A stretch of 64,000 nucleotides of DNA from an uncultured Chloroflexia bacterium (lineage in GTDB: Bacteria > Chloroflexota > Limnocylindria > Limnocylindrales > CSP1-4): contig CAVOJY010000003.1 of NCBI GenBank assembly GCA_963696405.1, positions 66,407 to 130,406 of the forward strand. The letters run 5' to 3'. Shown here piece by piece: positions 1-64,000 of this stretch. The position numbers and the translations under genes were made by a program. How positions within the stretch are numbered: position 1 is the first letter of the stretch; every line of letters starts with the position of its first letter. The notes below the pieces were generated by a model. That model worked only from the letters and a program-made list of their open reading frames with translations. It did not search any database and had not been told where the DNA came from.

Positions 1-79
1 CCTCCGCCATCTGGCTGCGGGCCGAGTTGCCCGTACAGACGAAGAGGACCCGGATGGGAAGGCCGGCACGGTCGTTCAT
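1..79 (-). CDS. LMW phosphotyrosine phosphatase / ArsC-type arsenate reductase family protein, N-terminal fragment (gene runs off window start)
   Basis: Own translation of the minus strand from ATG at 79 gives MNDRAGLPIRVLFVCTGNSARSQMAE. This contains the CX5R(S/T) P-loop VCTGNSARS. AAGGAG Shine-Dalgarno at about 85-90. Confidence 0.6.
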   Translation of the reverse strand, partial: MNDRAGLPIRVLFVCTGNSARSQMAE

Positions 80-235
80 GGGAGCTCCTTCCCGGGTCGT
101 TGCCACCTGGTCAACAGAGGGTTGGTCGGTGGAGTAGGGTCTGGTGGTGACCGGATCGAATCTGGATGGCATCATAGTGGAGGCGCTTCGGAACCTGCGA
201 CGATGACGGGCAGCGGATGATGGGAGCGGTGGACG

Positions 236-1459
236 ATGGGTCGGAAGAGAGGCAGGACCGGGCGGACGGCCAAACGCGACGAGCGTGACCAGGGCTACCC
301 GGCGAATGCCGACCGGGTGGTTCGGCGAGCGGTGCGGCGCCTGGTCAAGGTGGAGCGGCGGCTCGAGCGAGCCCGGCGTGAGCTTGACGAGTCGGCGGCG
401 GACATCGAGACTCTCCACGCCCAGATCCGGGCGCTGCGCGTGGCCATGATGGCCCCCGGGGTCGAGGCCGCGCCCGAGGCGCCCGCCGGGGAGCCGGTCA
501 TCGCCGAAGCGGCCGAGGAGTTCGCCATCCGCGTGGAGGTGACCGTCGCGGCAGAGCCGGCCGAAGTGCCGGTCATCGCCGAAGAGCCGGTCATTCCCGG
601 AGAGCCCCTCATCCCCGAGGAGCCGGCCGAAGAGCCGGCCGAGGAACCGACCGTCGTCGAGGAGGTCGCCGCTGCCGAGGAGATCGCCGTCGGTGATGGG
701 GCCGCCACCCTCGAGGAGTCGGCAGAGCTTTCCGAGGAGCTGGCCGTTCCCGACGAGTCCGCCGTTGCCGAGGGAGTTGGCCCGCCCGGCGGCGAGGTGC
801 AGCCCGGGCCGGAAGAGCCGGCCGGATGGGCCGACACGGGAGGGCCGGCCGTGAGCCCGGAAGCGGGCGAGGCACTCGAGGCGTCCTGGCCTTCGGCGAT
901 CACGGGCGTGCTGGAGCCCGGGATTCCGGCCACGGACCTTGAGATGCCAGCCGACGCAGGCGCTGTCGCGCAGGCCGAGATCGAGGCGGAGATCGAGGCG
1001 GAGATCGAGGCCGCCGCAGTCGCAGAGATCGAGACGGCCGAGACGCCAGGAGAGGCGCTGCTGGCCGAACCGGACCTGGGGCCGGCGGCCGTGCTGGCCG
1101 GCGACGTCCTCGAGCCAGGCGAGGCCCCACAGGCGGGCGAGACGGTGCTCGCGGCCGCTGAGGTGCCTCCGAGTCCGGCTCCGAGCTTCCCGGGGCAGGA
1201 CGTGCCGTCCAGCATGGATGTCTGGCCCAGCCCGACGCCCGGGCTCGCCCACGAGGATTCGCGCTGGCCGCTCCCGGAGGATGAGCCGGCGAGTTCGCCG
1301 GATGCTGCCGCCGAACCTGGCGCGCCGTCTGCCGCGGACGCGGCTGCGGCAGCCGAGACCGATGCGGACGCGGCGGTTTCGGACCTGGCCGACCAGGCCG
1401 CGCCTCAGCGGCGGATCTTCCGCGGCTGGCCCTTCATCGACCCGGAGCGGCGCTGGTAG
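236..1459 (+). CDS. Acidic Pro/Glu/Ala-rich low-complexity protein with basic coiled-coil N-terminus (hypothetical)
   Basis: 407-aa ORF. The N-terminal ~70 aa are basic with heptad-like content (VRRLVKVERRLERARRELDES). A long E/P/A/V-rich region follows with PVIAE, EEPAEEPAEEP and (EIEA)3 repeats, and the C-terminus is RRIFRGWPFIDPERRW. The antisense ORF is equally open, so coding is not certain. Confidence 0.45.
   Translation: MGRKRGRTGRTAKRDERDQGYPANADRVVRRAVRRLVKVERRLERARRELDESAADIETLHAQIRALRVAMMAPGVEAAPEAPAGEPVIAEAAEEFAIRVEVTVAAEPAEVPVIAEEPVIPGEPLIPEEPAEEPAEEPTVVEEVAAAEEIAVGDGAATLEESAELSEELAVPDESAVAEGVGPPGGEVQPGPEEPAGWADTGGPAVSPEAGEALEASWPSAITGVLEPGIPATDLEMPADAGAVAQAEIEAEIEAEIEAAAVAEIETAETPGEALLAEPDLGPAAVLAGDVLEPGEAPQAGETVLAAAEVPPSPAPSFPGQDVPSSMDVWPSPTPGLAHEDSRWPLPEDEPASSPDAAAEPGAPSAADAAAAAETDADAAVSDLADQAAPQRRIFRGWPFIDPERRW
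977..1012 (+). repeat. 3 x 12-bp in-frame tandem repeat (gagatcgaggcg) encoding (EIEA)3
   Basis: Read directly: gagatcgaggcg gagatcgaggcg gagatcgaggcc. Confidence 0.9.
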
Positions 1460-1474
1460 AGGCGGGCCGCCGGA

Positions 1475-3196
1475 TCAGAGCGCGCTGATCGCGCGCGAGA
1501 GCCCCCGCCGGAACTCGAGAGAGACCATCCGCCGCCAGGCCGGGCCCATGGTCCGCCGCAGGTGGGTGACCTCCAGCTCACGGTTCCGGAGGTAGCCGCC
1601 GACGGCATCTACCGTCGCCGGGGCCAGGTGCGCGGACCGCTCGACGAGGAACGTGCGCGCGAGGGTGGCCGCCACGTCTGCGTCGTGGAGGAGGCCAAGG
1701 TGGTCCTGGAGCGCGGTGACGCGCTCGATGAGCATCGGCGCCTCCGGCCCGAGCGCCTCGCGGAAGAACTCGATCGTGTAGCGAAGGCGCTTGCCCGCGA
1801 TCCGGAGCTGGTGAATGGTCGCGAGGTCGGCCCAGCGGAGAACGCCGTCGTACGCCCGGACGTGCTCGTAGGCCGCCCAGATCCGGCTGCCGGCGCTGTC
1901 GCGGACCCGCTGAGGCTGGGTGGCCGTGACCCGCGAGATGCCCGCACCGTCAGTCCGCACGAACTCGACGTAGTCCTCGACAAACCGGCGATAGGCATCG
2001 GACTCGAAGATCTGCGCCAGGGCCCGGCGCGCCTGGGCGCGCTCATCGCGCCATGAGGCGGCAAGCGGGGCAATCGAGACGGCATCGGCTGGCGGAAGGT
2101 GCGCGCTGTAGGCGTCGAGCCCGTCGATGAGGACGTCAAGGTCGCGAACACGCCCGAGGGCGGCGGCGAGCGAACGCAGCTCGTCCACGTAGCGGCGAAC
2201 GCGGCCCGGTCGGTAGGCGTCGCCGAAGACACGCCAGGCGGCCCGCATGCGGCGGCTCGCCACGCGCATCGCATGAAGCTCCTCGGGATCCTTTCCTGCC
2301 CGGGTTCCCGACTCCCGGGCGAGCATGCGGGCGAGGTGGAACCGGAGGATCTTCCGGCCGGCCTCAGCAAGCGGGTCGGCGGCCTGAACCCCGGGGGTCT
2401 TCCCGATGGCCAATCCGAGGCGGCCGGCTTCCGGTTGAGGGGCGGTCTCCACCGCGGGCTCGGCGATGCCGGCATCGCCCGGCCCAACGTCCTCGACCAG
2501 GAGCGAACCCCGCTCGAACTTGGACGCCGGCTCGGGCTCCACGAGTCCGGACGCGTCGAGCGCCGCCGCAAGGACAGCCATCTGGGACTCATCGCCGGTC
2601 TGCAACTCGAGCTCGAGGTCGCCGAGCACTCCCGCAACCCGGTCGCCGGTGAGCACGTCGGCAGCATCGACCGTGAGCAGGATGGTTCCTGCGTTGCCGG
2701 CAAGCAGGCGCTCATCGCGACGCTGCTGGAGGCGGAACCGCTCCACGATCGGGGCGCCGGCAGCCAGGTCCTGGAGGCGCTCGCGCGCCGCGCTCGGCGG
2801 CCATGCGCCCGGGTTGAGATCGCCCGTGGCCGGACCGCCGAGCTCCTCCCGCCGATGGAGCGCCTCGATCCCCGCGGCCTCGCTGGCCAGCGACTTCAGC
2901 TCGATCGTGACGCGACCGTCGCGCGTGCGCAGCCGTGCGGCATAGCCGGCTCGCTCGATGGACCGCTCGGCGGTGTCAACGTAGCGGTCCTCGACGAGGG
3001 CAAGTCGAGGCGCGCCGACACGGTACCCGGCCATCTCGCCCGTCGCGAGCAGCTCGCTGAGGCCCGCCGGGTCCCGCACCGCGTACTTCAGCTCGACTTC
3101 GAGCCGGCCCGGCAGTTCGCCGCCCGTCGGGTCTCCCGGGACACCGCCCGCCGGCTCCGCCGGGTCGCCGCCTGGGGCGGCCCTGTCGTCGTTCAT
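1475..3196 (-). CDS. CYTH domain + CHAD domain protein
   Basis: N-terminal LEVELKYAV with the later ELELQ pattern of CYTH triphosphate-tunnel enzymes. C-terminal CHAD-like helical repeats (EELHAMRVASRRMRAAWRVFGDAY, IHQLRIAGKRLRYTIEFF). Lies next to ppk1. Confidence 0.85.
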   Translation of the reverse strand: MNDDRAAPGGDPAEPAGGVPGDPTGGELPGRLEVELKYAVRDPAGLSELLATGEMAGYRVGAPRLALVEDRYVDTAERSIERAGYAARLRTRDGRVTIELKSLASEAAGIEALHRREELGGPATGDLNPGAWPPSAARERLQDLAAGAPIVERFRLQQRRDERLLAGNAGTILLTVDAADVLTGDRVAGVLGDLELELQTGDESQMAVLAAALDASGLVEPEPASKFERGSLLVEDVGPGDAGIAEPAVETAPQPEAGRLGLAIGKTPGVQAADPLAEAGRKILRFHLARMLARESGTRAGKDPEELHAMRVASRRMRAAWRVFGDAYRPGRVRRYVDELRSLAAALGRVRDLDVLIDGLDAYSAHLPPADAVSIAPLAASWRDERAQARRALAQIFESDAYRRFVEDYVEFVRTDGAGISRVTATQPQRVRDSAGSRIWAAYEHVRAYDGVLRWADLATIHQLRIAGKRLRYTIEFFREALGPEAPMLIERVTALQDHLGLLHDADVAATLARTFLVERSAHLAPATVDAVGGYLRNRELEVTHLRRTMGPAWRRMVSLEFRRGLSRAISAL

Positions 3197-3244
3197 CGCC
3201 TGTCTCCCTCGCGCCCGTTCCGTTTCGTAGCCTGTTCCGTTTCG

Positions 3245-5350
3245 TCAGCCTGCCGCCGCAGCTGAAACCCTGGCGTTCGCGGTCAGCTCCTCGAACGTGT
3301 CCACGCCGGAGGGCTGGGCGAGCGACGCCTCGACCCGACGCCATTCGCGATCGGCACCCAGCTCCCAGGCGCGCCGGTCGTCGGTCAGCATGACCCCGAG
3401 CACCTCCCTGAGCCGGGCCTGGAGCGCCGGATCGTCAACCGGCGCGATCACCTCGACCCGCCGGTCGAGGTTCCGTTCCATCATGTCCGCCGACCCGATG
3501 AAGTAGCGTTCCTCGCCGGCGTTGCGGAAGTAGAGGATCCGCGAGTGCTCGAGGTAGCGGCCCACGATCGACCGCACGCGGATGGTCTCGCTCGTCCCTG
3601 GGATCCCCGGCACGAGCGAGCACGTTCCCCGGACCAGGAGGTCGATGCGCACGCCGGCCTCGCTCGCACGGTAGAGGCCCTCGATCACCCCGGGGTCGAC
3701 AAGGGCATTCAGCTTCATGATGACGTGTCCGCCGGCTCCGTCACGCTGGTGAGCGGTTTCGGCAGTCAGCAGCTCGAGGATCCGCTCGCGCAGCCCGAAC
3801 GGTGCGACGAGCATTCGCCGGAACATCGGCTGCCGGGACACGCCGGTGAGGTAGTTGAAGAGGTCCGTGGCGTCGGCCGAGATGGGCGAGCTGCACGTGA
3901 GGAGGCCCAGGTCCGTGTACAGGCGCGCGGTGCGAGTGTTGTAGTTACCCGTGCCGACGTGCACGTAGCGTCGCAGGCCCCGCCCCTCCCGTCGAACGAT
4001 GAGCAGCACCTTCGCGTGGGTCTTGAGGCCGACGAGCCCGTACACGACGTGGGCCCCCGCGCGCTCCAGGGCGCGCGCCCAGCCGATGTTCGCCTCCTCG
4101 TCGAACCGCGCCTTCAGCTCGACGAGGACGACCACCTGCTTGCCGTTCTCGGCGGCCCGGATGAGAGCCCGCACGATCGGCGAGTCCCCGCCTGCGCGGT
4201 ACAGCGTCTGCTTGATGGTCAGGACATCCGGGTCAGACGCCGCCTGCTCGACGAGCTGCAGCACGGACGTGCCGAACGACTCATAGGGGTGATGGAGGAG
4301 GATGTCGCCCGCTCGCATCGCGGCGAACACGTCGATGGCCTGGTCCGGGTCCGGGGGCGCGAGCCGCGGCGGGGTGACCGGCGACCACGGCACGTAGTGA
4401 AGGGATGGCTCGTCAAGATCGGCGATCTCGTACAGGGCGGTAAGGTCGAGCGTCCCCGCGATGTCGTACGTGTCCTCCTCGGACAGGCGCAGCCCGCGCT
4501 GGACGAGTGCCCGCGTGGATGCCGGGATCGAGCGCTCCACCTCCAGGCGGACGACGTCGCCGAAGCGCCGCTTGCGGATCTCCTCCTCGATGGCGAGCAG
4601 AAGGTCGTCGGCCTCGTCCTCCTCGATCGAGAGATCCGCGTTGCGGGTGACCCGGAAGAGGTGGTGGTCGAGCACGTCCATCCCCGGGAAGAGGGCGTCG
4701 AGGTTGGCCGCGATGACCTGCTCGAGCAGGATGTAGGTGCGGAGGCCGACCTCGACCAGCCGCGGCAGTACCGGCGGCACCTTGATGCGGGCGAACCGCG
4801 GCTCGTCCGTCCCGGGGTCGCGGACGGTGACTGCCAGCGACAGGGAGAGGTTGCTGATGTAGGGGAACGGATGGCCGGGGTCCACGGCGAGCGGCGTGAG
4901 AACCGGGAAGATCTCGTCGACGAACTGCTGGCGCAGCTCGCGATGGCGCTCCGGCCGCTCCTCGTACGACACGACCCGGATGCCGTGGCCGGCCAGCTCG
5001 TCACGGACGGCGGCGAACGCCTGCGAGTGGCGGGCCACGAGCGGAACGACGCGGGACCGGATCTCCTTCATCGCTTCGGCAGCGGACAGGCCGTCAGGGG
5101 CGGCCCGTACGTGCCCCGCGGTCAGCTGCTGCTTGAGGCCGGCTACCCGGACCTGGAAGAACTCGTCGAGGTTGCCGGCGAAGATGGCGAGGAAACGGGC
5201 GCGCTCGAGCAGCGGGTTCCGCTCGTCGATGGCCTCGAACAGGACCCGCTCGTTGAAGTCGAGCCACGACAGCTCACGGTTGACGTAGGGGAGGGACGTG
5301 GGGCGTACGCCCGCCGGATGCTGCTCGGCGCTGCGGCGGAGAGCGGTCAT
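3245..5350 (-). CDS. ppk1: Polyphosphate kinase 1
   Basis: 701 aa. Classic PPK1 N-terminus YVNRELSWLDFNERVLFEA and FLAIFAGNLDEFFQVRV, followed by PLD-like C-terminal domains (THAKVLLIVRRE, GSADMMERNLDRRVE). Confidence 0.95.
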   Translation of the reverse strand: MTALRRSAEQHPAGVRPTSLPYVNRELSWLDFNERVLFEAIDERNPLLERARFLAIFAGNLDEFFQVRVAGLKQQLTAGHVRAAPDGLSAAEAMKEIRSRVVPLVARHSQAFAAVRDELAGHGIRVVSYEERPERHRELRQQFVDEIFPVLTPLAVDPGHPFPYISNLSLSLAVTVRDPGTDEPRFARIKVPPVLPRLVEVGLRTYILLEQVIAANLDALFPGMDVLDHHLFRVTRNADLSIEEDEADDLLLAIEEEIRKRRFGDVVRLEVERSIPASTRALVQRGLRLSEEDTYDIAGTLDLTALYEIADLDEPSLHYVPWSPVTPPRLAPPDPDQAIDVFAAMRAGDILLHHPYESFGTSVLQLVEQAASDPDVLTIKQTLYRAGGDSPIVRALIRAAENGKQVVVLVELKARFDEEANIGWARALERAGAHVVYGLVGLKTHAKVLLIVRREGRGLRRYVHVGTGNYNTRTARLYTDLGLLTCSSPISADATDLFNYLTGVSRQPMFRRMLVAPFGLRERILELLTAETAHQRDGAGGHVIMKLNALVDPGVIEGLYRASEAGVRIDLLVRGTCSLVPGIPGTSETIRVRSIVGRYLEHSRILYFRNAGEERYFIGSADMMERNLDRRVEVIAPVDDPALQARLREVLGVMLTDDRRAWELGADREWRRVEASLAQPSGVDTFEELTANARVSAAAAG

Positions 5351-5389
5351 GGCTGTCCCGCGCCGCGGGCGCGCTCGCTCGGGTGCTCG

Positions 5390-5755
5390 TTACGGTGCTC
5401 CACCACCGTGCTCACCGCGGTGCTCGCCGCACGGGCAGTTCGCGCGCAGCAGCTCGAAGGTGAAGAAGCCCGAATCGTGGCCGTCCCCCCAGGCGGGGGC
5501 CAGCGCGTACGAGCCGACGAGCCGAAGGTCGACGAGCTGTGTTTGCGCCGACGTGAGCGTGGGCGCCGAGTCGAGCCACCCGGGAGCCCCGCCTTCGCCG
5601 CGGCAGTACGCACATGGGCAGAGCCAGCGGAGGACGGCGAAACCGTACTCCGACCGATGCCCGTCGGCCCACTCGATCTCGACCACCGCTCGGGGGCGGT
5701 CGGCGTGGATCCGGGCCGGCGCGAGGTACTCGTGGCCGGTGGTGTAGGCGGGCAT
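5390..5755 (-). CDS. DUF971 domain protein
   Basis: 121 aa with LRWLCPCAYC and LLRANCPCGEH motifs typical of DUF971 (gamma-butyrobetaine hydroxylase-like N-terminal domain). Confidence 0.6.
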   Translation of the reverse strand: MPAYTTGHEYLAPARIHADRPRAVVEIEWADGHRSEYGFAVLRWLCPCAYCRGEGGAPGWLDSAPTLTSAQTQLVDLRLVGSYALAPAWGDGHDSGFFTFELLRANCPCGEHRGEHGGGAP

Positions 5756-5776
5756 TGCCGGATTGTAAGCGCAGGA

Positions 5777-6237
5777 TCAGGAACGGAGGACCAGCTCGAT
5801 GGTCGTGGGGGTCCCCTCGGTGATCCGCACCGATCCGGACCCCACGTCCGATTCGAACGTGACGACCCGGGCGCCGCCCTCGCTCCCGACCGCGGGATCG
5901 GCGCCGAGGTCGCGGAGCGCCTTCGTGTAGAAGTCGACGAGCTCGGCCTCGGAGAGCCCGGAACTCATGCGGACGGTGAGGGCCCCGTCGCGACCTGGGT
6001 GTCCACGATGAACGTGTTCGCCGGGACGAGCTCCTTCGGCAGGTCCGGGACGCCCACAGCGACGTCCGGAGTGCCGTCGACGAGGCCGCCGCCGATGCCA
6101 CCGGTGGGGGCGGCCGGGGTCGAGCCGGGTGCCGTCCCGCAGCCCGCAAGCGCAAGCGCCAGGACGAGGGTGGCGACAAGGACGGCGGGGAAGGCGGCGG
6201 CTTGGTGAGCCGGCGCCGCGGCCGTGGTCGGCGGCAT
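5777..6237 (-). pseudogene. Lipoprotein gene with interrupted frame (1-nt indel or sequencing error in a GGGGCCC run)
   Basis: ORF 5965..6237 encodes a signal peptide plus lipobox (LALALAGCG) and stops at ...VATGPSPSA*. The protein-like C-terminus (LTVRMSSGLSEAELVDFYTKALRDLG...IELVLRS) continues in another frame (ORF 5777..6280). The two join if one base is added or removed at 5980-5986. Confidence 0.5.
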
Positions 6238-6376
6238 GCGGTACCTCGATCGGTGGTGGAGCGACCGGAACGCTCCGCACCGTGGAGTCTAGCCCGGACC
6301 GCCACTGCCCTCCGGCGGACCCGCCGTGGGGGAGGCCTCTCTCGCAACGGCCGGCCGACCTCGCGGGCTCATGCAG

Positions 6377-7339
6377 CTACTTCGTGATGATCGTCCCGGT
6401 CCTGCCTGCGAGCGCGTCGATAGCCTTGTCCAGCGACGTGACGATGGCTCTCTCGCCACCCCACTCGACGAACTTGATGGCCGACGCGATCTTCGGGCCC
6501 ATGCTGCCGGCGAGGAAGTGGCCCTCGGCGGCGTGCTTCTTGATGTCCTCGACGCTGATGTGGCCGATGGGCTGCGCGTTCGCCTTGCCGTAGTTCAGGA
6601 TCGCGTGCTCGACATCGGTCAGCATCATGAACGTGTCGGCCGCGATGCCCTCTGCAAGCACCTCGCCGGCGCGGTCCTTGTCGATGACGGCCTCGAGGCC
6701 CTGGTAGTTGCCGTCAGCATCCTCCATGACGGGGATCCCGCCGCCGCCGGAGGCGATGACGATGATGCGGGCGTCGAGCATCTTGTTGATGACCCTGAGC
6801 TCGGCATTGCGGGTCGGGATCGGAGACGGCACGGTACGACGCCAGCCCTTCTCGGCGGACGGCTTGACGTGCTTGATGATGTAGTCCGGGTGCGCTTCCT
6901 TCAGGGCCTTGGCCTCCTCTTCGGAGAAGAAGTTGCCGACCGGCTTGGAGGCGTTGTCGCCCACGAACTCGGGGTCGTTCGGGTCCACGACGACCTGGTT
7001 GACGATGGCAACGACGTCCACGTCAAGGCCGTGTGCCTTCAGGTGCTTCTCCATCGTGTTCATGAACATGTAGCCGATCTGGCCCTGGGTCATGGCGCCG
7101 ACCACGTCGAGCGGCTGCGCCGGGACCTTCTCCTTGCCGGCGACCTGCTGAACGTCCAGGTTGCCCGACTGCGGGCCGTTGCCGTGCGTGATGGCGAGCC
7201 TGTCGCCACCCCTGAACCCGCTCACGATCTTCGCGAGCGCCTCGGCGGTGACTTCGCAGTTCGCGAACTGCTCCGCTGCCGTGCCTGCCTCATGAGCCTG
7301 TTTGATGGCGTTGCCGCCGAGAGCTACGAGTACTCTCAC
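6377..7339 (-). CDS. arcC: Carbamate kinase
   Basis: MRVLVALGGNAI..., ITHGNGPQSGN and IASGGGGIPV motifs. GTG start preceded by GGAGGA. Confidence 0.9.
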   Translation of the reverse strand: MRVLVALGGNAIKQAHEAGTAAEQFANCEVTAEALAKIVSGFRGGDRLAITHGNGPQSGNLDVQQVAGKEKVPAQPLDVVGAMTQGQIGYMFMNTMEKHLKAHGLDVDVVAIVNQVVVDPNDPEFVGDNASKPVGNFFSEEEAKALKEAHPDYIIKHVKPSAEKGWRRTVPSPIPTRNAELRVINKMLDARIIVIASGGGGIPVMEDADGNYQGLEAVIDKDRAGEVLAEGIAADTFMMLTDVEHAILNYGKANAQPIGHISVEDIKKHAAEGHFLAGSMGPKIASAIKFVEWGGERAIVTSLDKAIDALAGRTGTIITK

Positions 7340-7534
7340 CTATTCCTCCGGCACTTGTCTGCGCTCAGACCGTCTCGTGCGACGCGCGCCGGAGGTATCC
7401 AGAAACCCGGGCGGGCAGGCCGTCGCAGGAAAGAGGCATCGTAACAGGACCCGGCGCTGCCACGCGCAGCGACACGGCCACGCACGGCAGCGCCGCCGTG
7501 CGCGCGTGGCTCGCCCTTGACCGCTCTGCCGCCG

Positions 7535-8653
7535 TCAGCCGAACAGGATGCTCGCGACCACCAGTGTGAGCGTCAGGTTGAACACCGTGGCAGCGGCGAA
7601 GACGGCCAGCGGCCGCCACCCCGCCTGTCGGACCGGACCGACCCGGAACTCGAGCCCGATACAGACGAAGGCGAGCATGAAGAACCAGATGCGCAGGGTG
7701 TTGGCCACCCCGATCGCCGACTTGGCCGTTGCCTCGTCCACCGTGCCCTGCCACCAGGTGACGATGATCGATGCGAGGACGAAGCCCAGGACGAACTTCG
7801 GAAAGCGGTGCCAGATGTCCATGACGCCGGGACGGGCGGACCCGGGCGCCCGCTCGACCCGCGCCACGTAGTAGAGGGCAAGGAGGAAGGCCACCACGCC
7901 GATGAGAGCGTTCTGGGTGCTCTTCACGATCGACGCGATGTCGAGCGCCTCCTTGCCGGCGATGGATCCCGCGGCCGTCACCGCCGCCGTGGTGTCGATG
8001 TTGCCGCCGATCCATGCCCCGGTCACCACCTGCGAGAGCCCCAGCTGCGTCGCCAGCCAGGGCTGGATGAAGATCGACGGCAGCGCGAAGAGGATGACGA
8101 GGCCGGTCGCATACGCGAGGTCCTCCTTCTTCGCGTGGACCGCCCCGGCAGCGGCGATGGCCGCGCTCACCCCGCAGATCGCGAGCGCCGCCGCGAGCAG
8201 GGCCCGGAGCTTCGCCTCGAGCCCGAGGGCCCCGGCCAGGAACCAGGTGAACAGGAACACGGATGTGACGACGATGAGCGCCTGCACCACCGACGAGCCG
8301 AGGTACTTCATGATGAGCGACAGGTTGACCGACGCGCCCAGGAGGACCAGGCCGGTCTTGATGAAGAACTCGGTCCGGAACGCAGCGTTCACGCGATCGC
8401 GCACGCCGAGCGCAACAAGGACGGCGCCGCCGAGCAGGCCGACCACGATCGCGTAGACGGGGAACTCGATCGTCTTCGCCACGCCCTCCCAGTCGGTGCC
8501 CTTGGCCCACGACGGGACGTTGAGGTCGAGGAACCGGGCGAGGCCGGCGAGCCCGAACACGATGATGAGCGAGATCACGATGTTGACCGGGCGGCGCGCC
8601 TCGTTCGCCACGACCAGGTCCCCCCGGGACTCGAGCTGGGCGTCGGCCGTCAC
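7535..8653 (-). CDS. YeiH/UPF0324 family membrane protein (putative sulfate-exporter family transporter)
   Basis: Polytopic membrane protein with the family-typical LAICGVSAAIAAAGA and WIGGNIDTTAAV segments. Its GTG start overlaps the upstream stop (GTGA). Confidence 0.75.
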   Translation of the reverse strand: MTADAQLESRGDLVVANEARRPVNIVISLIIVFGLAGLARFLDLNVPSWAKGTDWEGVAKTIEFPVYAIVVGLLGGAVLVALGVRDRVNAAFRTEFFIKTGLVLLGASVNLSLIMKYLGSSVVQALIVVTSVFLFTWFLAGALGLEAKLRALLAAALAICGVSAAIAAAGAVHAKKEDLAYATGLVILFALPSIFIQPWLATQLGLSQVVTGAWIGGNIDTTAAVTAAGSIAGKEALDIASIVKSTQNALIGVVAFLLALYYVARVERAPGSARPGVMDIWHRFPKFVLGFVLASIIVTWWQGTVDEATAKSAIGVANTLRIWFFMLAFVCIGLEFRVGPVRQAGWRPLAVFAAATVFNLTLTLVVASILFG

Positions 8654-8841
8654 GGCACGATCCCCTTCGGGATGATTCCCAGGAGGACGAGCGCGAGAAG
8701 GAAGAGGCCGAGCAGCGTCGCCGCAAGGTCCTCGCTGATCCCGTAGCCCCGCGAGGCGTCGGGCTCGATTCCGGGTGTGGTACCGGTCTCCGTCTCCCCG
8801 GATGCGTCCGCTGGGGACCGTTCCATGTCGCCGCTGCTCAC
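8650..8841 (-). CDS. Small membrane protein (hypothetical)
   Basis: 63 aa with an acidic N-terminus and one TM helix (LAATLLGLFLLALVLLGII). GTGA overlaps with both neighbours suggest translational coupling. Confidence 0.4.
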   Translation of the reverse strand: MSSGDMERSPADASGETETGTTPGIEPDASRGYGISEDLAATLLGLFLLALVLLGIIPKGIVP

Positions 8842-10046
8842 GTGCCTCCCTCTCCGATCACGCGACGGTAGATCTCGACGTGCCGATGCGCCGAGGATCT
8901 CCAGTCGAACTGGCGCGCCGTGGCAAATCCGCCCTGGCAGAGACGGGACGCGAGCACCGGGTCGGTGACCACACGGGCGAGAGCGGCGCCGAGCGCCTCC
9001 TCATCGTACGGCGGGACGAGGAGCGCGTTGACGCCATCCTGCAGGTACTCGTGGAGCACCTCGATGTCGCTGGCGACGACCGGCAAACCGGACGCCTGGG
9101 CCTCCAGCACGACGAGCCCCCAGCCCTCGGCGATCGAGGGGAAGGCCAGGACATCCGCCGCCCGGTAGCACGCGGCGATGACCTCTTCCTCGACTGGGCC
9201 CAGGATGCGGACGGCATCGGCGGGCAGCGTGCCGTCGCGGATGAGTCCGGCGAGTTCGCGCTCGTATGCGACGCGGTAGTCGCGGTAGTCGAAGAGCGTC
9301 TCGCCCCCGACCACGACCACGACGGGCTTCCGGCCGGTGGCCGCGGCAAGCGTCCGCTCGACCCGGGCAAACGCCCGCAGGAGCGTCAGGCTGTTCTTCC
9401 GCGGCTCGACGCCGCCCACGGCAAGGACCGCCACGGTGCCGTCCAGGCCGAGTCGTCGGCGGTCGGCCTCGCGCGCCGACTCGTCCGCGGGCGGCTGCCG
9501 GGCGGCGAGGTCCACGCCGTTGTGGACGACGGGGGCGTCGATCCCGTACTCGTCGCGCAGCCGGCGCTGCCACCACCGGCTGACGACCATCACGACGTCG
9601 GGGCGGACGATCGAGTCGTGCTGGCAGCTGATGAGACCGGGGCTCGTGAAGTCGTCCGTGTGGTGGACTGTCCGGACGACGGCCGGTACCAGTCCCTCGT
9701 CGCGGAGCTGGACCAGGGCGTTCCCGCTGATGCAGTCCTCGGCGTGGTAGATGTCGCATCCGCTGCCGGGGCCCAGGTCGTCGCGCAGGAAGTCGACGTA
9801 CGCCTGGATGTAGCGGGGCACCTTGTCATCCACCGACTCGTCGGGCACCTCGGCCACCGGGATGAACGTCGCGGGCACGCGGATCGGCCGGTAGAAGCCC
9901 GATCGGCCCGGCTTCTCGAGGGCGAAGAGGCGGACCTCGTGCCCCAGGTCCTGGAGCGCCTCCGCAAGCTGGAGCGAATGGACGACCCCGCCTCGCGCCC
10001 TGGTCGAGTACGTGAAGAGGCCGACGCGCAGCGGCCGGTCCGTCAT
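8838..10046 (-). CDS. GT4-family glycosyltransferase, resembling the MSMEG_0565 (Nit1C-cluster) glycosyltransferase family
   Basis: N-terminus LRVGLFTYSTRARGGVVHSLQLAEALQDLGHEV and a C-terminal GT-B motif (FPSIAEGWGLVVLEAQASGLPVVASD). The subfamily assignment is from memory of the family pattern and is not verified. Confidence 0.8.
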   Translation of the reverse strand: MTDRPLRVGLFTYSTRARGGVVHSLQLAEALQDLGHEVRLFALEKPGRSGFYRPIRVPATFIPVAEVPDESVDDKVPRYIQAYVDFLRDDLGPGSGCDIYHAEDCISGNALVQLRDEGLVPAVVRTVHHTDDFTSPGLISCQHDSIVRPDVVMVVSRWWQRRLRDEYGIDAPVVHNGVDLAARQPPADESAREADRRRLGLDGTVAVLAVGGVEPRKNSLTLLRAFARVERTLAAATGRKPVVVVVGGETLFDYRDYRVAYERELAGLIRDGTLPADAVRILGPVEEEVIAACYRAADVLAFPSIAEGWGLVVLEAQASGLPVVASDIEVLHEYLQDGVNALLVPPYDEEALGAALARVVTDPVLASRLCQGGFATARQFDWRSSAHRHVEIYRRVIGEGGT

Positions 10047-10090
10047 GACCTGTCGGCCCCCCGGCCCGCGGCTCTTCCGTTCGCCTGCGA

Positions 10091-11659
10091 TCAGGCCCGG
10101 CCGGAGACGATCAGTCCCGCGAGACGGGCGGCTTTCGCGTTCGTGGGCTGCACGATGACCCCGGCCGCCCGGAGCGTCTCCTCCTGCCGGTCGAGCCCCT
10201 GCGGATCAAGGTCCGTGCCGAGGACATGGGCCACCACGGCAAGTTCCCGTCCGGCGGACGCTGCCGCCGCGCGCGCCTCGCGGATGGCGGGGGCAAGCGC
10301 GCCGGCCGGGTCGTCGTGTGAGCCGTACCCGATCTCCACGTCGAGGAGCAGGACGGCCGTCTCGGGATCGGCCCCCTCCTGGAGGATGCGGTCGACGCGG
10401 AGCCGCGGGTCGATCATGGGGTGCGGGCGACCGCGGGTGAACTCCTCCTCGCCGAGGTCGACGAGGGCGTGTCCCTCGCTCTTCCAGGCATCGGCCAGGA
10501 GGAGGTTCGGGTCGCCCCCCGCGTTCGAGAGGACCTTGCCCAGCTCCATGGCCGGGTCGCGGAGGATGAGCAGCGACTCGTCGCAGAGGCTGCCGCCCGA
10601 GTAGAGGCCGCGCAGGTACTTCTGACCGGGGGCGAGCTTCGCCGCCGCCGCCGCGGCCAGCTCCTCGATCTCCCCCGCGCGGCCTTCGAACGGGTCGGCC
10701 GTGCTGCTGTCGAGCGCCTGGAGGGCGCGCGTGGCGGCTTCCTCCAGCGTGCGGGCGAAGGTCAGGTTCGCCCCCTGGACGCTCGTCGGCTCGCCGCCGA
10801 GGAAGCCGACGACGACCGGCTTCCCGCACTCGCGCGCCTGCGCCAGGACCTGGTCGGCCACGATCTTCTCCGGCGGCTTCGAGAGGAGGGCGATGACCTT
10901 CGTGTCGGGGTCCTCGGCCAGGAGCTCGAGCCCGAGGCGGGTGGTGAGTCCCCCCACGGCGACGCGCAGGTCGCGTCCGCCGGTCCCGATCCCCTGGCTG
11001 ATGCCGGAGCCTCCCCGGTGGACGAGGACGGTGAACTCCTGGAGCCCGGTGCCGGAGCCCGCCACGACGCCGATGGGTCCGCTGCGGACGCGGTTGGCAA
11101 AGGCGAGGGCAACCCCGTCGATGATGGCCGTCCCGGCTCCCGGGCCCATGACCAGGAGCCGGCGCTTGACGGCCTGCGCCTTGAGATCCCGCTCGTCCTC
11201 GATCGAGACGTTGTCGCTGAAGAGAAGGACGTGGCAGCCGGCCTCGATGGCATGTGCGGCCTCGAGCGTGGCGTACTCACCCGCGACAGACACGATTGCG
11301 ATCTCCGCCCCGCCGAGCCTCGCGACGCCCTTCTTCAGCGTGCGTGCCGGCGCCGGCCCCGCCTCGTCGCCCTCGCGCGGCTGCGATGCGGCCACCAGGA
11401 GTTCCTCGGCACGGGTCACCGCCGCGTCCGCCGCCGCGTCGTCACCCGCCTCCACGGCGATGACGAGGTCGTCCGACTTCGCGCCGGCGAGGGCTTCGTC
11501 GAGAAGCCCGGCCTCGGACAGGAGGCGGAGGTTCGCATCGGTGGCCATGCCCACGACCGACTGCGTCACGCCGGGCAGATGGGCCAGCTCGTCGGAGATG
11601 CGCATGAGGCGCACGGAATCCTGGTAGATGCCCGGCTTGAGGCGCGTTCGAACGCTCAC
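10091..11659 (-). CDS. fdrA: FdrA family protein (succinyl-CoA-synthetase-alpha-like; AllF-like)
   Basis: N-terminus LKPGIYQDSVRLMRISDEL...VVGMATDANLRLL parallels E. coli FdrA. CoA-ligase-like glycine-rich segments follow (GPIGVVAGSGTGLQE). Confidence 0.85.
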   Translation of the reverse strand: MSVRTRLKPGIYQDSVRLMRISDELAHLPGVTQSVVGMATDANLRLLSEAGLLDEALAGAKSDDLVIAVEAGDDAAADAAVTRAEELLVAASQPREGDEAGPAPARTLKKGVARLGGAEIAIVSVAGEYATLEAAHAIEAGCHVLLFSDNVSIEDERDLKAQAVKRRLLVMGPGAGTAIIDGVALAFANRVRSGPIGVVAGSGTGLQEFTVLVHRGGSGISQGIGTGGRDLRVAVGGLTTRLGLELLAEDPDTKVIALLSKPPEKIVADQVLAQARECGKPVVVGFLGGEPTSVQGANLTFARTLEEAATRALQALDSSTADPFEGRAGEIEELAAAAAAKLAPGQKYLRGLYSGGSLCDESLLILRDPAMELGKVLSNAGGDPNLLLADAWKSEGHALVDLGEEEFTRGRPHPMIDPRLRVDRILQEGADPETAVLLLDVEIGYGSHDDPAGALAPAIREARAAAASAGRELAVVAHVLGTDLDPQGLDRQEETLRAAGVIVQPTNAKAARLAGLIVSGRA

Positions 11660-12036
11660 GTGGGTGTCCCCCGCTTCTTCTTGGCGGCCGTCTGGCGCTC
11701 ATCTTTGACGCCGCGGACGAATTCCTGGACCTGGCCCGGCGAGTCGCCGCGCTCCACCTGCCGGGCGACCTCGCCGATCGCCGTGTCGCCCGTTCCCTTC
11801 GCGTAGCCGTCGGCCAGCTTGCCGGTGTACATCCGTCCGTCGGCCGGCCGGAGCTCCCCGGGCTTGGGCCCGGTGTCCTTCGTCCCGGTGTGGAGCACCG
11901 CCGGTGCGCTCATGCGACGGGCGACGCGGCTGCTCTTGCATCTCTCGCAGCGGACGTCCTTCGCCTGGGTCGAGCTTCGGAACCAGACCTCGAACCGCTC
12001 GCCGCAGTCCTCGCACTCGTACTCGTAGATCGGCAT
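11656..12036 (-). CDS. FmdB-family zinc-ribbon protein
   Basis: MPIYEYECEDCGERFEV...VRCERCKS is the CxxC...CxxC zinc ribbon of the FmdB/CxxC_CxxC_SSSS family. Its stop overlaps the fdrA GTG start. Confidence 0.85.
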   Translation of the reverse strand: MPIYEYECEDCGERFEVWFRSSTQAKDVRCERCKSSRVARRMSAPAVLHTGTKDTGPKPGELRPADGRMYTGKLADGYAKGTGDTAIGEVARQVERGDSPGQVQEFVRGVKDERQTAAKKKRGTPT

Positions 12037-12039
12037 GGC

Positions 12040-12848
12040 TCAGCTTCTCCCGGCCTTGACGTCGGACGCCGCCGCACGCGCGGCATCGCTTGCCAGCCGG
12101 CGCTCGTACCGTTTCTTGTACTTGCGTTTCGCCTGCTCGAAAGCCTTCTCCATCGACTCGCGGTCGGCGAACGTGCGGGTCTCCTCGAGCGGCTTCGCCC
12201 CCCGTACCGGCGCCCCGGTCTCGGGGTTCACGGCCATGATCTCGAGCCACCAGCTCACGCCGCGGTCCCAGTCCCGCGAGGAGGAGGCGAAGACCGCGAC
12301 CCCGGCGCGGGTGTGGATGTCCACGCGCCGGAACGTGCGCTGGCCTCCGAAGGCGATGAAGCCGTCCGCCGTCCGCAACCAGGTTTCCCCGGCCTCACGC
12401 GCCGCAGCCATCCGTTCCGCCGTCGCCGACGTCAGCTCCTCGCTGCGGATGTCGTGGAGACGCAGGTTGAACGCCGCATCCCGGGCCGACGCTACGTCCA
12501 CCCAGTCGGCCTCGACCGTGTTCAGCGCCGCGAGGCGCTCCTCGGCCCACTCCACGTCACGCTCGTCGTACGCTGCCTCGAGCTCCTCCTCGGAACCGAT
12601 GTCGGCGAGGCCGGCAGCAAGGCCATGGACCGCCGCCAGGGCGGCGTTGTAGAACTCCGGTTCGGCGAGGCCGTAGCCGAAGAACAGCGCCTCCGCCTCG
12701 CGCCACCGGCGGAGGAGGTCCGGGCGAATCGACGGCTCGGCGGTCCGCTCGACCGGGCTCCTGGCGAGCCTGTCCGCGGGCGGACCAGCCGCCCTGCCGC
12801 CGGCGGACCAGCCGCCCTGCCGCCTGGCCGCCCGGCCGATCCTTCGGC
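12040..12848 (-). pseudogene. Conserved hypothetical protein, 5' end frameshifted by a 23-bp tandem duplication (or an assembly artefact)
   Basis: The protein-like frame (RWREAEALFFGYGLAEPEFYNAAL...KRKYKKRYERRL) has no ATG/GTG near its 5' end. ATG at 12848 overlaps the DUF1116 stop (TGATG) but is out of frame. Deleting one 23-bp repeat copy restores the frame (my arithmetic is in the findings). Confidence 0.5.
12779..12824 (-). repeat. Perfect 2 x 23-bp tandem duplication (ggcggaccagccgccctgccgcc)
   Basis: Read directly: 12779-12801 and 12802-12824 are identical. Confidence 0.95.
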
Positions 12849-12850
12849 CA

Positions 12851-14287
12851 TCAGGCGGCTCCGCCCTCCGCCGCCCACTTCTCGCCCAGGGCGCGCAGGG
12901 CGTCCTGGAAGAGCTCGATCGGGCCCGGTGCGGCCCCCGCGCCGATCTGGCCGGCGACGGGGCTCGTCTCGTGGACGGCGCCGGTGTCGATCCGCGGCAC
13001 GATGCCCGTCTCGACGACGAGCCGAACGTCGATGCCGGTGGGGGTGCCGGCAAAACCGAGTGCCGGGACGGTGAACGTGGGGTGCGCGCCGACGCAGATC
13101 GTGCCCATGTCCTCGGCCGCGCGGGATTCGTCGTCCACCGTCCCGCCGGCGAAGGCGGCCATGGTGGGCGCCGCGGCGATGGCCATGTAGCCGATCCCGG
13201 CGCACTCGATGATCGAGCTGTCGCCGATGTCCCCGGCGTTGTCGCGGTCCGAGAAGCCGGTGTAGTAGAGGACGTTCTCCCAGGCCGGGAGCGGGCGTGT
13301 CAGCCACTGGTCGCCCAGGCCGCTCACGCGCAGGCCGAAGTCCCGGGCGTTCCGGCTCATGCCGGTGACCACCGTGGAGTACGGGATGCCGTGGGCCGCA
13401 TCCGCTGCCACCCTGCAGCCGGCCATCGTGACGGGCAACGCGAAGAGCGGGTTGGTCTCGAGGAAGCGGATGACCCGCGCCGCCGCGGGTCCGGAGATGC
13501 CCGCCTCCAACATCGGTGCCGCGAGCGACCGGATCAGCAGCGCGGTCAGGGCCTGGAACCGGGCGTGGAGTTCGTCTCCCATCTGGAGGGCCTGGGCGAA
13601 GACCGAGAAGAGGTCCAGGCCGTGGAGCCGGTCGAGCGCCGCGGTGACCGCCGGCCCCAGTTCGTCGCGGAACCAGTCCAGGCGGTCGAAGGTGGGGGTC
13701 CCCGGGTTCCCCAGCCAGATCGTGTGCTCACGCCCCTCGTTGATGAGGCCGTATGCAGACAGGCCGAGGGCTTCGTCCCGGACGACGTGGACGGGCATGG
13801 AGGGCGAGATGACGCCCGCCATCGGGCAGACCGACGAGTGGAGGTTCGTGGGCTCCAGGCGGATCTCCCCGGCGCGCAGGTCCCGGGCTGCGGCGTCCGG
13901 GTTGGGGGCCCAGCCCTCCCACACGGCGGCCCAGGCGGCCGCCCGCTGGTGAGGTCCGCACATGACCTCGTACGGCCGGGCGGGCCCGGAATGGATGATG
14001 ATCCGGCCGTCCATCCCCGGGATGGCGTCCCCGGCACGGCGGATCCCCACCCAGGACGGCCGCGCGGATACGAGGCGCCTGAGCGCCTCGGCATTGGCGG
14101 CGGCGATGTGCTCGCGCACGGGACCCGTGGCGACCAGGAGACGGACGAGCTCCGGGTCCCCGCCAGCGGGCGGCCGCCACGCGACGTCGATGGCGGGGAT
14201 CTCCTGCGCGCGTACCGCTTCGGAGAAGGATTCCAGGCCGACGTTGACGACGCGCGTGGACGCGCCGGTGAGATAGCCCACGCTCAA
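12851..14287 (-). CDS. DUF1116 domain protein (YlbE/AllG-like)
   Basis: 478 aa. The general pattern and its position next to FdrA match the YlbE/DUF1116 family. The start is TTG or a nearby GTG and overlaps the OsmC stop. Confidence 0.75.
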   Translation of the reverse strand: MSVGYLTGASTRVVNVGLESFSEAVRAQEIPAIDVAWRPPAGGDPELVRLLVATGPVREHIAAANAEALRRLVSARPSWVGIRRAGDAIPGMDGRIIIHSGPARPYEVMCGPHQRAAAWAAVWEGWAPNPDAAARDLRAGEIRLEPTNLHSSVCPMAGVISPSMPVHVVRDEALGLSAYGLINEGREHTIWLGNPGTPTFDRLDWFRDELGPAVTAALDRLHGLDLFSVFAQALQMGDELHARFQALTALLIRSLAAPMLEAGISGPAAARVIRFLETNPLFALPVTMAGCRVAADAAHGIPYSTVVTGMSRNARDFGLRVSGLGDQWLTRPLPAWENVLYYTGFSDRDNAGDIGDSSIIECAGIGYMAIAAAPTMAAFAGGTVDDESRAAEDMGTICVGAHPTFTVPALGFAGTPTGIDVRLVVETGIVPRIDTGAVHETSPVAGQIGAGAAPGPIELFQDALRALGEKWAAEGGAA

Positions 14288-14841
14288 CCCTCGCTCATTC
14301 CACTCGTCTTATCGTGCGATTCTCCGGTCCCCGGCACCACGGCGGACACCTTCAGGCCGATGCCCGGCACGATCGACCGCGTGATCCAGCAGACGTCCTC
14401 GGCCAGGTGCACCAGCCGCTCGAACTCCTCGGGCGCGGTGACCGCCAGTGTGCTGGCCGCACTCACCTCGATCAGCTCGTAGCGGCGTTCCGGGTAGTCG
14501 TGCACACCGCTGACGATCACCTCGAGGTCCGGGAGCTCGATGCGCCGCTTGCGCGCCGCCCATGCGACCGCCATGGCGAAGCAGGAGGCCACGCTGGCGA
14601 AGAGGTACTCGGACGGCATCGGAGCGCTGTCCGTGCCGCCGTCCTCGACCCGCTCGTCGGAGGTGAGCCGGAACCGACCCTGCCGGACACTCATCTCCAC
14701 CCGGAACCCGCCCAGCCAGGTTGCCTCAACGCGGCGGTGGCCGTGCGGGTGGAGGACGCCGGACGGTCTCCAGGGTCCCTTCGACCGGGCCGGCTCGTCG
14801 GGAACCGGCCCGGTCGGGATGGGCTCTACGCGGGATCCCAA
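14284..14841 (-). CDS. OsmC/Ohr family protein
   Basis: Two conserved Cys contexts (LFASVASCFAMAV and LAEDVCWITRS). Start uncertain; an in-frame TTG at 14841 is the nearest candidate that keeps the OsmC N-terminal strand. Confidence 0.65.
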   Translation of the reverse strand: MGSRVEPIPTGPVPDEPARSKGPWRPSGVLHPHGHRRVEATWLGGFRVEMSVRQGRFRLTSDERVEDGGTDSAPMPSEYLFASVASCFAMAVAWAARKRRIELPDLEVIVSGVHDYPERRYELIEVSAASTLAVTAPEEFERLVHLAEDVCWITRSIVPGIGLKVSAVVPGTGESHDKTSGMSEG

Positions 14842-15092
14842 TCCTGTCCTTTCCGGATGAGCATGATGCTCATGATCCTGGAGCGGAGCGGGACGGGAAC
14901 CATTCGGTACCCTGTCTTGAACCCCCAGCGGATGATGCGAACCCACCACTGGCGCTTCAGCGGCCTGACCGCGGACTCGGGGTACTTGCGGTACAGCTCC
15001 TCCTGGGCGACCTCGACGAGGGCGCGCTCGGAGAGCCTGCGGAACTTCTGGATGAAGGAGTAGGGAGTCTCTTCGCGAATCACCGCGGGCAT
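14826..15092 (-). CDS. Small conserved hypothetical protein (88 aa)
   Basis: Composition is non-shadow-like (K/Y/F/I/W rich: YSFIQKFRRLSERALVEVAQEELYRKYPE...WWVRIIRWGFKTGY). Lies directly downstream of the flavoprotein, mirroring the flavoprotein + small protein pair of MSMEG_0569/0570-type clusters (context inference only). Confidence 0.5.
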   Translation of the reverse strand: MPAVIREETPYSFIQKFRRLSERALVEVAQEELYRKYPESAVRPLKRQWWVRIIRWGFKTGYRMVPVPLRSRIMSIMLIRKGQDWDPA

Positions 15093-15102
15093 GGCTCGTC
15101 TC

Positions 15103-16443
15103 CTACCGCGGCGGGAGTTTCTTCAGCGCGTCCTTCGCCGCCAGGCAGATCGGCTCGTTCAGCGCGCCGATCGGCGGTGAGTAGACGTTCTCCATGGTCG
15201 CCAGCTCGTCCACGGTGGCGTGCTTGCGCATCGCGAAGGCGATGAAGTCGGAGCGCTCCTTGACCCCCTCGCCGCCGTAGAACTGGATGCCGAGCAGTTC
15301 CCGGGTCTTGGGGTCCACCAGCATCTTCACGTTCATCGGCTCGACGTTCGGGTGGTAGCGGGCGCAGGTGATGCCCTTCGCCTCGCCGATGATGTACGAC
15401 TTGCCCAGCGCCTTTGCGAGCGTCTCGGTGATGAGGACGCCGCCGATCTGGACGTGGCCCACCTCGAGCGACCAGGGAAAGTAGGCAGCCCGCGTGTGCA
15501 TGGCCCCGCCGGCCGCGTTGATGCCGGCCACGCGACCCTGCGGGTAGGCGTACGTCGAGGGAAGGATCGGCGCCGGGACTCCGGCGACCGCCTGCATCGA
15601 CTCCACCACGGCCCCCGCGGCGTACACGTCGGGCACGTTCGTCCGCATCATGTCGTCCACGATGAGCCCGTGCCCGCTGCCGAGCTTGCACCCGATCGAC
15701 TCCGCGAGCGCGGTGTTCGGCTTTTCGTCGGCCGCCATGAACGCCATCTGGCAGGGGATCTCGCCCTTGTCGGTGACGGCCGCGACGAGCTTGCCGTCCT
15801 TGCCCTTCAGCTCCTTGAGCTCGGTCGTGAACATGAACTTCACGCCCATGTGCTCGAGGCTGTCCTGGCCGATCTTCATGACGTCCGGGTCGGCGAACTC
15901 CGCCTGGAGCCACGGCTCGTCGTCGATGACGGTGACGTTCTTGCCGCGGTTCGCGAGGCCCGTGGCAAGCTCGAGCCCGACCGGCCGGCCCTTCCACACG
16001 ATGACGTCCTGGACGCTGTCCAGCTCCTTGTCGATCTCCTTGGCGCGCTCGATGTTCTTGACGAACTGGACCCCATCGAGCTCGACGCCCGGGATCTTCG
16101 GCAGGACGTAGGCCCACCCGGTGCCGATGACCAGCTTGTCGAACGGGAATTCCTGGCCACCCTGCGCCACCACCGTCTTGCGGTTCATGTCGATCGACTC
16201 AACCGTCGTCGAGAGCTGGAGGTTGATGCCGATCTCCTTGGTGTAGAACTCGGGACCCTGGAGAATCAGCTTATCCATGCTCTCGATCTCGCGACCGAAG
16301 ACGTACGGGATGCCGCATGGGCTGTACGCCGTGATCGCGAAATCCCCGATGAGCGTGACGTCGTGCGTTCGGTCGTACTGCTTTGCCTGCGTTGCGGCCG
16401 ACGTTCCGGCCGCGCCGGCGCCGATCACGACAATTCGAGCCAT
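15103..16443 (-). CDS. FAD-dependent pyridine nucleotide-disulfide oxidoreductase (NADH oxidase / CoA-disulfide reductase-like)
   Basis: MARIVVIGAGAAGTSAA dinucleotide fold, the single redox Cys context YSPCGIPY typical of the Nox/CoADR class, and a second GxGxxG (VWKGRPVGLELA). GAGGAGG SD upstream. Confidence 0.85.
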   Translation of the reverse strand: MARIVVIGAGAAGTSAATQAKQYDRTHDVTLIGDFAITAYSPCGIPYVFGREIESMDKLILQGPEFYTKEIGINLQLSTTVESIDMNRKTVVAQGGQEFPFDKLVIGTGWAYVLPKIPGVELDGVQFVKNIERAKEIDKELDSVQDVIVWKGRPVGLELATGLANRGKNVTVIDDEPWLQAEFADPDVMKIGQDSLEHMGVKFMFTTELKELKGKDGKLVAAVTDKGEIPCQMAFMAADEKPNTALAESIGCKLGSGHGLIVDDMMRTNVPDVYAAGAVVESMQAVAGVPAPILPSTYAYPQGRVAGINAAGGAMHTRAAYFPWSLEVGHVQIGGVLITETLAKALGKSYIIGEAKGITCARYHPNVEPMNVKMLVDPKTRELLGIQFYGGEGVKERSDFIAFAMRKHATVDELATMENVYSPPIGALNEPICLAAKDALKKLPPR

Positions 16444-16591
16444 CCGCTACCTCCTCGAGCAATGCGCAAGTAGAACGGGGAAAAAGGGAATGATACCCAC
16501 GGGGACGTTGCCCTGACTCTGGCCCCGGCGGCCGGCGGCGGCGAGTGCCGTTCGGCCCAGCGTCGGCCCCCGGGGAGCATGACCTCCAGCC

Positions 16592-17671
16592 CTATGCAGG
16601 CCTCGCGGCCTCCGCGTAGTCGGCGTGCCGCGCGTAGAGACCGGGCTCACCGCCCGTGTGGACGAACACGACGGTCGCGTCGCGGGCGATCTCGCCGCGA
16701 CGCACCAGGCCGACGAGCCCGGCCATCGCCTTCCCGGTGTAGACGGGATCCAGCACGAGGCCCTCTGTCTCCAGGGCCAGGCGGATCGCCGCGCCGCACT
16801 CTGTCGTGGGGGCCCCGTAGCCCCCGCCGATGTAGCCGTCCTCGAGGTGGACGTCGGCCGCGTCGATGGTCACCCCCAGGCGCAGGAGATCCGCGGTGCC
16901 CTGGGCGAGACCCAGGACACGCGGCGCCATGTCCGCGCGGCTCCGGCTCACCAGGATCCCCACGACCCGGTACGTCGCGTGGATCCAGGCTGCGCCCGCG
17001 AGCAGGCCCGCGTGGGTCCCGCCCGAGCCGTTGGCCACCACGAGGACCTCCGGCCGGGCGTCCTTCTCCGCGAGCTGCGCCTCGAGCTCGGCGCTTGCCT
17101 CCACGTACCCGGCGTCGCCCACCGGGGTCGCCGCCCCGCGCGCGAGGACGCACGGTCGCCGGCCGGCCCCGCGCAGCTCGGCGGCGAGGGCATCCGCGGC
17201 CGGCTCCACCGAGCCGCGGTCGGGATCCCCGGTGAAGACGAAGCGCGTGCCCACGAGCGACTCGAGGAGGAGGTTGCCGTCCCGTTCGGCCGGCGGGGAG
17301 CCGTAGAACACCGCGATCGGGTCGAGGCCGGCCGCGCGCGCCGCGATCATGGCCGTCCGGACGGCGTTCGACTGCGGCCCGCCCACGGCGATCAGCGTGT
17401 CGGCGCCCTGGGCCAGGGCCTCGCCGATCAGGAACTCGAGCTTGCGTACCTTGTTGCCTCCAGCCCCGAACCCGGTCAGGTCGTCGCGCTTGACCAGGAG
17501 CCGGTCCACGCCGATGGCACGGGCCAGGCACCGCGCGTCGTGGAGGGGCGTCGGCAGGTGCGCGAGCGGAAAGCGCGGCAGCGTGACCGGCAGCGCGCGC
17601 TGGACGGGGCGTTGCCGTCCCTCGGCGGCATGCGCCGCGATCGGCCGGTCGCCCGCAGACGGTTCGGTCAT
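16592..17671 (-). CDS. ACC deaminase / D-cysteine desulfhydrase family PLP-dependent enzyme
   Basis: LPTPLH...LLVKRDDLTGFGAGGNKVRKLEFLIGEA...AVGGPQSNAVR. Family-typical PLP-lysine motif (GGNKxRKLE). Confidence 0.85.
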   Translation of the reverse strand: MTEPSAGDRPIAAHAAEGRQRPVQRALPVTLPRFPLAHLPTPLHDARCLARAIGVDRLLVKRDDLTGFGAGGNKVRKLEFLIGEALAQGADTLIAVGGPQSNAVRTAMIAARAAGLDPIAVFYGSPPAERDGNLLLESLVGTRFVFTGDPDRGSVEPAADALAAELRGAGRRPCVLARGAATPVGDAGYVEASAELEAQLAEKDARPEVLVVANGSGGTHAGLLAGAAWIHATYRVVGILVSRSRADMAPRVLGLAQGTADLLRLGVTIDAADVHLEDGYIGGGYGAPTTECGAAIRLALETEGLVLDPVYTGKAMAGLVGLVRRGEIARDATVVFVHTGGEPGLYARHADYAEAARPA

Positions 17672-19008
17672 CCGCCGGTCACCCGGTCAACGAGCTGCTC
17701 GGCCAGCCCCGGCGCCGGTGCGGTGACGAGCCGGTCGACCTCGCCGGCCGGAAGGACGCCGCCGACGAGCGGATCCTCCACGAGGACGTCCCGCAGCGCC
17801 CGCCCGCTCTCGCGCGCCCGCACAGCGGCCGCGTGGACCCGCTCGTGGGCAGTCTGCTTGCCGATGAGCTGCGCGAGGGCGCCCATGACCGCCTCGGCTG
17901 CCACCTCCTGGTGCCTCGCGTCCAGGTTCCGTTTCATGGCGCCGGCATGGACCTCCAGCCCGTCGAGCAGGTCGCGCGCGAGGCCGAGCGCCGCGCCCGT
18001 GGCAACGCACGCGGACGGGATCGCCGCCCACTCGCTCTTCCAGCTGCGGCCGTCGCGCTCGTGGTCGCCGACGAGCGCCTCGAGCATGATGTCGGCGTCG
18101 CGGCGGACGATCCGGGCGAGCGTCCCCAGCTGTTCGCTGCGCTCGGGGTTCCGCTTCTGGGGCATGGTGATGCTGCCGACGTCCGCGCTTCTCGACGGTT
18201 CTGCCAGCTCGCCGATCTCCGGGCGCTGGAGGTTGTAGACCTCGTGACCGATCCGGTCGAGGGTGGCCGCCACCATCGCCAGCCAGACGACGAACTCGGC
18301 GAAACGGTCGCGCGAGACGGTCCAGCTGATGGCCGGAGCGGCGAGGCCCATGCGGTGCATGACCCGCTCCTGCAGCTCCAGACCGCGCGGTCCGTAGCCG
18401 GAGAGCGTCCCCACGCCGCCAGCGAGCTGCCCGACCGCGAGTCTCGGCCGCATCTGCCGGAGGCGCTCGCGGTGACGTCGGAGCTCGTCTGCCCACACGG
18501 CTGCCTTGTAGCCGAAAGTGATCGGCAGGCCGGGCTGGCCGTGTGTACGACCCACCATGGGAGTCGAGCGGTGCTCGCGGGCGAGGGCCACGGCGCGTTC
18601 CTCGATCGCCCCGAGATCACGCTCCGCGACGTCCGCGACCCGCAGGAGCGCGACCGCGAGCCACGTGTCGGTGATGTCCTGGACGGTCGCGCCGTAGCAG
18701 ACCCATTCGCCGGCGCCGCCGGCGCAGCGAGCCGCCATGGCTCGGATGAGGCCGAGGAGCGAGTGGCCGGTCGCCGCGTATCCGGCGCGGACCTCGTCGA
18801 GGTCGGCCGCCTCGCCGCGCATCACGCGCGCGATCTCGGCCGCGGCGTCGGCCGGGATGATTTCGAGGGCAGCCTCCTCCTCGGCCAGGACGGCCATGAC
18901 CTCGCACCAGCCGCGGGTGCGGCCCTCGTCCTCGAAGAGCGGCCGCAGCTCGTCGCTTCCCCAGGTGGGGCCGAAGATGTACGAGTCGACGGGGTGGACG
19001 GACGACAT
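17668..19008 (-). CDS. Class-II (aspartase/fumarase superfamily) lyase, adenylosuccinate lyase / 3-carboxymuconate cycloisomerase-like
   Basis: 446 aa with superfamily signature GSITMPQKRNPERSE. ATGA overlap with the downstream PLP enzyme. Confidence 0.85.
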   Translation of the reverse strand: MSSVHPVDSYIFGPTWGSDELRPLFEDEGRTRGWCEVMAVLAEEEAALEIIPADAAAEIARVMRGEAADLDEVRAGYAATGHSLLGLIRAMAARCAGGAGEWVCYGATVQDITDTWLAVALLRVADVAERDLGAIEERAVALAREHRSTPMVGRTHGQPGLPITFGYKAAVWADELRRHRERLRQMRPRLAVGQLAGGVGTLSGYGPRGLELQERVMHRMGLAAPAISWTVSRDRFAEFVVWLAMVAATLDRIGHEVYNLQRPEIGELAEPSRSADVGSITMPQKRNPERSEQLGTLARIVRRDADIMLEALVGDHERDGRSWKSEWAAIPSACVATGAALGLARDLLDGLEVHAGAMKRNLDARHQEVAAEAVMGALAQLIGKQTAHERVHAAAVRARESGRALRDVLVEDPLVGGVLPAGEVDRLVTAPAPGLAEQLVDRVTGG

Positions 19009-19038
19009 CGTCGGGCCCTCCCTTTCCGGGGCTTCCGT

Positions 19039-20595
19039 TCAGGTCTCGGTGTGCCGGGTGTCTTCGGCGGTTCCGGCGGTCCCCGCTCCGGCGATGGTGC
19101 GGGCCCGTGCCAGGAGCGCCTCCTCAGCGTGGCCGATCGCCGAGGTCCGGGTGTCGATCCAGCGCTGCTGCCGGCGGAGGTCCCGACGGCGGTCGGCGAC
19201 CATCGCGCGGACGGCCGCCGGCGCGGCGCCGCCGATGCCGGTCCGGCGGGCCACGGCCAGCTCCGGGTCCAGCGCCTCGCGGATGGCCGCGTCGTCCAGG
19301 CCGGCCGGTTCCCCGGCCACCTCGATCGCCGCCGCGTCGAGAGCGGCCGCGTCGATCCCGTCGATCTCGTTCCCCGCCTCGAGCGCCACCCGCACCGCCT
19401 GGGCCACCACCTTGTGGGCCGTCCCGAAGGGCATGACACCGCGGAGCATGATCTCCTCCGCCAGGTCGTTGCCCGCGAGGTAGCCCCGCGCAGCCGCCGC
19501 GGCCAGCTTCGCGCGGTCGAAGATGATGCCGCTCATGACCTCCGTCAGCAGCGCCGTGCCCTGCTCGGCCAGCTCGAGCGAATCGGGCACCTCGTCCTGG
19601 GCGTAGATCCGCGGGTCGGGCTGACCCGTCGCGGTCTTCGCCACCGCCGCCGCGCCCGCAAGGCGGCCGACAAGGCGCGCGGCAGCGCCGCGAACGAACA
19701 CGAGCGCGTAGGGGTTCTTCTTCTGGGGCATGGCCAGGCTGATCCGGCTCGTCCGGTCCGCGAGCTCGACGAAGCCGAACTCGCGGGTGTCCCAGGTGAG
19801 GAGGTCCTCGGCCAGCCGGTCGAGGGTCAGGCCCACGCTGGCCGCGAGCGCCGTCAGCTCGACCGCCAGGTCGGCCTGCCAGTTCGCGTCCCGGGCATGG
19901 ACGACCACCCCGTCGAACCCGAGCTGCCGGGCCAGCAGCTCGCGGTCCAGGACGATGGTGGCGCCGTTCGTGCAGCCCGCCCCCGCGGGACTCAGGTTTG
20001 CCCGGCCCCATGCCGACTGCAGCCGCTCGGCGTCCCGGGCGAGCGGGTAGACGTAGGCGAGCAGGGCGTGCGCCAGGCTCGACGGCTGCGCCGCCTGCCA
20101 GTACGTGTAGTCGACCGACAGCGTGGTGACGTGCCTGGCCGCGAGATCGACGAGCGCGCGCTGGAGCCGCTCCAGCCCCACCGCAAGGGCGAGGAGCCGG
20201 CGCCGCACGGCCAGGTGGTAGGCGACCACCGACGCCTCCCGCCGCGGCCGGCCCACGAGGAGGTACCCGGCATCCGGCCCGATCTGCCGGCGCAGCCATG
20301 CTTCACGGTTCATCACGAGATCGCCGCACGCGGGGTCGGCGAGGCCGCTCCCCGGATCCACCCCCGCCCCGTAAGGCTGGATCGAGCTGACGACCGCGTC
20401 GCGCAGCTCGAGGATGGCGCCCACCAGGCGCCGGCCCGGCTTGGGTGGGATGTACCCGCTCTCGATGAGCAGAAGCGTGTTGGCGAGATCGGCGAGCGCC
20501 AGCTCGGGCATCAGCGCAGGCGCCGCCAGGAGTTCGAGCCGGTACGCCGAGCGAACGAGCTCGGGCGAGGGACCCTCCATGAGCCGCCCGGTCAT
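19039..20595 (-). CDS. Argininosuccinate-lyase-like class-II lyase (paralog, not the housekeeping argH)
   Basis: Signature SLAMPQKKNPYAL. I take the start at ATG 20595, which overlaps the ComA stop (ATGA), not the longer ORF start at 20652. Confidence 0.8.
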   Translation of the reverse strand: MTGRLMEGPSPELVRSAYRLELLAAPALMPELALADLANTLLLIESGYIPPKPGRRLVGAILELRDAVVSSIQPYGAGVDPGSGLADPACGDLVMNREAWLRRQIGPDAGYLLVGRPRREASVVAYHLAVRRRLLALAVGLERLQRALVDLAARHVTTLSVDYTYWQAAQPSSLAHALLAYVYPLARDAERLQSAWGRANLSPAGAGCTNGATIVLDRELLARQLGFDGVVVHARDANWQADLAVELTALAASVGLTLDRLAEDLLTWDTREFGFVELADRTSRISLAMPQKKNPYALVFVRGAAARLVGRLAGAAAVAKTATGQPDPRIYAQDEVPDSLELAEQGTALLTEVMSGIIFDRAKLAAAAARGYLAGNDLAEEIMLRGVMPFGTAHKVVAQAVRVALEAGNEIDGIDAAALDAAAIEVAGEPAGLDDAAIREALDPELAVARRTGIGGAAPAAVRAMVADRRRDLRRQQRWIDTRTSAIGHAEEALLARARTIAGAGTAGTAEDTRHTET

Positions 20596-21462
20596 GGCGT
20601 GCCCGCGCCGCGCGGGGCGCCGTGCGGCGCTCCCGCGGGGATGTTCGCCCACTCGCCGCCCCGCCCCTCCAGTGCCGCGTGGAGCGTCTCGAAGCGGAGC
20701 CCGCGCCGGAGCGCCTCCACCGCCAGGATGTCGGCCGTGGGGATGTTCGCCAGGTTGACGTTCGGCCCGAACCGGAGGATGAGGTAGGACTGCTGGTCCT
20801 GGATGGGCGCCTCCCAGAGGATGCGCAACGGGTCGGCCACCGGCCCCACCAGGGCGTCGACCTTGCTCTCGACCACGTGGCCGGACGCATCGAACACGCC
20901 GGTGCCACGCCCGGACTCCCGGGCCTCGATGGTCACGAAGTCCGCCCCGAGCTCAAGGTCGACGAGGAGACGTTCGGCCATCTCTTCTGGTGACGGCTGG
21001 CGCTCGGGGTCCTTGCGTCCCACCTCCGTCACCACGTGCAGGCCGGCGTCCTGGGCCCGGCGGATCGCCTCGGCCCGGGCCTCGGCGGGCATGTCGATGG
21101 TGCCGTCGCTCACCTCGACCCCGGTGAAGCCAAGCTCACGGGCACGCGAGACGAACGCCGCGAGCCGCCCGGACGCCCAGGCCCCCTCGAGCAGCGTTCC
21201 ACCCGGGTAGACGAGCATCCCCGCGTCGACGAGGCGGGCGATCTTGCGGCGGAGAACCTCCAGCGCCGACCGTCGCCGTCGTGCCGAACCCGAACTTCAC
21301 GTGGTCGATCACCTGGCCCGCCATCTCCACGAGGTCGTCGGTGGCGTGGAGCCCGAGCCCCTTGTCGATGACCGCGGTGATCCCCGCGCGGCGGGGCTTG
21401 GCGGTGCGCGGGCCCAGGTAACAGTGGATCGCGTCGCCCCAGGCCGTCTCGTGGTCAGTCAT
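20592..21462 (-). pseudogene. comA: Phosphosulfolactate synthase (ComA family), split by a 1-nt frameshift (or a sequencing error)
   Basis: The N-terminal part (ORF 21136..21462) runs ...KPRRAGITAVIDKGLGLHATDDLVEMAGQVIDHVKFGFGT. The C-terminal part (ORF 20592..21218) runs MLVYPGGTLLEGA...GFTGVEVSDGTI...EVGRK. My retranslation shows the second frame already reads SALEVLRRKIARLVDAG upstream of the M, so the shift lies at about 21258-21285. Confidence 0.75.
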
Positions 21463-21520
21463 GCGGGTTCCACCTCATCCGGTCATGCTCGGGGCCCGCG
21501 TCGCGGCGGGCCACGCCGGC

Positions 21521-22390
21521 TCACGCCGGCCCTACCAGTTCCTTCAGGCCTTCCTCGACTTCTTCGAGGGTCGCGCCCCAGGGCACCGTGACCACGTTGC
21601 CGTCGCGCTGGATCCCCCGTTCGAGGAGGCAGCACTTCAGGAGCGTAAGCGTGTCACGGTGACCGGTGAGCCGCCGGGGGCAGATGTCCGCCGCCGGCGG
21701 TCGGTCCCCGTAGTGGTGCTCGTGGATCTGCAGGCTGCGCTCGCAGCCGACGAGCGTCCAGTCGGCGCGCGCGGGTCGCTCGTCGAGGAAGTGGACCGGC
21801 GCCCCCATGTCCTCGAAACCGGACGACCGGCAGGGGAAGAGGTACCCGTCCGGCTGCGGTTGGACACCGGCCGCGAGATCGCGCAGGTCGATCCGCTCGA
21901 GGCGCGGGACCATGGCCCCGATCGGGGCGACGGCGAGCACCCGCTGCACCTGGTCCCAGAGCTTCGGCGGCTCCGGTGGAGCCGCCTCGACGATGGTCAC
22001 CTCGAACGGCTCCGGATGGGCGATGAAGTTGACGTGCTCGTACCGCCCGACCACGACGAGCGCCTCGTCGGGTCCGAGCCCCAGCTCCAGCGCCTTCGCG
22101 AGCATGGCCGACGGGATCCCCGTGTCAACGTCATGGTCGGTGACCGACCGCGTCAGAGCGGGCGGGGAGAGCCACTCGGCGCGGATGATCGGCGAGAACA
22201 GCGGGACGCGGCTCTGCTTCTCGACCTCGGCCACGGCAATCCCCGGCCCGGCAGGCTCACGGTAGACGATGTAGTCGGTGTGCCGGTACGCCTCGCGCCC
22301 GACGATCGTGCGCAGGCCGTCGTCGGTGAGGGGGAAGTCGGCGGTCTGGTAGCTCACCCTCCGGTAGGGGAGGGGCACGAGGTTGCGCAT
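21521..22390 (-). CDS. Conserved hypothetical protein
   Basis: Start taken at MRNLVPLPYRR (ATG 22390, 16 nt after the upstream stop). Protein-like composition with several Cys (FPCRSSGF, LVGCERS, ICPRRL, LLKCCLLERG). No family recognised. Confidence 0.55.
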   Translation of the reverse strand: MRNLVPLPYRRVSYQTADFPLTDDGLRTIVGREAYRHTDYIVYREPAGPGIAVAEVEKQSRVPLFSPIIRAEWLSPPALTRSVTDHDVDTGIPSAMLAKALELGLGPDEALVVVGRYEHVNFIAHPEPFEVTIVEAAPPEPPKLWDQVQRVLAVAPIGAMVPRLERIDLRDLAAGVQPQPDGYLFPCRSSGFEDMGAPVHFLDERPARADWTLVGCERSLQIHEHHYGDRPPAADICPRRLTGHRDTLTLLKCCLLERGIQRDGNVVTVPWGATLEEVEEGLKELVGPA

Positions 22391-22406
22391 CGGTTCTCCG
22401 TCCTGC

Positions 22407-23276
22407 TCAGGCCGCGGCCGCGGGATCGGCTGCGCCCGGCCCGGCGGCGTTGGCGATCGTTCTGCGGGAGAGCAGGGCCCGCCCGCCGAGGACGACACCG
22501 GTCAGCATATCCCCGCCGGACGTTTCTCCGACGGCGAGCAGCGGTGCGATGTCGGGCGGACCGGCGGTCTCGCGGCGCAGCAGGGCTCCCAGCAGGCGGG
22601 CAAGCGGCGCGAAGACGTGGCCGCGCGCTGCCGCGTCGACCATCTGGGCGGCGAAGCGGGTGGTGCGAGGCATCGCGGCGTCCCGGAGCGCCGCCCGGAG
22701 CGCGCGGCCGTCTGCGAGGACCCCGGCGTGATCGCCCCATGCGCTGAAGGCGAGCGCCCCGGCCAGGAGGTCGTCTCCGGAGGGCGTGAGCCCGGGTCCG
22801 AGGCCGGCGAGCCGCTGCGCCGCCGCGGCTGCGGCGGCCGGGTCCCCGGAGGACAGGGCTTGCGTCAACGCCTGGAGGTCCCCGTCGCGCGCGACCGCGT
22901 GGATCCCGCGCGCACCCGCGCCGGCGCGCCGCGCGATGTCTGCGAGCTGTCGCAGCCGGCGCTCGACCTCGTCGGGCTCCGCGGCATCAGTGGCATCGAT
23001 CAGCGCGGGTCGCCAGGTGACGGCACCCCGCTCGTCCACGTCCGGCACGCCGTCCAGGGACCGGAGATCGCGGGGCGCCTCGGGACCGAGCCGCGCCGTG
23101 AAGGGTCCGTCGGCAAGGTCGTGTCGCACGAGCGACAGGAGCGCACCGTCAACCCCGGAGGCGAGGATGACGGCACGCTCGAAGCGAGCGTGGACAGACC
23201 AACCTTGAGAAGTTGTGAGCGGGGATCGGAGCAGCCGGGCCGCCTCCTCGTCCGCGCTGATGACGCGAAGCCTCAC
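22407..23276 (-). CDS. DUF2877 domain protein (YlbF/AllH-like)
   Basis: Motifs GLGPGLTPSGDDLLAGAL and LAVGETSGGDMLTGVVLG are typical of DUF2877. GTG start at 23276 is preceded by GGAGG with an 8-nt spacer. Confidence 0.7.
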   Translation of the reverse strand: MRLRVISADEEAARLLRSPLTTSQGWSVHARFERAVILASGVDGALLSLVRHDLADGPFTARLGPEAPRDLRSLDGVPDVDERGAVTWRPALIDATDAAEPDEVERRLRQLADIARRAGAGARGIHAVARDGDLQALTQALSSGDPAAAAAAAQRLAGLGPGLTPSGDDLLAGALAFSAWGDHAGVLADGRALRAALRDAAMPRTTRFAAQMVDAAARGHVFAPLARLLGALLRRETAGPPDIAPLLAVGETSGGDMLTGVVLGGRALLSRRTIANAAGPGAADPAAAA

Positions 23277-23331
23277 CGGTGGGGCCTCCGGCCGAGTGCG
23301 GGGTGAATCGCCGCGATGATAGCATCGGGCC

Positions 23332-24384
23332 GTGCCCGAACTGCCTTCCGGCCACGTTCTGCCCCCCCTGGCCGAGCTTGTCTCGCACCTGCGCGCGGCG
23401 CCGGCGTGGCAGCGGAAGCGCGACCTGGAGCTGCTGGGACAGGGGTTCGCCGCGACGCCTGGCACGCTTGACCGAGCCGTCCTCCGCAGTTTCGGGGAGG
23501 CGACACCCGTGGGTGCTCTGCCCCTGCCCGACGATATCGGGGACGACGCGGCTGCCATCGCGGAGGGCGACGGCTACCTGCTCCTCGCTGCCGAGGTGAT
23601 GTGGCCGCCCATGGTGGAGGCGGCGCCGGAGCTGGCGGGCGTGAATGCCGTGCTCGCGAACGTCAACGACATCTACGCGATGGGCGGGCGCCCCATCGCC
23701 CTCCTCGACACGGTCCTCGTCCCCGCGCTGGCGGATGCCACGGCGATCCTCGCGGGGATCGCCGCCGGCGCCGCACGCTACGGGATCCCGGTGGCCGGCG
23801 GCCACCTGACCGTCGGCGCCGCCTCGACCTCGCTCGCCGCCTTCATCGTGGGGCGTGCGAGCCGCCTGTTGTCGGGCAGCGCGGCCGCGCCCGGTGACGC
23901 GCTCCTGCTCCTCACCACCACCACCGGCCGCTTCCGGGATCCCTTCCCCTTCTGGGAGTGCTCGTTCGACCGGAGCGATGCGGAGCTCCGCGACGACCTC
24001 GACCTGCTGCCGCAGCTCGCGGAGGCGGGCCTCTGCGGAGCGGCGCGCGACGTGTCGATGCCGGGCGTCGTGGGCTCCGCTCTGCAGTTCCTCGAGGGCT
24101 CGCGCGTCGGAGCCGAGATTGACATCGGCGCGCTCCCGTTCCCCACGGAGGTGCGTGGACAGGAGCTGACCTGGCTCCTGTCGTTTCCGAGCTATGCGTT
24201 TCTGCTGGCTGCCGATGAAGCGAGCGTGGGCGAGATCTCCGCGCGCGCGGCGGCTCGCGGCCGCGCATGCCCCCGGATCGGCCGGGTGACCGCCGACCGC
24301 CGGGTCCACCTGCAGCTCGCGGGTGATCGCGCTCTCCTCTGGGATTTCGACCGCGAGCCGTTCACCGGCATCACCCGCCCGTAG
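23332..24384 (+). CDS. AIR-synthase-related (PurM/ThiL superfamily) protein, Sll0787 / MSMEG_0567 C-terminal-domain-like
   Basis: DDIGDDAAAI...LLAAEVMW...NVNDIYAMGGRPIALLD...GIPVAGGHLT. These are PurM-superfamily ATP-binding motifs. Neighbours are Nit1C-type genes. Confidence 0.8.
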   Translation: MPELPSGHVLPPLAELVSHLRAAPAWQRKRDLELLGQGFAATPGTLDRAVLRSFGEATPVGALPLPDDIGDDAAAIAEGDGYLLLAAEVMWPPMVEAAPELAGVNAVLANVNDIYAMGGRPIALLDTVLVPALADATAILAGIAAGAARYGIPVAGGHLTVGAASTSLAAFIVGRASRLLSGSAAAPGDALLLLTTTTGRFRDPFPFWECSFDRSDAELRDDLDLLPQLAEAGLCGAARDVSMPGVVGSALQFLEGSRVGAEIDIGALPFPTEVRGQELTWLLSFPSYAFLLAADEASVGEISARAAARGRACPRIGRVTADRRVHLQLAGDRALLWDFDREPFTGITRP

Positions 24385-24423
24385 CGCAGCAGGTCGGCTG
24401 TCGCACGCGGTCGGACGCCTCCG

Positions 24424-25149
24424 TCAGCCGTTTGCTGAGTGCTCCACAGGGGGCGGGCCGCCCGCGGCTGCAGCCTCGGCGATTCCCTCCGGCTCCTCGC
24501 TCCACCCCGGCCGCATGAGCTGGTGCGGCGTGCCGGCGTACTCGACCTCCTGGCCGATCCGCACCCAGCCGATGTGCTCGAACAGCTTGGCGTAGCGGCA
24601 CTGGATGTAGGCGAGGAACGTCTTCGCGCCGGTCGACCGCACGTGCTCCTCTGCCGCGCGCACGAGGGCCGGGGCAACCTTCAGCTTCGATGCCCGGAAC
24701 GCCTGGGATACGACCAGCCGGCCCCCGAACCACACGCCGTCCTCGCGCGCATAGCAGCGGACCGCACCGGCCACCTCGCCGGTCGGCTCGCAGATCGCCA
24801 CGAGGTGCATCGTCCGCGGGTCGCGGTCGTGGTCGTCGATGTCGCTCCCATCGAAGAGCCCCTGGTGGCGGACGAATGACGCCTCGCGGATGGCGTAGTG
24901 GGCGTCGAGTTCCTCGACGGTGGCGGCGATGCGGCAGACGAGCGAGCGCTCACTGCGAGGGCCGGCCACCACGGTGATCGATGAGGATGCGGCAGAGTGG
25001 CCGACTGTCCCGTCGCGGCCGACCGTCCCGTCACGGTTGTCTGTCGTCACTGCGATCCTTGCCTCCGCGATGGCCGTGGCCAGCTCGGTCGCGGGCGTGC
25101 GTTCCGTTGCCGGGTCCAAGAGGCAGGCAAGCATACAGGGGCCCGGCAC
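24424..25149 (-). CDS. GNAT N-acetyltransferase, MSMEG_0567/Sll0786 N-terminal-domain-like
   Basis: AHYAIREASFVRHQGLFDGSDIDDHD...HLVA...GAVRCY...WFGGRLVVSQAFR. GNAT core in a Nit1C-type context. Start uncertain; the N-terminal ~60 aa of the longest ORF may not be translated. Confidence 0.7.
   Translation of the reverse strand: MPGPCMLACLLDPATERTPATELATAIAEARIAVTTDNRDGTVGRDGTVGHSAASSSITVVAGPRSERSLVCRIAATVEELDAHYAIREASFVRHQGLFDGSDIDDHDRDPRTMHLVAICEPTGEVAGAVRCYAREDGVWFGGRLVVSQAFRASKLKVAPALVRAAEEHVRSTGAKTFLAYIQCRYAKLFEHIGWVRIGQEVEYAGTPHQLMRPGWSEEPEGIAEAAAAGGPPPVEHSANG
25002..25037 (-). repeat. Imperfect 2 x 18-bp tandem repeat (encodes RDGTVG RDGTVG if translated)
   Basis: ccgactgtcccgtcgcgg / ccgaccgtcccgtcacgg, two mismatches. 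Lies in the uncertain 5' part of the GNAT ORF. Confidence 0.8.
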
Positions 25150-25224
25150 CTTGCGGGCCGGGCCCCTGTTCTGGCTACGGTCCCGCTACCGCGGTCAGAC
25201 CGCGGCGCAGGCCTTGCCGGTCGA

Positions 25225-25794
25225 TCAGGACATGATCAGCCAGGTCGACCCTGTCGCGATCCGCAGGGCCGGGAGCAGGAACGTCCAGATGGACGTGAAG
25301 ATAAGGATCCAGCCCAGCCACTTCGCGTTGAACCTGCCATACACGGTCAGCCAGATCGCGCCGAAGGCGACGGTCCACACGAGCATGACGGACTGGAGCC
25401 AGAGATCCTTGTCGAACGCGGCGAAGCCGATGAACGGCAACGACCAGACGGCGATGACGATGCAGATGTTGGCGATCGGCTTCAGGTCGAGGCCGAACCA
25501 GGCGGTGAGCCCCAGCGCGGTGAAGAACACGGCGTACGCGGTCGCCAGCCCGGCGAGCGCGATCGCGGGGCCGCCCACGACGAACGACAGGTACGCGCAG
25601 GTCGCGAACGTCGCGAGACCAGCGATGAGGCTGATCACGCCGACCGTCTTGACCGGGTGGGCGCCGCCCTCGGCGGGCTCCGAGCCGAAGCCGGCAAAGA
25701 ACATGCCGTTCGCGAACGCGGCCAACCCGAGCGCGACGAATGCCATCGTCAGGGGCAGTGCGCCCTCAGCCGGCAAGAACGTCCAGATTGTCAC
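25225..25794 (-). CDS. Six-TM small membrane protein, AmiS/UreI-like (amide/urea channel family) candidate
   Basis: 189 aa, about 6 predicted TM helices, W/F/G-rich. Size and C-terminal pattern (WLTVYGRFNAKWLGWILIFTSIWTFLLPAL) resemble UreI/AmiS. Assignment is by resemblance only. Confidence 0.45.
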   Translation of the reverse strand: MTIWTFLPAEGALPLTMAFVALGLAAFANGMFFAGFGSEPAEGGAHPVKTVGVISLIAGLATFATCAYLSFVVGGPAIALAGLATAYAVFFTALGLTAWFGLDLKPIANICIVIAVWSLPFIGFAAFDKDLWLQSVMLVWTVAFGAIWLTVYGRFNAKWLGWILIFTSIWTFLLPALRIATGSTWLIMS

Positions 25795-25918
25795 GATGAT
25801 CCTCCCTCAGTAGGCCAATTCGGACGTCTCGCCGGGTTCGCCGGGCGGTCCCGCCGCCGGACGGGCCCTCCGCGGTTTCCGGCCAGATCGTCCTCCACTC
25901 CTCCAGTTGTTGCGAGGG

Positions 25919-27031
25919 CTACGCCGACCGCTCCCTCGCGAATGCCGGCAGAGCGCTGCAGGCTCCACACCGCACGCAGCCGGCCAACGTGTCGGTGTGA
26001 CGCACCCCTCGCCGCGCGAGCATCTCCTCCACCGCGCGGTAGATGCGGTCCATCACCTCGGGATCGGGCGCGGGTACATCCTCCATCTCCGTGCCCACGA
26101 TCGGGCGCAGCGGGACGACGAAGGGGTAGACGCCGATGTCCACGAGGCGCTGGCAACCCTCGATGATGGACTCGGGGCTTTCTCCGAGCCCCACGAGGAC
26201 GTAACTGCTGACCTGGTTCTTCCCGAAGATCTCGACGGCCTTGGCGAACGTCCGGAAGTACTGGTCGACGCTGACGCGGGCCTTCCCGGGGGTGATTCGC
26301 TCCCGGATGGCCTGGTCGAACGACTCGATGTGGATGCCGATGGAGTCGGCACCCGCCTCCCGGACCTCCCGCAGTACCTCGAGGTCGCTCGGGGGTTCGA
26401 ACTGGACCTCGATCGGCAGGTCGACAGCCGCCTTCACGGCACGTACGCAGCGAGCCATGTAGAGGGCGCCCTTGTCGGTCTCGTTGATGGTCCCCATGGT
26501 CATGGTGAAGTGCTTCACGCCGTCCAGGCGGACGGCCGCCTCAGCCACCTCGGCGAGGTGCTGCGGCTTCTTCACCGCGATCGTGTTCTGGTTGCCCAGG
26601 CTGATGCCGATGCCGCAGTACTTGCAGCGATCGGCTGGATCGTTCCAGCGGATGCACGTCTGAACGACGGTGGTCGCCAGGACGTCCGTTGCATGCAGCG
26701 TGGCGATGTGCCAGTAGGGCACGCCGTCCGCCGTGGTGAGGTCGTAGTAGCGCGGCCGTGCCGCGAACGACACGGGCGCGACCGGTGTCCCGTGGCGGGT
26801 GATGACGTAGCCGCCATCCGCCACGCGGACGGCAAACGGCGACGCTTCCACGAATTCGGCCATCGTGGGTACCGAGAACGGGACGCCTTCCAGGACGAAC
26901 GCCTTCGCGTCGGCCGGGCCGGCGCCGCCCCGGCGCCCCTGGCTTTCGGTGGGAACCTCGAGCCGGGCACCCTTCGACTGGAGCTCCACTACGAGCTCCT
27001 CGTAGTCGTGCTGGTTGCCCTGGTAGGCCAA
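25919..27031 (-). CDS. Radical SAM-like protein, MSMEG_0568/Sll0785 family candidate
   Basis: 370 aa, TIM-barrel-like pattern with Cys cluster C-x9-C-x2-C (CIRWNDPADRCKYC) and C-terminal CVRCGAC. Sits between Sll0783-like and GNAT genes, as in Nit1C clusters. Confidence 0.7.
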   Translation of the reverse strand: MAYQGNQHDYEELVVELQSKGARLEVPTESQGRRGGAGPADAKAFVLEGVPFSVPTMAEFVEASPFAVRVADGGYVITRHGTPVAPVSFAARPRYYDLTTADGVPYWHIATLHATDVLATTVVQTCIRWNDPADRCKYCGIGISLGNQNTIAVKKPQHLAEVAEAAVRLDGVKHFTMTMGTINETDKGALYMARCVRAVKAAVDLPIEVQFEPPSDLEVLREVREAGADSIGIHIESFDQAIRERITPGKARVSVDQYFRTFAKAVEIFGKNQVSSYVLVGLGESPESIIEGCQRLVDIGVYPFVVPLRPIVGTEMEDVPAPDPEVMDRIYRAVEEMLARRGVRHTDTLAGCVRCGACSALPAFARERSA

Positions 27032-27149
27032 TCGGCTACCTCGGTCGAAGTCCTTGTGTCGTCGCCGAATCGTTGCGGGCGACCGTCCGCCGGACGGCCG
27101 CCCGCGGATCAGCCTGCCGAGCAGGCCCTCGAGGTCGTCTGGATCGTCG

Positions 27150-27638
27150 TCAGACGGTCCAAGTGGTGAGGATGAGGGCGCCGTGCCGCCACTTCTCGAT
27201 CGTGAGGTCGAGAAGATCGAGCGGGTTCATCGGCTTGATGCCCGGGATCATGTCCTCTTCGCGGTGACCGTAGAGCATGCCCATCGCGAATCGGCACGCA
27301 TAGATCGGCGTGCCTTCCTTCATGATGGTCATGAGCTGGCGGTTCATCGCGAGGGCTCCGGGGAACCCTTCCTGGCCGACAGCCGGCCAGCCGCGAGACC
27401 CCGACCCGAGCAGGACGCCCGGCCCGAAGAGGGACATCGCGGTCTCGAAGCCCTTCCTCTTGAGGCGCGTCGTGGTGAGCATGTTGATGAGCGCCACCGA
27501 ACCCTCGTAGGGGACGGTGTGGATCGCCACGTAGGCATGCTCGCCAGGGTTCGCCTTGTAGTCGGGGAACAGCTTCTCCTCGATGTTGTAGAGGATCTGC
27601 CCTTCCTGCGGGATCGGGATCGTCACTCGATCAGCCAT
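27150..27638 (-). CDS. MSMEG_0572/Sll0783-family (nitrogen-starvation response) protein candidate
   Basis: 162 aa. Size and position (immediately upstream of the radical SAM gene) match the first gene of Nit1C/Sll0783 clusters. GGAGGAG SD. Sequence identity to the family not verified. Confidence 0.55.
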   Translation of the reverse strand: MADRVTIPIPQEGQILYNIEEKLFPDYKANPGEHAYVAIHTVPYEGSVALINMLTTTRLKRKGFETAMSLFGPGVLLGSGSRGWPAVGQEGFPGALAMNRQLMTIMKEGTPIYACRFAMGMLYGHREEDMIPGIKPMNPLDLLDLTIEKWRHGALILTTWTV

Positions 27639-27780
27639 TGAGTGCTCTCCTCCAGTTCATGGTGGACTGGTCTGGTGTTTGCAGGGCCTCCTCGCGAGGG
27701 TCACGAGTCCGGCGGTTCCCATGGCACCCGCGGATTGGACCTGCGGAGCAGCGCAGACTACTACGCCCGGACGCGGATTG

Positions 27781-28671
27781 CTACTTCTTGTCGCGCCCGC
27801 AGCTGTCGTAGAGATCGACGGCGTTCTGGTAGAAGATGCGGTCCTTCAGCTCGTCGCTGATGTCGGCACCCTCGATGCGGTAGTACTCCGCCCAGAAGTC
27901 GCTCCACGGGGTGTCGGACGCGAAGAGCATCCGATCCCACGCCTTGCCGGACTCCTGGAGCCGGCTGAGCATCATGCGCGGCCCGAAGCCGACGCTCCAG
28001 GTCATGTCGCCGTAGATCTTGTAGCCCTGGTCGACATAGTCGAGGAACTTTGGGATCCACTTGAGGTGGCCGGACGTGCCGCCGCCCATGTGGACGACGT
28101 AGATCCGGATGCGCTTCCCGTAGGCCTGGATGAACTCCATGAGGTTGGAGATATCAGACCCGCCGGCGGGGCTGGTGTGCATGTGGAAGACGAGGTTGTT
28201 CGCCTCCACGGTGTCGACCAGCTCTTCCCACATCTTCTTGGTGTCCTCGTCCCACTCGGACACCTTGTAGGTGCCGCCCAGCAGGCAGGTGATCTTGAGG
28301 GCCTTGACGCCCTTGTCACCGGCATGCTTGACGGCCTCGCGGTTCTGGTCCCACATCTTGAGGAGCGGAGACGTCCAGATCGCTCCCACGAAGCGGTCGT
28401 CGTGCTCGCACGCGTCGACGACCACGGGATTCAACCCGAAGGGCTGCTCAGGCACCGGCTGACCGTAGTCAGAGATGACCATCTGGCGCTCGACGCCGAT
28501 ATGGTCCATGTGCTTGAGCATGTCCTTGTAGGTCGGGTAGTGGATGACGGTTGGGTCGATCTCGATCGGCGACCCATAGTACTTCCAAGGCGCCATAGAC
28601 CCGATGTGGCTATGGGCATCGAAGCACCGGCGCGTCACCCGAAGAGTGCTCTCGTACGCCATTTTCAGCAC
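27781..28671 (-). CDS. Amidohydrolase-2 (TIM-barrel metal-dependent hydrolase) family protein
   Basis: CFDAHSHIG near the N-terminus (HxH metal motif), VFHMHT, VVHMGGG and FASDTPW. This is the pattern of PF04909-type amidohydrolases/decarboxylases. Confidence 0.8.
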   Translation of the reverse strand: MLKMAYESTLRVTRRCFDAHSHIGSMAPWKYYGSPIEIDPTVIHYPTYKDMLKHMDHIGVERQMVISDYGQPVPEQPFGLNPVVVDACEHDDRFVGAIWTSPLLKMWDQNREAVKHAGDKGVKALKITCLLGGTYKVSEWDEDTKKMWEELVDTVEANNLVFHMHTSPAGGSDISNLMEFIQAYGKRIRIYVVHMGGGTSGHLKWIPKFLDYVDQGYKIYGDMTWSVGFGPRMMLSRLQESGKAWDRMLFASDTPWSDFWAEYYRIEGADISDELKDRIFYQNAVDLYDSCGRDKK

Positions 28672-28969
28672 TTCCCTCTGATTCCACGGGACGCTTCCAA
28701 CGGTCGCCCGAAGGCGTCTCTTGTTCCTGCGGCTTGCTACACCTCCTGGCTTCCTGGGCCACGCGCGTCACCCGAGGGCGTGCCCCGAAAGAACGGACGC
28801 AACAACTTCAGCCACCCCACCGGGCGGCTCGTCCTACTGTGACTCGGTCCAGCCCGCCGGGCGAGGGCCATATGGCACTTGCGCGGCGGTGGTAGGCAGC
28901 CCGGGCAGCCACAACTGCACCGCACGGATGGTGTACCCGGAACCCTGCCACAATCAGGGTTGGGCCGCG

Positions 28970-29710
28970 ATGGAGGCGCAAGGGACTCACAGCGTGAGGT
29001 CCATGGAGCAACGAGGCCACGCAACCCGCATCGGGCCGGAACCCTATGCGTCCTGGCGCAGGACAACGCTCGGTGCGATCACCGAAGCCATCGAGCAGCA
29101 GCTCATCCTCGATCTGGCGGGCGAACTGTCCCAGAGTCGCGTGCTGGACGCGGGTTGCGGGGACGGAGCTCTGGCCTGTGCCGTCGCTGCCCGAGGTGCA
29201 GAGGTCACGGGCCTGGATGCCGATCCCGCGATGTTGGCTGCCGCCCGCTCCCGGGCCGGGCAGCAGGGCCTGGCCGTCGTGTTCGCGGAGGGTCGCCTGG
29301 AGCGCCTGCCGTTCGCTGACGCATCGTTTGACCTCGTGGTGGCCATGACCGTCCTGTGCTTCGTGCCCGACGCCGGCGGCGCCGTGCACGAGATGACCCG
29401 CGTGCTGCGACCGGGCGGCCGCCTTGTGATCGGTGAACTCGGGCGCCGAAGTGTCTGGGCAACGCTGCGACGGGTTCGCGGCCGGCTCGGGTCGCCCACC
29501 TGGAAGCGGGCCCGCTTCCGCACCGCCTCCGAGCTCCGGGCGCTGATGAGCGAGGCGGGGATCGAGGTCGAGGCGATGCGTGGCGCCGCCTTCTACCCGC
29601 CGATTGGACTGATCGCTCGCCTCTTGGCTCCGGCAGATCCGTGGCTGGGTCGGCACACCACTGCGGGTGCCGCTTTTCTCGCCGCCGCCGGAACGAAGCC
29701 GGGCGAGTGA
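28970..29710 (+). CDS. Class I SAM-dependent methyltransferase
   Basis: Motif I VLDAGCGDGALA, post-I GLDADPAML, and LVVAMTVLCFVPD...LRPGGRLVI. Start ambiguous (ATG at 28928, 28970 or 29003). Confidence 0.8.
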   Translation: MEAQGTHSVRSMEQRGHATRIGPEPYASWRRTTLGAITEAIEQQLILDLAGELSQSRVLDAGCGDGALACAVAARGAEVTGLDADPAMLAAARSRAGQQGLAVVFAEGRLERLPFADASFDLVVAMTVLCFVPDAGGAVHEMTRVLRPGGRLVIGELGRRSVWATLRRVRGRLGSPTWKRARFRTASELRALMSEAGIEVEAMRGAAFYPPIGLIARLLAPADPWLGRHTTAGAAFLAAAGTKPGE

Positions 29711-29872
29711 CGCTGGCCGTCGGCGTCTCGTTGGGATCAGCCTCACCAACCGGAGCACGACTGGCTCTACGTGGCGATCACCGGCACCGTCCTCACGATC
29801 CTCCTCGTGAGCCTCTTCGCCGTCCGCTGACAGCGCAACCGGCGCGGCCGAGTCTCGTACAGTTCCGCAGCG

Positions 29873-30918
29873 TCAGATGCTGTTCCTTGCGCCGTGGCGG
29901 GCCGGGAGCGCGTAGAACAGTTGCCCGCGGTGCTCGAGAACGACGGCTTGCCCGGTGCTGACGAGCCGGTCGACGACCGACCAGTCGGTGTTCGCCCGGG
30001 CGAGGTACTCGCGTACCGCCGCCTCGCGCATGGGGTGCACGGCGATGATCGCGAGTAGCCCGCTTGCGGCGTCCTCGCCTGCCGCGAATGCGCCGGCTTC
30101 ATTCTCGACGAGCAGGCCTATCCTCAAACCGGCGTCGCTGAAGATCCGCCGCGCACGTTCGAGCGTGGCCGCCGGAGGCACGCGCACGTCCGACTCCGCG
30201 GGCGGGCGGATCGGCGCACTGATGTACGCGGTCGCGGGCCTGAGCGCGGATAGGTAGCTCGCCGTTGCCCGCAACGACCGGTCATCATCGTTGACGCCGG
30301 CCACCAGCATCGTCTCGCTCACGAGCATCGCGTTGCGGTTCGCCGCGAACAACGAGACGCCATCGAGGACCCGACCGAGGTCCAGGCTGCGCGCCGGCCG
30401 GTTGATACGCCGCCAGGCCTCCAGCTCCACGGCGTCGACCTTGACCGAGACCCAGTCGGCAGCAGCAAGATCGGCTCGGACGTCGTCGCGCCACAGCAGC
30501 GAGCCGTTCGTGATGACGGCCACCCGGACCTGCAGCGCCTTCACCCCGCGGATCTCGTCCCCGAGGGCACGTCGAGGGTGGGCTCCCCGTCCGGCACGAA
30601 GCTCGCGTAGTCAACCTGCTCGCCGGCATCCCGGCATGCCTCCAGCCTGGCCTCCACCGCGGCGATGACCTCCCCTGGGGGGAAGAAGGACCGACGTTCA
30701 GCGGACAGATGGTCCGTGCGCCCGGCCTGGCAGTAGACGCACGAGTACGAGCACGACTTCGGTGGAATGTTGTTGATGCCCAGGCTCCGGCCCAGCCGAC
30801 GTGAGGGAACCGGGCCGAACACGATGTCCGGCCCGGTTCCCGACCGCGACGCCGCCGCGCCGGGCGATGGAGGAGAGCAATTCGGTTCCTCCGGCCTCGC
30901 CACGTCGGCGGTCAACAC
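29873..30918 (-). pseudogene. Radical SAM protein (CX3CX2C), split by a 1-nt frameshift (or a sequencing error)
   Basis: The N-terminal part GPVPSRRLGRSLGINNIPPKSCSYSCVYCQ...FVPDGEPTLDV then hits a stop. My retranslation in the other frame continues LGDEIRGVKALQVRVAVITNGSLLW. This is the expected GEPTL...ITNG continuation of one ~340-aa protein. Shift at about 30559-30572. Confidence 0.75.
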
Positions 30919-30950
30919 GTCGGCTCCCCGGTCACGGGCGGGTGCGAGGG

Positions 30951-31382
30951 TCAGCCGGGCCCGTGCCGCCCCGGCCCCATCCCCGACGGCACGTGCACCA
31001 GCTCGGGACGGTGCGCCAGGCGTCCGGCCAGCCAGTCGGCGACGGCCTCGTCGATCAGGCGGGGGCGGGTGGCGATGACCGTGATGCCGGCGGCAGCCAG
31101 GTTCGCCTGCGCGCCCTGTCCGATGCCGCCGACGATGATGGCCTCGCAGTCTGAGCAGGCTCCCAGCATCATCTCGTGACGGCGCGGGCCGTCGGCGGGT
31201 GGATGCTCGCGGTCCCGCGAAACCCCTTCCGCGGCGATGAACATGGAGTGGTTCGCCTTGGGGCGGATCTCCCTCGACGTCTCGCGCCCACTTTCGATGG
31301 TCACGACCGCGAAGGAGCGGGCCCGTCCGAAATGCTGGCTGATGAGGCGGCCGTCATCAGTCGCGAACGCGATCTTCCTCAT
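30951..31382 (-). CDS. NifB/NifX-family (dinitrogenase Fe-Mo cofactor biosynthesis domain) protein
   Basis: MRKIAFATDDGRLISQHFGRARSFAVVTIESG...CEAIIVGGIGQGAQANLAAAGI. Typical PF02579 pattern. ATGA overlap with padR. Confidence 0.75.
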   Translation of the reverse strand: MRKIAFATDDGRLISQHFGRARSFAVVTIESGRETSREIRPKANHSMFIAAEGVSRDREHPPADGPRRHEMMLGACSDCEAIIVGGIGQGAQANLAAAGITVIATRPRLIDEAVADWLAGRLAHRPELVHVPSGMGPGRHGPG

Positions 31383-31819
31383 GGGACTTCCGTTACCTCC
31401 GTGGTCGGCTCCACCCGCTCTCGCGAAGCCTCGCGCTCGGCGGCTTCCGCGAAGCGCCCCAGGAACTCGACCGAGAGCCGCTGCCGTTCGTCCATCACGG
31501 CGGCCCACTCCTCGAGGGCCGACCACCCGGCAGCCGTCAACCGGTACTCCCGCCGAGCGGGCCCGCTGCCGTCGGTCGCCCACGCGGAGGCCACCAATTC
31601 CTCACTTTCGAGGTTGCGAAGCACGCGATAAACCTGGCCGACATCGAGCTCGGGCCCGGAGACACCCATTGACTCGAGACCGGCCGTGATCCCGTACCCA
31701 TGGGTCACCCCCTCCGAGACGAGGAGCAGGACGAACGGCTCCAGCCAACGCCGTCGTCCGTTGCCCGGGTACCGCCAGCCCTGGCGGCGCGGTTCACGAC
31801 CAACCGGAGCTTTATACAT
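31379..31819 (-). CDS. PadR family transcriptional regulator
   Basis: LEPFVLLLVSEGVTHGYGI...VYRVLRNLESEELV...REYRLTAAG. PadR winged helix. Confidence 0.85.
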   Translation of the reverse strand: MYKAPVGREPRRQGWRYPGNGRRRWLEPFVLLLVSEGVTHGYGITAGLESMGVSGPELDVGQVYRVLRNLESEELVASAWATDGSGPARREYRLTAAGWSALEEWAAVMDERQRLSVEFLGRFAEAAEREASRERVEPTTEVTEVP

Positions 31820-31820
31820 G

Positions 31821-31835
31821 CCTATAGCATATAGG
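31821..31835. promoter_or_regulatory. Perfect 6-3-6 palindrome CCTATA-GCA-TATAGG abutting the padR start codon (candidate PadR operator)
   Basis: Read directly. Located in an AT-rich patch in the padR / 31905-gene divergent intergenic region. Confidence 0.4.
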
Positions 31836-31904
31836 TGCTAAGATGAACGTGCAAGCCGGGCCTTCGGGCGTTTCGCAAGCCCGGCGGCACAGGAGGCTGG
31901 AGCC

Positions 31905-32204
31905 ATGGCTGTCGCGAAGATCCTCAGCGCAGCTGACGTGGAGAGAGTGGCACGGCTGCATCACGTCGATCTCTGGCACGAGCACTTCGCGCTCGACGAG
32001 TTCCGGGCGGGTGTGAACGCCGAGATCCAGCGCAGCGGCGGACCCCCGGTCACCGAGGAGCAGTGCTCCAGGATCGCCCGCACCGTGCTGGAACACCTCC
32101 GCAAGGCGCCTCACTACTACCACCAGGAAGTAGAGCGGGAGCACCCGCGGGACGAGGGCTACCCAACGGAGTTCGGCCCGCTGGGGAATCGACCCGACTG
32201 GTAG
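31905..32204 (+). CDS. Small hypothetical protein (DUF5661-like by resemblance)
   Basis: 99 aa, AGGAGG SD 11 nt upstream. LDEFRAGVNAEI...IARTVLEHLRKAPHYYHQEVERE resembles the DUF5661 pattern (EH...HL.E.p.YY). Not verified. Confidence 0.45.
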   Translation: MAVAKILSAADVERVARLHHVDLWHEHFALDEFRAGVNAEIQRSGGPPVTEEQCSRIARTVLEHLRKAPHYYHQEVEREHPRDEGYPTEFGPLGNRPDW

Positions 32205-32297
32205 GGCGGCGGGTTCACCGCGGCACGGTCCGGTCGCGCCACGGTGGTGGCCCAGTGGGCGCGGACCCGAGCCGGGCTGCCGACGGAGGGGTGCAAG

Positions 32298-32621
32298 ATG
32301 AGCTGCTGGCATGGTCATGACTGTGGGTGCGGGGGTCCTGGGCCGCGGGACTCATGGTTTGAAGCGGATCCGCAGGGATGGTGGTACCCGCGAGGCTCGC
32401 CCCGCCGGTCCATTCTCGCCTTGCGCCCAGACGCGACAGCCGCGTCGCTCGAGGCCTACCTGGAAGAGCTTCGGGCTGAGGCCCACGAAGTGGACGAGAG
32501 GCTCCACGCCCTGCGCCGCGCGGCAGCGGGTCACTCGCCACGTCGGACCCAGATGCCCGGTGGACCGCCGCCACCGGTGTCTGACACCGCGGCCGATCCA
32601 GAGGCCGTTGAGCGCCGATAG
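32298..32621 (+). CDS. Small Cys/His/Gly/Trp-rich protein with C-terminal coiled coil (DUF5320-like by resemblance)
   Basis: Start at ATG 32298 with GGAGG 8 nt upstream. MSCWHGHDCGCGGPGP...GWWYPRG... then LEAYLEELRAEAHEVDERLHALRR. Confidence 0.45.
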   Translation: MSCWHGHDCGCGGPGPRDSWFEADPQGWWYPRGSPRRSILALRPDATAASLEAYLEELRAEAHEVDERLHALRRAAAGHSPRRTQMPGGPPPPVSDTAADPEAVERR

Positions 32622-33024
32622 ATAGTCCGCCAAGACGAGGGATGCGATCGGCGGCGCGGCCGTCGGTGGCGCGGTGCGTCGGCCGTCGAGGCGCGGCGCC
32701 CGCCTTTCGTGTCGTACGCAAATCCCCGTCGCGTTGGCCGCCCCGGCGGTGGTCAGCACAGGCCCGGGGGGCCCCAGGGTCCGGCTTGGACGTCCCTACC
32801 CACGCTCGGGCCGGGACATCGGGCCACGGTCAGGGATGCCTTGTCGGTGGTCCAGCCCGATCGTTCCCGGCCAGAACTACGGGGGTTTGCGTATGTCCTG
32901 GTCGGTCTCCCGTCGCCGGGCAGCCCAGGCCCCGGGTCGGTCGCCGGCGACTTCACCCTCGACCAGTTCCTCGCCTCGCCGGGGATCGATGCGTGACGGC
33001 CGACGCCGGACGAAGTGAACGGAC

Positions 33025-33052
33025 TTGACAGGCGTTCCTGATATAGCATAAT
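33025..33052 (+). promoter_or_regulatory. Candidate sigma-70-type promoter of the BMC operon (TTGACA-N16-CATAAT)
   Basis: TTGACA at 33025-33030 and CATAAT at 33047-33052, inside a conspicuous AT-rich patch (gatatagcataatgacataacattcc) about 75 nt upstream of rpiB. Confidence 0.35.
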
Positions 33053-33127
33053 GACATAACATTCCTACTGGTCGGCTGGCACACGAAGCGCCGCCGGCGA
33101 GAAGCGGAGACGCGAGAGCACGGAAAG

Positions 33128-33796
33128 ATGGGCACGGAACGACCAGGTACGCGACCGGACGAGGATGAGATCAGGGCGCTCGTCGCCAGGATGGTGGCGG
33201 GCGTTGTCGGTGCGTCTCCGTCGCCGCTCGGCGTCGCTGCCGGTGTCGGCGCCACTGCCGACGTTCGGTTGGGCGAAGGTGCCGCCAAGGTCCCCGCGGC
33301 CGCCGGTGGGGGCGTGATGCCGACGTCCACGGCCGGCCGTTCTGTTGCCATCGGCGCCGACCACGGCGGGTACGTCCTCAAGGAGCGGCTGGCGGAGTGG
33401 CTCCGGTCGAAGGGATGGGACGTCCGGGACTGCGGGACCCGCAGCGCCGACCCGGTCGACTACCCGGACGTCGCACACGCCGTGGCCATGCTCGTGGCAG
33501 GCGGCGTCTGCGCGAACGGGATCGTGATCGACGGGGCTGGGATCGGCTCCTGCATGGTTGCCAACAAGGTCCCCGGCGTGCGGGCCGCCCTCTGCTACGA
33601 CCTTTCGTCGGCGCGCAACAGCCGCGAGCACAACCACGCGAACGTCCTGACGCTCGGTGCGCGACTCATCGGCGATGGTCTTGCGCAGGAGATCGTTGAG
33701 ACATGGCTCGCCACGCCGTGGGGCGAGGGACGTCATGCCGCGCGCGTGGCGAAGATCGCCGACGTCGAGCGGCGCTACCTCAAGGGAGCAGGCTGA
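33128..33796 (+). CDS. rpiB: Ribose-5-phosphate isomerase B (RpiB/LacAB family) with ~65-aa N-terminal extension carrying an encapsulation-peptide-like helix
   Basis: Core SVAIGADHGGYVLKERL...GIVIDGAGIGSCMVANKVPGVRAALC...SREHNHANVLTLGARLIG. Extension DEDEIRALVARMVAGVV followed by an A/G/P linker. Confidence 0.85.
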   Translation: MGTERPGTRPDEDEIRALVARMVAGVVGASPSPLGVAAGVGATADVRLGEGAAKVPAAAGGGVMPTSTAGRSVAIGADHGGYVLKERLAEWLRSKGWDVRDCGTRSADPVDYPDVAHAVAMLVAGGVCANGIVIDGAGIGSCMVANKVPGVRAALCYDLSSARNSREHNHANVLTLGARLIGDGLAQEIVETWLATPWGEGRHAARVAKIADVERRYLKGAG

Positions 33797-34692
33797 TGGC
33801 GGTTGACACGAACGAGCTCATCGACCTCGTCACGCGCCGGGTGCTCGCCACCCTCGACGCGCCGGAGGGCGCGCCGGCGGACTGCGCAGGGTGCACCGGC
33901 TCCTGCGTGACCAGGTGCCCGGCACGGGTGGCCAGCGTGGTGTCGAGTGGCGCGTCCCGCCTCAGTTCGCGCGGCGACGCCGCGGCCACGCCCCGGCACC
34001 TCGCCCGCTTCATCGACCACACGCTGCTGAAGCCGGACGCCACCGCGACCGAGGTCGACCGCCTCTGTGACGAGGCAGGGGAGTACGGCTTCGCCGCGGT
34101 CTGCGTGAACCCGACGTGGGTGCGGCGCTGCGCAGACCGCCTCCGCGGGACCGACGTCGCCGTCGCGTCCGTGGTGGGCTTTCCGTTCGGGACGAGCGTG
34201 CCCGAGGTGAAGGCGATGGAAGCCCGCCGGGCGGTCCGGGACGGCGCTCGTGAGATCGACATGGTCATCAACATCGGCGCCCTCAAGAGCGGCGACCTCG
34301 CGCTGGTCCGGGAGGACATCGCGAAGGTGTCGGATGCCTGCCACGAGGCGGGCGCGCTCAACAAGGTGATCATCGAGGCCGCCCTCCTGACCGACGAGGA
34401 GAAGGTCGTCGCCTCCCGCCTCGCGCGGCAGGCCCGGGCGGACTACGTGAAAACCTCGACTGGGTACGCGTCCGGGGGCGCCACGGTCTATGACGTGGCC
34501 CTCATGCGCGAGGCAGTGGGACCCCACATGGGCATCAAGGCGGCCGGAGGGATCCGGTCCGCGGATGACGTGGAGAAGATGATCGCGGCCGGTGCGACGA
34601 GGATCGGCGCGTCGGCCGGGGTCAGGATCGTGACCGGTACGGCGGCTCCGGCCGGCGAGACCGGTGCGAAGGACGGGAAGGGAAGCGAGTGA
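33796..34692 (+). CDS. deoC: Deoxyribose-phosphate aldolase (DeoC family) with N-terminal encapsulation-peptide-like helix and Cys-rich linker
   Basis: Core [12 protein letters not shown]...AAVCVNP...VVGFPFG...IDMVINIG...VKTSTGY...IKAAGGIR (class I aldolase Lys in VKTSTG). N-terminus [20 protein letters not shown], then [16 protein letters not shown] overlaps the rpiB stop (TGATG). Confidence 0.9.
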
Positions 34693-35327
34693 GCGACATC
34701 GTTCTCCGGGCGTACACGTTCCTCGACAGCCTGCAGCCGCAGTACGCGGCATTTCTCGGCACGGTCGCCCAGGGCTTTCTGCCCCTGGCGCGCGACGCGT
34801 CCCTCTATGTCGAGATCTCGCCGGGCATCGAGATCAACCGGCTGACCGACGTCGCCCTCAAGGCGACCGCGGTCAAGCCGGGCATGCAGATCATCGAGCG
34901 GTACTACGGCCTCCTCGAGATCCATTCGACGTCCCAGGCGGAGGTCCGCGCCGCGGGCGCCGCGATTCTCCGGGATATCGGTGCCGATGAGCGCGACCGC
35001 ATGAAGCCGAAGGTCCTCTCGAGCCAGATCGTCCGGCGCATCGACGATCACCAGGCGCAGCTCATCAACCGCATGCGCCACGGACAGATGCTCATCCCCG
35101 GGCAGACGCTCTACGTGCTCGAGCTCGAGCCGGCGGCCTACGCCGCGCTGGCGGCGAACGAGGCGGAGAAGGCCGCCCACATCAACATCCTCGAGGTCCG
35201 CTCGTTCGGCTCGAACGGACGCGTGTACCTGGGCGGCGAGGAACGGGATATCGACGTGGCGTGGCGGGCCGCCCTTGCCGCCATCGAGGGCCTGGAAGGG
35301 AAGGAAGGCAAGCCCGAGAAGGCCTGA
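34689..35327 (+). CDS. BMC-T shell protein, CcmP/CsoS1D-like tandem-domain (double-stacking, gated-pore type)
   Basis: [54 protein letters not shown]...[18 protein letters not shown]...[24 protein letters not shown]...LGGEERD tracks the CcmP sequence pattern as I remember it almost segment for segment. GTG start overlaps the deoC stop. Confidence 0.85.
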
Positions 35328-35373
35328 GGGTCGCCGTAGCGGCACAGAAGAAGCCAATCAAGGAGACACGCAG

Positions 35374-35676
<303 letters not shown>

Positions 35677-35748
35677 CCCGGGAGCGTCGGGTCGGGGCGC
35701 CGGCAGCGGTGCCCCGACCGGGACGCCTCGCGGCACGGTGAGGTAACC

Positions 35749-36036
35749 ATGCTGCTTGCGCGCGTGGCTGGCACGGTCGTGGCCAGCCGCAAGGAACCGC
35801 TGATGGAGGGGCTCACGCTCCTGCTCCTGCGGCAGCTCGACGTTGACGATAGCGAGACGGGCGGCTACGTGGTGGCCGTGGATGCCGTGGGTGCCGGGGT
35901 CGGCGAAGTCGTGCTGTTCGCCTCGGGCAGCTCGGCCCGCCAGACGGCCGCGACCAGGGACCGGCCCTGCGACGCGGTGGTCATGGCCATCGTCGACACC
36001 TGGGAGGTTGGCGGGACGACCGCTTACACGAAGTGA
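35749..36036 (+). CDS. BMC-P pentameric vertex protein (EutN/CcmL family), copy 1
   Basis: [17 protein letters not shown]...LLLLRQLD...[24 protein letters not shown]. Confidence 0.9.
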
Positions 36037-36094
36037 CGGCCCCGGGGGCCGGGGCGGACGTCCCGGCCCCTTCGGTCGATGAGGTGCCCGAGGA

Positions 36095-37579
36095 ATGACG
36101 ATCAGCAGGCCGCCTGACATCGACGAACGCGACGTCGCGGACGTCATCGCACGCGTCCGCGACCGGCTCGGGCTGCCGGGGGCCGCGGTCGAGGCCCGGT
36201 TGGGGTCACCTGCCGGCCCAGTCGCGCCCGCGGAGCCGGTCACCCCGGACACCGCGCTGGGCATCCACCCGACGGTCGAGTCGGCCGTGGGGGCCGCCAG
36301 GGAGGCCTTCCGAGCATACGGATCGATCGGGCTCGACCGGCGGTACTGCATCGTCGAGGCGATCCGGCGCGCCGCGCTTGCCGAGGCCGACCGCCTGGCC
36401 CACATGGCGCTCGAGGAGACCGGCATGGGCCGCCTCGACGACAAGGCGACGAAGATCCGGATCGTGGCCGAGAAGGCGCCGGGGCCCGAGGACCTCGAGC
36501 CGCGGGCGACCACCGGCGACCGGGGCATGATGATCACCGAGTGGGCCCCGTTCGGGATCCTCGCCTCGATCACCCCGATTACGAACCCGGCCTCCACCAT
36601 CATCAACAACACGATCAGCGGGATCAGCGCCGGGAACGCCATCGTCTTCAACCCCCACCCCGGAGCGAAGCGGGTCTCGGCCGAGACGGTCCGCGTCATC
36701 AACCGCGCGATTGTCGAGGCAGGCGGACCGCCGGGACTGGTCACGGCGGTCGCGGAGCCGACGATCGAGTCGGCCCGCGAGCTGATGAACCACGACGCGG
36801 TGTCGGTCCTCGTGGTCACCGGCGGGGGCGCCGTGGTCCGCGAGGCACTGAAGACGGCCAAGCGCGCGGTGACCGCCGGTCCCGGCAACCCGCCGGCCGT
36901 GGTGGACGAGACAGCCGACCTGGAGAAGGCCGGGCGGGACCTCGTCCTGGGCGCCTCCTTCGACAACAACATCGTCTGCATCGACGAGAAGGAAGTCCTC
37001 GTCGTCGAGCGCGTGGCGGACCGCCTCATCGAGTCGATGGTGCGCCACGGCGCGTACCTCCTCCGCGAGCACGAGCTCCGCAAGGTCGAGCAGCTCATCT
37101 TCAGCGGGCCGGTCGAGCCGCCCCGCCACGGCATGGTCGACGTACGCTGGGTGGGGAAGGACGCCGACCGGATTCTCGCCGCGATCGGAGGCCGCGCCGA
37201 CCGCGAGATCCGGCTCCTCATCGCCGACGTCCCGCGGGGGCACCCGCTCGTCTACACGGAGCAGCTGCTCCCCGTCCTGCCGATCGTGCGGGTCCGCGAC
37301 GTGAACGAGGCGATCAGCCTCGCGGTGGAGGTGGAGCACGGCTTCAAGCACACGGCTTCCATCCACTCGGCGAACGTCGAGACGATCACGCGCATGGCCC
37401 GCGCCATGAACTGCAGCATCTTCGTGGCGAACGGTCCGTGTTTCGCCGGGCTCGGCGAAGGCGGCGAGGGGTTCACCTCGTTCTCGATCGCCAGCCCGAG
37501 CGGGGACGGTCTCACCCGTCCGCGCACCTTCTCGCGCGAGCGCCGGGTCACCGTCGTCGGCGCGCTGAGGATCGTGTGA
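36095..37579 (+). CDS. CoA-acylating aldehyde dehydrogenase (PduP/EutE-like) with N-terminal encapsulation-peptide-like helix
   Basis: Catalytic Cys context FDNNIVCIDEKEVLV, ITPITNPAST, TGGGAVV, GPGNPPAVVDETAD. N-terminus ERDVADVIARVRDRLGL followed by a P/A linker. Confidence 0.9.
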   Translation: MTISRPPDIDERDVADVIARVRDRLGLPGAAVEARLGSPAGPVAPAEPVTPDTALGIHPTVESAVGAAREAFRAYGSIGLDRRYCIVEAIRRAALAEADRLAHMALEETGMGRLDDKATKIRIVAEKAPGPEDLEPRATTGDRGMMITEWAPFGILASITPITNPASTIINNTISGISAGNAIVFNPHPGAKRVSAETVRVINRAIVEAGGPPGLVTAVAEPTIESARELMNHDAVSVLVVTGGGAVVREALKTAKRAVTAGPGNPPAVVDETADLEKAGRDLVLGASFDNNIVCIDEKEVLVVERVADRLIESMVRHGAYLLREHELRKVEQLIFSGPVEPPRHGMVDVRWVGKDADRILAAIGGRADREIRLLIADVPRGHPLVYTEQLLPVLPIVRVRDVNEAISLAVEVEHGFKHTASIHSANVETITRMARAMNCSIFVANGPCFAGLGEGGEGFTSFSIASPSGDGLTRPRTFSRERRVTVVGALRIV

Positions 37580-38208
37580 TGCCGCTCGAGCGGCCGGTGG
37601 ACCCCGCGGAGGCGATGCGACCCGCTCTCGCGCTCCTCGAGCTCGACTCGATCGCCGCCGGCATCGACGCCGGCGACGCCATGGCCAAGCGGGCCGCCGT
37701 GGAGACGCTCCTCGCCGGCACCGTCCACCCGGGGAAATACCTGGTGCTCGTCGCGGGCGACGTCGCCGCGGTCGAGGAATTGTTCGCCGCCGGCGAGGAC
37801 CGGGGCGCGGGCCACATCGTGGACCGGGTCATCCTGCGGGACGTCCACCCGGGCGTGGTCGCCGCCCTGACGGGGACCCGGCTGGGAGACGACGTGGAGG
37901 CCCTGGGGGTCCTGGAGACAGCGTCCGTGGCGGCCACCGTGGAGGCTGCCGACGCCGGCCTCAAGGGTGCCAGGGTGATCCTCCTCGAGATGCGGCTCGC
38001 CGACGGCCTGGGCGGCAAGGGATATCTCCTCTTCGGTGGAACCGTGTCGGCCGTGGAAGCGGCCGTCGAGATCGGCGCCGGGCGCATCGCACCCGACGCG
38101 GCGGTCGCGGTCCGCGTCATCCCGCGACTCGACCCGCGGATGCGCGAGAACCTGGCCGCGGAGCCGCGGTTCCGACACCGTGTCCGCGGGACGGCCGGGG
38201 AGGGCTAG
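37579..38208 (+). CDS. BMC-T shell protein, PduT-like tandem BMC-domain
   Basis: Two PF00936-like halves: LALLELDSIAAGIDAGDAMAKRAAV...YLVLVAGDVAAVEE and ALGVLETASVAATVEAADAGLKGARV...GYLLFGGTVSAVEAAVE. ATG overlaps the AldDH stop (TGATG). Confidence 0.85.
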   Translation: MPLERPVDPAEAMRPALALLELDSIAAGIDAGDAMAKRAAVETLLAGTVHPGKYLVLVAGDVAAVEELFAAGEDRGAGHIVDRVILRDVHPGVVAALTGTRLGDDVEALGVLETASVAATVEAADAGLKGARVILLEMRLADGLGGKGYLLFGGTVSAVEAAVEIGAGRIAPDAAVAVRVIPRLDPRMRENLAAEPRFRHRVRGTAGEG

Positions 38209-38213
38209 CGGCC

Positions 38214-38498
38214 ATGCAGCTCGGACGGGTCATCGGCACGGTCGTCGCCAGCGTCAAGGATCCCGGCATCGAGGGGGTCCCGCTCCTGATCGTGCAGCCT
38301 CTCGACCGCGAGCGGAGGCCCTCCGGCCGGCCGTTCGTCGCCGCCGACGCCCTGCGCATGGCCGGGCCCGGCGAGCTCATCTACTGGGTCGGGGCGCGCG
38401 AGGCGGCCCAGGCGCTCGAGGAGACGTTCGCCCCGGTGGACCACGCGATCGTCGGGATCGTGGACGCGGTCGAGCCACTGGCGGGCGGGCGGCCATGA
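38214..38498 (+). CDS. BMC-P vertex protein (EutN/CcmL family), copy 2
   Basis: MQLGRVIGTVVASVKDPGIEGVPLLIVQPLD... Confidence 0.9.
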   Translation: MQLGRVIGTVVASVKDPGIEGVPLLIVQPLDRERRPSGRPFVAADALRMAGPGELIYWVGAREAAQALEETFAPVDHAIVGIVDAVEPLAGGRP

Positions 38499-38773
38499 AG
38501 GTCGGTCGCGTCGCCGGTACCGTCGTCGCAACCGTCCAGGCGCCGGTGTTCGACGGGCGAACGCTGCTCCTGTGCACGCTCCTCGACGCCGACGGAGCGG
38601 AGAGCGACGGCTACATCATCGCCGCCGACACGGTGGGCGCCGGGGCGGGAGAGACCGTGCTCATCCTCGACGAGGGCACGTCGGCGCGGCAGATCGTCGA
38701 CGTTGCCACGGGACCGATCCGGGCTGTCGTGGTGGGCATCATCGACCAGGTCGACGCCTGGCCGCTTGGGTGA
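38495..38773 (+). CDS. BMC-P vertex protein (EutN/CcmL family), copy 3
   Basis: [31 protein letters not shown]...IIAADTVGAGAGETVLILDEGTSAR. ATGA overlap with copy 2. Confidence 0.9.
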   Translation: MKVGRVAGTVVATVQAPVFDGRTLLLCTLLDADGAESDGYIIAADTVGAGAGETVLILDEGTSARQIVDVATGPIRAVVVGIIDQVDAWPLG

Positions 38774-39597
38774 GCGGCTCGCGCAGCACACCGGCCGCCC
38801 GACCCGGACCGACCGCGCTCGCCGCGGCGGCGGACCCTCCGTTCCCGCCCGACCTGTCCGTCAGCCGCACGCGCCCCGAGCCGTTGCGATACCAGATCCG
38901 ACGGGCGATCGCCGGGCAGATCGCCTCGGGCGAGCTCGCCCCGGGTGACCGCCTCCCGACCGAGCGCGAGTACGCCGACCGGCTCGGCGTCAGCCTCGCC
39001 CCGGTCCGCCAGGCGCTCCTCGACCTGGTCGCGACCGGCCAGCTCTACCGTGTCAAGGGGAAGGGGACGTTCGTCCGGGAGCCGGGCCTCGAGGAGGAGA
39101 TCACGCTGCTCCTCGGTTTCACCGACACCCTGCGGCATCTCGGGGTGCCGTTCCGGATCCGGGTGCTCGAGCAGGGCCTGGTCCCGGCGCCGGTGTGGGT
39201 GGCGCGCGCACTCGACGTGCCTGCCGGCGCGCCGGTCGTACGCCTGCGGCGCCTCGCGCTCGTGCGAGGCGAACCGGCTGCCGTGCTCGACGCGTTCCTG
39301 CCCGCCGAGCGCTTCCCCTCCCTTGCCGCGAGCGGGGAATTCGAGGACGGACAGTCGCTCTACCGACGGCTCGAGGAGGAATTCGGGGTGCAGCTTCGGG
39401 GGACCAGCGGGACCCTCCAGGTCGTCCACTGTGACGACGTCCAGGCAACGCTGCTCGACGTCCCGGTCGGCTCGGCCGCGCTCTTGGTCCGCTCGCTCGC
39501 CACCGACACGTCGGGCCGGCCCGTGGAGGCCGCGAACGTCCTCTATCGCGCCGATCGGTTCGTCTTCCACATCGAGCGCCCCCGCGTCCGGCCCTGA
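38770..39597 (+). CDS. GntR/HutC-family transcriptional regulator (wHTH + UTRA domain)
   Basis: YQIRRAIAGQIASGELAPGDRLPTEREYADRLGVSLAPVRQALLDLVATGQLYRVKGKGTFV plus a UTRA-like C-terminal domain. Candidate GTG start at 38770 overlaps the BMC-P stop (GTGA). Confidence 0.85.
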   Translation: MSGSRSTPAARPGPTALAAAADPPFPPDLSVSRTRPEPLRYQIRRAIAGQIASGELAPGDRLPTEREYADRLGVSLAPVRQALLDLVATGQLYRVKGKGTFVREPGLEEEITLLLGFTDTLRHLGVPFRIRVLEQGLVPAPVWVARALDVPAGAPVVRLRRLALVRGEPAAVLDAFLPAERFPSLAASGEFEDGQSLYRRLEEEFGVQLRGTSGTLQVVHCDDVQATLLDVPVGSAALLVRSLATDTSGRPVEAANVLYRADRFVFHIERPRVRP

Positions 39598-39623
39598 CCG
39601 ATGCGAGCGCCCCGGCCGCTGGA

Positions 39624-40466
39624 TCAGGCGGGCCGAGCGCGCCGCCCGCCGCGAAGCCCCAGCCTGGGTGCGACGACGAGGGCGACGAAGAACGCGGCCG
39701 TCTCGACGAGCACGATGGTGGCACCGCTCGGCACGTCGAACCAGTAGCTGAGGTACAGGCCGGTGACGGACGCGGCAACGCTCACGATGATCGCCACGGC
39801 CACCATGCGAAGGAAGCGGTGCGTGAGGAGCTGCGCCGTGGCGGCGGGAGTGACGAGCATGGCCACGACCAGGATGATCCCGACGGCCTGGATGCTGGCG
39901 ACGATCGTGATGGCGATGAGGACCAGGAGCAGGTACTCGAGCCTGGTCACGGGCAGGCCGGCGGCTGCGGCGCCGAGGGGATCGAAGGTCGCGTAGAGAA
40001 GCTCCTTCCAGAAGACCCCGACGATGATGATCACGGCGATCGCCAGCACGCCGAGGCCGGCCAGCTCGAGCGCGCTGATGGCGAGGATGTTCCCGAAGAG
40101 AAGGCCGAAGAGGTCGACGACGTAGCCCTGGATCCGGCTGAAGAGGAAGACGCCGAGGGCGAACATCCCGGCGAAGAGGACGCCGATCGCCGTGTCTCCA
40201 CGGAGGCGGCCCCTGCGGCTGACGACGCCGATGAGCACGGAGGTGAAGATCGCGGCGACACCGGCGCCGACCAGCACCGGCGCCTGGAGGATGAACGCCA
40301 CGACCACGCCCGGAAGCGCCGCATGGCTGATGGCGTCCCCGGCGAAGGCGAGCCCCTTGAGCACGACGTAGCTGCCGACGATGGCGCAGGCGACGCCGAC
40401 GAGCACCGCGGCGGCCAGCGCCCGGTCGAAGAAGCCGTACGCGAGAGGTTCCAGGATGGCGTCCAT
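39624..40466 (-). CDS. Metal (Zn/Mn) ABC transporter permease (ABC-3 family)
   Basis: Polytopic ZnuB/MntB/TroC-like pattern (MDAILEPLAYGFFDRAL...). Start taken at ATG 40466, one nt after the ATPase stop. Confidence 0.85.
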   Translation of the reverse strand: MDAILEPLAYGFFDRALAAAVLVGVACAIVGSYVVLKGLAFAGDAISHAALPGVVVAFILQAPVLVGAGVAAIFTSVLIGVVSRRGRLRGDTAIGVLFAGMFALGVFLFSRIQGYVVDLFGLLFGNILAISALELAGLGVLAIAVIIIVGVFWKELLYATFDPLGAAAAGLPVTRLEYLLLVLIAITIVASIQAVGIILVVAMLVTPAATAQLLTHRFLRMVAVAIIVSVAASVTGLYLSYWFDVPSGATIVLVETAAFFVALVVAPRLGLRGGRRARPA

Positions 40467-40467
40467 C

Positions 40468-41424
40468 TCAGCCCGGTCCCGGTGCGCCATTGTGGTAGTG
40501 CCGCTCGCCCCCCTCGGGCGCGTCATGGTGGTGGGCGTCATCGAGCACGACCGTACCGCCCCGGACGACGAGGAGATGCCCACCGTACGTCCGCGCCAGG
40601 ACGTCGGGGTCGAGGACGAGGGAGGACGGTCCGAACGCCATGATCGTGCGGTTGATGGCCGCCACGCGCTGGAACCGCTGGGCGACGCAGGCGAGGTCGT
40701 GGGTGGTGGCCACGACCGTCTTGCCCCGCCGGGCTTCCCCCTCGAGGATGTCCATGAGGTCTTCCTGGGTCGTCGCGTCGATGCCGGTGACGGGCTCGTC
40801 GAGCAGGAAGAGCGCCGCTTCCGCCGCGAGCGCCCGGGCCAGGAACACGCGGCGCCGCTGGCCGCCTGACAGGGCTCCGATCTGGGTGCGCTCCGCGCCG
40901 CCCATGCCCACCTTGGCGAGGGCTGCCGCGACGGCGTCCCGGTCCGCCGCTCCCGGGCGCCGCACCAGTCCGAGCCCCGGGTAGCGGCCCATCATGACCA
41001 CGTCCCAGGCCGTGACCGGGAAGCCCCAGTCCACGAGCTCCGCCTGGGGCACATAGGCCACCCGCCTGGCCTCGCGGCCGGGCGGCGACCCCAGGACCTC
41101 GACGCGGCCACCGACGGGGGCGAGGAGGCCCGCCATGACCTTGAGCAGCGTGCTCTTGCCGGCGCCGTTGGGACCGACGACCGCCAGCAGGGTGCCGGCT
41201 TCCACGGCCAGGCTGATGCGCTCGATCGCAACCGTGTTGTCGTACCCGGCGGTCACGTCTGACAGCCACACGTCCGCGTGGGCGCGCGCGTGGCCGGCAT
41301 CGACAGCCTGGCCCACCACCGGGAGCGCGCGGTCGGCGGTCGGGTGGTCGTGCGGATGGGCGTGGGGATCGAACCCCCGCGCACCCGGGCCGTGCTCTTC
41401 CGGCCGCTGCGGGTCTTCGGTCAC
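40468..41424 (-). CDS. Metal ABC transporter ATP-binding protein with His-rich N-terminus
   Basis: Walker A GPNGAGKST, signature LSGGQRRR, Walker B LFLLDEP. N-terminal DPHAHPHDHP tract. Confidence 0.9.
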   Translation of the reverse strand: MTEDPQRPEEHGPGARGFDPHAHPHDHPTADRALPVVGQAVDAGHARAHADVWLSDVTAGYDNTVAIERISLAVEAGTLLAVVGPNGAGKSTLLKVMAGLLAPVGGRVEVLGSPPGREARRVAYVPQAELVDWGFPVTAWDVVMMGRYPGLGLVRRPGAADRDAVAAALAKVGMGGAERTQIGALSGGQRRRVFLARALAAEAALFLLDEPVTGIDATTQEDLMDILEGEARRGKTVVATTHDLACVAQRFQRVAAINRTIMAFGPSSLVLDPDVLARTYGGHLLVVRGGTVVLDDAHHHDAPEGGERHYHNGAPGPG

Positions 41425-41425
41425 G

Positions 41426-42397
41426 TCACGAGGATCCCGCGGGCCGCAAAGCGTTCACGAGCTGCTCGACGTCGTGACGGATCATTGCCTCGTACGTGTC
41501 AAGCGGCGGATCCCCGAGCGCGTCGTCGTACAGGTCCGAGACGACGCGGGCGCCGGTCTCGTCCGCGAGGCGTTGCACGAGGTTGGGCGGGAACTGCGCC
41601 TCACTGAAGACCGCCTTGGCGCCCGCGGCCTTGACGGCGTCGATGAGGGCCGCCATCTCCCCGGCGCTGGGTTCCTGGCCCGCCGCGTCGACGATCGTTC
41701 CAACGGCGGTGAGCCCGTAGGCCCGGGTGAAGTAGGGGAACGCGTCGTGGTACAGCACGAGCTTCCGATCCGCCGGAGGGATCGTCGCGATCTCATCGCG
41801 AACCCAGCGATCAAGGTCGGCCAGCCGCGACCGGTAGGCGGCCGCGCCGTCCCGGTACGCGGCGCCGCCGGCCGGATCGGCCGCGACGAGTGCATCCGCG
41901 ATCCGGTCCACGTACTTCATCGCGTAGGTGACGTCGAGCCAGAGGTGGGGGTTCGGCTCGACTGCCTCGCCTCCGGCGATGTAGTCGACGCCAGGGAGGT
42001 TCTCCCCGAGTCGAACCACGGCGGCGGTCGAGCCGGAGCTCTCGATCGTCCTGGCCAGCCAGTCGTCGAGACCCAGCCCGTTCATGACGATGAGGCGCGC
42101 CCCGGCGAGCCGCGCCGCGTCGGATGGCTTCGGCTCGAACGTGTGGGGGTCGACGCCGCGAGGCACGAGGCTCACCACGTCGACGCGGCTGCCGCCGACC
42201 TGCCGGACGAGATCGCCGAAGACCGAGCTCGTGGTGACGACCGAGACCCCTGCCCCCGGCACAGCGGAGGGCGACCCGCCGCCGGCGCCTGAACAGGCGG
42301 CGAGCAGCGCGGCGAGCGCGACGAGCGCAAGCGCGAGGACAACCGCAGGCGCGGGCCTCCGGTGCTGCCTGGCGTCTGCGGGGCCGTACCACCTCAT
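41426..42397 (-). CDS. Metal ABC transporter substrate-binding lipoprotein (ZnuA/TroA family)
   Basis: Signal/lipobox ALAALLAACSG. VVTTSSVFGDLVRQVGG...VDPHTFEPKPSD...NGLGLDDWL. ATG 42397 overlaps the Fur-family stop (ATGA). Confidence 0.85.
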   Translation of the reverse strand: MRWYGPADARQHRRPAPAVVLALALVALAALLAACSGAGGGSPSAVPGAGVSVVTTSSVFGDLVRQVGGSRVDVVSLVPRGVDPHTFEPKPSDAARLAGARLIVMNGLGLDDWLARTIESSGSTAAVVRLGENLPGVDYIAGGEAVEPNPHLWLDVTYAMKYVDRIADALVAADPAGGAAYRDGAAAYRSRLADLDRWVRDEIATIPPADRKLVLYHDAFPYFTRAYGLTAVGTIVDAAGQEPSAGEMAALIDAVKAAGAKAVFSEAQFPPNLVQRLADETGARVVSDLYDDALGDPPLDTYEAMIRHDVEQLVNALRPAGSS

Positions 42398-42858
42398 GGG
42401 GCGGCCGCCCCGTTGCACTCGGCGCAGCGCCCATAGAGCTCTATCCGGTGCGCCTCGGCCGTGAACCCGGCTCGCCGCGCGGCCTCGCGGATCGCCGCGT
42501 GAAGCTCGGCGTCGACGATGTCCACCGTGCGGTGACACTCGGTGCACACCGCGTGGTGGTGGTGGTGGTGGACGGGCTCGCAGGACACATACGCGTGCTC
42601 GCCGGTCGGGAGGTCGATCCGTTCGATCGCGTCGAGTTCACCGAGCAGTTCCAGCGTCCGGAAGATCGTGGCGCGACCGATGGCAATCTCCCCCGCGCGT
42701 GCACTGCGAGCAAGATCCGCGGCGGTGAAGTGGCCGGTCTGCCGAGCGATCAGCGCGGCGACGAGCCGCCTCGGCTCCGTCTGCCGGTAGCCTGCTCGAC
42801 CCAGGATCTCGACGAGCGGCGCCGCGGCGCGCGGCGGATTGATACTCGGTCTCATCAT
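42394..42858 (-). CDS. Fur-family metalloregulator (Zur-like) containing an internal His6 run
   Basis: RQTEPRRLV...FTAADL...IGRATIFRTLELL...CEPVHHHHHHAVCTECH...YGRCAEC. Start taken at MMRPS (ATG 42858). Confidence 0.8.
   Translation of the reverse strand: MMRPSINPPRAAAPLVEILGRAGYRQTEPRRLVAALIARQTGHFTAADLARSARAGEIAIGRATIFRTLELLGELDAIERIDLPTGEHAYVSCEPVHHHHHHAVCTECHRTVDIVDAELHAAIREAARRAGFTAEAHRIELYGRCAECNGAAAP
42553..42570 (-). repeat. (CAC)6 trinucleotide repeat encoding His6 inside the Fur-family gene
   Basis: Plus strand reads gtggtggtggtggtggtg. Confidence 0.9.
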
Positions 42859-43113
42859 GGGCCAAATGATACCCGGTCTCGTCAGACACTGCGAGAACCA
42901 CGAACCGAGAGAGTCACCCGCGAGGCTCCCGGCGGATGCAGAACGACACCGCGGAGGCTCTCTGCTGCAGACTGCACCCGTCGCCGCGGTCGGGGGAGGC
43001 CGTCCGGCCCGCAGTCCTCGTCCGCCTGCGGTACCCTCTGGCCCAATCATCATCTCGGCTCAATCGCCGACCGCAGGATCGTCGAACCGCAGATCCCCGA
43101 AAGGAGCCTCCCC

Positions 43114-43974
43114 CTGTCCTCGAACCGCCCCACCTCGAAGTCCGCGACCCGGCGGGAACGGCGCGCCGCCGAGCGCGATCAGCGCCGCCAGGCGGCCCCG
43201 AAGCCGTCGGGACTGTCGGTCCGGATCCCGCCCATCGCGTGGATCACGGGCGCTGCGATCGCCGTGGGCGTGCTCGTCATCATCATCGCTGTCGTGGCGA
43301 TCGGTGGGCGCGGCGGCCCGAGCGTCGCGCTGACCAAGCCCGCCGAGCTGGCGCCCAGCGAACTCATCGACGGTCGCTCGATTGGGTCGGCGGAGGCGCC
43401 GGCGCAGATGGATGTCTGGGCGGACTACCAGTGCCCCGGCTGCGGCATCTTCAGCGAAGACGTCGAACCGCGGCTGATCAACCAGTACGTCCGGCAGGGC
43501 AACCTCCGGATCACGTTCCGCGATTTCGCTTTCCTGGGCCAGGAATTGCTCGATGCCGCGGTGGCCGCCCGCTGCGCCGGTGAACAGGGGCAGTTCTGGC
43601 ACTACATGCAGTACGTCTTCGCGAACCAGAGCGGCGAGAACCAGGGCCGGTTCACCCGGGCGTTCCTCGACAGCGTCGCCCGCGAGCTGGGCCTCGACGT
43701 GAACGCGTTCGGTTCCTGCCTGGCCGGCACCAAGGCGAAGCAGGCCGTGGCTGACGAGACCAACCAGGGAGGCGCCGTCCCCATCAGCTCGACTCCAACG
43801 CTCATCGTGAATGGCCAGAAGGTCGCCTCGCTCGAGTTCGGTGTCATCACGAAGGCCATCGATGACGCGATCGCCGCCGCGCAGGGAGGCACCCCTGCGC
43901 CGGGATCGCCGGCGGCCAGCGGGCCGCCCGCGGCGAGCTCGTCGCCCGTGACCACCCCGACGCCGACACCGTGA
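43114..43974 (+). CDS. DsbA-family thiol:disulfide oxidoreductase, membrane-anchored
   Basis: TM anchor AWITGAAIAVGVLVIIIAVVAIG and active site DYQCPGCGIF. No in-frame ATG/GTG follows the strong AAAGGAG SD. A CTG at 43114 is the best-placed candidate, so the start is uncertain. Confidence 0.7.
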   Translation: MSSNRPTSKSATRRERRAAERDQRRQAAPKPSGLSVRIPPIAWITGAAIAVGVLVIIIAVVAIGGRGGPSVALTKPAELAPSELIDGRSIGSAEAPAQMDVWADYQCPGCGIFSEDVEPRLINQYVRQGNLRITFRDFAFLGQELLDAAVAARCAGEQGQFWHYMQYVFANQSGENQGRFTRAFLDSVARELGLDVNAFGSCLAGTKAKQAVADETNQGGAVPISSTPTLIVNGQKVASLEFGVITKAIDDAIAAAQGGTPAPGSPAASGPPAASSSPVTTPTPTP

Positions 43975-44405
43975 ACCGGGAACGGACGATCCTGGGGGCC
44001 GCCCTCACGGCCCTGGCGATCGTCGCCGTGGTCACCTCCGGCTACCTGGCCTGGGTGAAGCTCGCAGGGATCATCCCCGAGTGCGGCCCGGTCAAGGGGT
44101 GCGAGACGGTCGAGGCGAGCCCGTACAGCGAGATCTTCGGCATTCCCGTGGCCCTGCCCGGTTTGCTCATGTCGCTGGCGATCCTCGTCAGCGTCGTGGC
44201 CTGGTGGTGGTCGGGCGATCGCCGCCTCCTCTACGTCCCGTATGCCCTGGGCATCCTCGGCCTGTTCGTGGTCGGGTACCTGACGTACCTCGAGCTGTTC
44301 GTCATCCACGCCATCTGCATCTGGTGCGTGACATTTGCGATCGCGATCGTCGCCGGCTGGATCGTCACGCTCGTGGCCATGCGGCGGACGGCCGCGAGCG
44401 GCTGA
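43971..44405 (+). CDS. Vitamin K epoxide reductase (VKOR) family protein
   Basis: Four TM segments, loop cysteines ECGPVKGC and redox motif CIWC. Overlaps the DsbA stop. DsbA-VKOR is the usual actinobacterial pairing. Confidence 0.85.
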   Translation: MNRERTILGAALTALAIVAVVTSGYLAWVKLAGIIPECGPVKGCETVEASPYSEIFGIPVALPGLLMSLAILVSVVAWWWSGDRRLLYVPYALGILGLFVVGYLTYLELFVIHAICIWCVTFAIAIVAGWIVTLVAMRRTAASG

Positions 44406-44427
44406 CGGCGGCCGGGGAGGCAGCGGC

Positions 44428-46464
44428 ATGCGGCTCTGGGGAGGGCGTTTCACGGGAGAAAGCGATCCGGGCGTTGCAGCGTTCACGCGGTCGCTCGAGA
44501 TCGACCGCCTCCTGGCGGCCGACGACATCGCAGGCTCGATCGCCCACGTGCACGGCCTCCTCCGCGCTGCCCTCGTCTCCCAGGCCGATGCTGACTCGAT
44601 CGTGGCTGGGCTGGAGGCGCTCCGCTCGGAGATCGAGGCTGGCACCTTCCCCTGGGACCCGGCGCTCGAGGATGTCCACCTCAACGTCGAGGCGGCCCTC
44701 ACCGCCCGGATCGGCCCTGTCGCCGGGAGGCTGCATACAGGGCGGTCCAGGAACGACCAGGTTGCGCTCGACCTGCGGCTCTGGCTTCGCCGGACGAGCC
44801 GCGACGTCGACGCGGGCGCCCGGGACCTGCAGCGAGCCCTGGTCGAACGGGCGGAGCGGGACGGGGAGGCGGTCCTGCCCGGGATGACGCACGGACAACC
44901 GGCACAACCGGTGCTCCTCGCGCACCATCTCCTGGCCTACGTCGAGATGCTCGAGCGCGACCGCGGTCGCTTCGTCGACGCGCAGCGCCGGGCCGATCGC
45001 TGCCCGCTCGGCGCGGGAGCGCTGGCAGGCGCCGGGTTCGCCCTGGACCGCGAAGCAACCGCCGCGGAGCTCGGGTTCGCGGGCGTCACCACCAACTCGA
45101 TCGACGCAGTGAGCGACCGCGATTTCGTGGTGGAGTTCCTGTCGGCGGCCGCGCTCTGCATGACCCACCTCTCGAGGCTGGCCGAGGAGCTCGTGTGGTG
45201 GTCGAACCCGGCGTTCGGCTGGGTCGAGCTCTCGGACGCGCACGCCACCGGCTCCTCGATGATGCCGAACAAGAAGAACCCCGACCCGTGCGAGCTCGTG
45301 CGGGGGCGCGCCGCCCGCGTCCACGGGCATCTGACGACCATGCTCGGCGTACTCAAGGGGCTGCCGCTGGCCTACCAGCGCGACCTCCAGGAGGACAAGG
45401 CGCCGCTCTTCGACACCGCGGACGTGCTTGAAGCGTCGCTGCGGGTCATGGCGGCGGTCATCGGGGGGCTCACCTTCCACCCGGAGCGGATGCGCCGTGC
45501 CGCGCTGACCGGGCACGTCACGGCTACTTCGGTCGCCGACGCGCTGGTCGAACGCGGGCTGCCGTTCCGGGCTGCGCATCATGTCGTCGGCCGCCTCGTG
45601 GCGGAGGCTGAGGGGGCGGGGGTGCGCCTGGACGAGCTTCCGGACTCGGCGTTCTCGGCCGCGCTCGCCGCGGAGGAGCATGACGACGCGCGCCGGATCG
45701 CGTCCCAGGCCCGGGAGACGGAGACGCTCGCGGCGGCCCTCCGCGAAGCCGCGACGCTCGAGGCCGCGATCGCGCGCCCCCGCGTCACCGGAGGTACCGC
45801 ACCGGAACGGGTCCGCGACGCGGTCGTGGCGGCACGGCGCCGGCTCGACGAGGACTGGCGAGCAGCCTGGGATGAGCGCCACGCGGCGGAGGAGCACATC
45901 GAGGCTGCGGACCCCAATCCCCACCTGGTCGCCGAGGTGAGCGGGCTGGCGCCCGGACGGGCCCTCGACCTGGCAACCGGCGCCGGGACGAACGCGTTGT
46001 GGCTCGCCGCGCACGGGTGGCACGTCACCGCGATCGACTTCTCGAGGGTCGGGCTCGAGAAGGCGCGTCACCAGGCGGGCGAGGCGGGTCTTGCCGTGGA
46101 CTGGGTCCTGGCCGACCTCCGCGAGTTCGACCCGCCGCGGCGCGCCTACGACCTGGTGACCATCGCGTTCCTCCACCTGCCCGTCGACGAGCGCCGCCCG
46201 ATCTACCGCCGGGCAGCGGAGGCCGTGGCCCCCGGCGGCACGCTCCTCGTCATCGGCCACGACCGCTCGAACCTCTCGCAGGGTGTGGGCGGGCCGCAGG
46301 ACCCTTCGGTCCTCTTCACGCCGGACGAGATCGCAGCGGATCTCGGCGAGCTCGAGGTCGTGCGATCCGAGGTGGTGCCGCGACCCACGGGGTCCGGGAG
46401 GAGCGCCCTCGACGCGGTCGTGCGGGCGGTTCGACCGCCTGCCGGGGACCGATCCCCGGCCTGA
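44428..46464 (+). CDS. argH: Argininosuccinate lyase fused to a C-terminal class I SAM-dependent methyltransferase domain
   Basis: MRLWGGRFTGE..., GRSRNDQV and GSSMMPNKKNPDPCE signature, then about 200 aa with ALDLATGAGTNALWLAAHGWHVTAIDFS...LVTIAFLHLP...PGGTLLVIGH. GGGGAGG SD before ATG 44428. Confidence 0.85.
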   Translation: MRLWGGRFTGESDPGVAAFTRSLEIDRLLAADDIAGSIAHVHGLLRAALVSQADADSIVAGLEALRSEIEAGTFPWDPALEDVHLNVEAALTARIGPVAGRLHTGRSRNDQVALDLRLWLRRTSRDVDAGARDLQRALVERAERDGEAVLPGMTHGQPAQPVLLAHHLLAYVEMLERDRGRFVDAQRRADRCPLGAGALAGAGFALDREATAAELGFAGVTTNSIDAVSDRDFVVEFLSAAALCMTHLSRLAEELVWWSNPAFGWVELSDAHATGSSMMPNKKNPDPCELVRGRAARVHGHLTTMLGVLKGLPLAYQRDLQEDKAPLFDTADVLEASLRVMAAVIGGLTFHPERMRRAALTGHVTATSVADALVERGLPFRAAHHVVGRLVAEAEGAGVRLDELPDSAFSAALAAEEHDDARRIASQARETETLAAALREAATLEAAIARPRVTGGTAPERVRDAVVAARRRLDEDWRAAWDERHAAEEHIEAADPNPHLVAEVSGLAPGRALDLATGAGTNALWLAAHGWHVTAIDFSRVGLEKARHQAGEAGLAVDWVLADLREFDPPRRAYDLVTIAFLHLPVDERRPIYRRAAEAVAPGGTLLVIGHDRSNLSQGVGGPQDPSVLFTPDEIAADLGELEVVRSEVVPRPTGSGRSALDAVVRAVRPPAGDRSPA

Positions 46465-46495
46465 CGGTCGCAACGGGGCATCCGGGCCGAGCATC

Positions 46496-46514
46496 GAGGG
46501 GCCATTTGGCCCTC
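46496..46514 (+). terminator. Weak hairpin downstream of argH fusion (possible terminator)
   Basis: gaggggcc-attt-ggccctc, a stem of about 7 bp with one bulge. No clear U-tract. Confidence 0.25.
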
Positions 46515-46536
46515 CCATTCGGTCCGCGCGGCGCTT

Positions 46537-46560
46537 ATTCGAAATGTCGCAATTCGCAAT
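46537..46560. promoter_or_regulatory. AT-rich repeated element ATTCGAAAT-N6-ATTCGCAAT just upstream of the ArsR-family gene (candidate operator/promoter)
   Basis: Read directly. Each half is near-palindromic. It ends 10 nt before the GTG start at 46570. Confidence 0.35.
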
Positions 46561-46569
46561 AGTGGGCTG

Positions 46570-46917
46570 GTGGACGAGGCCTACGTACTCCAGGCCGAAG
46601 TGCTCAAGGCGCTCGGCAACCCGCGCCGCCTCGAGATCTTCCAGTGCCTCTGCAACGGGCCGGTGGAGGTCGGCGTGCTCGTGGACCGGCTCGGCGCGAG
46701 CCAGTCGGGCGTCTCGCAGCACCTGGCTGTCCTGCGCGCAGCCGGGCTCGTGGAACGGGACCGCAACGGCCCCGGTGTCCGCTACCGGCTCAGCGATCCC
46801 GACTACGTCGAGGCCTGCCGGATCATGCGCGGCGCCATCCGACGCAGGCTGGCCAGGCTCGCCGAGGCGTCGTCCGGGGAGTTCGCGCTGGCGCTCGAAC
46901 CACGAACCAGAGGGTGA
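46570..46917 (+). CDS. ArsR/SmtB-family transcriptional repressor with Cys pair placed as in persulfide-sensing BigR/SqrR-type members
   Basis: LKALGNPRRLEIFQCLCNGPVEVGVLVDRLGASQSGVSQHLAVLRAAGLVERDRNG. Cys in helix-2 region (FQCLC) and in the C-terminal helix (EACRIM). Confidence 0.85.
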   Translation: MDEAYVLQAEVLKALGNPRRLEIFQCLCNGPVEVGVLVDRLGASQSGVSQHLAVLRAAGLVERDRNGPGVRYRLSDPDYVEACRIMRGAIRRRLARLAEASSGEFALALEPRTRG

Positions 46918-46919
46918 CG

Positions 46920-47285
46920 ATGGCAGACCACGAGAAGCTGGTGATCATGGCGACCCACGGACCCGAGGACCGGGTGCGGGCGGTGATCCCGTTCGTGATG
47001 GGGGTCGCGGCGGTCGTATCGGATGTCGAGTGCATCATCGGGTTCCAGGGGACCTCGGTCGAGCTGCTGCGCGACGACACGGCCGACCACATCGAGGTGA
47101 CCGGCTTCCCGCCGCTGCGCCAGCTCATGGACGATTTCGTCGAGCAGGGCGGCAAGATGCTCGTCTGCGCCCCGTGCGTCGAGGCGCGCGACCTCACGCC
47201 CGCCCCCCACTTCCAGGTCGAGCTCGTGCACGCCGCGCGCTTCGTGGCGGAGATCTGCTCGGCAACGAACGCGCTTACCTACTGA
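46920..47285 (+). CDS. DsrE/DsrF-like family sulfur-relay protein
   Basis: KLVIMATHGPEDRVRAVIPF...KMLVCAPCVEARDL. DsrE-fold pattern with a conserved Cys. Confidence 0.8.
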   Translation: MADHEKLVIMATHGPEDRVRAVIPFVMGVAAVVSDVECIIGFQGTSVELLRDDTADHIEVTGFPPLRQLMDDFVEQGGKMLVCAPCVEARDLTPAPHFQVELVHAARFVAEICSATNALTY

Positions 47286-47311
47286 GAAACGTCAGGCGAG
47301 GAGACGGGACA

Positions 47312-47584
47312 ATGGACGTCACAGGTTCGATGAGCCCTCAGGAACTCGGGCAGCTTGCCGACCTCAAGGTCGTGGATGCCCGGGGCAGCGCGTGCCCCGG
47401 CCCGCTGCTCGATGCCAAGCGGGGCATCGCGACCGTCCCGGTCGGCGACGTGATCGAGATCTGGTCGAGCGATCCCGGTACGAAGGCAGACGTGTCCGTC
47501 TGGTCGGCGAAGGTTGGCCACGGCTTCCTCGGCTACCTTCCGGTGGACGGGTACGACCGGGTCTTCGTGCGCCGGGGAAAGTAG
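47312..47584 (+). CDS. TusA/SirA-family sulfurtransferase
   Basis: VDARGSACPGPLLDAKRGI (CPxP motif) and VIEIWSSDPG. GAGGAG SD. Confidence 0.85.
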   Translation: MDVTGSMSPQELGQLADLKVVDARGSACPGPLLDAKRGIATVPVGDVIEIWSSDPGTKADVSVWSAKVGHGFLGYLPVDGYDRVFVRRGK

Positions 47585-47633
47585 GGACGCAGGGGCAGCG
47601 CCGGGTCGCGTCGAGCGTGAGACCGACATCGCG

Positions 47634-48077
47634 ATGACCGTCGAGGCCGGGCCCGGGGCTGCCACGTCGGTGCCGAAGATGCTCGTGATCGCGACACTGC
47701 TCTGCTCGTACCCGGGCATCGACGCCACCGGCCAGGCCCACATGGAGTACCCCCCGAACACCTACGTCATCCCCACGCCGGACCCGGTGATGTTCCCCGA
47801 GAGCTTCTACCTCTACTGCTTCGAGCGCGGGATCGATGGCATCCTCATCGCCTCCTGCGGGACCGACAGCCCGTACGAGGGCTCCTACGAGCAGCTGGCG
47901 GCGCGCATCAACGCCGTGTACAGGCTCATGCGGGAGCGCGGCATCGACGTCCACCGCCTGAAGCTCACCTCCATCTGCAGCGTCTGCACAAAGGCCTTCG
48001 TCAAGGAGGTCGAATCCATGACCGCGGTCATGGACGAGCTGGGACCGGTCGAGCGGCCCGTCCCGGCCATGTCGTGA
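47634..48077 (+). CDS. MvhD/FlpD-like (methyl-viologen-reducing hydrogenase delta subunit family) protein, Cys-depleted
   Basis: LVIATLLCSYPGIDATG...YPPNTYVIPTPDPV...GIDGILIASCGTDSPYEGSYEQ...RGIDVHRLKL follows the FlpD domain order, but several family Cys positions are substituted. Start is 47634 or 47679. Confidence 0.6.
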   Translation: MTVEAGPGAATSVPKMLVIATLLCSYPGIDATGQAHMEYPPNTYVIPTPDPVMFPESFYLYCFERGIDGILIASCGTDSPYEGSYEQLAARINAVYRLMRERGIDVHRLKLTSICSVCTKAFVKEVESMTAVMDELGPVERPVPAMS

Positions 48078-48084
48078 GGGAACC

Positions 48085-49530
48085 GTGGCGCAGGCAGCGG
48101 CGGTGATTGGGGCCACGACGGAGGCGGCCGGGGCGGCCGGAGGCGGCGGCACGGTGGACACGGACGTCCTGGTCGTTGGCGGCGGGATCGCCGGCCTGTC
48201 GGCCGCGATCGACCTGGCGGACCAGGGACATCGTGTCCTCCTCGTGGAGCGGGAGCCGAGCATCGGCGGGAAGATGATCGGGCTGTCGAAGGTCTTCCCG
48301 ACGATGGACTGCTCGAGCTGCATCACCACGCCGCGGATGTCGGCCGCGGCGCACCACCAGAACATCACCATCCTGACCCACACCGACGTGGAGTCGATCG
48401 TCCCGGTCACCGGGGGGTTCGAGGCCGCCCTCACCCGGCGGCCAACCTACGTGGACGAGGATCTCTGCATCGGTTGTCGCCTCTGCGAGTACGCCTGTCC
48501 GGTCGACATCCCGCACGAGTTCGAGGGGAATATGGGCGCGCGGCGGGCGGCCTACATCCCGTTCAACACGGCGATTCCGCAGAAGGCGGTCATCGACCTC
48601 GACAACTGCGTGCTGTGCGGCCGCTGCGAGAAGGCGTGTCCGACCGACGCGATCGACTGGCTCCAGGAGCCCCGCGCGGTGCAGGTCCGTGCCCGTGCCG
48701 CTCTGCTGGCGACGGGATACCGCACCACCCCCCTCGAGGCGAAGAAGGAGTACCTCGGCGGCCGTGCCGCGAACGTGGTCGGCGGCATGGACATGGAGCG
48801 CCTGCTCGCCCCGAACGGCCCCTACAACCGCGTCCTCCGCCCCTCCGACGGGAAGGTCCCCGAGAGCGTCGCCTACGTGCAGTGCGCGGGCTCGCGCGAC
48901 GAGACGCTCGGCGTGCCGTACTGCTCGCGCGTGTGCTGCATGTACGCCGTCAAGCAGTCCATGCTCCTGTCGGGCGCCCTGCCCCTCGCGGACATCACCA
49001 TCTACTACATGGACATCCGCGCGTTCGGCAAGGGCTACGAGCAGTTCTTCCAGGCCGCCCAGGCGATGGGCGTGAGCTTCGTGAAGGCGAAGGTGGCGAA
49101 GATCGCCGAGCTGCCCAACGGCGACCTGGCGCTCCGGGTCGAGCGGATGGAGGAGGACGGGCGGGTCGACGAGGCCGTCCACGACCTGGTCGTGCTCTCG
49201 GTGGGCGTCCGGCCGGGTGACGAGGCGAGCCGGTTCGCGCCCGTCGAACTCGATCGACACGGGTTCGTGCGGTCCGTGGAGCCCAAGCTCGATGTGACCC
49301 TCACCAGCGTCCCCGGAATCTTCGCCGCGGGGACGGCGATCGGGCCCAAGGACATCGTCGACACGGTCGTGGAGGCGAGCGCGGCGGCCGCCCGTGTGGC
49401 GCAGTACCTGGGCGGGTCCGCGGCAGAGCCAGCCCGCGGGCGCCGGCCGGCGGTCACCGTCGAGGTCCGCGAGATGGGCCCGGCCGAACTGCAGGCCGCC
49501 GGTGTGCTGGCCGAGGTCCACGATGCCTGA
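48085..49530 (+). CDS. HdrA/QmoA-like FAD-dependent oxidoreductase with inserted 2x[4Fe-4S] ferredoxin domain
   Basis: DVLVVGGGIAGLSAAIDLADQGHRVLLVEREPSIGGKM...PTMDCSSCI...CIGCRLCEYACP...CVLCGRCEKACP...PGIFAAGTAIGP. Confidence 0.85.
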   Translation: MAQAAAVIGATTEAAGAAGGGGTVDTDVLVVGGGIAGLSAAIDLADQGHRVLLVEREPSIGGKMIGLSKVFPTMDCSSCITTPRMSAAAHHQNITILTHTDVESIVPVTGGFEAALTRRPTYVDEDLCIGCRLCEYACPVDIPHEFEGNMGARRAAYIPFNTAIPQKAVIDLDNCVLCGRCEKACPTDAIDWLQEPRAVQVRARAALLATGYRTTPLEAKKEYLGGRAANVVGGMDMERLLAPNGPYNRVLRPSDGKVPESVAYVQCAGSRDETLGVPYCSRVCCMYAVKQSMLLSGALPLADITIYYMDIRAFGKGYEQFFQAAQAMGVSFVKAKVAKIAELPNGDLALRVERMEEDGRVDEAVHDLVVLSVGVRPGDEASRFAPVELDRHGFVRSVEPKLDVTLTSVPGIFAAGTAIGPKDIVDTVVEASAAAARVAQYLGGSAAEPARGRRPAVTVEVREMGPAELQAAGVLAEVHDA

Positions 49531-51589
49531 CGAACCACGGATCGGCGTCTACGTCTGCCACTGCGGCGGCAACATCTCCGACGTCGTGGACGTCGACCGC
49601 GTGGCCGATGAAGTCGGCCGGCTCCCGGGCGTGGACGTGGCCCGGCACATCATGTTCATGTGCTCCGACGAAGGGCAGGCGGCCATCTCCGAGGACATCG
49701 CCGCGCGCGGCCTCGACCGGGTCATCGTCGCGGCCTGCACCCCGAAGCTCCACGAGACGACGTTTCAGCGCGTCCTCGTCCGCGGCGGCCTGAATCCGTA
49801 CCTCTTCCTTCCGGCCAACGTCCGGGAGCAGGTCAGCTGGGCCCACCCGCACGAGCCTGAAGCGGCCACGGAGAAGGCGATCCGCGTCGTCCGGGCGGCG
49901 GTGGCGAAGGCGCGGCTGCTCAAGCCGCTCGACAACGTGCGGGTGGACGCGGTCCACCGGGCCCTCGTCATCGGCGGGGGCGTTGCAGGGCTGCGCGCCG
50001 CGCTCGATCTCGCGCGGGGCGGGATCGAGGTGGACCTGGTCGAGCAGGCGCCGTTCCTGGGCGGTCGGGCGGCGCAGCTCCACCGCGTCTACCCAACCGA
50101 GGAGGAGGCGCGCCCGCTCGTCGATCGCCTCGTCCAGGCCGTCGTTGCCGAGCCCCGGATCGTGGTGCGGACCCTGACGGAAGTGGTGGGCCTGACGGGC
50201 TACGTCGGCGATTTCGCGGTCACCCTCCGGACGACGCCCCGCGGCGTGGCTGCCCACCTCGCCGGCCCCGCGGCCGACGCGGCCATCGAGGCGTGCCCGG
50301 TGGAGGTACCCGACGAGTTCAACTACGGCCTGGGGACCCGCCGGGCGATCCACCGCCCGTACCGGGACGCCTGGCCGCCCCACCCCGCCATCGACTGGGC
50401 AGCGTGCACCCGCTGCGGTGACTGCGTTCGCGCTGCCGACGCGGCGGGCGCCGCGGCCGCCATCAGCCTGGACGCCACTCCCGCGGAAACGACCATCGAG
50501 GTGGGGGCCATCGTCGCCGCGACCGGCTTCGACCACTACGAGCCACGCCCGGGTGAGTACGGATACGGCGAGCTGCCCGGCGTCGTGACGCTTCCGCAGC
50601 TCCACCGCACGCTCGACCCCGAGGGGCCCACCGGAGGGCGCCTGGAACGGGACGGCCGGCCGGTGCGCTCGGTCGCCTTCATCCACTGCGTCGGGAGCCG
50701 CCAGATCGAGGGGGTCGATGAGCCCGGCCGCAGCGGGCGCCTGAACGAGTACTGCTCGCGGGTCTGCTGCACGGCGACGCTCCAGGCGGCGTGCGAGATC
50801 CGGGAACGCCACCCGAACGTTCGGGTCGTCGACGTCTACCGGGACATCCGGACATACCAGGTGGACCAGGAGGACTACTACGTCAACGCCTCGAAACGGG
50901 GCGTTCTCTTCGTTCGCTTCAGCCAGGAGACACGGCCTGCCGTCGAGGTCGCGCCGGCGGACGATCCGTTCCCGCTGCTCGTGCGGGTCCGCGACACCCT
51001 GACCTTCGGGCGGGAGATGGAGATCCCGGCCGATCTCGTCGTGCTCGCGGTGGGCATGGAGCCGCGCGACATCGGCGGGCTGGTCGAGCTGACGAAGGCG
51101 CCCATCGGCTCGGACAGCTTCCTCCTCGAGGTCCACCCGAAGCTGCGCCCCGTCGAGAGCGCCATTCCCGGGCTGCTGCTGGCGGGAACCGCGCAGGCCC
51201 CCATGGACATCACCGAGGCAACGTCGGCGGCAACCGCGGCCGTGGCCAAGGTCGCCACCCTCCTCGCCCACGACTACGTCGAGATGGAGCCGTTCGTGGC
51301 GAAGGTCGATCCGACCCGCTGCACCGGCACGGGCGCCTGCCTCGACGCCTGCCGGTACGCCGGGGCCATCGCGCTCCAGGAGGTCGAAGTCGAGGAGGGG
51401 GTGTTCGTGCGCCGCGCGTACGTCAACCCGGTCGCCTGCAAGGGGTGCGGCGCGTGCGTGCCGGTCTGCCCGGCGGGGGCCATCGACGTCCAGGGCTGGG
51501 AGATGGACCAGTTCCGGGCCATGATCGACGCGATCTGCAGTGACCCGCCGGCTGTCGAGGCCGTCCCGGCCGGGGGCGCGGTCCAGTGA
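49523..51589 (+). CDS. HdrA/QmoB-like large flavo-iron-sulfur subunit
   Basis: N-terminal RIGVYVCHCGGNISDVVDV, FAD fold ALVIGGGVAGLRAALDL, CVGSRQ...YCSRVCC, and C-terminal ferredoxin CTGTGACLDACR...CKGCGACVPVCP. Overlaps the upstream gene by 8 nt. Confidence 0.85.
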   Translation: MPDEPRIGVYVCHCGGNISDVVDVDRVADEVGRLPGVDVARHIMFMCSDEGQAAISEDIAARGLDRVIVAACTPKLHETTFQRVLVRGGLNPYLFLPANVREQVSWAHPHEPEAATEKAIRVVRAAVAKARLLKPLDNVRVDAVHRALVIGGGVAGLRAALDLARGGIEVDLVEQAPFLGGRAAQLHRVYPTEEEARPLVDRLVQAVVAEPRIVVRTLTEVVGLTGYVGDFAVTLRTTPRGVAAHLAGPAADAAIEACPVEVPDEFNYGLGTRRAIHRPYRDAWPPHPAIDWAACTRCGDCVRAADAAGAAAAISLDATPAETTIEVGAIVAATGFDHYEPRPGEYGYGELPGVVTLPQLHRTLDPEGPTGGRLERDGRPVRSVAFIHCVGSRQIEGVDEPGRSGRLNEYCSRVCCTATLQAACEIRERHPNVRVVDVYRDIRTYQVDQEDYYVNASKRGVLFVRFSQETRPAVEVAPADDPFPLLVRVRDTLTFGREMEIPADLVVLAVGMEPRDIGGLVELTKAPIGSDSFLLEVHPKLRPVESAIPGLLLAGTAQAPMDITEATSAATAAVAKVATLLAHDYVEMEPFVAKVDPTRCTGTGACLDACRYAGAIALQEVEVEEGVFVRRAYVNPVACKGCGACVPVCPAGAIDVQGWEMDQFRAMIDAICSDPPAVEAVPAGGAVQ

Positions 51590-51879
51590 CCGGGCATACC
51601 GACCGCACGGCGCTCCAGCTCCTGAAGGAGCGCCGCGGCCCGCTGCCGAAGGAGCTGCTCGACCGCGTCCGCGCGCAGAACGCCGCCAGGTCGGCCATTC
51701 GGAAGGCCCTGGCAGCCGGTCCCCTCACGCCGCCCGAGGTCGCGGAGGCGGCTGGCATCGCGCCGCGCGAGGCGATCTGGCTGCTCACCGCCATGCGCAA
51801 GTACGGCCAGGTCGTCGAGGAGGGGCAGGACGGCGACTACCCGCGTTTTGCCCTGGCCCCGACGGAGACGCCCCGATGA
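51586..51879 (+). CDS. Small winged-helix-like protein (hypothetical)
   Basis: 97 aa. LTPPEVAEAAGIAPREAIWLLTAMRKYGQVVEEGQDGDYPRFAL looks like a wHTH. Coupled on both sides (GTGA and ATGA overlaps). Confidence 0.55.
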   Translation: MTGHTDRTALQLLKERRGPLPKELLDRVRAQNAARSAIRKALAAGPLTPPEVAEAAGIAPREAIWLLTAMRKYGQVVEEGQDGDYPRFALAPTETPR

Positions 51880-53132
51880 CGGCCACCGCAGCCGCTCCGG
51901 CGGCCGTCCGGGTCGACCAGGCGTTCCTGCCGGAACTCCGTCGCTTTGGCGCCTTCGACATCGATGCCTGCTTCAACTGCGGCAACTGCACGGCGATCTG
52001 CCCGCTCACCGTCGACGGGGAGGCGTTCCCGCGGCGGGCCATCCGCTACGCCCAGGTCGGGATGCGCAACGAGCTTCTGGCGAGCCGGGAGCTGTGGCTC
52101 TGCTACGGCTGTTCGGAGTGCTCCGAGACGTGCCCGCGCCAGGCGGAGCCCGGCGAGTTCATGGCCGCGGCCCGGCGGTACGCGATCGCCGGATACGATC
52201 GGACCGGCCTCGCCCGCCTCCTGTTCACGAGGCCCGCCGTCGGCGCCCTCGCGGCCATCCTGCTCGCCGTGGTGTTCGCGCTGTTCATGGCCGGCGCCCG
52301 CGGGCCGATGCCGGTGGAACAGCTCGCGCTGTTCGAATGGATTCCCGCCGAGCTCGTTCACAACCTGGGGCTCGCCGTCATCATCATCGTGGCGATCGCC
52401 GGGGTGGCAGGCCTTGCCGCGATGTTCCTGCGCCTTGCCCGGGCACGGCCCGGAAGCGCGACGGCGACGCGGCCGGGGGCCGTGGGGCGCGCTATCTGGT
52501 CGGCGGTCGTGGTCGAGTCGCTCGGCCAGAAGCGGTACCGCGAGGAATGCGAATCCGGCGCGGCCACCCCGGCCGGCTCCGCCGCGGGCGTCTCCGCCGC
52601 GGGCGGCTCGCGCCCGGCGGTCGGGGAAGACCTCGTCCCGTGGTATCGCCGCCGATGGTTCGTTCACGCCACGATCATGTGGGGCTTCCTGGGCCTGCTC
52701 GCGGCCACCATGCTTGACTACGGGCTGGAGCTCACGGGGATCAAGCCGACCGGGACGCCGGTGCCGATCTGGTACCCGGTGCGGCTGCTGGGTACGGTGG
52801 CGGGGATCCTGCTCGTCTACGGGACCACCGTGGCGATCGTCCGGCGCCTGAGACGTTCCGACCGGTACGCCCGGCGCTCGCAGCCATCCGACTGGCTCTT
52901 CCTGACCCTGCTCTGGACGAGCGGTGCAAGCGGCTTCGCCATCGAGGCCGCGCTCTACCTGCCCGATCCCCCGGCCTGGGGGTACTGGGTCTTCCTCTTC
53001 CACGTGGCAGTGGCCATGGAGCTCGTCCTTCTCGCGCCGTTCACGAAGTTCGCCCATGCCATCTATCGACCGCTGGCGCTCCTCTTCCGGGCGCTCGACC
53101 GCCCGCCGGGAGGTGTTCCATCGACACGCTGA
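51876..53132 (+). CDS. QmoC-like fusion: HdrC-type 2x[4Fe-4S] domain + HdrE/NarI-like membrane di-heme b domain
   Basis: CFNCGNCTAICP and CYGCSECSETCP, followed by about 6 TM helices with conserved His (WFVHATIMWGF, FLFHVAVAMELV, FTKFAHAIYRP). Confidence 0.8.
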   Translation: MTATAAAPAAVRVDQAFLPELRRFGAFDIDACFNCGNCTAICPLTVDGEAFPRRAIRYAQVGMRNELLASRELWLCYGCSECSETCPRQAEPGEFMAAARRYAIAGYDRTGLARLLFTRPAVGALAAILLAVVFALFMAGARGPMPVEQLALFEWIPAELVHNLGLAVIIIVAIAGVAGLAAMFLRLARARPGSATATRPGAVGRAIWSAVVVESLGQKRYREECESGAATPAGSAAGVSAAGGSRPAVGEDLVPWYRRRWFVHATIMWGFLGLLAATMLDYGLELTGIKPTGTPVPIWYPVRLLGTVAGILLVYGTTVAIVRRLRRSDRYARRSQPSDWLFLTLLWTSGASGFAIEAALYLPDPPAWGYWVFLFHVAVAMELVLLAPFTKFAHAIYRPLALLFRALDRPPGGVPSTR

Positions 53133-53172
53133 CGCCTCGCCCGCCGCCCCCCACCACGAGAGGATCCAGACC

Positions 53173-53661
53173 ATGACCCTGCACAAGGTGACGCGCGCCC
53201 ACCACGCGCACCTCATGCCTCACGTCGATGCCCTGCTTGTCATCGCCGAGATGATCGGCAAGCGGCCGGTCGCCGAGGTCCAGGCCAAGCTCGACGACGA
53301 GTACGAGTTCATCGTTCAGCAGCTCGTCCCGCACATGGAGACGGTGGAGAAGTCCGTCTACCCCGAGCTCCAGCGCCTCCTCCAGAACCCCCGCGCGATG
53401 GCGCCGATGGAGCGCGAGCACAAGGAGGTCCGCCGGCTGATCGGCGAACTCGGAACGCTTAGCGGCCAGATGCATGGCGGAGGACTCGGCCACGGCCAGA
53501 TGCTCCAGCTCCGCCGCGTCCTCGTCCGCCTGTTCGCGATCCTGAAGGTGCACCTCGCCGAGGAGGAGGAGTACACCCCGATCCTCGAACACAACGTGAC
53601 GCCCGAGCGCGCCGAAGCGCTCGCCGCGTCGATGGAACACGCCGTCCGGGAGCAGCTCTAG
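53173..53661 (+). CDS. Hemerythrin (HHE cation-binding) domain protein
   Basis: HHAHLMPHVD..., PHMETVEKSVYPEL, MEREHKEVRRLI and LKVHLAEEEEYTPIL. Confidence 0.8.
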   Translation: MTLHKVTRAHHAHLMPHVDALLVIAEMIGKRPVAEVQAKLDDEYEFIVQQLVPHMETVEKSVYPELQRLLQNPRAMAPMEREHKEVRRLIGELGTLSGQMHGGGLGHGQMLQLRRVLVRLFAILKVHLAEEEEYTPILEHNVTPERAEALAASMEHAVREQL

Positions 53662-53701
53662 CAGCGAGACACCCCGGGCGGCATCCCGCGGAGGGCGGCC
53701 G

Positions 53702-54070
53702 ATGGCGGAACGGAAGCTCCTGATCGTCGTGACGAGCGGGCCGGAGGACCCGCGGCGCTGCGTCACGCCGTTCCAGGTGGCGGCGATCGGGGCCATCATG
53801 GAATGGGACGTGGACATGTACTTCACCATCGGCGGGGCTCGCCTGCTGAAGCGCGGCGTGGCCGAGACCATCCAGCGCGAGCACGGGGGCAAGACCGTCG
53901 GTGAGTGGCTTCACGAGGCCCTCGACCTCGGTGTGAAGATGTACGTCTGCACCAATTCCATGGAGCTCAACGACGTCACCCGGGAGGACCTCCTCGAGGG
54001 CGTCGAGCTGGCCGGGATCGCCACGATGCTCACGATGGCCGACGAGGCGCGTATCGTCCTGACCATCTAG
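53702..54070 (+). CDS. DsrE/DsrF-like family protein (COG2044-type), copy 2
   Basis: KLLIVVTSGPEDPRRCVTPFQVA...VKMYVCTNSMELNDV... Confidence 0.8.
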   Translation: MAERKLLIVVTSGPEDPRRCVTPFQVAAIGAIMEWDVDMYFTIGGARLLKRGVAETIQREHGGKTVGEWLHEALDLGVKMYVCTNSMELNDVTREDLLEGVELAGIATMLTMADEARIVLTI

Positions 54071-54090
54071 ACAAGGATCAGGAGGCTGGA

Positions 54091-54459
54091 ATGGACCGCC
54101 AGAAACTCGTCATCTTCCTGCTGGTCGGCCCGGACAACCCGCGTCGCTGCGTCACGCCGTTCCTGGTGGCGACGGCGGCGCTGGCTGCGGATTGGGACGT
54201 CAGCATCTTCTTCGCCTGCGACGGCGTCCTGCTGCTGAAGAAGGGCGTGGCGGAGAAGGTGTATGCCATGGAGGTCGGACGCCCCCTGTCGGAGTTCATG
54301 AGCGACACCATGGAGCTCGGGGCGAAGATGTACGCGTGCCCGCCGGCGGTCCAGCTGCACGACATCAAGCCGGAGGATTTCATCGACGGGATCGAGTCCG
54401 CCGGGGCCACCTCCCTGCTGATGGAGACGAAGGAGGCCGATACCGTCCTCACGATCTGA
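54091..54459 (+). CDS. DsrE/DsrF-like family protein (COG2044-type), copy 3 (tandem paralog)
   Basis: KLVIFLLVGPDNPRRCVTPFLVA...AKMYACPPAVQLHDI... AGGAGG SD. Confidence 0.8.
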   Translation: MDRQKLVIFLLVGPDNPRRCVTPFLVATAALAADWDVSIFFACDGVLLLKKGVAEKVYAMEVGRPLSEFMSDTMELGAKMYACPPAVQLHDIKPEDFIDGIESAGATSLLMETKEADTVLTI

Positions 54460-54465
54460 GACGGG

Positions 54466-55128
54466 TCAGAGGCCCGAGCTCGTGTCGCGCATCGAACGGC
54501 GCGGCGCGGCGCGCGGTGAGCGGGTCGCCGGGTCGAGCCCGGACCCGCGACGTCCGACCTTGATGGCCGCGCGCCCGGGCAGCTCGGGCATCCCTGCCGG
54601 TCGCGGCGGGATCACGTGCGAAACCCGTTCGGTCGCGCCCTCCCGCGGCGCGAGGAAGACCTCGGCCGCGCCCGAGACGAGGGGCCGGACCATGGCGACC
54701 TCGTCGCACGCCTGCCGCAACGGGCACGCGGCGCAGTCCCCCCAGACCTTGTGGTAGAGGAGCGCGCGGTCCACGGCCGTGAACCCGTTGCGGGCGAAGA
54801 ACGGTTCGACCCGCGTGAGCGCAAACAGGTTGCTGATCCCGTACCGGGCCGCCTCGTGGGCGACGGCCTCCACCAGCCGGCGTCCGTATCCGCGACCCTC
54901 CGCCTGCTCCGAGACCGCGAGCGAGCGGATCTCGGCAAGGTCGTGCCACCAGATGCGGAGCGCGGCGCAGCCGACCACCTGCCCGGTGCTGTCGGCCGCC
55001 ACCCAGAAGTCGCGGACGCGGTCGTAGATGTCGGTCAGCGGACGTGGCAGGAGCAGGTCTCGCGACGCGTAGCTGTGGACCAGGGCGTGGATGGCCGGGA
55101 CGTCGTCGGCACGGGCGCGGCGAATCAT
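54466..55128 (-). CDS. GNAT acetyltransferase (short ArgA / N-acetylglutamate-synthase-like) with low-complexity C-terminal tail
   Basis: MIRRARADDVPAIHALV...VVGCAALRIWWHDLAEIRSLAVSEQAEGRGYGRRLVEAV...FFARNGF. The last ~55 aa are R/P/G-rich and may reflect a displaced stop. Confidence 0.7.
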   Translation of the reverse strand: MIRRARADDVPAIHALVHSYASRDLLLPRPLTDIYDRVRDFWVAADSTGQVVGCAALRIWWHDLAEIRSLAVSEQAEGRGYGRRLVEAVAHEAARYGISNLFALTRVEPFFARNGFTAVDRALLYHKVWGDCAACPLRQACDEVAMVRPLVSGAAEVFLAPREGATERVSHVIPPRPAGMPELPGRAAIKVGRRGSGLDPATRSPRAAPRRSMRDTSSGL

Positions 55129-55225
55129 CGGGCGGTCCTCATCGGACGCTGATGGTCGCACGGACGGCCGTTGCCCGCCCGCGGCGCAGCGCTCGTGCGC
55201 GCTCCGATGCTGCTGCTCGCCGGGT

Positions 55226-55603
55226 TCAGTACTCGAGCACCGGGACGCCGAACCGCTCGAAATCGGCGCCGTTCCGTGTCACGACGGTAGCGCCCATCCG
55301 CCAGGCCGTGGCCGCGATCAGCGCGTCGCCAACGCCTCGGCGCGACGTCTGGCCGAGCTCGAGCCGCCTCGCTCCAGCCCACCCTGCTGCCTCCGGGTCG
55401 ATGGCAACGTATTCCAGGGCCTGGAGCAGCACGCGCGCGTCCTCGCGCTGTTCCTGGGTGCCGCCGGACAGGGCCTCGCAGGTGACGATGTCGCAGGTGT
55501 AGAGATCGCCGGTTTCCTCGAACAGCCGCCGAACGAGATCGAGCGCGCCCCGGTTGGCGCCGACGTGGTCGATGATGACGGTGGTGTCGAGGAGGTAGCT
55601 CAT
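55226..55603 (-). CDS. vapC: PIN-domain toxin VapC
   Basis: MSYLLDTTVIIDH...CDIVTCE...DALIAATA...VVTRNGADF. PIN acidic residues in the expected positions. Confidence 0.9.
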   Translation of the reverse strand: MSYLLDTTVIIDHVGANRGALDLVRRLFEETGDLYTCDIVTCEALSGGTQEQREDARVLLQALEYVAIDPEAAGWAGARRLELGQTSRRGVGDALIAATAWRMGATVVTRNGADFERFGVPVLEY

Positions 55604-55851
55604 TGCCCGTCCTCGCGCTGCTTGGCGTCGGCCCAGGGGTCCCAGTCGCCCTCACGCATGGAGCGGACCCAGCGGTAGACCTCGTCGGCGTCCATGTGGC
55701 CCGGCTTCCCGACCATCGAACCCGCGGTCTCCTCGATGGCGCGCTTCAGCCGGTCCCGCTTCACCCGGTACGCAAGCGCCTCGGCGACGTACGCGCTCCG
55801 GCCGCGAGGACCGGCATATTGGTCAACCTGGGCGAGCAAGTCGGCGGGCAT
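55600..55851 (-). CDS. vapB: Ribbon-helix-helix antitoxin VapB
   Basis: MPADLLAQVDQYAGPRGRSAYVAEALAYRVKRDRL. ATGA overlap with vapC. Start is ATG 55851 or GTG 55857. Confidence 0.8.
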   Translation of the reverse strand: MPADLLAQVDQYAGPRGRSAYVAEALAYRVKRDRLKRAIEETAGSMVGKPGHMDADEVYRWVRSMREGDWDPWADAKQREDGQ

Positions 55852-55990
55852 CGTCACGTTCGTTCGGATGACCCGGGGCCGGGCGGCCGGCCCCGGAGCA
55901 CGGGCTCTCGCGGAGTGTGTATCGTCATGTGCGGACGATAGCACACTCCCTGTATGCGAAAGTCGACGATCCGGCCCTGGCCGGTGACGC

Positions 55991-57241
55991 CTACCCCGCG
56001 TCGGCGACGCTCGTCGGCAGCGTGCCGACGAGCGGCTTCGTCCACGACCAGGCGCTGCCCTGGCGGGCCGCCTCGGTCCGCAGCGGGAGACCCCAGAGGC
56101 GGATGAAGCCGACGGCCGCCTGGTGGTCGAAGGAGTCCCCCGTGTCGTACGTGGCCAGGGAGCGGTCATAGAGCGAGACCGGGCTGCGCCGGCCCACCAC
56201 CACGGCCGACCCGTGGTCGAGGAGCAGGCGCACCTCGCCATTCACCACCCGCTGCGAGGACATCACGTAGTCGCGGAGGTCGCGGTGAAGCGCGGTGAAC
56301 CAGAGGCCGTCGTACGTCGCCTGCGACATCTCGTCCGACACGAACCGGTTGAAGCGCAGCTGCTCCTTCGAGAGGGTGAGGCCCTCCAGGGCGCGGTGTG
56401 CGGTGTGGAGCGCGACCGCCGCCGGCGCCTCGTAGATCTCGCGGCTCTTGATGCCGACAAGGCGATCCTCGACATGGTCCACCCGCCCCACCCCGTGCGC
56501 CCCGGCGACGGCGTTCAGGCGATCGACGAGCTCGACCGCGCCGAGGGCCGCTCCGTCGAGGCCCACCGGCACGCCGCCCTCGAAGCTCACCGTCGCCTCG
56601 ACCGGATCGGGTGCGGCGGCCGGATCGACCGTCCACTCGTAGACATCGGCGGGAGGCCGGGCCCACGGGTCTTCCAGGATGCCGGTCTCGATCGAGCGGC
56701 CCCAGATGTTGTTGTCGATCGAGTAGGGCGATTTCTTGGTGATGGGGATCTCGATGCCCCGGGCGAGTGCGTACTCGATCTCCTGCTCGCGGGTGAGGCC
56801 CATGCCCACCCGCATCGGGGCGATCACCTCGAGCCCCGGGTCCAGGGCATGGACGGCCACGTCGAAGCGGACCTGGTCGTTGCCTTTGCCGGTGCACCCG
56901 TGGGCGACCGCGTCGGCACCCTCTTTCTGGGCGATCTCCACCAGGAGCTGGGCGATGAGCGGCCGGGCGAGCGCAGTGGCCAGGGGGTAGACGCCCTGGT
57001 AGAGCGCGTTCGCCTGGAGGGCCGGGTAGCAGTAGTCGGTGACGAAGTGCTGGCGGGCGTCCACGACGTACGCGCGGCTCGCACCGGCGCTGACGGCGCG
57101 CTTCTCGACGCCTTCGCGAAGGGAGCCGCCGCCCACGTCGACGGTGAGCGTGACGACGTCCACGCCCATCGTCTCGCGGAGCCAGGCGACGGCGACCGAG
57201 GTGTCGAGTCCTCCGGAGTAGGCGAGAACGACCTTGCGCAT
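55991..57241 (-). CDS. argG: Argininosuccinate synthase
   Basis: MRKVVLAYSGGLDTSVAVAWL...HGCTGKGNDQVRF... Confidence 0.95.
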   Translation of the reverse strand: MRKVVLAYSGGLDTSVAVAWLRETMGVDVVTLTVDVGGGSLREGVEKRAVSAGASRAYVVDARQHFVTDYCYPALQANALYQGVYPLATALARPLIAQLLVEIAQKEGADAVAHGCTGKGNDQVRFDVAVHALDPGLEVIAPMRVGMGLTREQEIEYALARGIEIPITKKSPYSIDNNIWGRSIETGILEDPWARPPADVYEWTVDPAAAPDPVEATVSFEGGVPVGLDGAALGAVELVDRLNAVAGAHGVGRVDHVEDRLVGIKSREIYEAPAAVALHTAHRALEGLTLSKEQLRFNRFVSDEMSQATYDGLWFTALHRDLRDYVMSSQRVVNGEVRLLLDHGSAVVVGRRSPVSLYDRSLATYDTGDSFDHQAAVGFIRLWGLPLRTEAARQGSAWSWTKPLVGTLPTSVADAG

Positions 57242-57355
57242 TTGGGAGACTCCTTCCGGGATGTGGGCTGGCGGGGCGACGGCAGGCGCGGTGCTGACGC
57301 CGGGGCCGCGGCCGACGGCCGGTACGGGCCGTGCCGCGGACGCTGGCTCCCGCCG

Positions 57356-57877
57356 TCAGCGGGTCGGTTCGGCAGGGAGGCCCTGCCAGCTACGGAAGCG
57401 GGTCAGCCACCGCTCGAGCCGCTCCTCGTCGGCAAAGAGAACCAGGACGGTGTCATCCCCGGCCAGCGTGCCCTCCTGCTCGCGAAGGGTCGACTGGTCG
57501 ATGCCCCGGGCCACGGCCTGGGCGCTGCCGATGGGCCCCCGCAGGATGAGCGAGAGGCCGCTGCGGCCGACGGTCACCGGGTTGGTCTCCAGGAGGCGGC
57601 GCAACCGTTCGTCGGCGCTGGGGTCGTCGCGAAGGCCGAACTCCTGCGGGGTAACGTACACGTGGTCGTGGTCGCGCGGGACCTTGATGAGGCCCAGCTC
57701 GGCGACGTCGCGCGAGACGGTGGCCTGGGTCACCGGGAAACCCCGCTCGGTGAGCATCTCGGCGAGCTCTTCCTGGCTGTGGACGGCCCCGCGCCGGACG
57801 AGCTCGAGGATGAGCTGCTGGCGCGCGCGCTTCGCGGCGGGGCTGACGACGGTCATCGCTCTCGCACCTTCCTTCAC
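57356..57877 (-). CDS. argR: Arginine repressor
   Basis: RQQLILELVRRGAVHSQEELAEMLTERGFPVTQATVSRDVAELGL...GTLAGDDTVLV. Start is GTG 57877 (GTGA overlap with argB) or ATG 57856. Confidence 0.9.
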   Translation of the reverse strand: MKEGARAMTVVSPAAKRARQQLILELVRRGAVHSQEELAEMLTERGFPVTQATVSRDVAELGLIKVPRDHDHVYVTPQEFGLRDDPSADERLRRLLETNPVTVGRSGLSLILRGPIGSAQAVARGIDQSTLREQEGTLAGDDTVLVLFADEERLERWLTRFRSWQGLPAEPTR

Positions 57878-58752
57878 GCTCCGGGGGTCGGCCCGACGCC
57901 GGGCGCGGCAGACGGAGTTGATGGCGGAGCCGCGGCGCGAAGCCGCGTCCCGAAGCTGGGATCGCCGAGCGCCCGGCCGAGGGCGTCGGGGTCGGATGAG
58001 TCAGCCACGATGGCTTCCGTGCCCGGGTCGTCGCCCACCGCGCGAAGGGCGGTGCGGACCTTGGGGATCATGCCGCCGGCGATGACGCCCGATCCGATGA
58101 GACGCTCTGCCTCGTCGGCGGCGAGGTGCGGGAGCCGCTGCCCATCGGCACCGCGAATGCCGTCAACGTCGGTGAGGAGGACGAGCTGCCTCGCGCCGAG
58201 GCCACGGGCCAGGCCCGCGGCGACGTCGTCCGCGTTGACGTTGCAGACGATCCCGCTCTCATCGAGGGCGAGCGGCGCGACAACCGGGACGCGGCCCGCC
58301 CCGAGCAGGAGCCGGAGAAGGCCGTCGCGTGCACCGGTCGCGGTGGCCACCAGGCCCTTGCCGGCCAGTCGCTCCGCGACGATGATCCCGCCGTCGACTC
58401 CAGACAGGCCCACGGCGTCGCATCCGCGCGCCCGGAGGGCGGCGACCAGCTCGGTGTTGACGACGCCGCGGAGGACGGCGGCTGTGACCTCGAGCGAGTC
58501 GGCGTCAGTGACGCGGAGCCCTTCCTCGAACCGGGTGGGGACGCCGAGGCGTTCGAGCCACGACGTGACACGCTTGCCGCCGCCGTGGACGACGATGACC
58601 GGGCGCTCGTGGGAGAGTTCTGCCACCTTCGCGAGGACGTGCTCCTGGCCGGCGATCGTGGTGCCGCCGAGCTTCACGACGATGAGACCGGCCGCGACGG
58701 CGTCCGGCGCCCGGGGCGTCCCTGACCGAGCGCCGGCCAGCTGCGGCGTCAC
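57874..58752 (-). CDS. argB: Acetylglutamate kinase
   Basis: IVVKLGGTT...VIVVHGGG...RVTD...NVNADDVAAGLA. GTG 58752 overlaps the argJ stop (GTGA). Confidence 0.9.
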   Translation of the reverse strand: MTPQLAGARSGTPRAPDAVAAGLIVVKLGGTTIAGQEHVLAKVAELSHERPVIVVHGGGKRVTSWLERLGVPTRFEEGLRVTDADSLEVTAAVLRGVVNTELVAALRARGCDAVGLSGVDGGIIVAERLAGKGLVATATGARDGLLRLLLGAGRVPVVAPLALDESGIVCNVNADDVAAGLARGLGARQLVLLTDVDGIRGADGQRLPHLAADEAERLIGSGVIAGGMIPKVRTALRAVGDDPGTEAIVADSSDPDALGRALGDPSFGTRLRAAAPPSTPSAAPGVGPTPGA

Positions 58753-60038
58753 GTGGAGTACTCCGAGTTCTCGCGCACGTACGCCTCGGTGAGGTCGCAG
58801 CCCCATGCCTCGGCGGTCGCGTCGCCGAGGCCGAGGTCGAGGTCGATGGGAACCTCCGCGGCTGCCATCGCCCGCCTGATGGCGAGGGCGTCGAACGGCA
58901 CCGGCTCACCGGCGTACACGGTGGTCCCGCAGATCGCGATCCGCAGCGCCTCCGGGCGGAGCGCCACGCGGGCGCCGTCGGGTCGGCGCGCGTTCCCGGC
59001 CGCCGACGCAACGCGGCCCCAGTTGGGGTCCCGGCCGTGGACGGCCGCTTTGAGCAGGTTGCTGCTGATGACCGATCGGGCGATGCGTCGCGCGTCCACG
59101 AGGTCGACCGCGCCCGCCACGCGGCAGGTGATGAGGGCGGTCGCGCCCTCGCCGTCGGCCGCCTGCTGGCGGGCGAGCGACCGGCACACCGCCGACATGG
59201 TGGCGCCGAGCTGCTCCGCCTCGGGGGACCCGGGCTCCACCGCGGCGGCGCCGGCCGCGCCCGAGGCCAGGGCGAAGACCGTGTCGTTCGTCGAGGTGTC
59301 CCCGTCGATGGAGAGGCAGTCGAAGCTGCCGGCGACCGACCGTACCAGGAGTTCCTGCAGCGACGCCGGTGAGGCGGCCGCGTCGGTGAGGATCACCGCG
59401 ATCATGGTGGCCATGTCGGGATGGATCATGCCGACGCCCTTGCCCACGCCGGTGACGCGGACGGTGACGGACTCCCCGGAGGGACCGGGCAGCTCGATCA
59501 CCGCCGTTGCCGCCTTGCGGCGGGTATCGGTCGTCATCAGCGCGTCCGCGACGGCCGCCAGACCCTCGTCATCGGCGCGCAGGCCATCCCGTACGAGCGC
59601 AGCGGTCGCGGACGTCACCTGTGCCACCGGGAGCCGCGTGCCGATGAGCCCGGTGGAGGCCGCGAGCGTTTCGCGCCGCGCGCAGCCCAGGGCCGCGGCG
59701 AGGCCGTCGGCGACAGCCTTCTGATCGGCGTCCCCGGCAGGGCCCGTCGCGGCGTTCGCACACCCGCTGGTGACGATGACGGCCCGCGCCAGGCCGCCGC
59801 TTTCGGCGAGGTGGGCGCGGCTCAACCGGACGGGCGCCGCGGCAAACAGGTTCTTCGTGAACGTCCCCGCGGCCGAGGCGGGTCCCGGCGTGGCCACGGC
59901 AATGACGGCCAGATCGGGCCGCCCACTGACCTTGATGCCTGCGGTTGTCGCGCCGGCGACGAACCCGAGCGGGATGGCCGGTCGCTGCTCCACGACGGAC
60001 CGACCGGCCTGGCCCGCGGCCCCACCGGGATCGGTCAT
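58749..60038 (-). CDS. argJ: Bifunctional glutamate N-acetyltransferase / amino-acid acetyltransferase
   Basis: GFVAGATTAGIKVSGRPDLAVI...MATMIAVILTDA...TSTNDTVFALASG. ATGA overlap with argC. Confidence 0.9.
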   Translation of the reverse strand: MTDPGGAAGQAGRSVVEQRPAIPLGFVAGATTAGIKVSGRPDLAVIAVATPGPASAAGTFTKNLFAAAPVRLSRAHLAESGGLARAVIVTSGCANAATGPAGDADQKAVADGLAAALGCARRETLAASTGLIGTRLPVAQVTSATAALVRDGLRADDEGLAAVADALMTTDTRRKAATAVIELPGPSGESVTVRVTGVGKGVGMIHPDMATMIAVILTDAAASPASLQELLVRSVAGSFDCLSIDGDTSTNDTVFALASGAAGAAAVEPGSPEAEQLGATMSAVCRSLARQQAADGEGATALITCRVAGAVDLVDARRIARSVISSNLLKAAVHGRDPNWGRVASAAGNARRPDGARVALRPEALRIAICGTTVYAGEPVPFDALAIRRAMAAAEVPIDLDLGLGDATAEAWGCDLTEAYVRENSEYST

Positions 60039-61165
60039 GGGTACAGGGGGAGTTGATCGAGCCCGGCCGTCTCAGGCAGCCCGAACGCGATGTTCATGGC
60101 CTGGACCGCCTGGCCGGCCGCGCCCTTGACGAGGTTGTCGATGACCCCGATCGCGAGGATCCTGCCGCTTCGCTCGTCGAGCCGGACGAACAGGCGGGCG
60201 AGGTTGCTGCCGGTGACGGCCTTCGTCGCCGGCGAGAGCGCGGCGACACGGACGAACGGCTCGTTCTCGTAGGCGTCAGCGTAGAGGTCGTCGAGCTCGG
60301 CCTGGGTCGTGAGACGCGCCGGGCGGACGTAGCACGTGACCAGCATTCCCCGGGTCATCGGCATGAGGTGCGGCGTGAAGATGAGGCCGGCCAGACCCTC
60401 CGGCGCCACGCCCAGGTCGCGGAGCTGGCTTCGGATCTCCGGCAGGTGGCGGTGGCCTCCGATCCCGTAGGCGCGGACCGACTCGTTGGCCTCGCCAAAG
60501 AGCATCTCCACCTTCGGCTCGCGGCCGGCGCCGCTCACGCCGCTCTTGGCATCGATGACGATATCTCCCACGAGGCCCGCCTGGGCGAGCGGCGCGAGGG
60601 TGAGGAGAGCGGCCGTCGGGTAGCAGCCGGGAGAGGCCACGAGGCGAGCCGCCCGGATGGCCTCGCGGTGGACCTCCGGCAGCCCGTAGACGGCGGCGGG
60701 GACGGGCCGGCGGCCGTCGGTCGCCGGGCGGCCGGGTCCCCCGGGGAGGAGCTCGGGCGCGGGGTGGTCAAGCCCGTAGAACTCCCGGTAGTCGTTCGCA
60801 TCCGGCAGGCGGAAGTCGGCGCCGAGATCGACCACGCAGACGCCGCGAGCCACGAGGTCCGGCGCGATCGAGGCGGCCTGGCCGTGCGGCAACGCGATGA
60901 ACACCACGTCCATCTCGCCTGCGTCCGGGAGCGTGCTGTCGATCCGGTGGCCCGTCTCTGCGAGATGCGCAAAGGCCTCGCCGACCGGGAGTCCTTCACG
61001 GTTCCTCGCGGCAAGCCCGGCGATCTGCACGTCCGGGTGCCGCTCGAGGAGCCGGACGAGCTCGGCTCCCACGTAGCCGGTCGCCCCGAGAATCCCGGCC
61101 CGGATCGCCTTCACGCCGGGCGGGATGACAGGCGGAGCACCGTCCCAGGGCTTCATGGACCGCAT
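60035..61165 (-). CDS. argC: N-acetyl-gamma-glutamyl-phosphate reductase
   Basis: AGILGATGYVGAELVRLLERHP...ASPGCYPTA. Start ambiguous (61165, 61156 or 61225). Confidence 0.9.
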   Translation of the reverse strand: MRSMKPWDGAPPVIPPGVKAIRAGILGATGYVGAELVRLLERHPDVQIAGLAARNREGLPVGEAFAHLAETGHRIDSTLPDAGEMDVVFIALPHGQAASIAPDLVARGVCVVDLGADFRLPDANDYREFYGLDHPAPELLPGGPGRPATDGRRPVPAAVYGLPEVHREAIRAARLVASPGCYPTAALLTLAPLAQAGLVGDIVIDAKSGVSGAGREPKVEMLFGEANESVRAYGIGGHRHLPEIRSQLRDLGVAPEGLAGLIFTPHLMPMTRGMLVTCYVRPARLTTQAELDDLYADAYENEPFVRVAALSPATKAVTGSNLARLFVRLDERSGRILAIGVIDNLVKGAAGQAVQAMNIAFGLPETAGLDQLPLYP

Positions 61166-61202
61166 GACTATACAGCGGCGTGTATGCCCCTGCAGGTCCC
61201 GG

Positions 61203-61868
61203 TCAGAGCGCCTCGATCGCTGCACGCAAAGGGCGGAGCGTCGCGAGAATCGCGTCGGGTCGCGCGCCGAGGTCGTCCTCTGCGGATTGGGATCGATTGA
61301 TCCAGAACGTGCGGAAGCCGAAGCGGGCTGCGCCTGCGGCGTCCCAGTAGTTCGACGAGACGAACGCGATCGCGCTCGCGGGGACGCCCAGCCGCAGAGG
61401 CCCCAGCCCGTAGACCGCCGGGCTCGGCTTGTACGTCGCCGCCTCGTCCACGCTGATCACGCAGTCGAATAGTGGATCCAGTCCCGCGTTGCGGACCGCC
61501 GTGTCGAGCATCGCGGGCGATCCATTGGAGAGGACTGCGAGCCGGTAGCCTCCGAGTGACAGAAGGGCATCGGGTACATCGGGGAACACGTCAAGTCGCA
61601 GGTACGCTCGCATCAGCTCCTCGCGCGATGCCCCGGGTGACAGCCCGACGATGCCACATGCGGACAGCAGTGCCGACTCGGTGATGCTCCAGAAGTCCGT
61701 GTAGCTGCCCATCAGGCTGCGCAGCCACGTGTACTCAAGCTGCTTCGCGCGCCAGACCCGCCCCAGCTCGGCTCCGCGACCCGGGAACACCGCCTCGCAC
61801 GCCGCAGTCACGGACGCAAGATCGAACAGGGTCCCGTAGGCGTCAAAGACGACGGCCTCGATCATCAT
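61203..61868 (-). CDS. Haloacid dehalogenase type II (HAD superfamily)
   Basis: MMIEAVVFDAYGTLFD...LSNG...KPSPAVY...SSNYWDAAGA. Confidence 0.8.
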   Translation of the reverse strand: MMIEAVVFDAYGTLFDLASVTAACEAVFPGRGAELGRVWRAKQLEYTWLRSLMGSYTDFWSITESALLSACGIVGLSPGASREELMRAYLRLDVFPDVPDALLSLGGYRLAVLSNGSPAMLDTAVRNAGLDPLFDCVISVDEAATYKPSPAVYGLGPLRLGVPASAIAFVSSNYWDAAGAARFGFRTFWINRSQSAEDDLGARPDAILATLRPLRAAIEAL

Positions 61869-61879
61869 GGAGCGCCGGT

Positions 61880-62365
61880 CTACTCGCCGCCCACGTTGCT
61901 GACGCCGGCGCCCTCCGGGCCGGTGACCACGACCTCGGCCCGGTGCTCGCCGTCGATGTTGCGAACCACGTACCGGTGAGTGATCCGCGCCACGCCGGTG
62001 GCGATCATCGCGGTCACCGAGCAGTACCTCGTGGCCGACAGCTCGATCGCCCGCGCCACGGCGGCGGGATCCAGCGGGTTGCCCGACACGCGGTGTTCCA
62101 CGACGATGTCGGTGAAGACCTTCGGGTGGGCTTCGCGCTGCTGTGCTTCCACGAAGACCTCGTAGGTGGCCACGTCCTGCCGCTTCTTGCGCAGGATGTC
62201 CGCGACGTCCATGGCCGTGCAGCCGCCGAGACCCACGAGCGGAAGCTCGCTCGGGCGGACTGCCGTGCCGCCTTCTTCGCTGTCCATCGCCACCCGGTGG
62301 CCCGAGCCCGCCTCGCCGGTGAAGCGGGAGCCGCCTCCCCATGTCACGAGCGCCGTCTTGATCAT
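61880..62365 (-). CDS. OsmC family protein
   Basis: LVGLGGCTAMDV and SATRYCSVTAM, the two conserved Cys contexts. Confidence 0.8.
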   Translation of the reverse strand: MIKTALVTWGGGSRFTGEAGSGHRVAMDSEEGGTAVRPSELPLVGLGGCTAMDVADILRKKRQDVATYEVFVEAQQREAHPKVFTDIVVEHRVSGNPLDPAAVARAIELSATRYCSVTAMIATGVARITHRYVVRNIDGEHRAEVVVTGPEGAGVSNVGGE

Positions 62366-62408
62366 CTGTCGGTGGCCCTCCTGCTCGGCGGTCCCGGTGC
62401 CGCCCTGA

Positions 62409-64000
62409 TCATGATGCGGCGGCCGCCGACGCGCCGCTCGCGGGCGGCAGGGCTGTCGCCACGAACTGCTCGTGGTAGAGCCGGGCGTACAGCCCCCGCT
62501 GCGCGACGAGCTCCGCGTGGCGTCCTCGCTCGACGATGTGCCCGCGGTCGAATACCAGGATGACGTCCGCGGCGAGGATGGTCGACAGGCGGTGAGCGAT
62601 GGCGATCGTCGTGCGTCCCTCCATGAGCCGCTCGAGGGCGGCCTGGATCAGGCGCTCGCTGACCGTGTCGAGCGCGCTGGTGGCCTCGTCGAGGATCAGA
62701 ATGCGCGGGTCCTTGAGCAGCACCCGTGCGATCGCCAGTCGCTGCTTCTCGCCGCCCGAGAGCCGGTACCCGCGCTCGCCGACCACGGTGTCGTATCCCT
62801 CGGGGAGCTCCATGATCCGGTCGTGGAGGGCGGCCGCCTGCGCGGCCGTCTCGACCTGCTCATCGGTCGCATCGGGGCGCCCATACCGCAGGTTCTCGGC
62901 GATCGTCGAGTGGAACAGGTACGTCTCCTGGGTCACGAAGCCGATCGTCGTCCCGAGGGACTCGAGCGTGAGATCCCGGACGTCTGTGCCGTCGATGAGG
63001 ACGCTCCCCTCGTCGGCGTCGTAGAGCCGCGGGATGAGATACGTCGTGGTCGTCTTTCCCGCGCCTGACGGGCCGACGAGGGCGACGAGCTGTCCGGGCT
63101 CGACCTCGAAGCTGACGTCCTCGAGGCCGAACGGGACCGGGAGAACCGGTTCGGCATCGGCGGCAAGAGAAGCGCCGGTGCCGCGGCCGTCGCGTGGGTC
63201 ATCGTCGCTGCCTTCGGCCGCGCGGGCCAGGTCGGCAAGCTCGTCGGCGCCGATCTCCGGCTGGGTGTCGCGGAGCGCCTCCGCCGCGATCGCCGCCCGC
63301 GCGTCGCCGCGAACCGTGCCGCTGCCCGCGGCCCGGTCGTCATCGGCGCCCTGCGGCGCAGCCGGGTACCGGAACGACACGCGATCGAACCGGACCGCGC
63401 CGTTGGCCGTTGCCGGATCGAGCGCGATCGCCCCCGGGCGATCCCTGATCGACGGCTCGATATCGAGGTACTCGAAGATCCGGTCGAAGAGGGCGAGCGC
63501 CCCCTGGATCTCCACCTGGAGGCTGAGGAGCGACCCCAGCGGGAAGAACAGGCGGCTCTGGAGGGTCGTGAAGACCACGATCTCTCCGACGGTGATGCTG
63601 TCGTCGCCCTGCATGATGAGCACGCCGGCGAAGAAGTAGACGAGCGCCGGGGTGATCGAGAAGACGGTACCGATGATCATGAAGAACCAGCGGCCGATCA
63701 TGGCCTGGCGGACCTGCAGCCGCGCCAGCCGCTCGTTCTCCAGGCTGAACCGGGTCACCATCGTGCGCTGCTGGCCGAAGGTCTTGGAGAGGAGGATGCC
63801 GCTCACGCTGAGGCTCTCCTCGGTGATCGCCGACATCTCCGCCAGCGACTTCTGGGTCTGGGTCGCCACCCGCCTTCGCACCTTCCCTACGCGGTAGGTC
63901 AGGTACATGAAGAACGGCAGGACGCCGATCGAGAGGAGCGCCAGCTGCCAGTTCAGGATCAGCATGAAGGCGATCGTGCTGATGACCGTGGTGAGGCTGC
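62409..64000 (-). CDS. ABC exporter, fused permease/ATPase (MsbA-like), C-terminal ~530 aa; gene continues beyond window end
   Basis: TMD helices followed by an NBD with Walker A GPSGAGKTT, signature LSGGEKQR and Walker B ILILDEATSALD. The frame is open to position 64000. Confidence 0.9.
   Translation of the reverse strand, partial: SLTTVISTIAFMLILNWQLALLSIGVLPFFMYLTYRVGKVRRRVATQTQKSLAEMSAITEESLSVSGILLSKTFGQQRTMVTRFSLENERLARLQVRQAMIGRWFFMIIGTVFSITPALVYFFAGVLIMQGDDSITVGEIVVFTTLQSRLFFPLGSLLSLQVEIQGALALFDRIFEYLDIEPSIRDRPGAIALDPATANGAVRFDRVSFRYPAAPQGADDDRAAGSGTVRGDARAAIAAEALRDTQPEIGADELADLARAAEGSDDDPRDGRGTGASLAADAEPVLPVPFGLEDVSFEVEPGQLVALVGPSGAGKTTTTYLIPRLYDADEGSVLIDGTDVRDLTLESLGTTIGFVTQETYLFHSTIAENLRYGRPDATDEQVETAAQAAALHDRIMELPEGYDTVVGERGYRLSGGEKQRLAIARVLLKDPRILILDEATSALDTVSERLIQAALERLMEGRTTIAIAHRLSTILAADVILVFDRGHIVERGRHAELVAQRGLYARLYHEQFVATALPPASGASAAAAS

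Follow-up and report, generated by a model that had tools for sequence, protein, structure and literature searches.

In the 64-kb window analysed here (the whole stretch of DNA, 64,000 nucleotides), positions 6377-23276 hold an unbroken series of minus-strand coding ORFs, as seen both in the ORF list and in codon-position GC. The first-pass annotation had described a single-strand run of about 20 consecutive genes; the run is real, its count being 17 co-directional ORFs, and all six 4-nt overlaps listed for it lie where they had been placed (8650/8653, 8838/8841, 11656/11659, 14284/14287, 17668/17671 and 20592/20595). The array also stands, but not its upper limit, as the unit continues past 23276 and the whole cluster covers 6377-28767, with about 23 genes in 22.4 kb. 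The array makes up most of a single conserved cluster in which three known gene sets are joined: xcbA-B-C-D-E, five families of the poorly understood Nit1C cluster, and an AllF/AllG/AllH-like trio accompanied by carbamate kinase, OsmC, a zinc ribbon and an unclassified 262-aa protein. In the literature searched, no description was found of xcb, carbamoyl-phosphate enzymes and Nit1C genes in one cluster.

Some 20 of these families are found as a group in seven Limnocylindria species, where gene order is identical, and, rearranged, in L085 (Anaerolineae), L086 (a metagenome contig) and L088 (a 'Deltaproteobacteria' MAG), the first two being further Chloroflexota-type loci. Taken jointly, the gene identities and the conservation of the cluster are very probably right. 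All genes of the cluster described below lie on the minus strand, with the single exception indicated.

Carbamoyl-Phosphate Genes and Their Neighbors

The last gene encodes a carbamate kinase (6377-7339; NF009007, 271 bits, cut-off 266; TIGR00746, 354 bits, cut-off 358) that is 37% identical to AllK/YbcF of E. coli K-12 and is found in the composite clusters L085, L086, L088, L092 and L093. The AllF/FdrA-like subunit, similar to the succinyl-CoA synthetase alpha chain (10091-11659; NF004760, 466 bits, cut-off 433), shares 37% identity over 518 aa with FdrA of the same E. coli strain, and the AllG/DUF1116-like subunit (12851-14287; PF06545, 9e-68) shares 38% with YlbE; residues 11-51 of the latter resemble the C-terminal tail of FdrA, and its PDB relative, 3clq, is uncharacterised. 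The AllH/DUF2877-like subunit, which leads the 6377-23276 array (22407-23276; PF11392, 5e-20), is 41% identical to YlbF over the C-terminal 114 aa only. The four calls made earlier (FdrA/AllF, AllG, AllH and carbamate kinase) were therefore upheld by HMM searches, and the trio and its kinase are real and placed away from any allantoin context.

Several other genes are interspersed with these. The FmdB-family zinc ribbon (11656-12036; PF09723, 5e-15; TIGR02605), with two CxxC pairs (cysteines 8, 11, 30 and 33), is kept in L003, L085, L086 and L088, and the OsmC/Ohr-family protein (14284-14700, start codon uncertain; PF02566, 1.4e-14), with two cysteines, Cys40 and Cys104, is kept in all composite clusters. 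Between AllG and AllF, here as in L003, L085, L086 and L088, lies a conserved gene outside known families (12040-12851; coding by codon-position GC; 262-270 aa in relatives), whose ATG overlaps the AllG stop codon. Its family comprises 328 representative clusters and has no Pfam or NCBIfam model; an AlphaFold2 model has a pLDDT of 89 and finds no fold match in the PDB. The CoADR/Nox/Npx-family flavoprotein (15103-16443; Pyr_redox_2 and dimerisation domains; TIGR03385, 247 bits, below the cut-off of 579) carries a single redox cysteine, Cys43, in the motif SPCGIPY, and in the PDB it comes closest to CoA-disulfide reductases and NADH oxidases. It is 53-80% identical across composite clusters and 33% identical to the flavoprotein adjoining comA in Nocardioides JS614.

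The YeiH/putative sulfate-exporter-family membrane protein (7535-8653; Pfam PF03601, 4.6e-45) is an insertion specific to the present lineage: it is missing from the relative L092, where carbamate kinase directly follows the GT4 gene with no gene called between them. It is uncertain whether the adjacent 63-aa ORF with a hydrophobic C-terminus (8650-8841, 4-nt overlaps on both sides) is a real gene; no family match was obtained for it, nor any match among the 18 relatives tabulated. Profile searches otherwise confirmed the GT4, FmdB, OsmC, CoADR/Nox-like, PALP, ComA and YeiH-family assignments, together with two Lyase_1 proteins.

Nit1C-Type Genes

The presence of a GT4 glycosyltransferase in the array had been recognized correctly, while its membership of the MSMEG_0565 family (8838-10046; TIGR04047, 387 bits, cut-off 260), and hence its association with Nit1C, had been overlooked; homologs 45-49% identical adjoin AllF in L078, L085, L086, L087 and L088. 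This gene, a divergent AIR-synthase-like gene and another four genes upstream link the array with the Nit1C cluster family. The AIR-synthase-like gene, of the sll0787 family and NitF type (23332-24384; TIGR04049, 314 bits, cut-off 321; methanogenesis marker 2, 4e-52), is the sole inverted gene of the cluster, on the plus strand; it is inverted also in L003, L092 and L093, and co-directional in L085, L086 and L088. Upstream lie a MSMEG_0567/Sll0786-family GNAT acetyltransferase of NitE type (24424-25149; TIGR04045, 98 bits, cut-off 68), a MSMEG_0568-family radical SAM protein of NitD type (25919-27031; TIGR04043, 480 bits, cut-off 304), 49% identical to the canonical Nit1C homolog of A. vitis, and a MSMEG_0572/Sll0783-family protein of NitB type (27150-27656; TIGR04044, 202 bits, cut-off 110).

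Five of the eight Nit1C families are thus in the cluster, and the places of the remaining three, nitrilase, NitG and NitH, are taken by an Amidohydro_2-family protein, an 88-aa protein and the CoADR-type flavoprotein. The Amidohydro_2 metal hydrolase (27781-28767; PF04909, 1.2e-17) is the first gene here and heads the cluster in L003, L085, L086 and L088 too; it shows no similarity to the Nit6803 nitrilase. The 88-aa protein at the NitG position (14826-15092), to which no family could be assigned, is 61% identical to its L003 homolog, is present in L085, L086 and L088, and has no similarity to MSMEG_0570. Both this gene and the 262-270-aa gene are conserved members of the cluster. A 189-aa polytopic membrane protein (25225-25794), recognized by its hydrophobic sequence and with no family match in profile searches, was seen only in Limnocylindria (60-77% identical in L003-L010, absent from L085, L086 and L088).

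The Coenzyme M Block

Judged from sequence, positions 16592-22390 are xcbA-B-C-D-E, the published bacterial pathway for coenzyme M (2-mercaptoethanesulfonate, CoM). The route begins with PEP, to which ComA joins sulfite; loss of phosphate, catalysed by XcbC, then yields sulfoacrylate, which XcbD couples to cysteine. The PLP-dependent XcbE next frees sulfoethanethioaldehyde, and XcbA reduces the latter to CoM (PMC9457059). The gene order is the same as on plasmid pXAUT01 of Xanthobacter autotrophicus Py2, and the proteins are 38-49% identical to their Py2 and JS614 counterparts. XcbA, of a [2Fe-2S] reductase family (21521-22390; DUF7714; NF052538, 343 bits, cut-off 150; PF24830, 5e-75), is 48.5% identical to Xaut_5070 and has five cysteines that are invariant in the 12 homologs compared. 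XcbB/ComA, phosphosulfolactate synthase (20592-21462; Pfam ComA, 8e-56, C-terminal part only), has a broken frame. The XcbC-like protein (19039-20595), an argininosuccinate-lyase paralogue predicted to eliminate phosphate from phosphosulfolactate, scores 463 bits with NF052535 (cut-off 575) and 250 with argH, whereas the window's real ArgH (44332-46464) shows the reverse pattern, with 542 for argH and 199 for XcbC. XcbD, the adenylosuccinate-lyase-like putative 3-sulfopropionylcysteine synthase (17668-19008; NF052536, 630 bits, cut-off 600), is 48-49% identical to the Py2 and JS614 homologs. The XcbE-like PLP enzyme of the D-cysteine desulfhydrase family (16592-17671), joined to xcbD by a 4-nt overlap, reaches 334 bits with NF052537 (cut-off 450), CuyA being second with 297, and is 44.5-51% identical to homologs in the CoM clusters of Py2, JS614 and NBB4.

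Both lyases had initially been read, with ComA and the PLP enzyme, as part of an uncharacterised pathway for a ureido or N-succino compound, possibly sulfur-containing; on this reading they would not be enzymes of CoM biosynthesis. In its favor, XcbC and XcbE fall below the NCBI curated cut-offs, no CoM-consuming enzyme lies nearby, and the XcbE-like protein is 43-45% identical to D-cysteine-desulfhydrase-family proteins of Pantoea and Paracoccus, about the same as to Xanthobacter XcbE, so that identity alone does not separate XcbE from other enzymes of that family. Nevertheless, the XcbC and XcbE models are the top matches for their proteins, XcbD and XcbA exceed their cut-offs, all five Xcb families are present in canonical order, and the identities to the Py2 and JS614 proteins are ordinary for cross-phylum orthologs. 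Furthermore, XcbA is a rare family, carried by just 423 of the 185,579 species genomes. When the DUF7714 protein was compared by tblastn with 72,556 plasmids, only six records matched (Xanthobacter Py2, Nocardioides JS614 and M. chubuense NBB4, plus two Methylocystis iwaonis plasmids), four of them from known CoM users, Py2, JS614 and NBB4 being CoM-using alkene oxidisers. A separate pathway is therefore quite unlikely: the enzymes in question correspond to XcbC, XcbD, XcbE and XcbB, with XcbA having been missed, while the suspected sulfur theme was right.

On the plasmids of alkene oxidisers xcb adjoins CoM-using enzymes, and genes similar to epoxyalkane:CoM transferase (EaCoMT) accompany it in 47 of the 80 XcbA loci sampled. 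The present type of cluster is, by contrast, devoid of EaCoMT-like genes, and no homolog of EaCoMT, alkene monooxygenase, SDR or CoA-transferase was found in the 64-kb window.

Two frame disruptions affect the cluster. A 1-nt insertion near 21257 (GGAGTT to GGAGGTT) interrupts comA and leaves its N-terminal part in ORF 21136-21462; if any single base in 21251-21268 is deleted, the gene again encodes a 289-aa protein, which is colinear with the ComA of L003. In the gene of the 262-aa protein a repair test located a missing G at about 12801-12803 (GGG to GG). Two disruptions inside one operon could be taken as the mark of a decaying, non-functional remnant in which comA and the 262-aa gene have become pseudogenes, a reading that we consider unlikely. 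Both are single-base changes in G/C runs, every other gene of the cluster is full length, and relatives 94-99% identical are intact; among them P0241, 99% identical to the 262-aa protein, has an in-frame GGRAAGPP duplication. Moreover, the window's proteins match a 386-kb MAG contig, and a long-read assembly prone to such errors may be supposed. The two homopolymer indels are thus probably assembly errors. A public protein, P0263, likewise appears frame-scrambled over the junction of AllG and the 262-aa gene.

Conservation Across Lineages

The first-pass annotation had asked whether the association recurs, and the same families indeed stay together in several distant lineages, beyond chance. 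An Actinomycetota MAG (L078) has part of the set only, and xcbA and xcbC are missing from the cluster of L085. In L093, a distant variant, the core set and the CoADR-type enzyme are retained, with a decarboxylase, an aminotransferase and a methyltransferase in place of xcb, of which it has no gene; CoM would therefore not be obligatory for the core, and the substrate of the flavoprotein need not be CoM disulfide.

Each of the three sets is known alone elsewhere, xcb with EaCoMT, AllFGH in ureide loci and Nit1C in its canonical form, so that three unrelated operons might lie side by side by coincidence. This is very improbable, given that the genes are interleaved rather than arranged in adjacent blocks, that the families remain together despite heavy reshuffling in at least four lineages, that 4-nt overlaps cross module borders (e.g., AllG/OsmC), and that xcb genes, despite the rarity of XcbA, lie within 10 kb of AllG in three of the six AllG loci sampled outside Limnocylindria. 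The comparison of loci shows a set that is co-inherited across phyla.

Possible Functions

The best explanation as a whole, to which we give a probability of roughly 0.6, is a conserved three-set cluster with a role in salvage. From the earlier functional reading, the trio, the sulfur theme and the recurrence stand, as does the end-step through carbamoyl phosphate and ATP, which remains the most reasonable reading for the trio and carbamate kinase, but not the assignment of the lyases, PLP enzyme and ComA.

As to the physiological mechanism, our best guess, held tentatively, is a thiol-dependent nitrogen salvage ending in the conversion of carbamoyl phosphate to ATP, NH3 and CO2. The xcb module would supply a small sulfonated thiol for use inside the cluster, as it does beside the CoM-using enzymes of alkene-oxidiser plasmids; the CoADR-type enzyme, through Cys43, and OsmC might handle the disulfide and peroxide chemistry of this thiol; the AllFGH-like enzyme would form carbamoyl phosphate by phosphorolysis of a carbamoyl group carried by a ureide or an S-carbamoyl thiol, and carbamate kinase would complete the route, whose purpose, nitrogen salvage or detoxification, would be related to that of Nit1C. 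The Cys43 motif, the OsmC cysteine pair, and the fact that no rival use of CoM lies in the window count for such a route. Counting against it are the GT4, GNAT, radical SAM, AIR-synthase-like and NitB-type proteins, to which it gives no role, the loci with incomplete xcb or none (L085 and L093), the sub-threshold scores of XcbC and XcbE, and the two genes out of frame in the assembly.

Alternatively, the cluster could be biosynthetic and make a CoM-derived or CoM-like metabolite, such as a low-molecular-weight thiol or cofactor bearing a glycosyl, acetyl or carbamoyl group, with xcb providing the building block, carbamate kinase working toward carbamoyl phosphate, and AllFGH acting as a carbamoyltransferase. 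The GT4 protein is related to MshA and BshA (TIGR03449, 114 bits; TIGR03999, 61 bits), and the combination of GT4, amidohydrolase, GNAT, disulfide reductase and thiol peroxidase is reminiscent of mycothiol and bacillithiol systems. In addition, the feeder module is exchangeable, as L093 illustrates, which is typical of natural-product clusters, and the NCBI GO tags of the canonical Nit1C genes read 'biosynthetic process', a point that also weighs against salvage. However, a dedicated carbamate kinase is typical of catabolism that yields ATP, and cells have a carbamoyl-phosphate synthetase in any case. We judge the biosynthetic reading to be rather unlikely. AllFGH operates catabolically in E. 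coli (PMC11326118), the genetics of Nit1C link it to nitrogen assimilation from cyanide (PMC11049912), and the further AllFGH loci in the sample serve ureide or N-heterocycle catabolism, in keeping with the salvage route.

Organization and limits of the gene cluster

The window has a GC content of about 71%, and according to the ORF list and codon-position GC its minus-strand genes run unbroken from 6377 to 23276. The first-pass annotation had counted about 20 consecutive genes in this array; the co-directional run stands, with 17 ORFs, and the six 4-nt overlaps it had placed between neighbors are all found in the ORF list. Likewise, every family it named, including FdrA, DUF1116, DUF2877 and carbamate kinase, is confirmed by Pfam/NCBIfam. 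On the side below 6377 the neighbors are a small GBBH-like gene, Ppk and CHAD/CYTH genes, and past 28767 the gene character shifts to a plus-strand methyltransferase followed by a radical-SAM fragment and a NifX-like gene. Since the flanking genes are of another character on both sides, we set the bounds of the cluster at 6377-28767. Unless otherwise indicated, the genes described below lie on the minus strand.

An Rfam scan of 5000-31000 gave no match at E up to 1. The promoter and terminator scan returned zero minus-strand sites and fewer hits than in shuffled sequence, and is therefore uninformative on operon structure.

The YeiH-family transporter (7535-8653, Pfam/NCBIfam) and a 63-aa ORF, together occupying 7535-8841, are both missing from the Limnocylindria relative L092, for which reason this segment is read as a recent insertion between the glycosyltransferase and carbamate kinase genes. 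The 63-aa ORF could be the detached first transmembrane helix of the transporter.

A coenzyme M biosynthesis block

The stretch 16592-22390 corresponds, by family assignment and gene order, to xcbA-B-C-D-E, a known pathway that in Xanthobacter autotrophicus Py2 converts PEP, sulfite and cysteine into coenzyme M (CoM) through XcbB (ComA), XcbC, XcbD, XcbE and XcbA (Wu et al., 2022; PMC9457059). Two of the five enzymes exceed their curated cut-offs. XcbA, located between ComA and AllH (21521-22390; DUF7714, 5e-75), scores 343 bits with NF052538 (cut-off 150), and its five cysteines are invariant over 12 homologs, that of the window included; the Lyase_1 protein at 17668-19008, ADL-like, reaches 630 bits with the XcbD model NF052536 (cut-off 600). 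The C-terminal part of ComA (20592-21218) matches Pfam ComA at 8e-56 and TIGR03849 with 223 bits on the C-terminal 208 aa. The second Lyase_1 protein (19039-20595), an ASL paralogue, finds its best match in XcbC, with 463 bits against 250 for argH, under the curated cut-off of 575; the true ArgH of the window (44332-46464) presents the reverse pattern, 542 for argH versus 199 for XcbC. Finally, the PALP enzyme at 16592-17671 (Pfam/NCBIfam) has XcbE as its best NCBIfam match, at 334 bits (cut-off 450), followed by CuyA at 297. The XcbE call leans partly on synteny, since D-cysteine-desulfhydrase-family proteins of unrelated plasmids resemble the enzyme to about the same degree, and the call is supported by position and by the 4-nt overlap with xcbD. 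A PDB sequence search with XcbA gave no match.

Comparison with the xcbABCDE genes of Py2 (pXAUT01), JS614 and Mycolicibacterium chubuense NBB4 reveals all five families at 38-51% identity, conservation of the five XcbA cysteines, and in every case a pyridine-nucleotide-disulfide oxidoreductase close by. The A-B-C-D-E order is common to the window and Xaut_5070-5067, the pXAUT01 succession of XcbA, phosphosulfolactate synthase, ASL and fumarate lyase being that of the window. When XcbA was compared by tblastn with 72,556 plasmids, matches were obtained in six records only: pXAUT01, Nocardioides JS614 pNOCA01, two of M. chubuense NBB4 and two of Methylocystis iwaonis, the first four belonging to known CoM users. 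The first-pass annotation had proposed a new chemistry for the lyases, the PLP enzyme and ComA; with XcbD and XcbA over their cut-offs and the gene order as in pXAUT01, these enzymes are those of the known pathway, which leaves that specific chemistry unsupported.

Unlike the Py2, JS614 and NBB4 clusters, the xcb genes of the window are interleaved with AllFGH, carbamate-kinase and Nit1C-type genes in a Chloroflexota-like MAG host, and comA is frame-shifted in the assembly. A further difference concerns the CoM consumers found in those clusters, namely epoxyalkane:CoM transferase (EaCoMT), alkene monooxygenase, SDR and CoA-transferase, which were sought in the window without finding any. In tblastn searches with JS614 and Py2 proteins, EaCoMT, 2-KPCC and hydroxypropyl-CoM dehydrogenases were not found there, the sole match to these CoM-pathway queries being a flavoprotein (27-33% identity).

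This flavoprotein (15103-16443, Pfam/NCBIfam) is a member of the family of CoA-disulfide reductases (CoADR), NADH oxidases (Nox) and NADH peroxidases (Npx), with which it shares full-length homology and the single active-site cysteine, Cys43 (SPCGIPY). It lies far under the CoADR equivalog cut-off (247 bits versus 579), and its conservation, at 53-80%, is confined to this cluster type. The JS614 flavoprotein adjoining comA is 33% identical to it over the full length. The OsmC protein (14284-about 14700, Pfam/NCBIfam) carries the usual cysteine pair.

The AllFGH-like trio and carbamate kinase

Homologs of all three subunits of the E. coli oxamate carbamoyltransferase are present in the cluster together with a carbamate kinase: AllH/DUF2877 at 22407-23276 (5e-20), AllG/DUF1116 at 12851-14287 (9e-68), FdrA/AllF at 10091-11659 (NF004760, 466 bits, cut-off 433) and the kinase at 6377-7339 (Pfam/NCBIfam). 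Identities to the E. coli proteins amount to 37% for AllF, 38% for AllG, 37% for AllK and 41% for AllH, the last over the C-terminal 114 aa only. In E. coli, the reactions of AllFGH and AllK are established (PMC11326118): the transferase takes oxalurate and Pi to carbamoyl phosphate and oxamate, and AllK is a catabolic carbamate kinase. The trio is always inherited together with the kinase. In contrast to the contiguous allFGHK genes of E. coli, those of the window do not form a contiguous operon; they are scattered over 17 kb, at spacings of 8 kb, 1.2 kb and 2.8 kb in the order AllH, AllG, AllF, carbamate kinase. Allantoin genes are also lacking, in agreement with the first-pass annotation: family scans, covering part of the window's ORFs, revealed no allantoin-pathway family. 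The substrate of the enzyme is probably not oxalurate.

The C-terminal tail of FdrA is, unlike in E. coli, found at the N-terminus of AllG: residues 11-51 of the latter (14137-14257) match positions 511-551 of E. coli FdrA, a short segment having moved between the two subunits. With AllG as query, the PDB sequence search gave only the uncharacterised 3clq.

A further difference from E. coli is an additional conserved protein of 262 aa (12040-12851), which adjoins AllG and in the composite clusters, i.e., those joining xcb, AllFGH/carbamate-kinase and Nit1C-type genes, is placed between AllG and AllF; given this placement, it could serve as a further subunit. Neither Pfam nor NCBIfam has a model for it, and its family comprises 328 representative clusters among 1.84 billion proteins. 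Its AlphaFold2 model is confident (pLDDT 89), and a fold search against the PDB gave no match (best E 0.026, TM 0.2). An FmdB zinc ribbon (11656-12036, Pfam/NCBIfam) is encoded between this gene and AllF.

Six AllG relatives were sampled outside Limnocylindria (41-47% identity). Half of their loci hold the composite set (L085, L086, L088), and the others present different contexts: a GT4/AllH/ABC-transporter locus, a locus with an AtzD/TrzD-type ring amidohydrolase, and a carboxyltransferase/molybdo-hydroxylase locus (L087, L089 and L090, respectively). The trio is thus a module that recurs widely, for the most part in settings where nitrogen compounds are catabolised.

A Nit1C variant without nitrilase

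The cluster also contains much of Nit1C, whose composition (nitBCDEFGH plus the MSMEG_0565 glycosyltransferase) and requirement for cyanide assimilation by Pseudomonas have been described (PMC11049912). Curated HMMs identify the NitB, NitD, NitE and NitF types and the glycosyltransferase of Nit1C (MSMEG_0565-0572 / sll0783-0787). These are the MSMEG_0572/Sll0783 protein of NitB type (27150-27656; TIGR04044, 202 bits versus a cut-off of 110), the MSMEG_0568 radical SAM protein of NitD type (25919-27031; TIGR04043, 480 versus 304), the MSMEG_0567 GNAT of NitE type (24424-25149; TIGR04045, 98 versus 68) and the GT4 of the MSMEG_0565 family (8838-10046; TIGR04047, 387 versus 260). The sll0787-family AIR-synthase-like protein of NitF type, encoded on the plus strand at 23332-24384, is borderline (TIGR04049, 314 versus 321). 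A 189-aa membrane protein (25225-25794) and an Amidohydro_2 protein at the head of the cluster (27781-28767) complete this part of it. A PDB sequence search with the NitB type gave no match.

To our knowledge, the nitrilase is the only biochemically assigned member of the Nit1C core. Unlike canonical Nit1C, for which the A. vitis plasmid served as the example, the cluster lacks it: no ORF matches the Nit6803-family nitrilase NitC. NitG (MSMEG_0570) and NitH (the MSMEG_0569 flavoprotein) are missing as well, BLASTP of the window candidates against the A. vitis proteins giving E = 1.8 and 0.22, respectively. The positions analogous to nitrilase, NitG and NitH are held by the Amidohydro_2 protein, the 88-aa protein (14826-15092) and the CoADR-type flavoprotein, which are non-homologous; that they might be divergent versions of the three was considered and rejected for lack of BLASTP similarity. 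Roughly a dozen genes are additional to the Nit1C-type ones. In the loci L085, L086 and L088 the Nit1C-type genes are colinear with Nit1C. A sigma-54 regulator is present in L088, and none was seen in the window.

The AIR-synthase-like gene (region 23277-24384) is the only inverted gene of the cluster. From its start to the divergent AllH start there are 55 bp in the window and 14 bp in L092 (gene at 314-1335); it is also inverted in the distant locus L093 (13186-14164), and co-directional in L085, L086 and L088. Transcriptional read-through would yield RNA antisense to this gene.

Conservation of the composite and spread of coenzyme M genes

An XcbA alignment scan, with one genome per GTDB species, retrieved relatives in 423 genomes, the seven closest being Limnocylindria or Chloroflexia MAGs (67-72% identity). 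The window most likely derives from this class of Chloroflexota; an actinomycete source, considered in view of the GC content of 71%, was rejected on account of these relatives. Gene presence was compared through a tblastn matrix of the window proteins against all fetched loci. Gene content and order are the same in seven Limnocylindria species. Moreover, virtually the whole set occurs, in an order unlike that of the window, in L085 (Anaerolineae), L086 (a metagenome contig) and L088 ("Deltaproteobacteria"): Amidohydro_2, NitB type, radical SAM, GNAT, AIR-synthase-like and CoADR-type proteins (the latter 53-56% identical), a protein of about 95 aa, OsmC, AllG, an unclassified protein of about 210-230 aa, AllF, zinc ribbon, GT4, the xcb genes, carbamate kinase and AllH. 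L088 has an additional sigma-54 activator, which lies directly downstream of AllH, with LarC-like (Ni_insertion) and LarB-like (AIRC) genes after it (18250-21317 of that locus). The Actinomycetota MAG locus L078 contains ComA, XcbA, XcbD, XcbE, XcbC, OsmC, AllG, GT4 and AllF in a differing order. The association noticed in the first-pass annotation is hence not unique to this genome; the array is conserved and the composite spans several phyla. CoM biosynthesis combined with a nitrilase-less Nit1C variant and an AllFGH/carbamate-kinase module appears not to have been reported, no title or abstract on it having been found in the open-access literature searched.

In the other XcbA loci, about 70, the xcb genes are accompanied by no gene of AllFGH or Nit1C type. 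An EtnE/EaCoMT-like gene, mostly at 46-50% identity, is found in 47 of the 80 sampled XcbA loci, usually with CoA-transferase, SDR and ADP-forming acyl-CoA-synthetase genes, i.e., the classical epoxide/CoM pathway. None of these four is present in the window or in any composite-type locus, and on these grounds the window represents a second, undescribed genomic context for CoM biosynthesis. One alkene-monooxygenase subunit, queried against the sampled loci, matched the JS614 reference plasmid only. Among the XcbA-bearing taxa are Methylocystis, Methylocella, Methylocapsa, Bradyrhizobium, Methylibium, Rubrivivax, Ktedonobacteria and Acidobacteriota.

The use of CoM as a cofactor is ascribed to methanogens, to archaea that oxidise alkanes and to a few bacteria that oxidise alkenes (PMC9457059). 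The spread of XcbA over 423 GTDB species far exceeds the "small number of bacteria" of the literature, and an entire group of loci, from Chloroflexota and from an Actinomycetota and a "Deltaproteobacteria" MAG, is devoid of any known CoM-using enzyme. There, the CoM genes are joined to the Nit1C core and to a carbamoyltransferase of AllFGH type with its kinase, both of them systems about which little is understood; this linkage provides concrete hypotheses for all three and names candidate substrates (CoM, CoM disulfide and S-carbamoyl-CoM) that can be purchased or synthesised.

Possible role of the composite cluster

By analogy with the plasmids of alkene oxidisers, the xcb module would supply CoM for local use, and the flavoprotein and OsmC would handle the redox state of the thiol. 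The AllFGH-like enzyme would free carbamoyl phosphate from a carbamoyl donor, from which carbamate kinase would then harvest ATP and NH3. AllF is homologous to the alpha subunit of succinyl-CoA synthetase, which phosphorolyses a thioester, and the phosphorolysis of an S-carbamoyl thiol is for this reason a chemically natural candidate reaction. In a more far-reaching reading, CoM, or the sulfonated thiol made by xcb, could be the cofactor on which a hitherto unknown nitrogen-salvage pathway runs: the thiol would capture an electrophilic C1-N species (cyanide, cyanate, a nitrile or a ureide) as an S-carbamoyl adduct, phosphorolysis by AllFGH would yield carbamoyl phosphate, and the kinase would produce ATP, NH3 and CO2. 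We consider this reading speculative, with a probability of roughly 15%. The proposed mechanism gives no role to the radical SAM, GNAT, AIR-synthase-like and NitB-type proteins or to the glycosyltransferase, which are equally unexplained in canonical Nit1C. Were the salvage pathway real, CoM would have a role in bacteria beyond hydrocarbon metabolism, and a first biochemical handle would be gained on the Nit1C core and the wider AllFGH family.

The main rival reading is biosynthetic, the product of the cluster being a metabolite derived from CoM. A distant variant of the core cluster bears on it, L093 (Logan SRR24358107_1709), a locus reached through a 25%-identical member of the 262-aa-protein family. 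It keeps the NitB-like, 262-aa-type, Amidohydro_2, radical SAM and GNAT proteins and the inverted AIR-synthase-like gene, as well as AllG, AllH, carbamate kinase, AllF, GT4, OsmC and the CoADR-type flavoprotein. The xcb genes are absent, and in their place stand an Orn/DAP-type decarboxylase, an aminotransferase and a Methyltransf_20 protein; a Gpr1/Fun34/YaaH channel is also among the replacement genes. As the core is kept without xcb and with other genes in its place, the xcb block behaves as an exchangeable feeder module on a 13-family core. This exchange weakens any model that makes CoM essential to the core, and keeps the biosynthetic reading alive.

Frame lesions

Two genes of the cluster are interrupted in the assembly. 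comA is split, with its N-terminal 66 residues in ORF 21136-21462 and the remainder in another frame, owing to one extra base (GGAGTT to GGAGGTT); a 289-aa protein, colinear with its orthologs, is recovered when a single base anywhere in 21251-21268 is removed, and the gene is intact in relatives. The gene of the 262-aa protein has no usable start codon in the window, and its 5' end contains a near-perfect tandem repeat of 2 x 23 nt (12779-12824). A frame-breaking tandem duplication of 23 bp was considered and rejected, because the public relative P0241 (99% identical) carries the repeat in frame as 24 nt, encoding GGRAAGPP twice; the window is merely one G short of a GGG run at about 12801. 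The protein P0243 is without the duplication, and the N-terminus of this protein is, by these comparisons, low-complexity and length-polymorphic. Each lesion is an indel of a single base within a G/C run, and the genes are undamaged in relatives of 94-99% identity; assembly errors are probably their cause, rather than pseudogenisation.

Neighboring loci

Just outside the cluster, at 29873-31583, a radical-SAM ORF lacks the N-terminal part of its domain, possibly by another frameshift, and adjoins a Nitro_FeMo-Co gene (NifX/NifB-C-terminal-like). HdrA homologs are widespread, and the region 47454-51589 encodes an MvhD/FlpD-like protein followed by two HdrA-like ones (462 and 604 bits with the HdrA2 model, far under its cut-off), with no HdrB or HdrC seen beside them, a curious arrangement given the CoM synthesis genes in the same genome. 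A locus of bacterial-microcompartment type occupies 33128-37579, with RpiB, a DeoC aldolase, a PduP-type acylating aldehyde dehydrogenase and a tandem BMC shell protein resembling CcmP (332 bits against a cut-off of 340).

Follow-up and report, generated by a model that had tools for sequence, protein, structure and literature searches.

In a window of 64,000 nucleotides from an uncultured Chloroflexia bacterium, the Nit1C-related genes at positions 23332-28671 are the core arm of a metabolic island that we name a 'type-B' Nit1C-like cluster, and we consider it very probable that the 22 genes at 6377-28671 (~22 kb, Table 1) form one conserved unit with a replaced slot enzyme and complete xcb and AllFGH/carbamate kinase sets. 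An earlier note had described a 5.3-kb cluster beside a neighbouring array: its six ORFs are real and correctly placed, but the array genes recur with the core in other genomes, and the functional unit is therefore ~22 kb rather than 5.3 kb, with the array as part of it and not a separate neighbour. That description was also incomplete, as the coenzyme M (CoM) pathway and the AllFGH/carbamate kinase set had gone unrecognised in the array.

The conserved core comprises five genes, encoding the Sll0783 protein, a radical SAM enzyme, a GNAT acetyltransferase, a PurM-superfamily ATP enzyme and a GT4 glycosyltransferase. Where canonical Nit1C clusters carry a nitrilase and MSMEG_0569/0570, the island has four different modules: (i) a dedicated amidohydrolase of the metal-dependent type, whose place is taken in sister loci by a nitrile hydratase of the Co type; (ii) carbamate kinase and a carbamoyltransferase set, AllF/AllG/AllH; (iii) a CoA-disulfide-reductase-class flavoprotein with an 88-aa partner and OsmC; and (iv) the full bacterial CoM pathway, xcbABCDE. 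The AmiS/UreI-type channel and the YeiH protein are additions specific to this lineage; YeiH also adjoins the core in the related locus L002.

Table 1. Genes of the island, in order of position (scores in bits, against family cut-offs where given)
Product	Position	Strand	Evidence
Carbamate kinase, last array gene	6377..7339	-	NF009007, 271 > 266
YeiH-family membrane protein, accessory	7535..8653	-	Pfam PF03601, 154.3
MSMEG_0565-family GT4 glycosyltransferase	8838..10046	-	TIGR04047, 387.4 > 259.85
FdrA/AllF homologue	10091..11659	-	NF004760, 466.3 > 433; Pfam Ligase_CoA
FmdB-family zinc-ribbon protein	11656..12036	-	TIGR02605, 56 > 31.3; Pfam Zn_ribbon_8
Conserved protein between allG and fdrA	12040..12849	-	tblastn homology to L021 232-aa gene
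AllG (DUF1116) homologue	12851..14287	-	Pfam PF06545, 228.4
OsmC-family peroxiredoxin-like protein	14284..14949	-	Pfam OsmC, 54.7, residues 105-200
Conserved 88-aa protein	14826..15092	-	homologues at related loci
Single-cysteine pyridine-nucleotide disulfide oxidoreductase	15103..16443	-	Pfam Pyr_redox_2, 169.5
XcbE-like PLP enzyme	16592..17671	-	best NF052537 CoM_syn_XcbE, 333.6 (cut-off 450); Pfam PALP
XcbD, 3-sulfopropionylcysteine synthase	17668..19008	-	NF052536, 629.9 > 600
XcbC-like aspartase/fumarase-family enzyme	19039..20652	-	best NCBIfam NF052535 CoM_syn_XcbC, 462.8 (cut-off 575)
Phosphosulfolactate synthase ComA/XcbB	20592..21462	-	Pfam ComA, both halves, 189.6 + 55.2
XcbA family protein	21521..22498	-	NF052538, 343.1 > 150; Pfam DUF7714, 252.7
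AllH (DUF2877) homologue	22407..23558	-	Pfam PF11392, 72.6
sll0787-type AIR-synthase-like (PurM-superfamily) ATP enzyme	23332..24384	+	AIR_rel_sll0787 TIGR04049, 314.5
MSMEG_0567/Sll0786-type GNAT acetyltransferase	24424..25149	-	TIGR04045, 98.5 > 68.45
Six-helix AmiS/UreI-like channel protein, accessory	25225..25794	-	structure model; homologue Pfam matches
MSMEG_0568-family variant radical SAM enzyme	25919..27031	-	TIGR04043, 479.9 > 303.7
Sll0783/MSMEG_0572-family protein	27150..27638	-	TIGR04044, 202.1 > 109.85
Amidohydrolase, Pfam Amidohydro_2	27781..28671	-	PF04909, 65.5; nitrilase/nitrile-hydratase slot

Core genes and their families

The proposed relationship to Nit1C is borne out by the NCBIfam family models, which the Sll0783, radical SAM, GNAT and glycosyltransferase proteins all match above cut-off. 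The glycosyltransferase was rightly placed in the MSMEG_0565 family, with MshA (114 bits) and BshA (61 bits) as runners-up, while the AIR-synthase-like protein, which carries Pfam AIRS and AIRS_C, falls 7 bits short of the TIGR04049 cut-off (321.3) and still has this as its best-matching model, ahead of methanogenesis marker 2 (177 bits) and also ThiL, SelD and PurL. Its gene is the sole plus-strand gene of the unit, convergent with and separate from the GNAT gene as described before (39-bp gap), and it points the opposite way from the radical SAM gene in 32 of 41 type-B loci. The GNAT protein probably starts near 24970: the TIGR04045 match covers residues 71-213, and homologues have 164-186 aa.

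The Sll0783 protein is predicted to have a DsrE/TusD-like sulfur-carrier fold, as the top 12 PDB matches of its AlphaFold (AF2) model (pLDDT 84) are DsrE/YchN/TusBCD throughout; PF02635 is present in many homologues, and Cys115 is invariant in 35 sequences. The radical SAM enzyme is a LipA/BioB-like variant with a C-x9-C-x2-C motif (C126, C136 and C139, invariant) and an extra C-terminal CxxCxxC (C352, C355 and C358, conserved in at least 90%), showing weaker NCBIfam matches to LipS2, LipA, HmdB, PylB and BioB. The inserted 6-TM protein has no direct Pfam or NCBIfam match, and its earlier AmiS/UreI-like assignment gains support from two of 30 close homologues that match Pfam AmiS_UreI (E=3.4e-9) and from its AF2 model (pLDDT 90.2, six helices), whose best PDB fold is the H. 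pylori urea channel UreI (6nsj/3ux4, TM 0.62-0.71), followed by SatP. This gene occurs in 8 of 102 related loci and is confined to the closest relatives.

The slot enzyme

The minus-strand run begins, as had been noted, with the Amidohydro_2 gene. Its product is a metal-dependent enzyme in which D18, H20, H22, K126, H165, H194 and D253 are invariant (21 orthologues); the subfamily is tiny, with 25 representatives at E<=1e-30 among 1.84 billion, and it has no close solved structure. The reported lack of a nitrilase anywhere in the window holds, as tblastn with a verified Nit6803-family query (TIGR04048, 549 bits) returned only chance matches (best E=0.5-2.8) and none of the window ORFs scanned has a CN_hydrolase domain. 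The window likewise holds no nitrile hydratase homologue, and genuine MSMEG_0569 and MSMEG_0570 proteins used as queries match nothing in it. The pair at 14826-16443, a flavoprotein and a small protein, is real without being the family-type pair: the former is a Pyr_redox_2 enzyme of the CoA-disulfide-reductase/NADH-oxidase class rather than MSMEG_0569, and the latter is unrelated to MSMEG_0570.

We then compared 102 related loci, with labels checked with NCBIfam, in a census skewed to relatives of the window's radical SAM protein (limited to the best 80 of at least 572). The slot beside the Sll0783 and radical SAM genes holds Amidohydro_2 in 35 loci, a Co-type nitrile hydratase in 8 and a Nit6803-type nitrilase in 5, and no locus has two of these types together, so the replacement suggested earlier is mutually exclusive and no local oddity. 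The position immediately upstream of the radical SAM gene is taken by Amidohydro_2 in 17 loci and by nitrilase in five. By score, the sister-locus enzyme fits nitrile hydratase (311 bits) and not thiocyanate hydrolase (204 bits, below cut-off). The earlier note had taken the absence of a nitrilase as the informative point, which is incomplete, since the cobalt-type nitrile hydratase in the sister slot tells more about the chemistry.

AllFGH/carbamate kinase and xcb genes co-occur only with the Amidohydro_2 and nitrile hydratase slot types: among loci with at least 8 kb of flank, they accompany Amidohydro_2 in 13/15 and 10/15, nitrile hydratase in 7/7 and 3/7, and nitrilase in 0/2 and 0/2, respectively, with only two such long nitrilase loci sampled. 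Overall, xcb is present in 23 of 45 loci with such flanks, and CoM may not be obligatory for the cluster; some absences arise because flank is missing, as L103 has xcb just past the ends of L006 and L009.

The array modules

The 16 minus-strand genes of the array are tightly packed (gaps of -92 to 195 bp) and open with allH, whose product probably starts near 23276 (homologues have 269-280 aa). By sequence, xcbABCDE is a complete bacterial CoM pathway. A single-base indel near 21258 (context GGAGGTT) interrupts the comA frame: in a tblastn alignment with the L001 ComA orthologue, residues 1-69 fall in one frame and residues 70-265 in the adjacent one, without loss of any residue. The XcbC-like protein carries Pfam Lyase_1 and ASL_C2 and, as an XcbC-like enzyme, would eliminate phosphate from phosphosulfolactate. 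PEP, sulfite and cysteine are the precursors from which XcbA-E synthesise CoM, and Xanthobacter XcbA is the [2Fe-2S] sulfoethanethioaldehyde reductase of the final step (PMC9457059).

The flavoprotein, with a YSPC43GIPY motif and orthologues in type-B loci at 43-78% identity, is predicted to belong to the CoA-disulfide reductase/persulfide reductase/NADH oxidase class, its best PDB relatives being the CoADRs 3cgb, 5l1n and 4fx9 (1e-52 to 1e-49). The 88-aa gene always follows it (L022, L024, L025, L028, L031, L032 and L103); its product has no Pfam or NCBIfam match and, in L021, has a homologue (E=1.6e-10) encoded by the 100-aa gene behind the flavoprotein gene. OsmC probably starts near 14733, with orthologues of 131-147 aa. 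The protein between AllG and FdrA, also without a Pfam or NCBIfam match, is hit by the L021 232-aa gene at 12112-12720 (E=5.8e-16) and has homologues in the same position in L021, L022, L024, L025, L031 and L032, while FmdB-family homologues also occur in L021, L024 and L025. The YeiH-family protein is a putative sulfate/sulfonate-type exporter. Carbamate kinase, with orthologues in 40 of 102 loci, scores 354.1 against arcC TIGR00746 (cut-off 358.25). Judged by homology, the AllFGH/carbamate kinase set resembles an oxamate-transcarbamylase-like module yielding carbamoyl phosphate and ATP; in E. coli, AllFGH together with AllK generate ATP by phosphorolysis of a carbamoyl group (PMC11326118).

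Recurrence across phyla

The island is conserved across several bacterial phyla, its gene set being found in Chloroflexota, a Deltaproteobacteria-labelled MAG, soil metagenomes and the cultured actinomycete Planosporangium flavigriseum, which has nitrile hydratase in the slot. The order Amidohydro_2-Sll0783-rSAM-6TM-GNAT, inverted AIRS, AllH-XcbA-ComA-XcbC-XcbD-XcbE-flavoprotein recurs in a 376-kb metagenome contig and Logan/JGI contigs (53-87% protein identity), and in a Limnocylindrales MAG whose contig ends before the amidohydrolase. In Chloroflexota-tier contigs, the block from allH to the flavoprotein follows the core in unchanged order; the remaining island genes are arranged differently in the Deltaproteobacteria-labelled MAG and the cultured actinomycete. 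The former has an almost wholly co-directional set (CK-FmdB-Amidohydro_2-Sll0783-rSAM-GNAT-AIRS-flavoprotein-small-OsmC-AllG-232aa-FdrA-FmdB-GT-AllH), with divergent xcbA-E adjoining and without the 6-TM and YeiH genes.

Proposed function

Canonical Nit1C clusters are induced by nitrogen starvation and needed for cyanide assimilation, and arcC-type carbamate kinases normally run catabolically. Our best guess is that the island encodes a thiol-assisted pathway for scavenging nitrogen, in which ammonia is set free via carbamoyl phosphate. A small cyano, amide or carbamoyl compound would enter through the UreI-like pore, and the slot enzyme would hydrate or hydrolyse it, giving an intermediate with a carbamoyl group that AllFGH would transfer to phosphate, with carbamate kinase converting the carbamoyl phosphate to ATP, NH3 and CO2. 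The small substrate might be carried or held by the CoM thiol, as for epoxides, with CoM recycled by the flavoprotein, and the Sll0783/radical SAM/AIRS/GNAT/GT core may perform a sulfur-dependent step common to canonical Nit1C. Since a nitrilase frees NH3 directly, whereas the carbamoyl or amide group left by a hydratase has to be processed further, this scheme would explain why AllFGH and carbamate kinase accompany nitrile hydratase and Amidohydro_2 and not nitrilase.

Several points weigh against it. Hydration of ordinary carbon-bound nitriles gives carboxamides, which cannot be phosphorolysed to carbamoyl phosphate, and the model therefore needs a hypothetical S-, N- or O-linked cyano or carbamoyl group or an acylurea. 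The sister-locus enzyme scores as a nitrile hydratase and not as a thiocyanate hydrolase. Most characterised Amidohydro_2 relatives are decarboxylases, lactonases or hydratases rather than amidases, and the PurM-superfamily enzyme, GT4 and GNAT look more biosynthetic than catabolic. The comA frameshift and the restriction of xcb to about half of the well-flanked loci also speak against the model. We regard the catabolic carbamoyl-phosphate mechanism as unlikely on balance, while the explanation as a whole, architecture and mechanism blended, is tentative and one that we lean only slightly against. A nitrilase-free Nit1C cluster joined to CoM and carbamoyl-phosphate modules offers new handles on the role of Nit1C.

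A nitrilase-free Nit1C-type core is one arm of a larger island

The genes flagged by the earlier note belong to a conserved island that spans some 22 kb; they make up one of its arms, and its 22 genes also include a long array of mostly non-Nit1C families (see the table of features). All six ORFs of the core arm (the Amidohydro_2, Sll0783, radical SAM, 6-TM, GNAT and AIRS-like genes) were found where the earlier note had placed them, and the Nit1C families that it had named from the sequence were recovered with curated models: the radical SAM protein belongs to the MSMEG_0568 family (TIGR04043, 479.9 bits versus a cut-off of 303.7), the Sll0783/MSMEG_0572 protein to TIGR04044 (202.1 versus 109.85 bits) and the GNAT protein to the MSMEG_0567/Sll0786 type (TIGR04045, 98.5 versus 68.45 bits). 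The AIRS-like protein matches the sll0787 model best in NCBIfam (TIGR04049, 314.5 bits, marginally below the cut-off of 321.3), scores 125 bits against TIGR04050 (cut-off 312), also matches the SelD and ThiL models and has no HypE-type C-terminal cysteine. As had been supposed, the glycosyltransferase, encoded 14 kb away from the core, clearly belongs to the MSMEG_0565 family (TIGR04047, 387.4 versus 259.85 bits); the next-best models for this GT4 are MshA of mycothiol synthesis (114 bits) and BshA of bacillithiol synthesis (61 bits), and there is a weak match to the selenosugar synthase SenB. The radical SAM protein carries a C-x9-C-x2-C motif plus a C-terminal CxxCxxC, is LipA/BioB-like in its similarity to lipoyl and biotin synthases, and shows weak similarity to HmdB (NCBIfam). 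The core families are already known and, since they carry curated models, standard annotation would name them.

The minus-strand run opens with the Pfam Amidohydro_2 gene, and the nitrilase is indeed absent from the window: six-frame tblastn with a verified query (a Nit6803-family protein from a canonical locus, 549 bits to TIGR04048) returned chance matches only, no CN_hydrolase domain was found in any scanned window ORF, and neither nitrile hydratase (NHase) subunit, alpha or beta, occurs in the window. The pair of flavoprotein and small protein noted previously exists as described, but it is not the pair typical of the family. The flavoprotein as MSMEG_0569 (TIGR04046) and the 88-aa protein as MSMEG_0570 (TIGR04042) were both rejected for want of homology, the models being unmatched, and genuine members of the two families taken from other loci (L019 and L102) found no match in the window when used as queries.

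GNAT and AIRS-like genes are separate and convergent, the latter being the sole inverted gene of the island. Its start lies 14-100 bp from the divergent allH gene in the window and in two related loci (L001 and L003), and the inversion is kept in 32 of the 41 type-B loci (the nitrilase-free Nit1C-like class with this architecture). Owing to this inversion and the tiny spacing to allH, promoters must lie inside or very near coding sequence. Promoter-like sites were not found in 22800-29300 and terminator-like sites occurred at chance level, in a scan that is uninformative for a high-GC organism (the G+C content of the window is about 70%). Rfam searches revealed no riboswitch or other RNA in the whole window at the gathering threshold or in the island at E<=1. 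A methyltransferase gene adjoining the island was rejected as a member of the unit, as it is not conserved in related loci.

Coordinates of features in the window and in related loci
Feature	Locus	Coordinates	Strand	Remarks
CYTH+CHAD protein, polyphosphate kinase, DUF971/GBBH-like_N protein	window	1475-5755	-	just past the carbamate kinase end of the island
Island	window	6377-28671
MSMEG_0565 glycosyltransferase	window	8838-10046
Conserved gene between allG and fdrA	window	12040-12849	-	~230-270 aa; no Pfam/NCBIfam family
Flavoprotein and small-protein pair	window	14826-16443
88-aa protein	window	14826-15092	-	no Pfam/NCBIfam family
comA/xcbB	window	20592-21462		single-base indel near 21258
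AIRS-like/allH divergent starts	window	23276-23377
AIRS-like/allH divergent starts	L001	13660-13675
AIRS-like/allH divergent starts	L003	6086-6110
Core arm	window	23332-28671
Methyltransferase	window	28721-29710		rejected as unit member
Second radical SAM gene, split	window	29873-30918	-	two ORFs, 4-nt overlap
Split radical SAM, ORF with CSYSCVYC	window	30541-30918	-
Split radical SAM, ORF with the rest	window	29873-30544	-
NifX/NifB-like Nitro_FeMo-Co domain protein	window	30951-31583
Probable bacterial microcompartment locus	window	33128-38498	+
Weak BMC-domain protein	window	34689-35327
EutN/CcmL vertex protein	window	35749-36036
Aldehyde dehydrogenase	window	36095-37579
EutN/CcmL vertex protein	window	38214-38498
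Argininosuccinate-lyase-like fusion ORF	window	44335-46464	+	709 aa
Qmo/Hdr-like genes	window	47514-54070	+
argG-argR-argB-argJ-argC	window	55991-61225		remaining arginine operon
Second OsmC-family gene	window	61880-62365	-	far off the island
Co-type NHase (beta, alpha, accessory)	Nonomuraea lactucae (L006)	4877-6440		directly after Sll0783
Co-type NHase (beta, alpha, accessory)	uncultured Actinomycetota MAG (L008)	3582-5286		directly after Sll0783
Co-type NHase (beta, alpha, accessory)	Planosporangium flavigriseum (L103)	10575-12225		directly after Sll0783

Coenzyme M and carbamoyl-transfer genes in the array

Beyond the AIRS-like gene lie 16 tightly packed minus-strand genes (gaps of -92 to 195 bp) in the order AllH, XcbA, ComA/XcbB, XcbC-like, XcbD, XcbE-like, Pyr_redox_2 flavoprotein, 88-aa protein, OsmC, AllG, conserved unknown protein, FmdB zinc ribbon, FdrA/AllF, MSMEG_0565 glycosyltransferase, YeiH and carbamate kinase (CK). 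XcbA-E are the five enzymes that make coenzyme M (CoM) from PEP, sulfite and cysteine in Xanthobacter (PMC9457059), and all five families are contiguous here, in five-gene synteny. XcbA (NF052538, 343.1 versus 150 bits) and XcbD (NF052536, 629.9 versus 600 bits) exceed the curated cut-offs; the XcbC-like (462.8 bits) and XcbE-like (333.6 bits) proteins stay below theirs (575 and 450), yet each matches the respective Xcb model best. ComA/XcbB, the enzyme of the first step in CoM synthesis, gives a clear Pfam match, its gene being split by a frameshift. The indel (context GGAGGTT) places the gene in two frames with no orthologue residue lost; either the assembly is wrong here or the gene was inactivated very recently.

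AllFGH constitutes the oxamic transcarbamylase of E. coli and is partnered there with a catabolic carbamate kinase (PMC11326118). FdrA/AllF (466 versus 433 bits) and carbamate kinase (271 versus 266 bits) of the window exceed their cut-offs, and AllG and AllH were recognised by Pfam (DUF1116, 228 bits; DUF2877, 72.6 bits). The flavoprotein, which has a single cysteine (Cys43), is nearest to CoA-disulfide reductases (CoADR), persulfide reductases and NADH oxidases. The 88-aa protein always follows it and is hydrophobic and basic in its C-terminal half.

Amidohydrolase, UreI-like channel and Sll0783 protein

The amidohydrolase has the invariant residues D18, H20, H22, K126, H165, H194 and D253 and belongs to a very small subfamily, with 25 representatives at E<=1e-30 among 1.84 billion. 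Neither the sequence alone nor a profile of 21 members found a close structure in the PDB; similarity to LigW-type decarboxylases (best E=7.8e-4) is confined to the last strand region and permits no transfer of function.

The AmiS/UreI guess made earlier for the 6-TM protein is supported by its homologues and by structure modelling. Although the 189-aa protein itself has no direct Pfam or NCBIfam match (none to AmiS_UreI, PF02293, at E<=1), two of 30 homologues, 69-73% identical to it, match AmiS_UreI with E-values down to 3.4e-9. Its AlphaFold (AF2) model (pLDDT 90.2) has six helices and the H. pylori UreI structures 6nsj and 3ux4 as best PDB folds (TM 0.62-0.71), followed by the acetate channel SatP. 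The channel gene is restricted to the closest relatives (8 of the 102 loci compared).

For the Sll0783 protein (model pLDDT 84), the top 12 PDB matches are all of the DsrE/YchN/TusBCD type and many homologues carry the Pfam domain DsrE (PF02635), which fits a remark made in the 'gpr' paper on M. smegmatis (PMC6039565). Cys115 is invariant and presumably the counterpart of the DsrE active-site cysteine.

Conservation of the island and exchange of the slot enzyme

The nearest relatives of the radical SAM protein are metagenomic (92, 87 and 78% identity), followed by a 70% tier from Chloroflexota/Limnocylindrales whose contigs repeat the window order: amidohydrolase and core, inverted AIRS-like gene, AllH, XcbA-E and flavoprotein. 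A Limnocylindrales contig repeats it from Sll0783 onward, and one rearranged contig (L002) keeps the genes with the radical SAM gene moved away from the rest. The gene set is also present on a 64%-tier contig, with xcb not within range, and, minus the 6-TM and YeiH genes, in a MAG labelled Deltaproteobacteria (58% tier), where nearly all genes are co-directional and xcb lies divergently alongside. Scanning genome contigs for exact 8-mers of the window radical SAM protein yielded only 14 loci, none of them above 50% identity; close named genomes were not among them. Cultured carriers of related clusters are Planosporangium flavigriseum (GCA_016862875.1), Asanoa hainanensis CGMCC 4.5593, Nonomuraea lactucae NEAU-YG30 and Nocardia aurea. 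In Planosporangium flavigriseum the order is comA-xcbA-D-E-C-allG-allH-osmC-regulator-flavoprotein-small-Sll0783, then NHase beta, alpha and accessory genes, then GT/FdrA/CK, radical SAM and GNAT.

We typed the slot, i.e. the position beside the Sll0783 and radical SAM genes that the nitrilase holds in canonical Nit1C, by tblastn with NCBIfam-verified reference proteins in a census of 102 related loci; these came from look-ups and from the top 80 among at least 572 metagenome matches and are biased to relatives of the window. The exchange of nitrilase for amidohydrolase, read by the earlier note from this one copy, recurs in many of these loci (see the table of slot enzymes), and in 17 of the loci the amidohydrolase gene immediately precedes that of the radical SAM protein, as the nitrilase gene does in canonical loci. 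NHase occupies the slot in a further set, scoring as nitrile hydratase and not as thiocyanate hydrolase; the same NHase genes are seen in Nocardia aurea, whose contig ends before Sll0783.

Slot enzymes among the 102 loci, and linked genes in the 45 loci whose flanks reach at least 8 kb (long nitrilase loci, n=2 only)
Slot enzyme	Loci (of 102)	AllFGH/CK, long flank	xcb, long flank
Window-type amidohydrolase (Amidohydro_2)	35	13/15	10/15
Co-type NHase (VCTLCSC motif)	8	7/7	3/7
Nit6803-type nitrilase	5	0/2	0/2
Two enzyme types together	0

Other loci in the window

Several further loci were observed outside the island. The genes just past its carbamate kinase end are probably unrelated polyphosphate metabolism. 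On the other side lies a second, unrelated radical SAM gene, split into two ORFs and followed by the Nitro_FeMo-Co domain gene; this split and that of comA may be assembly errors. The probable microcompartment locus resembles the sugar-phosphate-utilisation type and also encodes RpiB and a DeoC-type aldolase. Farther on, an argininosuccinate-lyase-like ORF (Lyase_1 + ASL_C2) is fused to a C-terminal SAM-methyltransferase domain. Some 20 kb from the CoM cluster, a Qmo/Hdr-like arrangement encodes an MvhD/FlpD-like protein, a pair of HdrA-like flavo-iron-sulfur proteins and a membrane protein of the Fe-S/NarI-like type; this is redox machinery of the sulfur or heterodisulfide kind, and genes for a hemerythrin and a canonical DsrE (PF02635, 1e-14) come after it.

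Comparison with known systems

Five families are common by HMM to the window and to canonical Nit1C (Synechocystis sll0783-0787, the M. smegmatis MSMEG_0565-0572 'gpr' cluster and Pseudomonas nitBCDEFGH), namely Sll0783/MSMEG_0572, MSMEG_0568, the MSMEG_0567-type GNAT, the sll0787-type AIRS-like protein (by best match, short of the cut-off) and the MSMEG_0565 GT4, and in both a hydrolase gene adjoins the Sll0783 and radical SAM genes. Unlike canonical Nit1C, the window lacks the Nit6803 nitrilase, the MSMEG_0569 flavin monooxygenase-like protein and MSMEG_0570, its AIRS-like gene is inverted and its glycosyltransferase displaced from the core, whereas Amidohydro_2, the CoADR-class flavoprotein with its unrelated 88-aa partner, OsmC, AllFGH, CK, xcbABCDE, the UreI-like channel and YeiH are added.

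The xcbABCDE families of Xanthobacter autotrophicus Py2 (PMC9457059) are all present, but in a context other than alkene/epoxide metabolism, since neither an alkene monooxygenase nor a MetE-like epoxyalkane:CoM transferase was found among the scanned window ORFs; the weaker XcbC and XcbE scores and the frameshifted comA also set the window apart. Homologues of all four proteins of the E. coli allFGH-allK operon (PMC11326118) occur in the window, but their genes are dispersed through the island, with the unknown gene and the FmdB zinc ribbon between allG and fdrA. A general domain scan of the window ORFs noticed no allantoin-pathway domains and no allantoin/ureidoglycolate genes nearby, and the substrate is presumably not oxalurate. 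The channel shares a six-helix bundle with AmiS (P. aeruginosa amidase operon) and H. pylori UreI and is likewise clustered with an amide/nitrile-type hydrolase, but it is only ~17% identical to UreI, itself falls under the Pfam model threshold and has no urease or aliphatic amidase gene adjacent. HypF/HypE, which make the CN ligand of [NiFe] hydrogenase, offer an analogy only: carbamoyl-phosphate chemistry, a PurM-superfamily ATP enzyme and a thiol recur, but the window has neither HypF nor hydrogenase genes, its carbamoyltransferase is of the AllFGH type and its AIRS-like protein differs at the C-terminus.

Interpretation and alternatives

Of the readings considered, we tentatively favour catabolic nitrogen scavenging as a possible function of the island, because AllFGH and arcC-type kinases are catabolic where studied, because the canonical cluster is under GlnR and NtcA control and required for cyanide assimilation, because the lineage-specific channel is of the urea/amide type and because the co-variation between slot enzyme and AllFGH-CK has a simple chemical logic: a nitrilase releases ammonia at once, whereas a hydratase leaves a carbamoyl or amide group needing further processing. 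The DsrE-like protein, the LipA/BioB-like radical SAM protein, the PurM-family enzyme, GNAT and GT4 point to sulfur-transfer chemistry common to all Nit1C types. Three weak points speak against the catabolic reading: carbon-bound nitriles yield no phosphorolysable carbamoyl group, the sister-locus enzyme scores as a nitrile hydratase rather than a thiocyanate hydrolase, and Amidohydro_2 enzymes characterised so far are mostly not amidases. Tentatively, and with the balance of probability against it, we propose that in widespread soil Actinomycetota, Chloroflexota and others CoM could serve as the thiol carrier of a Nit1C-type pathway, a third, hitherto unrecognised physiological role, in which a small cyano or carbamoyl compound (e.g. 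cyanide on a disulfide, cyanate, cyanamide or an unsaturated nitrile) would be captured, hydrated by the new amidohydrolase or by NHase, and its nitrogen recovered along with ATP through carbamoyl phosphate. The catabolic reading itself would make CoM a thiol handle for a small substrate, as it is for epoxides, and the CoADR-class flavoprotein would recycle it. As far as is known to date, CoM occurs only in methanogens/ANME archaea and in bacteria that oxidise alkenes or epoxides.

The same sulfur-related features could instead serve to make and use a protective metabolite that contains sulfur, e.g. a thio-glycoside or a thiol of low molecular weight. A glycoside would be assembled by GT4, whose nearest known relatives are MshA and BshA, by GNAT in the role of MshD and by the amidohydrolase in that of a deacetylase; sulfur would be introduced by the DsrE-like, radical SAM and SelD/ThiL-like AIRS enzymes, with CoM as a building block or co-thiol, and the CoADR-like flavoprotein and OsmC would use the product against peroxides. 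The MshA, BshA and SenB matches of GT4, the SelD and ThiL matches, the DsrE fold with its invariant cysteine, the radical SAM relatives and C-terminal CxxCxxC, the CoADR/persulfide reductase class of the flavoprotein and the retention of OsmC in the cluster are all consistent with this, as is the finding (PMC6039565) that in M. smegmatis the canonical cluster makes cells resistant to peroxide and increases NADPH/NADP. We nonetheless regard such a metabolite as doubtful, as it leaves CK and AllFGH, the interchangeable slot, the UreI-like channel and the N-starvation control of the canonical cluster unexplained. Furthermore, a cysteine ligase is absent, and the mycothiol deacetylase is LmbE-type, not Amidohydro_2.

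Quite unlikely, in our view, is a biosynthetic route of the HypF/HypE kind, in which CK would make carbamoyl phosphate, AllFGH would carbamoylate a thiol (CoM or a protein cysteine), and the AIRS-like enzyme would use ATP to dehydrate the S-carbamoyl group to a thiocyanate or nitrile for transfer to a product or cofactor, with the slot hydrolase salvaging or detoxifying stray nitrile. Just such a dehydration is carried out by HypE, also of the PurM superfamily, on S-carbamoyl cysteine derived from carbamoyl phosphate, and the cluster combines a carbamoyl-phosphate enzyme, a carbamoyltransferase, an AIRS-like protein, a thiol pathway and nitrile-hydrolysing enzymes, to which the weak similarity of the radical SAM protein to the cofactor-maturation enzyme HmdB may be added. 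However, canonical Nit1C has the AIRS-like enzyme without AllFGH/CK, the HypE-type cysteine is missing, an N-containing product under N starvation is counter-intuitive, to build and hydrolyse the same group in one cluster would be futile, and the kinase and AllFGH types act in catabolism wherever studied (PMC11326118). Very improbable, finally, is the narrower reading of the earlier note, a Nit1C variant of 5-6 genes with an amidohydrolase swapped for the nitrilase beside an unrelated array, in which CoM would serve, for example, alkene/epoxide metabolism and AllFGH purine breakdown. The inverted AIRS-like gene does part the two arms, at least three promoters are needed, the radical SAM gene has moved in L002 and some long loci are without xcb; but the linkage is conserved in Actinomycetota, Chloroflexota and the Deltaproteobacteria-labelled MAG despite much gene reshuffling, core families (the MSMEG_0565 GT4 and AIRS) are interleaved with the array, and alkene monooxygenase, epoxyalkane:CoM transferase and upstream allantoin genes were not noticed among the scanned ORFs. 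Synteny thus already largely refutes it.

Implications

The chemistry of the conserved Nit1C cluster has been a question for twenty years; associations with nitrogen starvation, with PHB accumulation, with resistance to peroxide and with the assimilation of cyanide are on record. The window suggests a large sister class with NHase or a private amidohydrolase instead of the nitrilase, physically coupled to enzymes whose reactions are known: those of CoM synthesis, those that transfer a carbamoyl group to phosphate, and carbamate kinase. In the literature searched, coverage of which is incomplete, we found no description of the nitrilase-free class, of its NHase and amidohydrolase alternatives or of the coupling to xcbABCDE and AllFGH/CK. 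Because the coupled enzymes have known chemistry, they constrain the role of the Nit1C core and make the question testable, and the existence of cultured carriers renders experimental work feasible. If the tentative reading of CoM as the carrier holds, the whole Nit1C family would represent thiol- and sulfur-dependent handling of compounds with a C-N triple bond. Our data also suggest that the bacterial CoM pathway is common in soil bacteria without alkene metabolism; CoM may be more widespread than thought, and views on the settings in which the cofactor is employed would then have to be revised.

Follow-up and report, generated by a model that had tools for sequence, protein, structure and literature searches.

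The only SPU microcompartment enzymes characterised in vitro are those of SPU6 from Chloroflexi bacterium GWB2_54_36 (Dwyer, Sutter and Kerfeld 2024, Commun Biol 7:1562, PMC11585597). The deoxyribose-5-phosphate aldolase (DERA) of that system, purified with its RPI partner, was active on deoxyribose-5-phosphate (dR5P) and formed a DERA-RPI complex, which left the kinetics of DERA unchanged, and the RPI protein showed negligible ribose-5-phosphate (R5P) isomerase activity. The shell of an SPU-type compartment of Hodarchaeales has also been reported to self-assemble (2025 preprint, PMC12747264), and these two works, on DERA/RPI and on the shell, contradict the claim of an earlier note on this DNA that no such compartment had been characterised biochemically. 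A further subtype, SPU3, was defined by Sutter et al. (2021, Nat Commun 12:3809, Supplementary Data 2) and counts 31 loci, spread over Acidobacteria, Actinobacteria, Chloroflexi, Gemmatimonadetes and other groups. Outside the class, the solved shell of Haliangium ochraceum (HO) consists of one BMC-H, three BMC-T and three BMC-P proteins (PDB 5v74 and related entries).

Within the window, that is, the whole 64-kb stretch of DNA that was analysed, positions 33025-39597 carry ten genes, all of them on the plus strand. Judging from its sequence, this locus would be, with a probability of about 85%, a functional SPU3-type microcompartment operon for the breakdown of dR5P, driven by one promoter at 33025-33052. 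Its features are as follows.

33025-33052, plus strand: sigma-70-like promoter, TTGACA-16 nt-CATAAT, inside a 27-nt AT-rich island
Overlapping the -10 box: imperfect palindrome TATAGCAT-A-ATGACATA
33128-33796, plus strand: RpiB-family (RPI-like) protein, 222 aa; PF02502 1.4e-51, domain at residues 73-210
33794: TGATG overlap, RPI-like gene/DERA
33796-34692, plus strand: DERA, 298 aa; PF01791 4.4e-19, TIGR00126 deoC
34689: GTGA overlap, DERA/BMC-T(dp)
34689-35327, plus strand: BMC-T(dp), CcmP-like, permuted tandem-domain shell protein, 212 aa; NCBIfam CcmP 333 bits
35374-35676, plus strand: BMC-H, the sole hexamer shell protein, 100 aa; PF00936 1.9e-29
35749-36036, plus strand: BMC-P1, pentamer vertex protein, 95 aa, the solitary one of the triplet; PF03319 9e-28
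36095-37579, plus strand: CoA-acylating aldehyde dehydrogenase (AldDH) of PduP/EutE type, 494 aa; PF00171 7.4e-39, PRK15398 599 bits
37577: TGATG overlap, AldDH/BMC-T(s)
37579-38208, plus strand: BMC-T(s), PduT-like tandem-domain shell protein, 209 aa; PF00936 1.4e-29 in two stretches
38214-38498, plus strand: BMC-P2, pentamer, 94 aa, first of an adjoining pair; PF03319 2.7e-24
38495: ATGA overlap, BMC-P2/BMC-P3
38495-38773, plus strand: BMC-P3, pentamer, 92 aa, second of the pair; PF03319 1.8e-22
38770: GTGA overlap, BMC-P3/regulator
38770-39597, plus strand: GntR/HutC-family regulator, up to 275 aa, winged helix plus UTRA effector domain; PF00392 2e-18, PF07702 3.1e-31

The order RPI-DERA-Tdp-H-P-AldDH-Ts-P-P, followed by the GntR/UTRA regulator, shows stop/start overlaps, read directly from the sequence, at five of the nine junctions, the remaining four being gaps of 46, 72, 58 and 5 nt. 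This agrees with the earlier description of ten co-directional genes joined by such overlaps and closed by a GntR/HutC regulator, and the start coordinate given there, 33025, is where the promoter begins. The latter is the sole sigma-70-like match between 32500 and 40000 (11 of 12 positions, against 0.2 expected from shuffles) and is identical in a related metagenome contig (L081). No credible internal terminator was found within the operon. The palindrome over the -10 box may be regarded as a candidate operator, and a clear operator for the GntR/UTRA regulator was not found. All ten reading frames are intact, with a host-like GC3 of 0.87-0.94, and their neighbours are unrelated (PadR and radical SAM genes upstream, znuABC and zur downstream). 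Comparison with an environmental contig of 95.5% identity gives dN/dS values of 0.00-0.19 per gene and 0.11 overall, which indicate that the operon genes are under purifying selection.

The locus encodes a DeoC-type aldolase (pfam01791), the signature enzyme unique to SPU, and the adjoining pfam02502 protein, joined to DERA by the TGATG overlap, carries Asp at the Cys66 position, as the class demands. The SPU class already proposed for this DNA is right, and every feature that could be compared with the classification of Sutter et al. (2021) agrees with subtype SPU3. As in SPU3, the only enzymes are AldDH and a pfam02502-pfam01791 pair in that order, AldDH and DERA bear N-terminal extensions (of putative targeting function), BMC-T(dp) is CcmP-like, BMC-T(s) has neither a PduS partner nor a pore cysteine, and PTAC is absent; for the shell proteins, the comparison covers the number and arrangement of the genes, the BMC-P triplet being an adjoining pair plus the separate P1. 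Nothing conflicts with the SPU3 definition, the regulator here being of the GntR/UTRA type and translationally coupled at the 3′ end. Of 80 related loci, about 24 show the same nine-gene order; they come from metagenome-assembled genomes of Chloroflexota, Acidimicrobiia, Acidobacteriota and Gammaproteobacteria, and some of these syntenic relatives have an RPI-DERA fusion. The locus is an ordinary SPU3 member of a class already catalogued in hundreds of genomes, with its biochemistry partly done.

Other assignments do not fit. SPU6 requires a C-terminal encapsulation peptide on an EUT3-related AldDH, lacks BMC-T(s) and has a EutQ-like protein of ~130 aa, whereas the AldDH here has no C-terminal extension, BMC-T(s) is present at 37579-38208 and there is no additional small ORF. 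SPU2 has four BMC-P (the triplet plus a green-clade one) and a BMC-T(s) in which a pore cysteine is usual, against three BMC-P and a cysteine-free BMC-T(s) here, and the main locus of the HO type has AldDH but neither DERA nor RPI, which are here the first two genes.

Several features are shared with SPU6 of GWB2_54_36: RPI, DERA and AldDH follow each other in that order, the regulator is of the GntR/UTRA type, the DERA catalytic triad and a DERA N-terminal extension of ~70 residues are shared, Cys66 of RPI is replaced by Asp, and both have a BMC-P triplet and no PTAC or PduS. SPU6 differs in its C-terminal encapsulation peptide, its AldDH of another branch, a blue-clade BMC-T(dp), the absence of BMC-T(s), the EutQ-like small protein and the order RPI-DERA-P-AldDH-H-Tdp-P-P. 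The AldDH of the window is 28-34% identical to those of SPU6-type loci (39-43% in two split hits), as compared with 57-66% for the closest SPU3-type loci and 48-55% for more distant ones. The HO shell resembles the present one in BMC-T(dp) (256 and 232 bits to HO chains 5v76 and 5v74), in BMC-T(s) (90 bits to 5dih) and in the BMC-P triplet, but has two BMC-T(dp) paralogues instead of one. The SPU-type operons of Hodarchaeales (bioRxiv 2025.11.08.687404) share the core enzymes DERA and AldDH, the BMC-P triplet and dR5P as the proposed entry metabolite, but contain two BMC-H, PTAC, an MNdh/PduS-type partner with T(s), a DERA fused to a flavoprotein and one BMC-P with a DNA-binding tail, features that the present locus lacks.

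Profile matches agree with the shell set first read from the DNA (one BMC-H, two BMC-T and three BMC-P), and all five families suggested for a search (PF00936, PF03319, PF02502, PF01791 and PF00171) were matched far above chance. Failure of the shell reading frames to score had been named as grounds for rejection; only that at 34689-35327 falls below the Pfam BMC cut-off (21.5 against 24.5 bits), owing to the permuted order of its domains, yet it reaches the 333 bits to CcmP given above. This BMC-T(dp) scores 286 bits to the CcmP structures 4ht5/5lsr and 179 bits to CsoS1D and keeps the Glu-Arg gate motif (IIERYYGL), and it is predicted to stack and to form a gated large pore. BMC-H, whose ATG is preceded by AAGGAG 8 nt upstream, is a single PF00936 domain with standard KAAK and ARPH interface motifs, near-identical to those of H. 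ochraceum BMC-H (5djb, 144.5 bits), and six environmental contigs encode the very same protein. BMC-T(s) (126 bits to PduT 3n79) contains no cysteine at all, a His being aligned with the Fe-S ligand of PduT. The three BMC-P are 36-49% identical pairwise, with BMC-P2 36-39% identical to P1 and P3.

All three enzymes carry N-terminal extensions outside the domain models. In that of the RPI-like protein (~72 residues), a putative encapsulation helix, DEDEIRALVARMV, leads into a Pro/Ala/Gly linker, that of AldDH (~46 residues, DERDVADVIARVRDRLGL) aligns weakly with the N-terminal peptide of 5jfl, and that of DERA (~68 residues) has a helix predicted at residues 5-21. A simple hydrophobic-moment test of these putative encapsulation helices was marginal (0.05 for RPI and AldDH, 0.24 for DERA). 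The DERA extension also contains a conserved four-cysteine motif, C30-x2-C33-x3-C37-x3-C41, the spacing of which is 2-3-3, against 3-4-3 in SPU6. DERA itself scores 269 bits to TIGR00126 deoC (cutoff 117.3) and 262 bits to the DERA structure 8qps, with the catalytic residues D155, K219 and K248 all present. AldDH scores 404 bits to 5jfl, with the catalytic Cys295 aligned, and the alignment reaches residue 493 of 494, leaving no C-terminal extension.

Mapped onto E. coli RpiB (1nn4), the RPI-like protein has Asp135 in place of Cys66 and Ala137 in place of Thr68, while the phosphate-binding and ring-opening residues D78, H79, H168, N169, R202, H203 and R206 are retained. The protein is a member of the RpiB family, yet not a conventional R5P isomerase. 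Of the earlier name, ribose-5-phosphate isomerase B, the family stands, but the function does not, given the replaced Cys66 and Thr68 and the inactive homologue (PMC11585597). Because the catalytic residues are replaced and the assayed homologue is negligible on R5P, there is no apparent ribose-5-phosphate route, and the "(deoxy)pentose" of the earlier note narrows to dR5P. The role of the RPI-like protein may be that of a scaffold, a ligand-binding or a catalytic subunit. The variant site, DGAGIG, is near-invariant across phyla, in 64 of the 65 RPI genes adjoining DERA in related loci.

By homology to the solved HO shell, BMC-H, the CcmP-like BMC-T(dp), the cysteine-free BMC-T(s) and the three BMC-P would form an icosahedral shell, inside which DERA, the RPI-like protein and AldDH would be packed through their N-terminal extensions, with DERA and RPI probably in a complex by analogy with the assayed pair, a SPU6 homologue ~50-55% identical and not an SPU3 protein. 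[quoted passage not shown] This chemistry, already put forward for the locus, is that of the published class model (PMC8217296, PMC11585597). Pfam scans of the reading frames of the 64-kb window found no PTAC (PF06130), Fe-type alcohol dehydrogenase (PF00465), PduS or TPI. Since the window lacks PTAC, alcohol dehydrogenase and PduS, CoA/acetyl-CoA and NAD+/NADH must cross the shell or be regenerated by enzymes from other parts of the genome, and the crossing would most plausibly occur through the gated BMC-T(dp) pore. Likewise, no genes supplying dR5P (nucleoside phosphorylase, phosphopentomutase or deoxyribokinase) were found in the 64-kb window.

The scheme of DERA acting on dR5P could be incomplete or wrong if the true substrate were a different sugar phosphate and the RPI-like protein an active isomerase, with Asp135 as its base, feeding or following the aldolase. 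The retention of seven ligand residues (D78 to R206) together with the DGAGIG site in 64 of 65 genes across phyla fits selection on a working ligand site better than a decaying pseudo-enzyme, and the RpiB of M. tuberculosis uses a carboxylate base (discussed in PMC11585597). This alternative is nevertheless unlikely, as the SPU6 homologue was negligible on R5P and its complex left DERA kinetics unchanged (PMC11585597), dR5P cannot undergo aldose-ketose isomerisation because it has no 2-OH, the DERA is a deoC equivalog far above the cutoff with its full triad, and RPI is altogether missing from SPU5 loci.

Less likely still is that the operon would be a horizontally acquired relic, unexpressed or no longer building a compartment. 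The cassette has clearly moved between phyla, sits between unrelated flanks and has no dR5P-supply or cofactor-recycling genes nearby, but a relic is hard to reconcile with ten intact, host-like reading frames, the dN/dS of 0.11, a near-consensus and conserved promoter and translational coupling kept at five junctions. A functional operon for dR5P breakdown thus remains the preferred reading, in which the GntR/UTRA protein would probably keep the promoter repressed as long as no sugar phosphate is bound.

The exact start of this regulator is uncertain, because its first ~35 residues are Pro/Ala-rich; its GTG overlaps the BMC-P3 stop, and a gene likewise begins at the end of P3 in L081. Close relatives instead have TetR or upstream GntR regulators, and four of them have, upstream, a regulator of the SorC family (PF04198), which includes B. 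subtilis DeoR, a sensor of dR5P.

The locus comprises ten ORFs on the + strand of 33025-39597, whose third-position G+C is high, as in the real genes of this genome (the window has a G+C content of about 71% over 64 kb). Pfam and NCBIfam profiles place all ten genes in families, and confirm in every particular the observation of the earlier note, which had described a bacterial microcompartment (BMC) operon with a full shell set, three enzymes and a GntR-type regulator. [quoted passage not shown]

Genes of the microcompartment operon
33128-33796, + strand, RPI, 222 aa; PF02502 (1.4e-51)
33796-34692, + strand, DERA, 298 aa; PF01791, deoC equivalog TIGR00126 (269 bits, cutoff 117.3)
34689-35327, + strand, BMC-T(dp), 212 aa; NCBIfam CcmP (333 bits)
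35374-35676, + strand, BMC-H, 100 aa; PF00936 (1.9e-29)
35749-36036, + strand, BMC-P1, 95 aa; PF03319
36095-37579, + strand, AldDH, 494 aa; PF00171, PRK15398 (599 bits)
37579-38208, + strand, BMC-T(s), 209 aa; PF00936 in two stretches (1.4e-29)
38214-38498, + strand, BMC-P2, 94 aa; PF03319
38495-38773, + strand, BMC-P3, 92 aa; PF03319
38770-39597, + strand, GntR/UTRA regulator, up to 275 aa; PF00392 and PF07702

The stop/start overlaps pointed out previously can be read directly at five junctions (TGATG, GTGA, TGATG, ATGA and GTGA), and the remaining junctions have gaps of 46, 72, 58 and 5 nt. Within 32500-40000 there is a single sigma-70-like promoter match, TTGACA-16-CATAAT at 33025-33052 (11 of 12 matches, versus 0.2 expected), located in an AT-rich island 76 nt 5′ of the first ATG. 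The operon contains no credible intrinsic terminator, and an Rfam scan of the whole window gave zero matches, and therefore no riboswitch in the operon leader. A palindrome across the -10 box, spotted by eye only, is a putative operator, and repeat finding for a GntR operator returned only weak, distant inverted repeats; the GntR/UTRA protein probably controls the operon.

The sugar-phosphate utilising (SPU) class of BMCs, to which the locus had been assigned in the earlier note, was defined in 2014 and enlarged and subtyped in 2021, with assays of the signature enzymes following in 2024. [quoted passage not shown] 2021, Nat Commun 12:3809, Supplementary Data 2). As judged from the encoded proteins, the window locus matches SPU3 in each feature open to testing. 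It carries three BMC-P genes, two of them adjoining each other, and its AldDH has an N-terminal extension of about 46 residues and no C-terminal extension. The N-terminal extensions of AldDH and DERA would direct encapsulation, with a hydrophobic-moment test of the putative encapsulation helices giving a marginal result. Pfam scans of the ORF calls in the 64-kb window found no PduS, PTAC, Fe-ADH or TPI, and neither a class II aldolase nor nucleoside-catabolic genes.

An SPU6 assignment was considered for the absent PduS and for the GntR-type regulator, which the window locus has in common with this biochemically studied subtype, but several tested features rule it out. The AldDH extension is N-terminal in the window, whereas the SPU6 AldDH peptide is C-terminal; the BMC-T(dp) is CcmP-like and not of the blue clade as in SPU6; a BMC-T(s), of which SPU6 has none, is present; the gene order is unlike, and the AldDH shares only some 30% identity with those of SPU6-type loci. 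SPU2 was similarly discarded, since the locus has three BMC-P genes instead of four and lacks the pore cysteine.

With regard to the shell, the expectation that its ORFs would score to the Pfam BMC and EutN/CcmL models held for BMC-H, BMC-T(s) and the BMC-P proteins, but not for the ORF at 34689-35327, which reaches 21.5 bits and stays under the Pfam BMC threshold, despite its score with the CcmP model. This protein gives 286 bits against CcmP crystal structures and retains the CcmP Glu-Arg gate motif, and by sequence it is a permuted BMC-T(dp), predicted to be double-stacking. The BMC-H scores 144.5 bits against the hexamer of Haliangium ochraceum, and both BMC-T proteins match H. ochraceum shell chains, so that the set would be expected to assemble into a shell. 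BMC-T(s) has no cysteines in the whole protein. At the position of the PduT 4Fe-4S cysteine it shows His50 (in GTVHPGKY; gene 37579-38208), and thus three histidines would line the pore at the three-fold axis.

In DERA, the catalytic triad known from E. coli is intact (D155, K219 and K248), and AldDH, which keeps the catalytic Cys295, shares about 50% identity with 5jfl, a solved microcompartment-type acylating AldDH. The best-supported model for the locus is the one published for SPU compartments (PMC11585597), in which the shell would take in deoxyribose 5-phosphate (dR5P), DERA would split it into glyceraldehyde 3-phosphate and acetaldehyde, and AldDH would capture the acetaldehyde as acetyl-CoA. 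With no PTAC, alcohol dehydrogenase or PduS encoded in the window, the locus itself has no enzyme that could regenerate CoA and NAD+ inside the shell. Dwyer et al. (2024) proposed cofactor exchange via BMC-T(dp), and indicated that a T(dp) is typical of SPU loci lacking PTAC (PMC11585597), a pattern that the window locus fits. Shell self-assembly has been reported for an archaeal SPU-type compartment of Hodarchaeales (2025 preprint, PMC12747264), and no native SPU organelle has been isolated to date.

For RPI, the name ribose-5-phosphate isomerase B, as used in the earlier note, fails as a function label, because an alignment with E. coli RpiB (1nn4) reveals Asp135 in place of the catalytic Cys66, together with Ala137 for Thr68, and because the SPU6 homologue has negligible R5P isomerase activity (PMC11585597). 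All SPU RPIs are reported to have Asp at the Cys66 position, and the SPU6 DERA-RPI complex is stable and leaves the kinetics unaffected (PMC11585597). The window RPI retains the equivalents of D9, H10, H99, N100, R133, H134 and R137 in the 1nn4 alignment, and its residues 135-140 (33530-33547) read DGAGIG where RpiB has CGTGVG. Of the 65 RPI genes that adjoin DERA in the fetched loci, across phyla and at about 50% overall identity, 64 share this motif and the His-Asn and Arg-Arg positions, which suggests that the site is still in use, either for binding or for catalysis, and argues for a conserved ligand site and not a decayed one. Such retention would be surprising in a pure scaffold. Given this conservation and the intact phosphate-binding and ring-opening residues, RPI may act as a functional partner of DERA, through ligand binding or catalysis, instead of being an inert scaffold, with a sugar-phosphate receptor and a ring-opening subunit as possible roles.

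A second conserved trait lies in the N-terminal extension of DERA, where a helix (residues 5-21) is followed by four cysteines, C30-x2-C33-x3-C37-x3-C41, encoded at 33883-33921 (residues 30-41), between the helix and the aldolase barrel. In a set of 56 homologues of 67% identity or higher, C33 and C37 occur without exception, and the conservation of C30 and C41 is 90% or more. Most extended DERAs of the 80 fetched loci have at least four cysteines inside 11-13 residues, with a lineage-specific spacing of 2-3-3 (as in the window), 1-4-3, or 3-4-3 (in SPU6-type loci), and those of some lineages have two cysteines or none. Dwyer et al. described this part as two low-confidence strands, with no mention of cysteines or metals (PMC11585597). 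In an AlphaFold model of the full-length DERA, built with the 56-sequence alignment, residues 23-62 have a pLDDT below 50, so that the model is silent on whether the four cysteines converge. The cluster may bind a metal or an Fe-S centre, or form redox-sensitive disulfides controlling the aggregation or activity of the cargo. No discussion of either the RPI-site conservation or the DERA cysteine cluster was found in the SPU literature consulted; that both the ligand site and the cluster are functional is an unlikely proposal, with a probability of roughly one in five.

The 80 loci were obtained by scanning species-representative genomes with the DERA protein. A tblastn search with the ten proteins of the operon recovered its gene order, RPI-DERA-Tdp-H-P1-AldDH-Ts-P2-P3, unaltered in about 24 of these loci, which belong to Chloroflexota, Acidimicrobiia, an 'Actinomycetes' MAG, Thermoanaerobaculia and other Acidobacteriota, Woeseiaceae and Marinimicrobia. 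Several of these same-order loci have RPI-DERA fusions, as reported for SPU3. In the closest relatives, DERA is 63-71% identical, the shell hexamer-type proteins 77-88% and AldDH 57-66%; identities are lower in more distant SPU3-type loci, with AldDH at 48-55%. Loci of Anaerolineae show the SPU6 order, with AldDHs 28-34% identical and two split hits at 39-43%. Exact-protein look-ups with AldDH and DERA gave no match; the one with BMC-H retrieved six short environmental contigs with the same genes and 86-98% nucleotide identity where aligned (five at 95.5-98%). The longest of them (L081, 95.5% identical) keeps the promoter and the first ATG, and dN/dS against it is 0.00-0.19 per gene and 0.11 overall, which indicates purifying selection on all nine structural and enzyme genes.

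The operon of the window and that of L081 have their GntR/UTRA gene coupled at the 3′ end, whereas in close SPU3 relatives a regulator lies directly upstream of RPI. This is of the SorC type (PF04198) in four loci (L004:8315-9376, L008:8381-9379, L033:8330-9328 and L074:8384-9358), TetR in two (L011:8800-9453 and L013:617-1279) and GntR/UTRA in one (L005:8566-9375). The SorC type is the family of B. subtilis DeoR, a sensor of dR5P.

On the current view, many uncultured bacteria of soils and sediments would exploit deoxyribose from environmental DNA by means of SPU compartments, which would keep the acetaldehyde contained. The locus leaves the understanding of the class unchanged; it adds a clean and complete SPU3 example of 6.5 kb, with a single promoter and no accessory enzymes, from a high-GC uncultured bacterium. 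Since its shell is close to the solved H. ochraceum shell, the locus would lend itself well to the reconstitution of an SPU3 organelle.

The fetched loci contain no close relatives of the proteins encoded by the flanking genes. Immediately after the operon comes a convergent gene for an ABC-3 permease. A znuB/znuC/znuA-type metal ABC transporter and a Fur-family (Zur-like) regulator lie directly downstream (39624-43053, - strand), likewise convergent and with no evident tie to the microcompartment. Upstream (29873-31819, - strand) there are a radical-SAM-like gene, a NifX/NifB-type PF02579 protein and a PadR regulator; the first is apparently split into overlapping ORFs, 30541-30918 (with a CxxxCxxC motif) and 29873-30544. 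In an Anaerolineales MAG (L021:4251-5300), the split pair and PadR have weak homologues (33-45% identity) about 5 kb upstream of the SPU6 locus. DsbA-like and VKOR genes (43108-44405) adjoin a 709-aa ORF (44335-46464, + strand) with an argininosuccinate-lyase-type Lyase_1/ASL_C2 region and a C-terminal SAM-methyltransferase domain; provided that the ORF is real, such a fusion is unusual. A cluster at 16592-22498 (- strand), with a PLP-dependent enzyme, two fumarase/ASL-family lyases, a ComA-type phosphosulfolactate synthase (PF02679) and a DUF7714 protein, may serve sulfonate or coenzyme-M-like biosynthesis. Finally, an MvhD/FlpD-like protein followed by two HdrA-like FAD/4Fe-4S proteins (47514-51589, + strand), one in a cluster whose members JGI names heterodisulfide reductase subunit A, points to an anaerobic or microaerobic, electron-bifurcating host metabolism.
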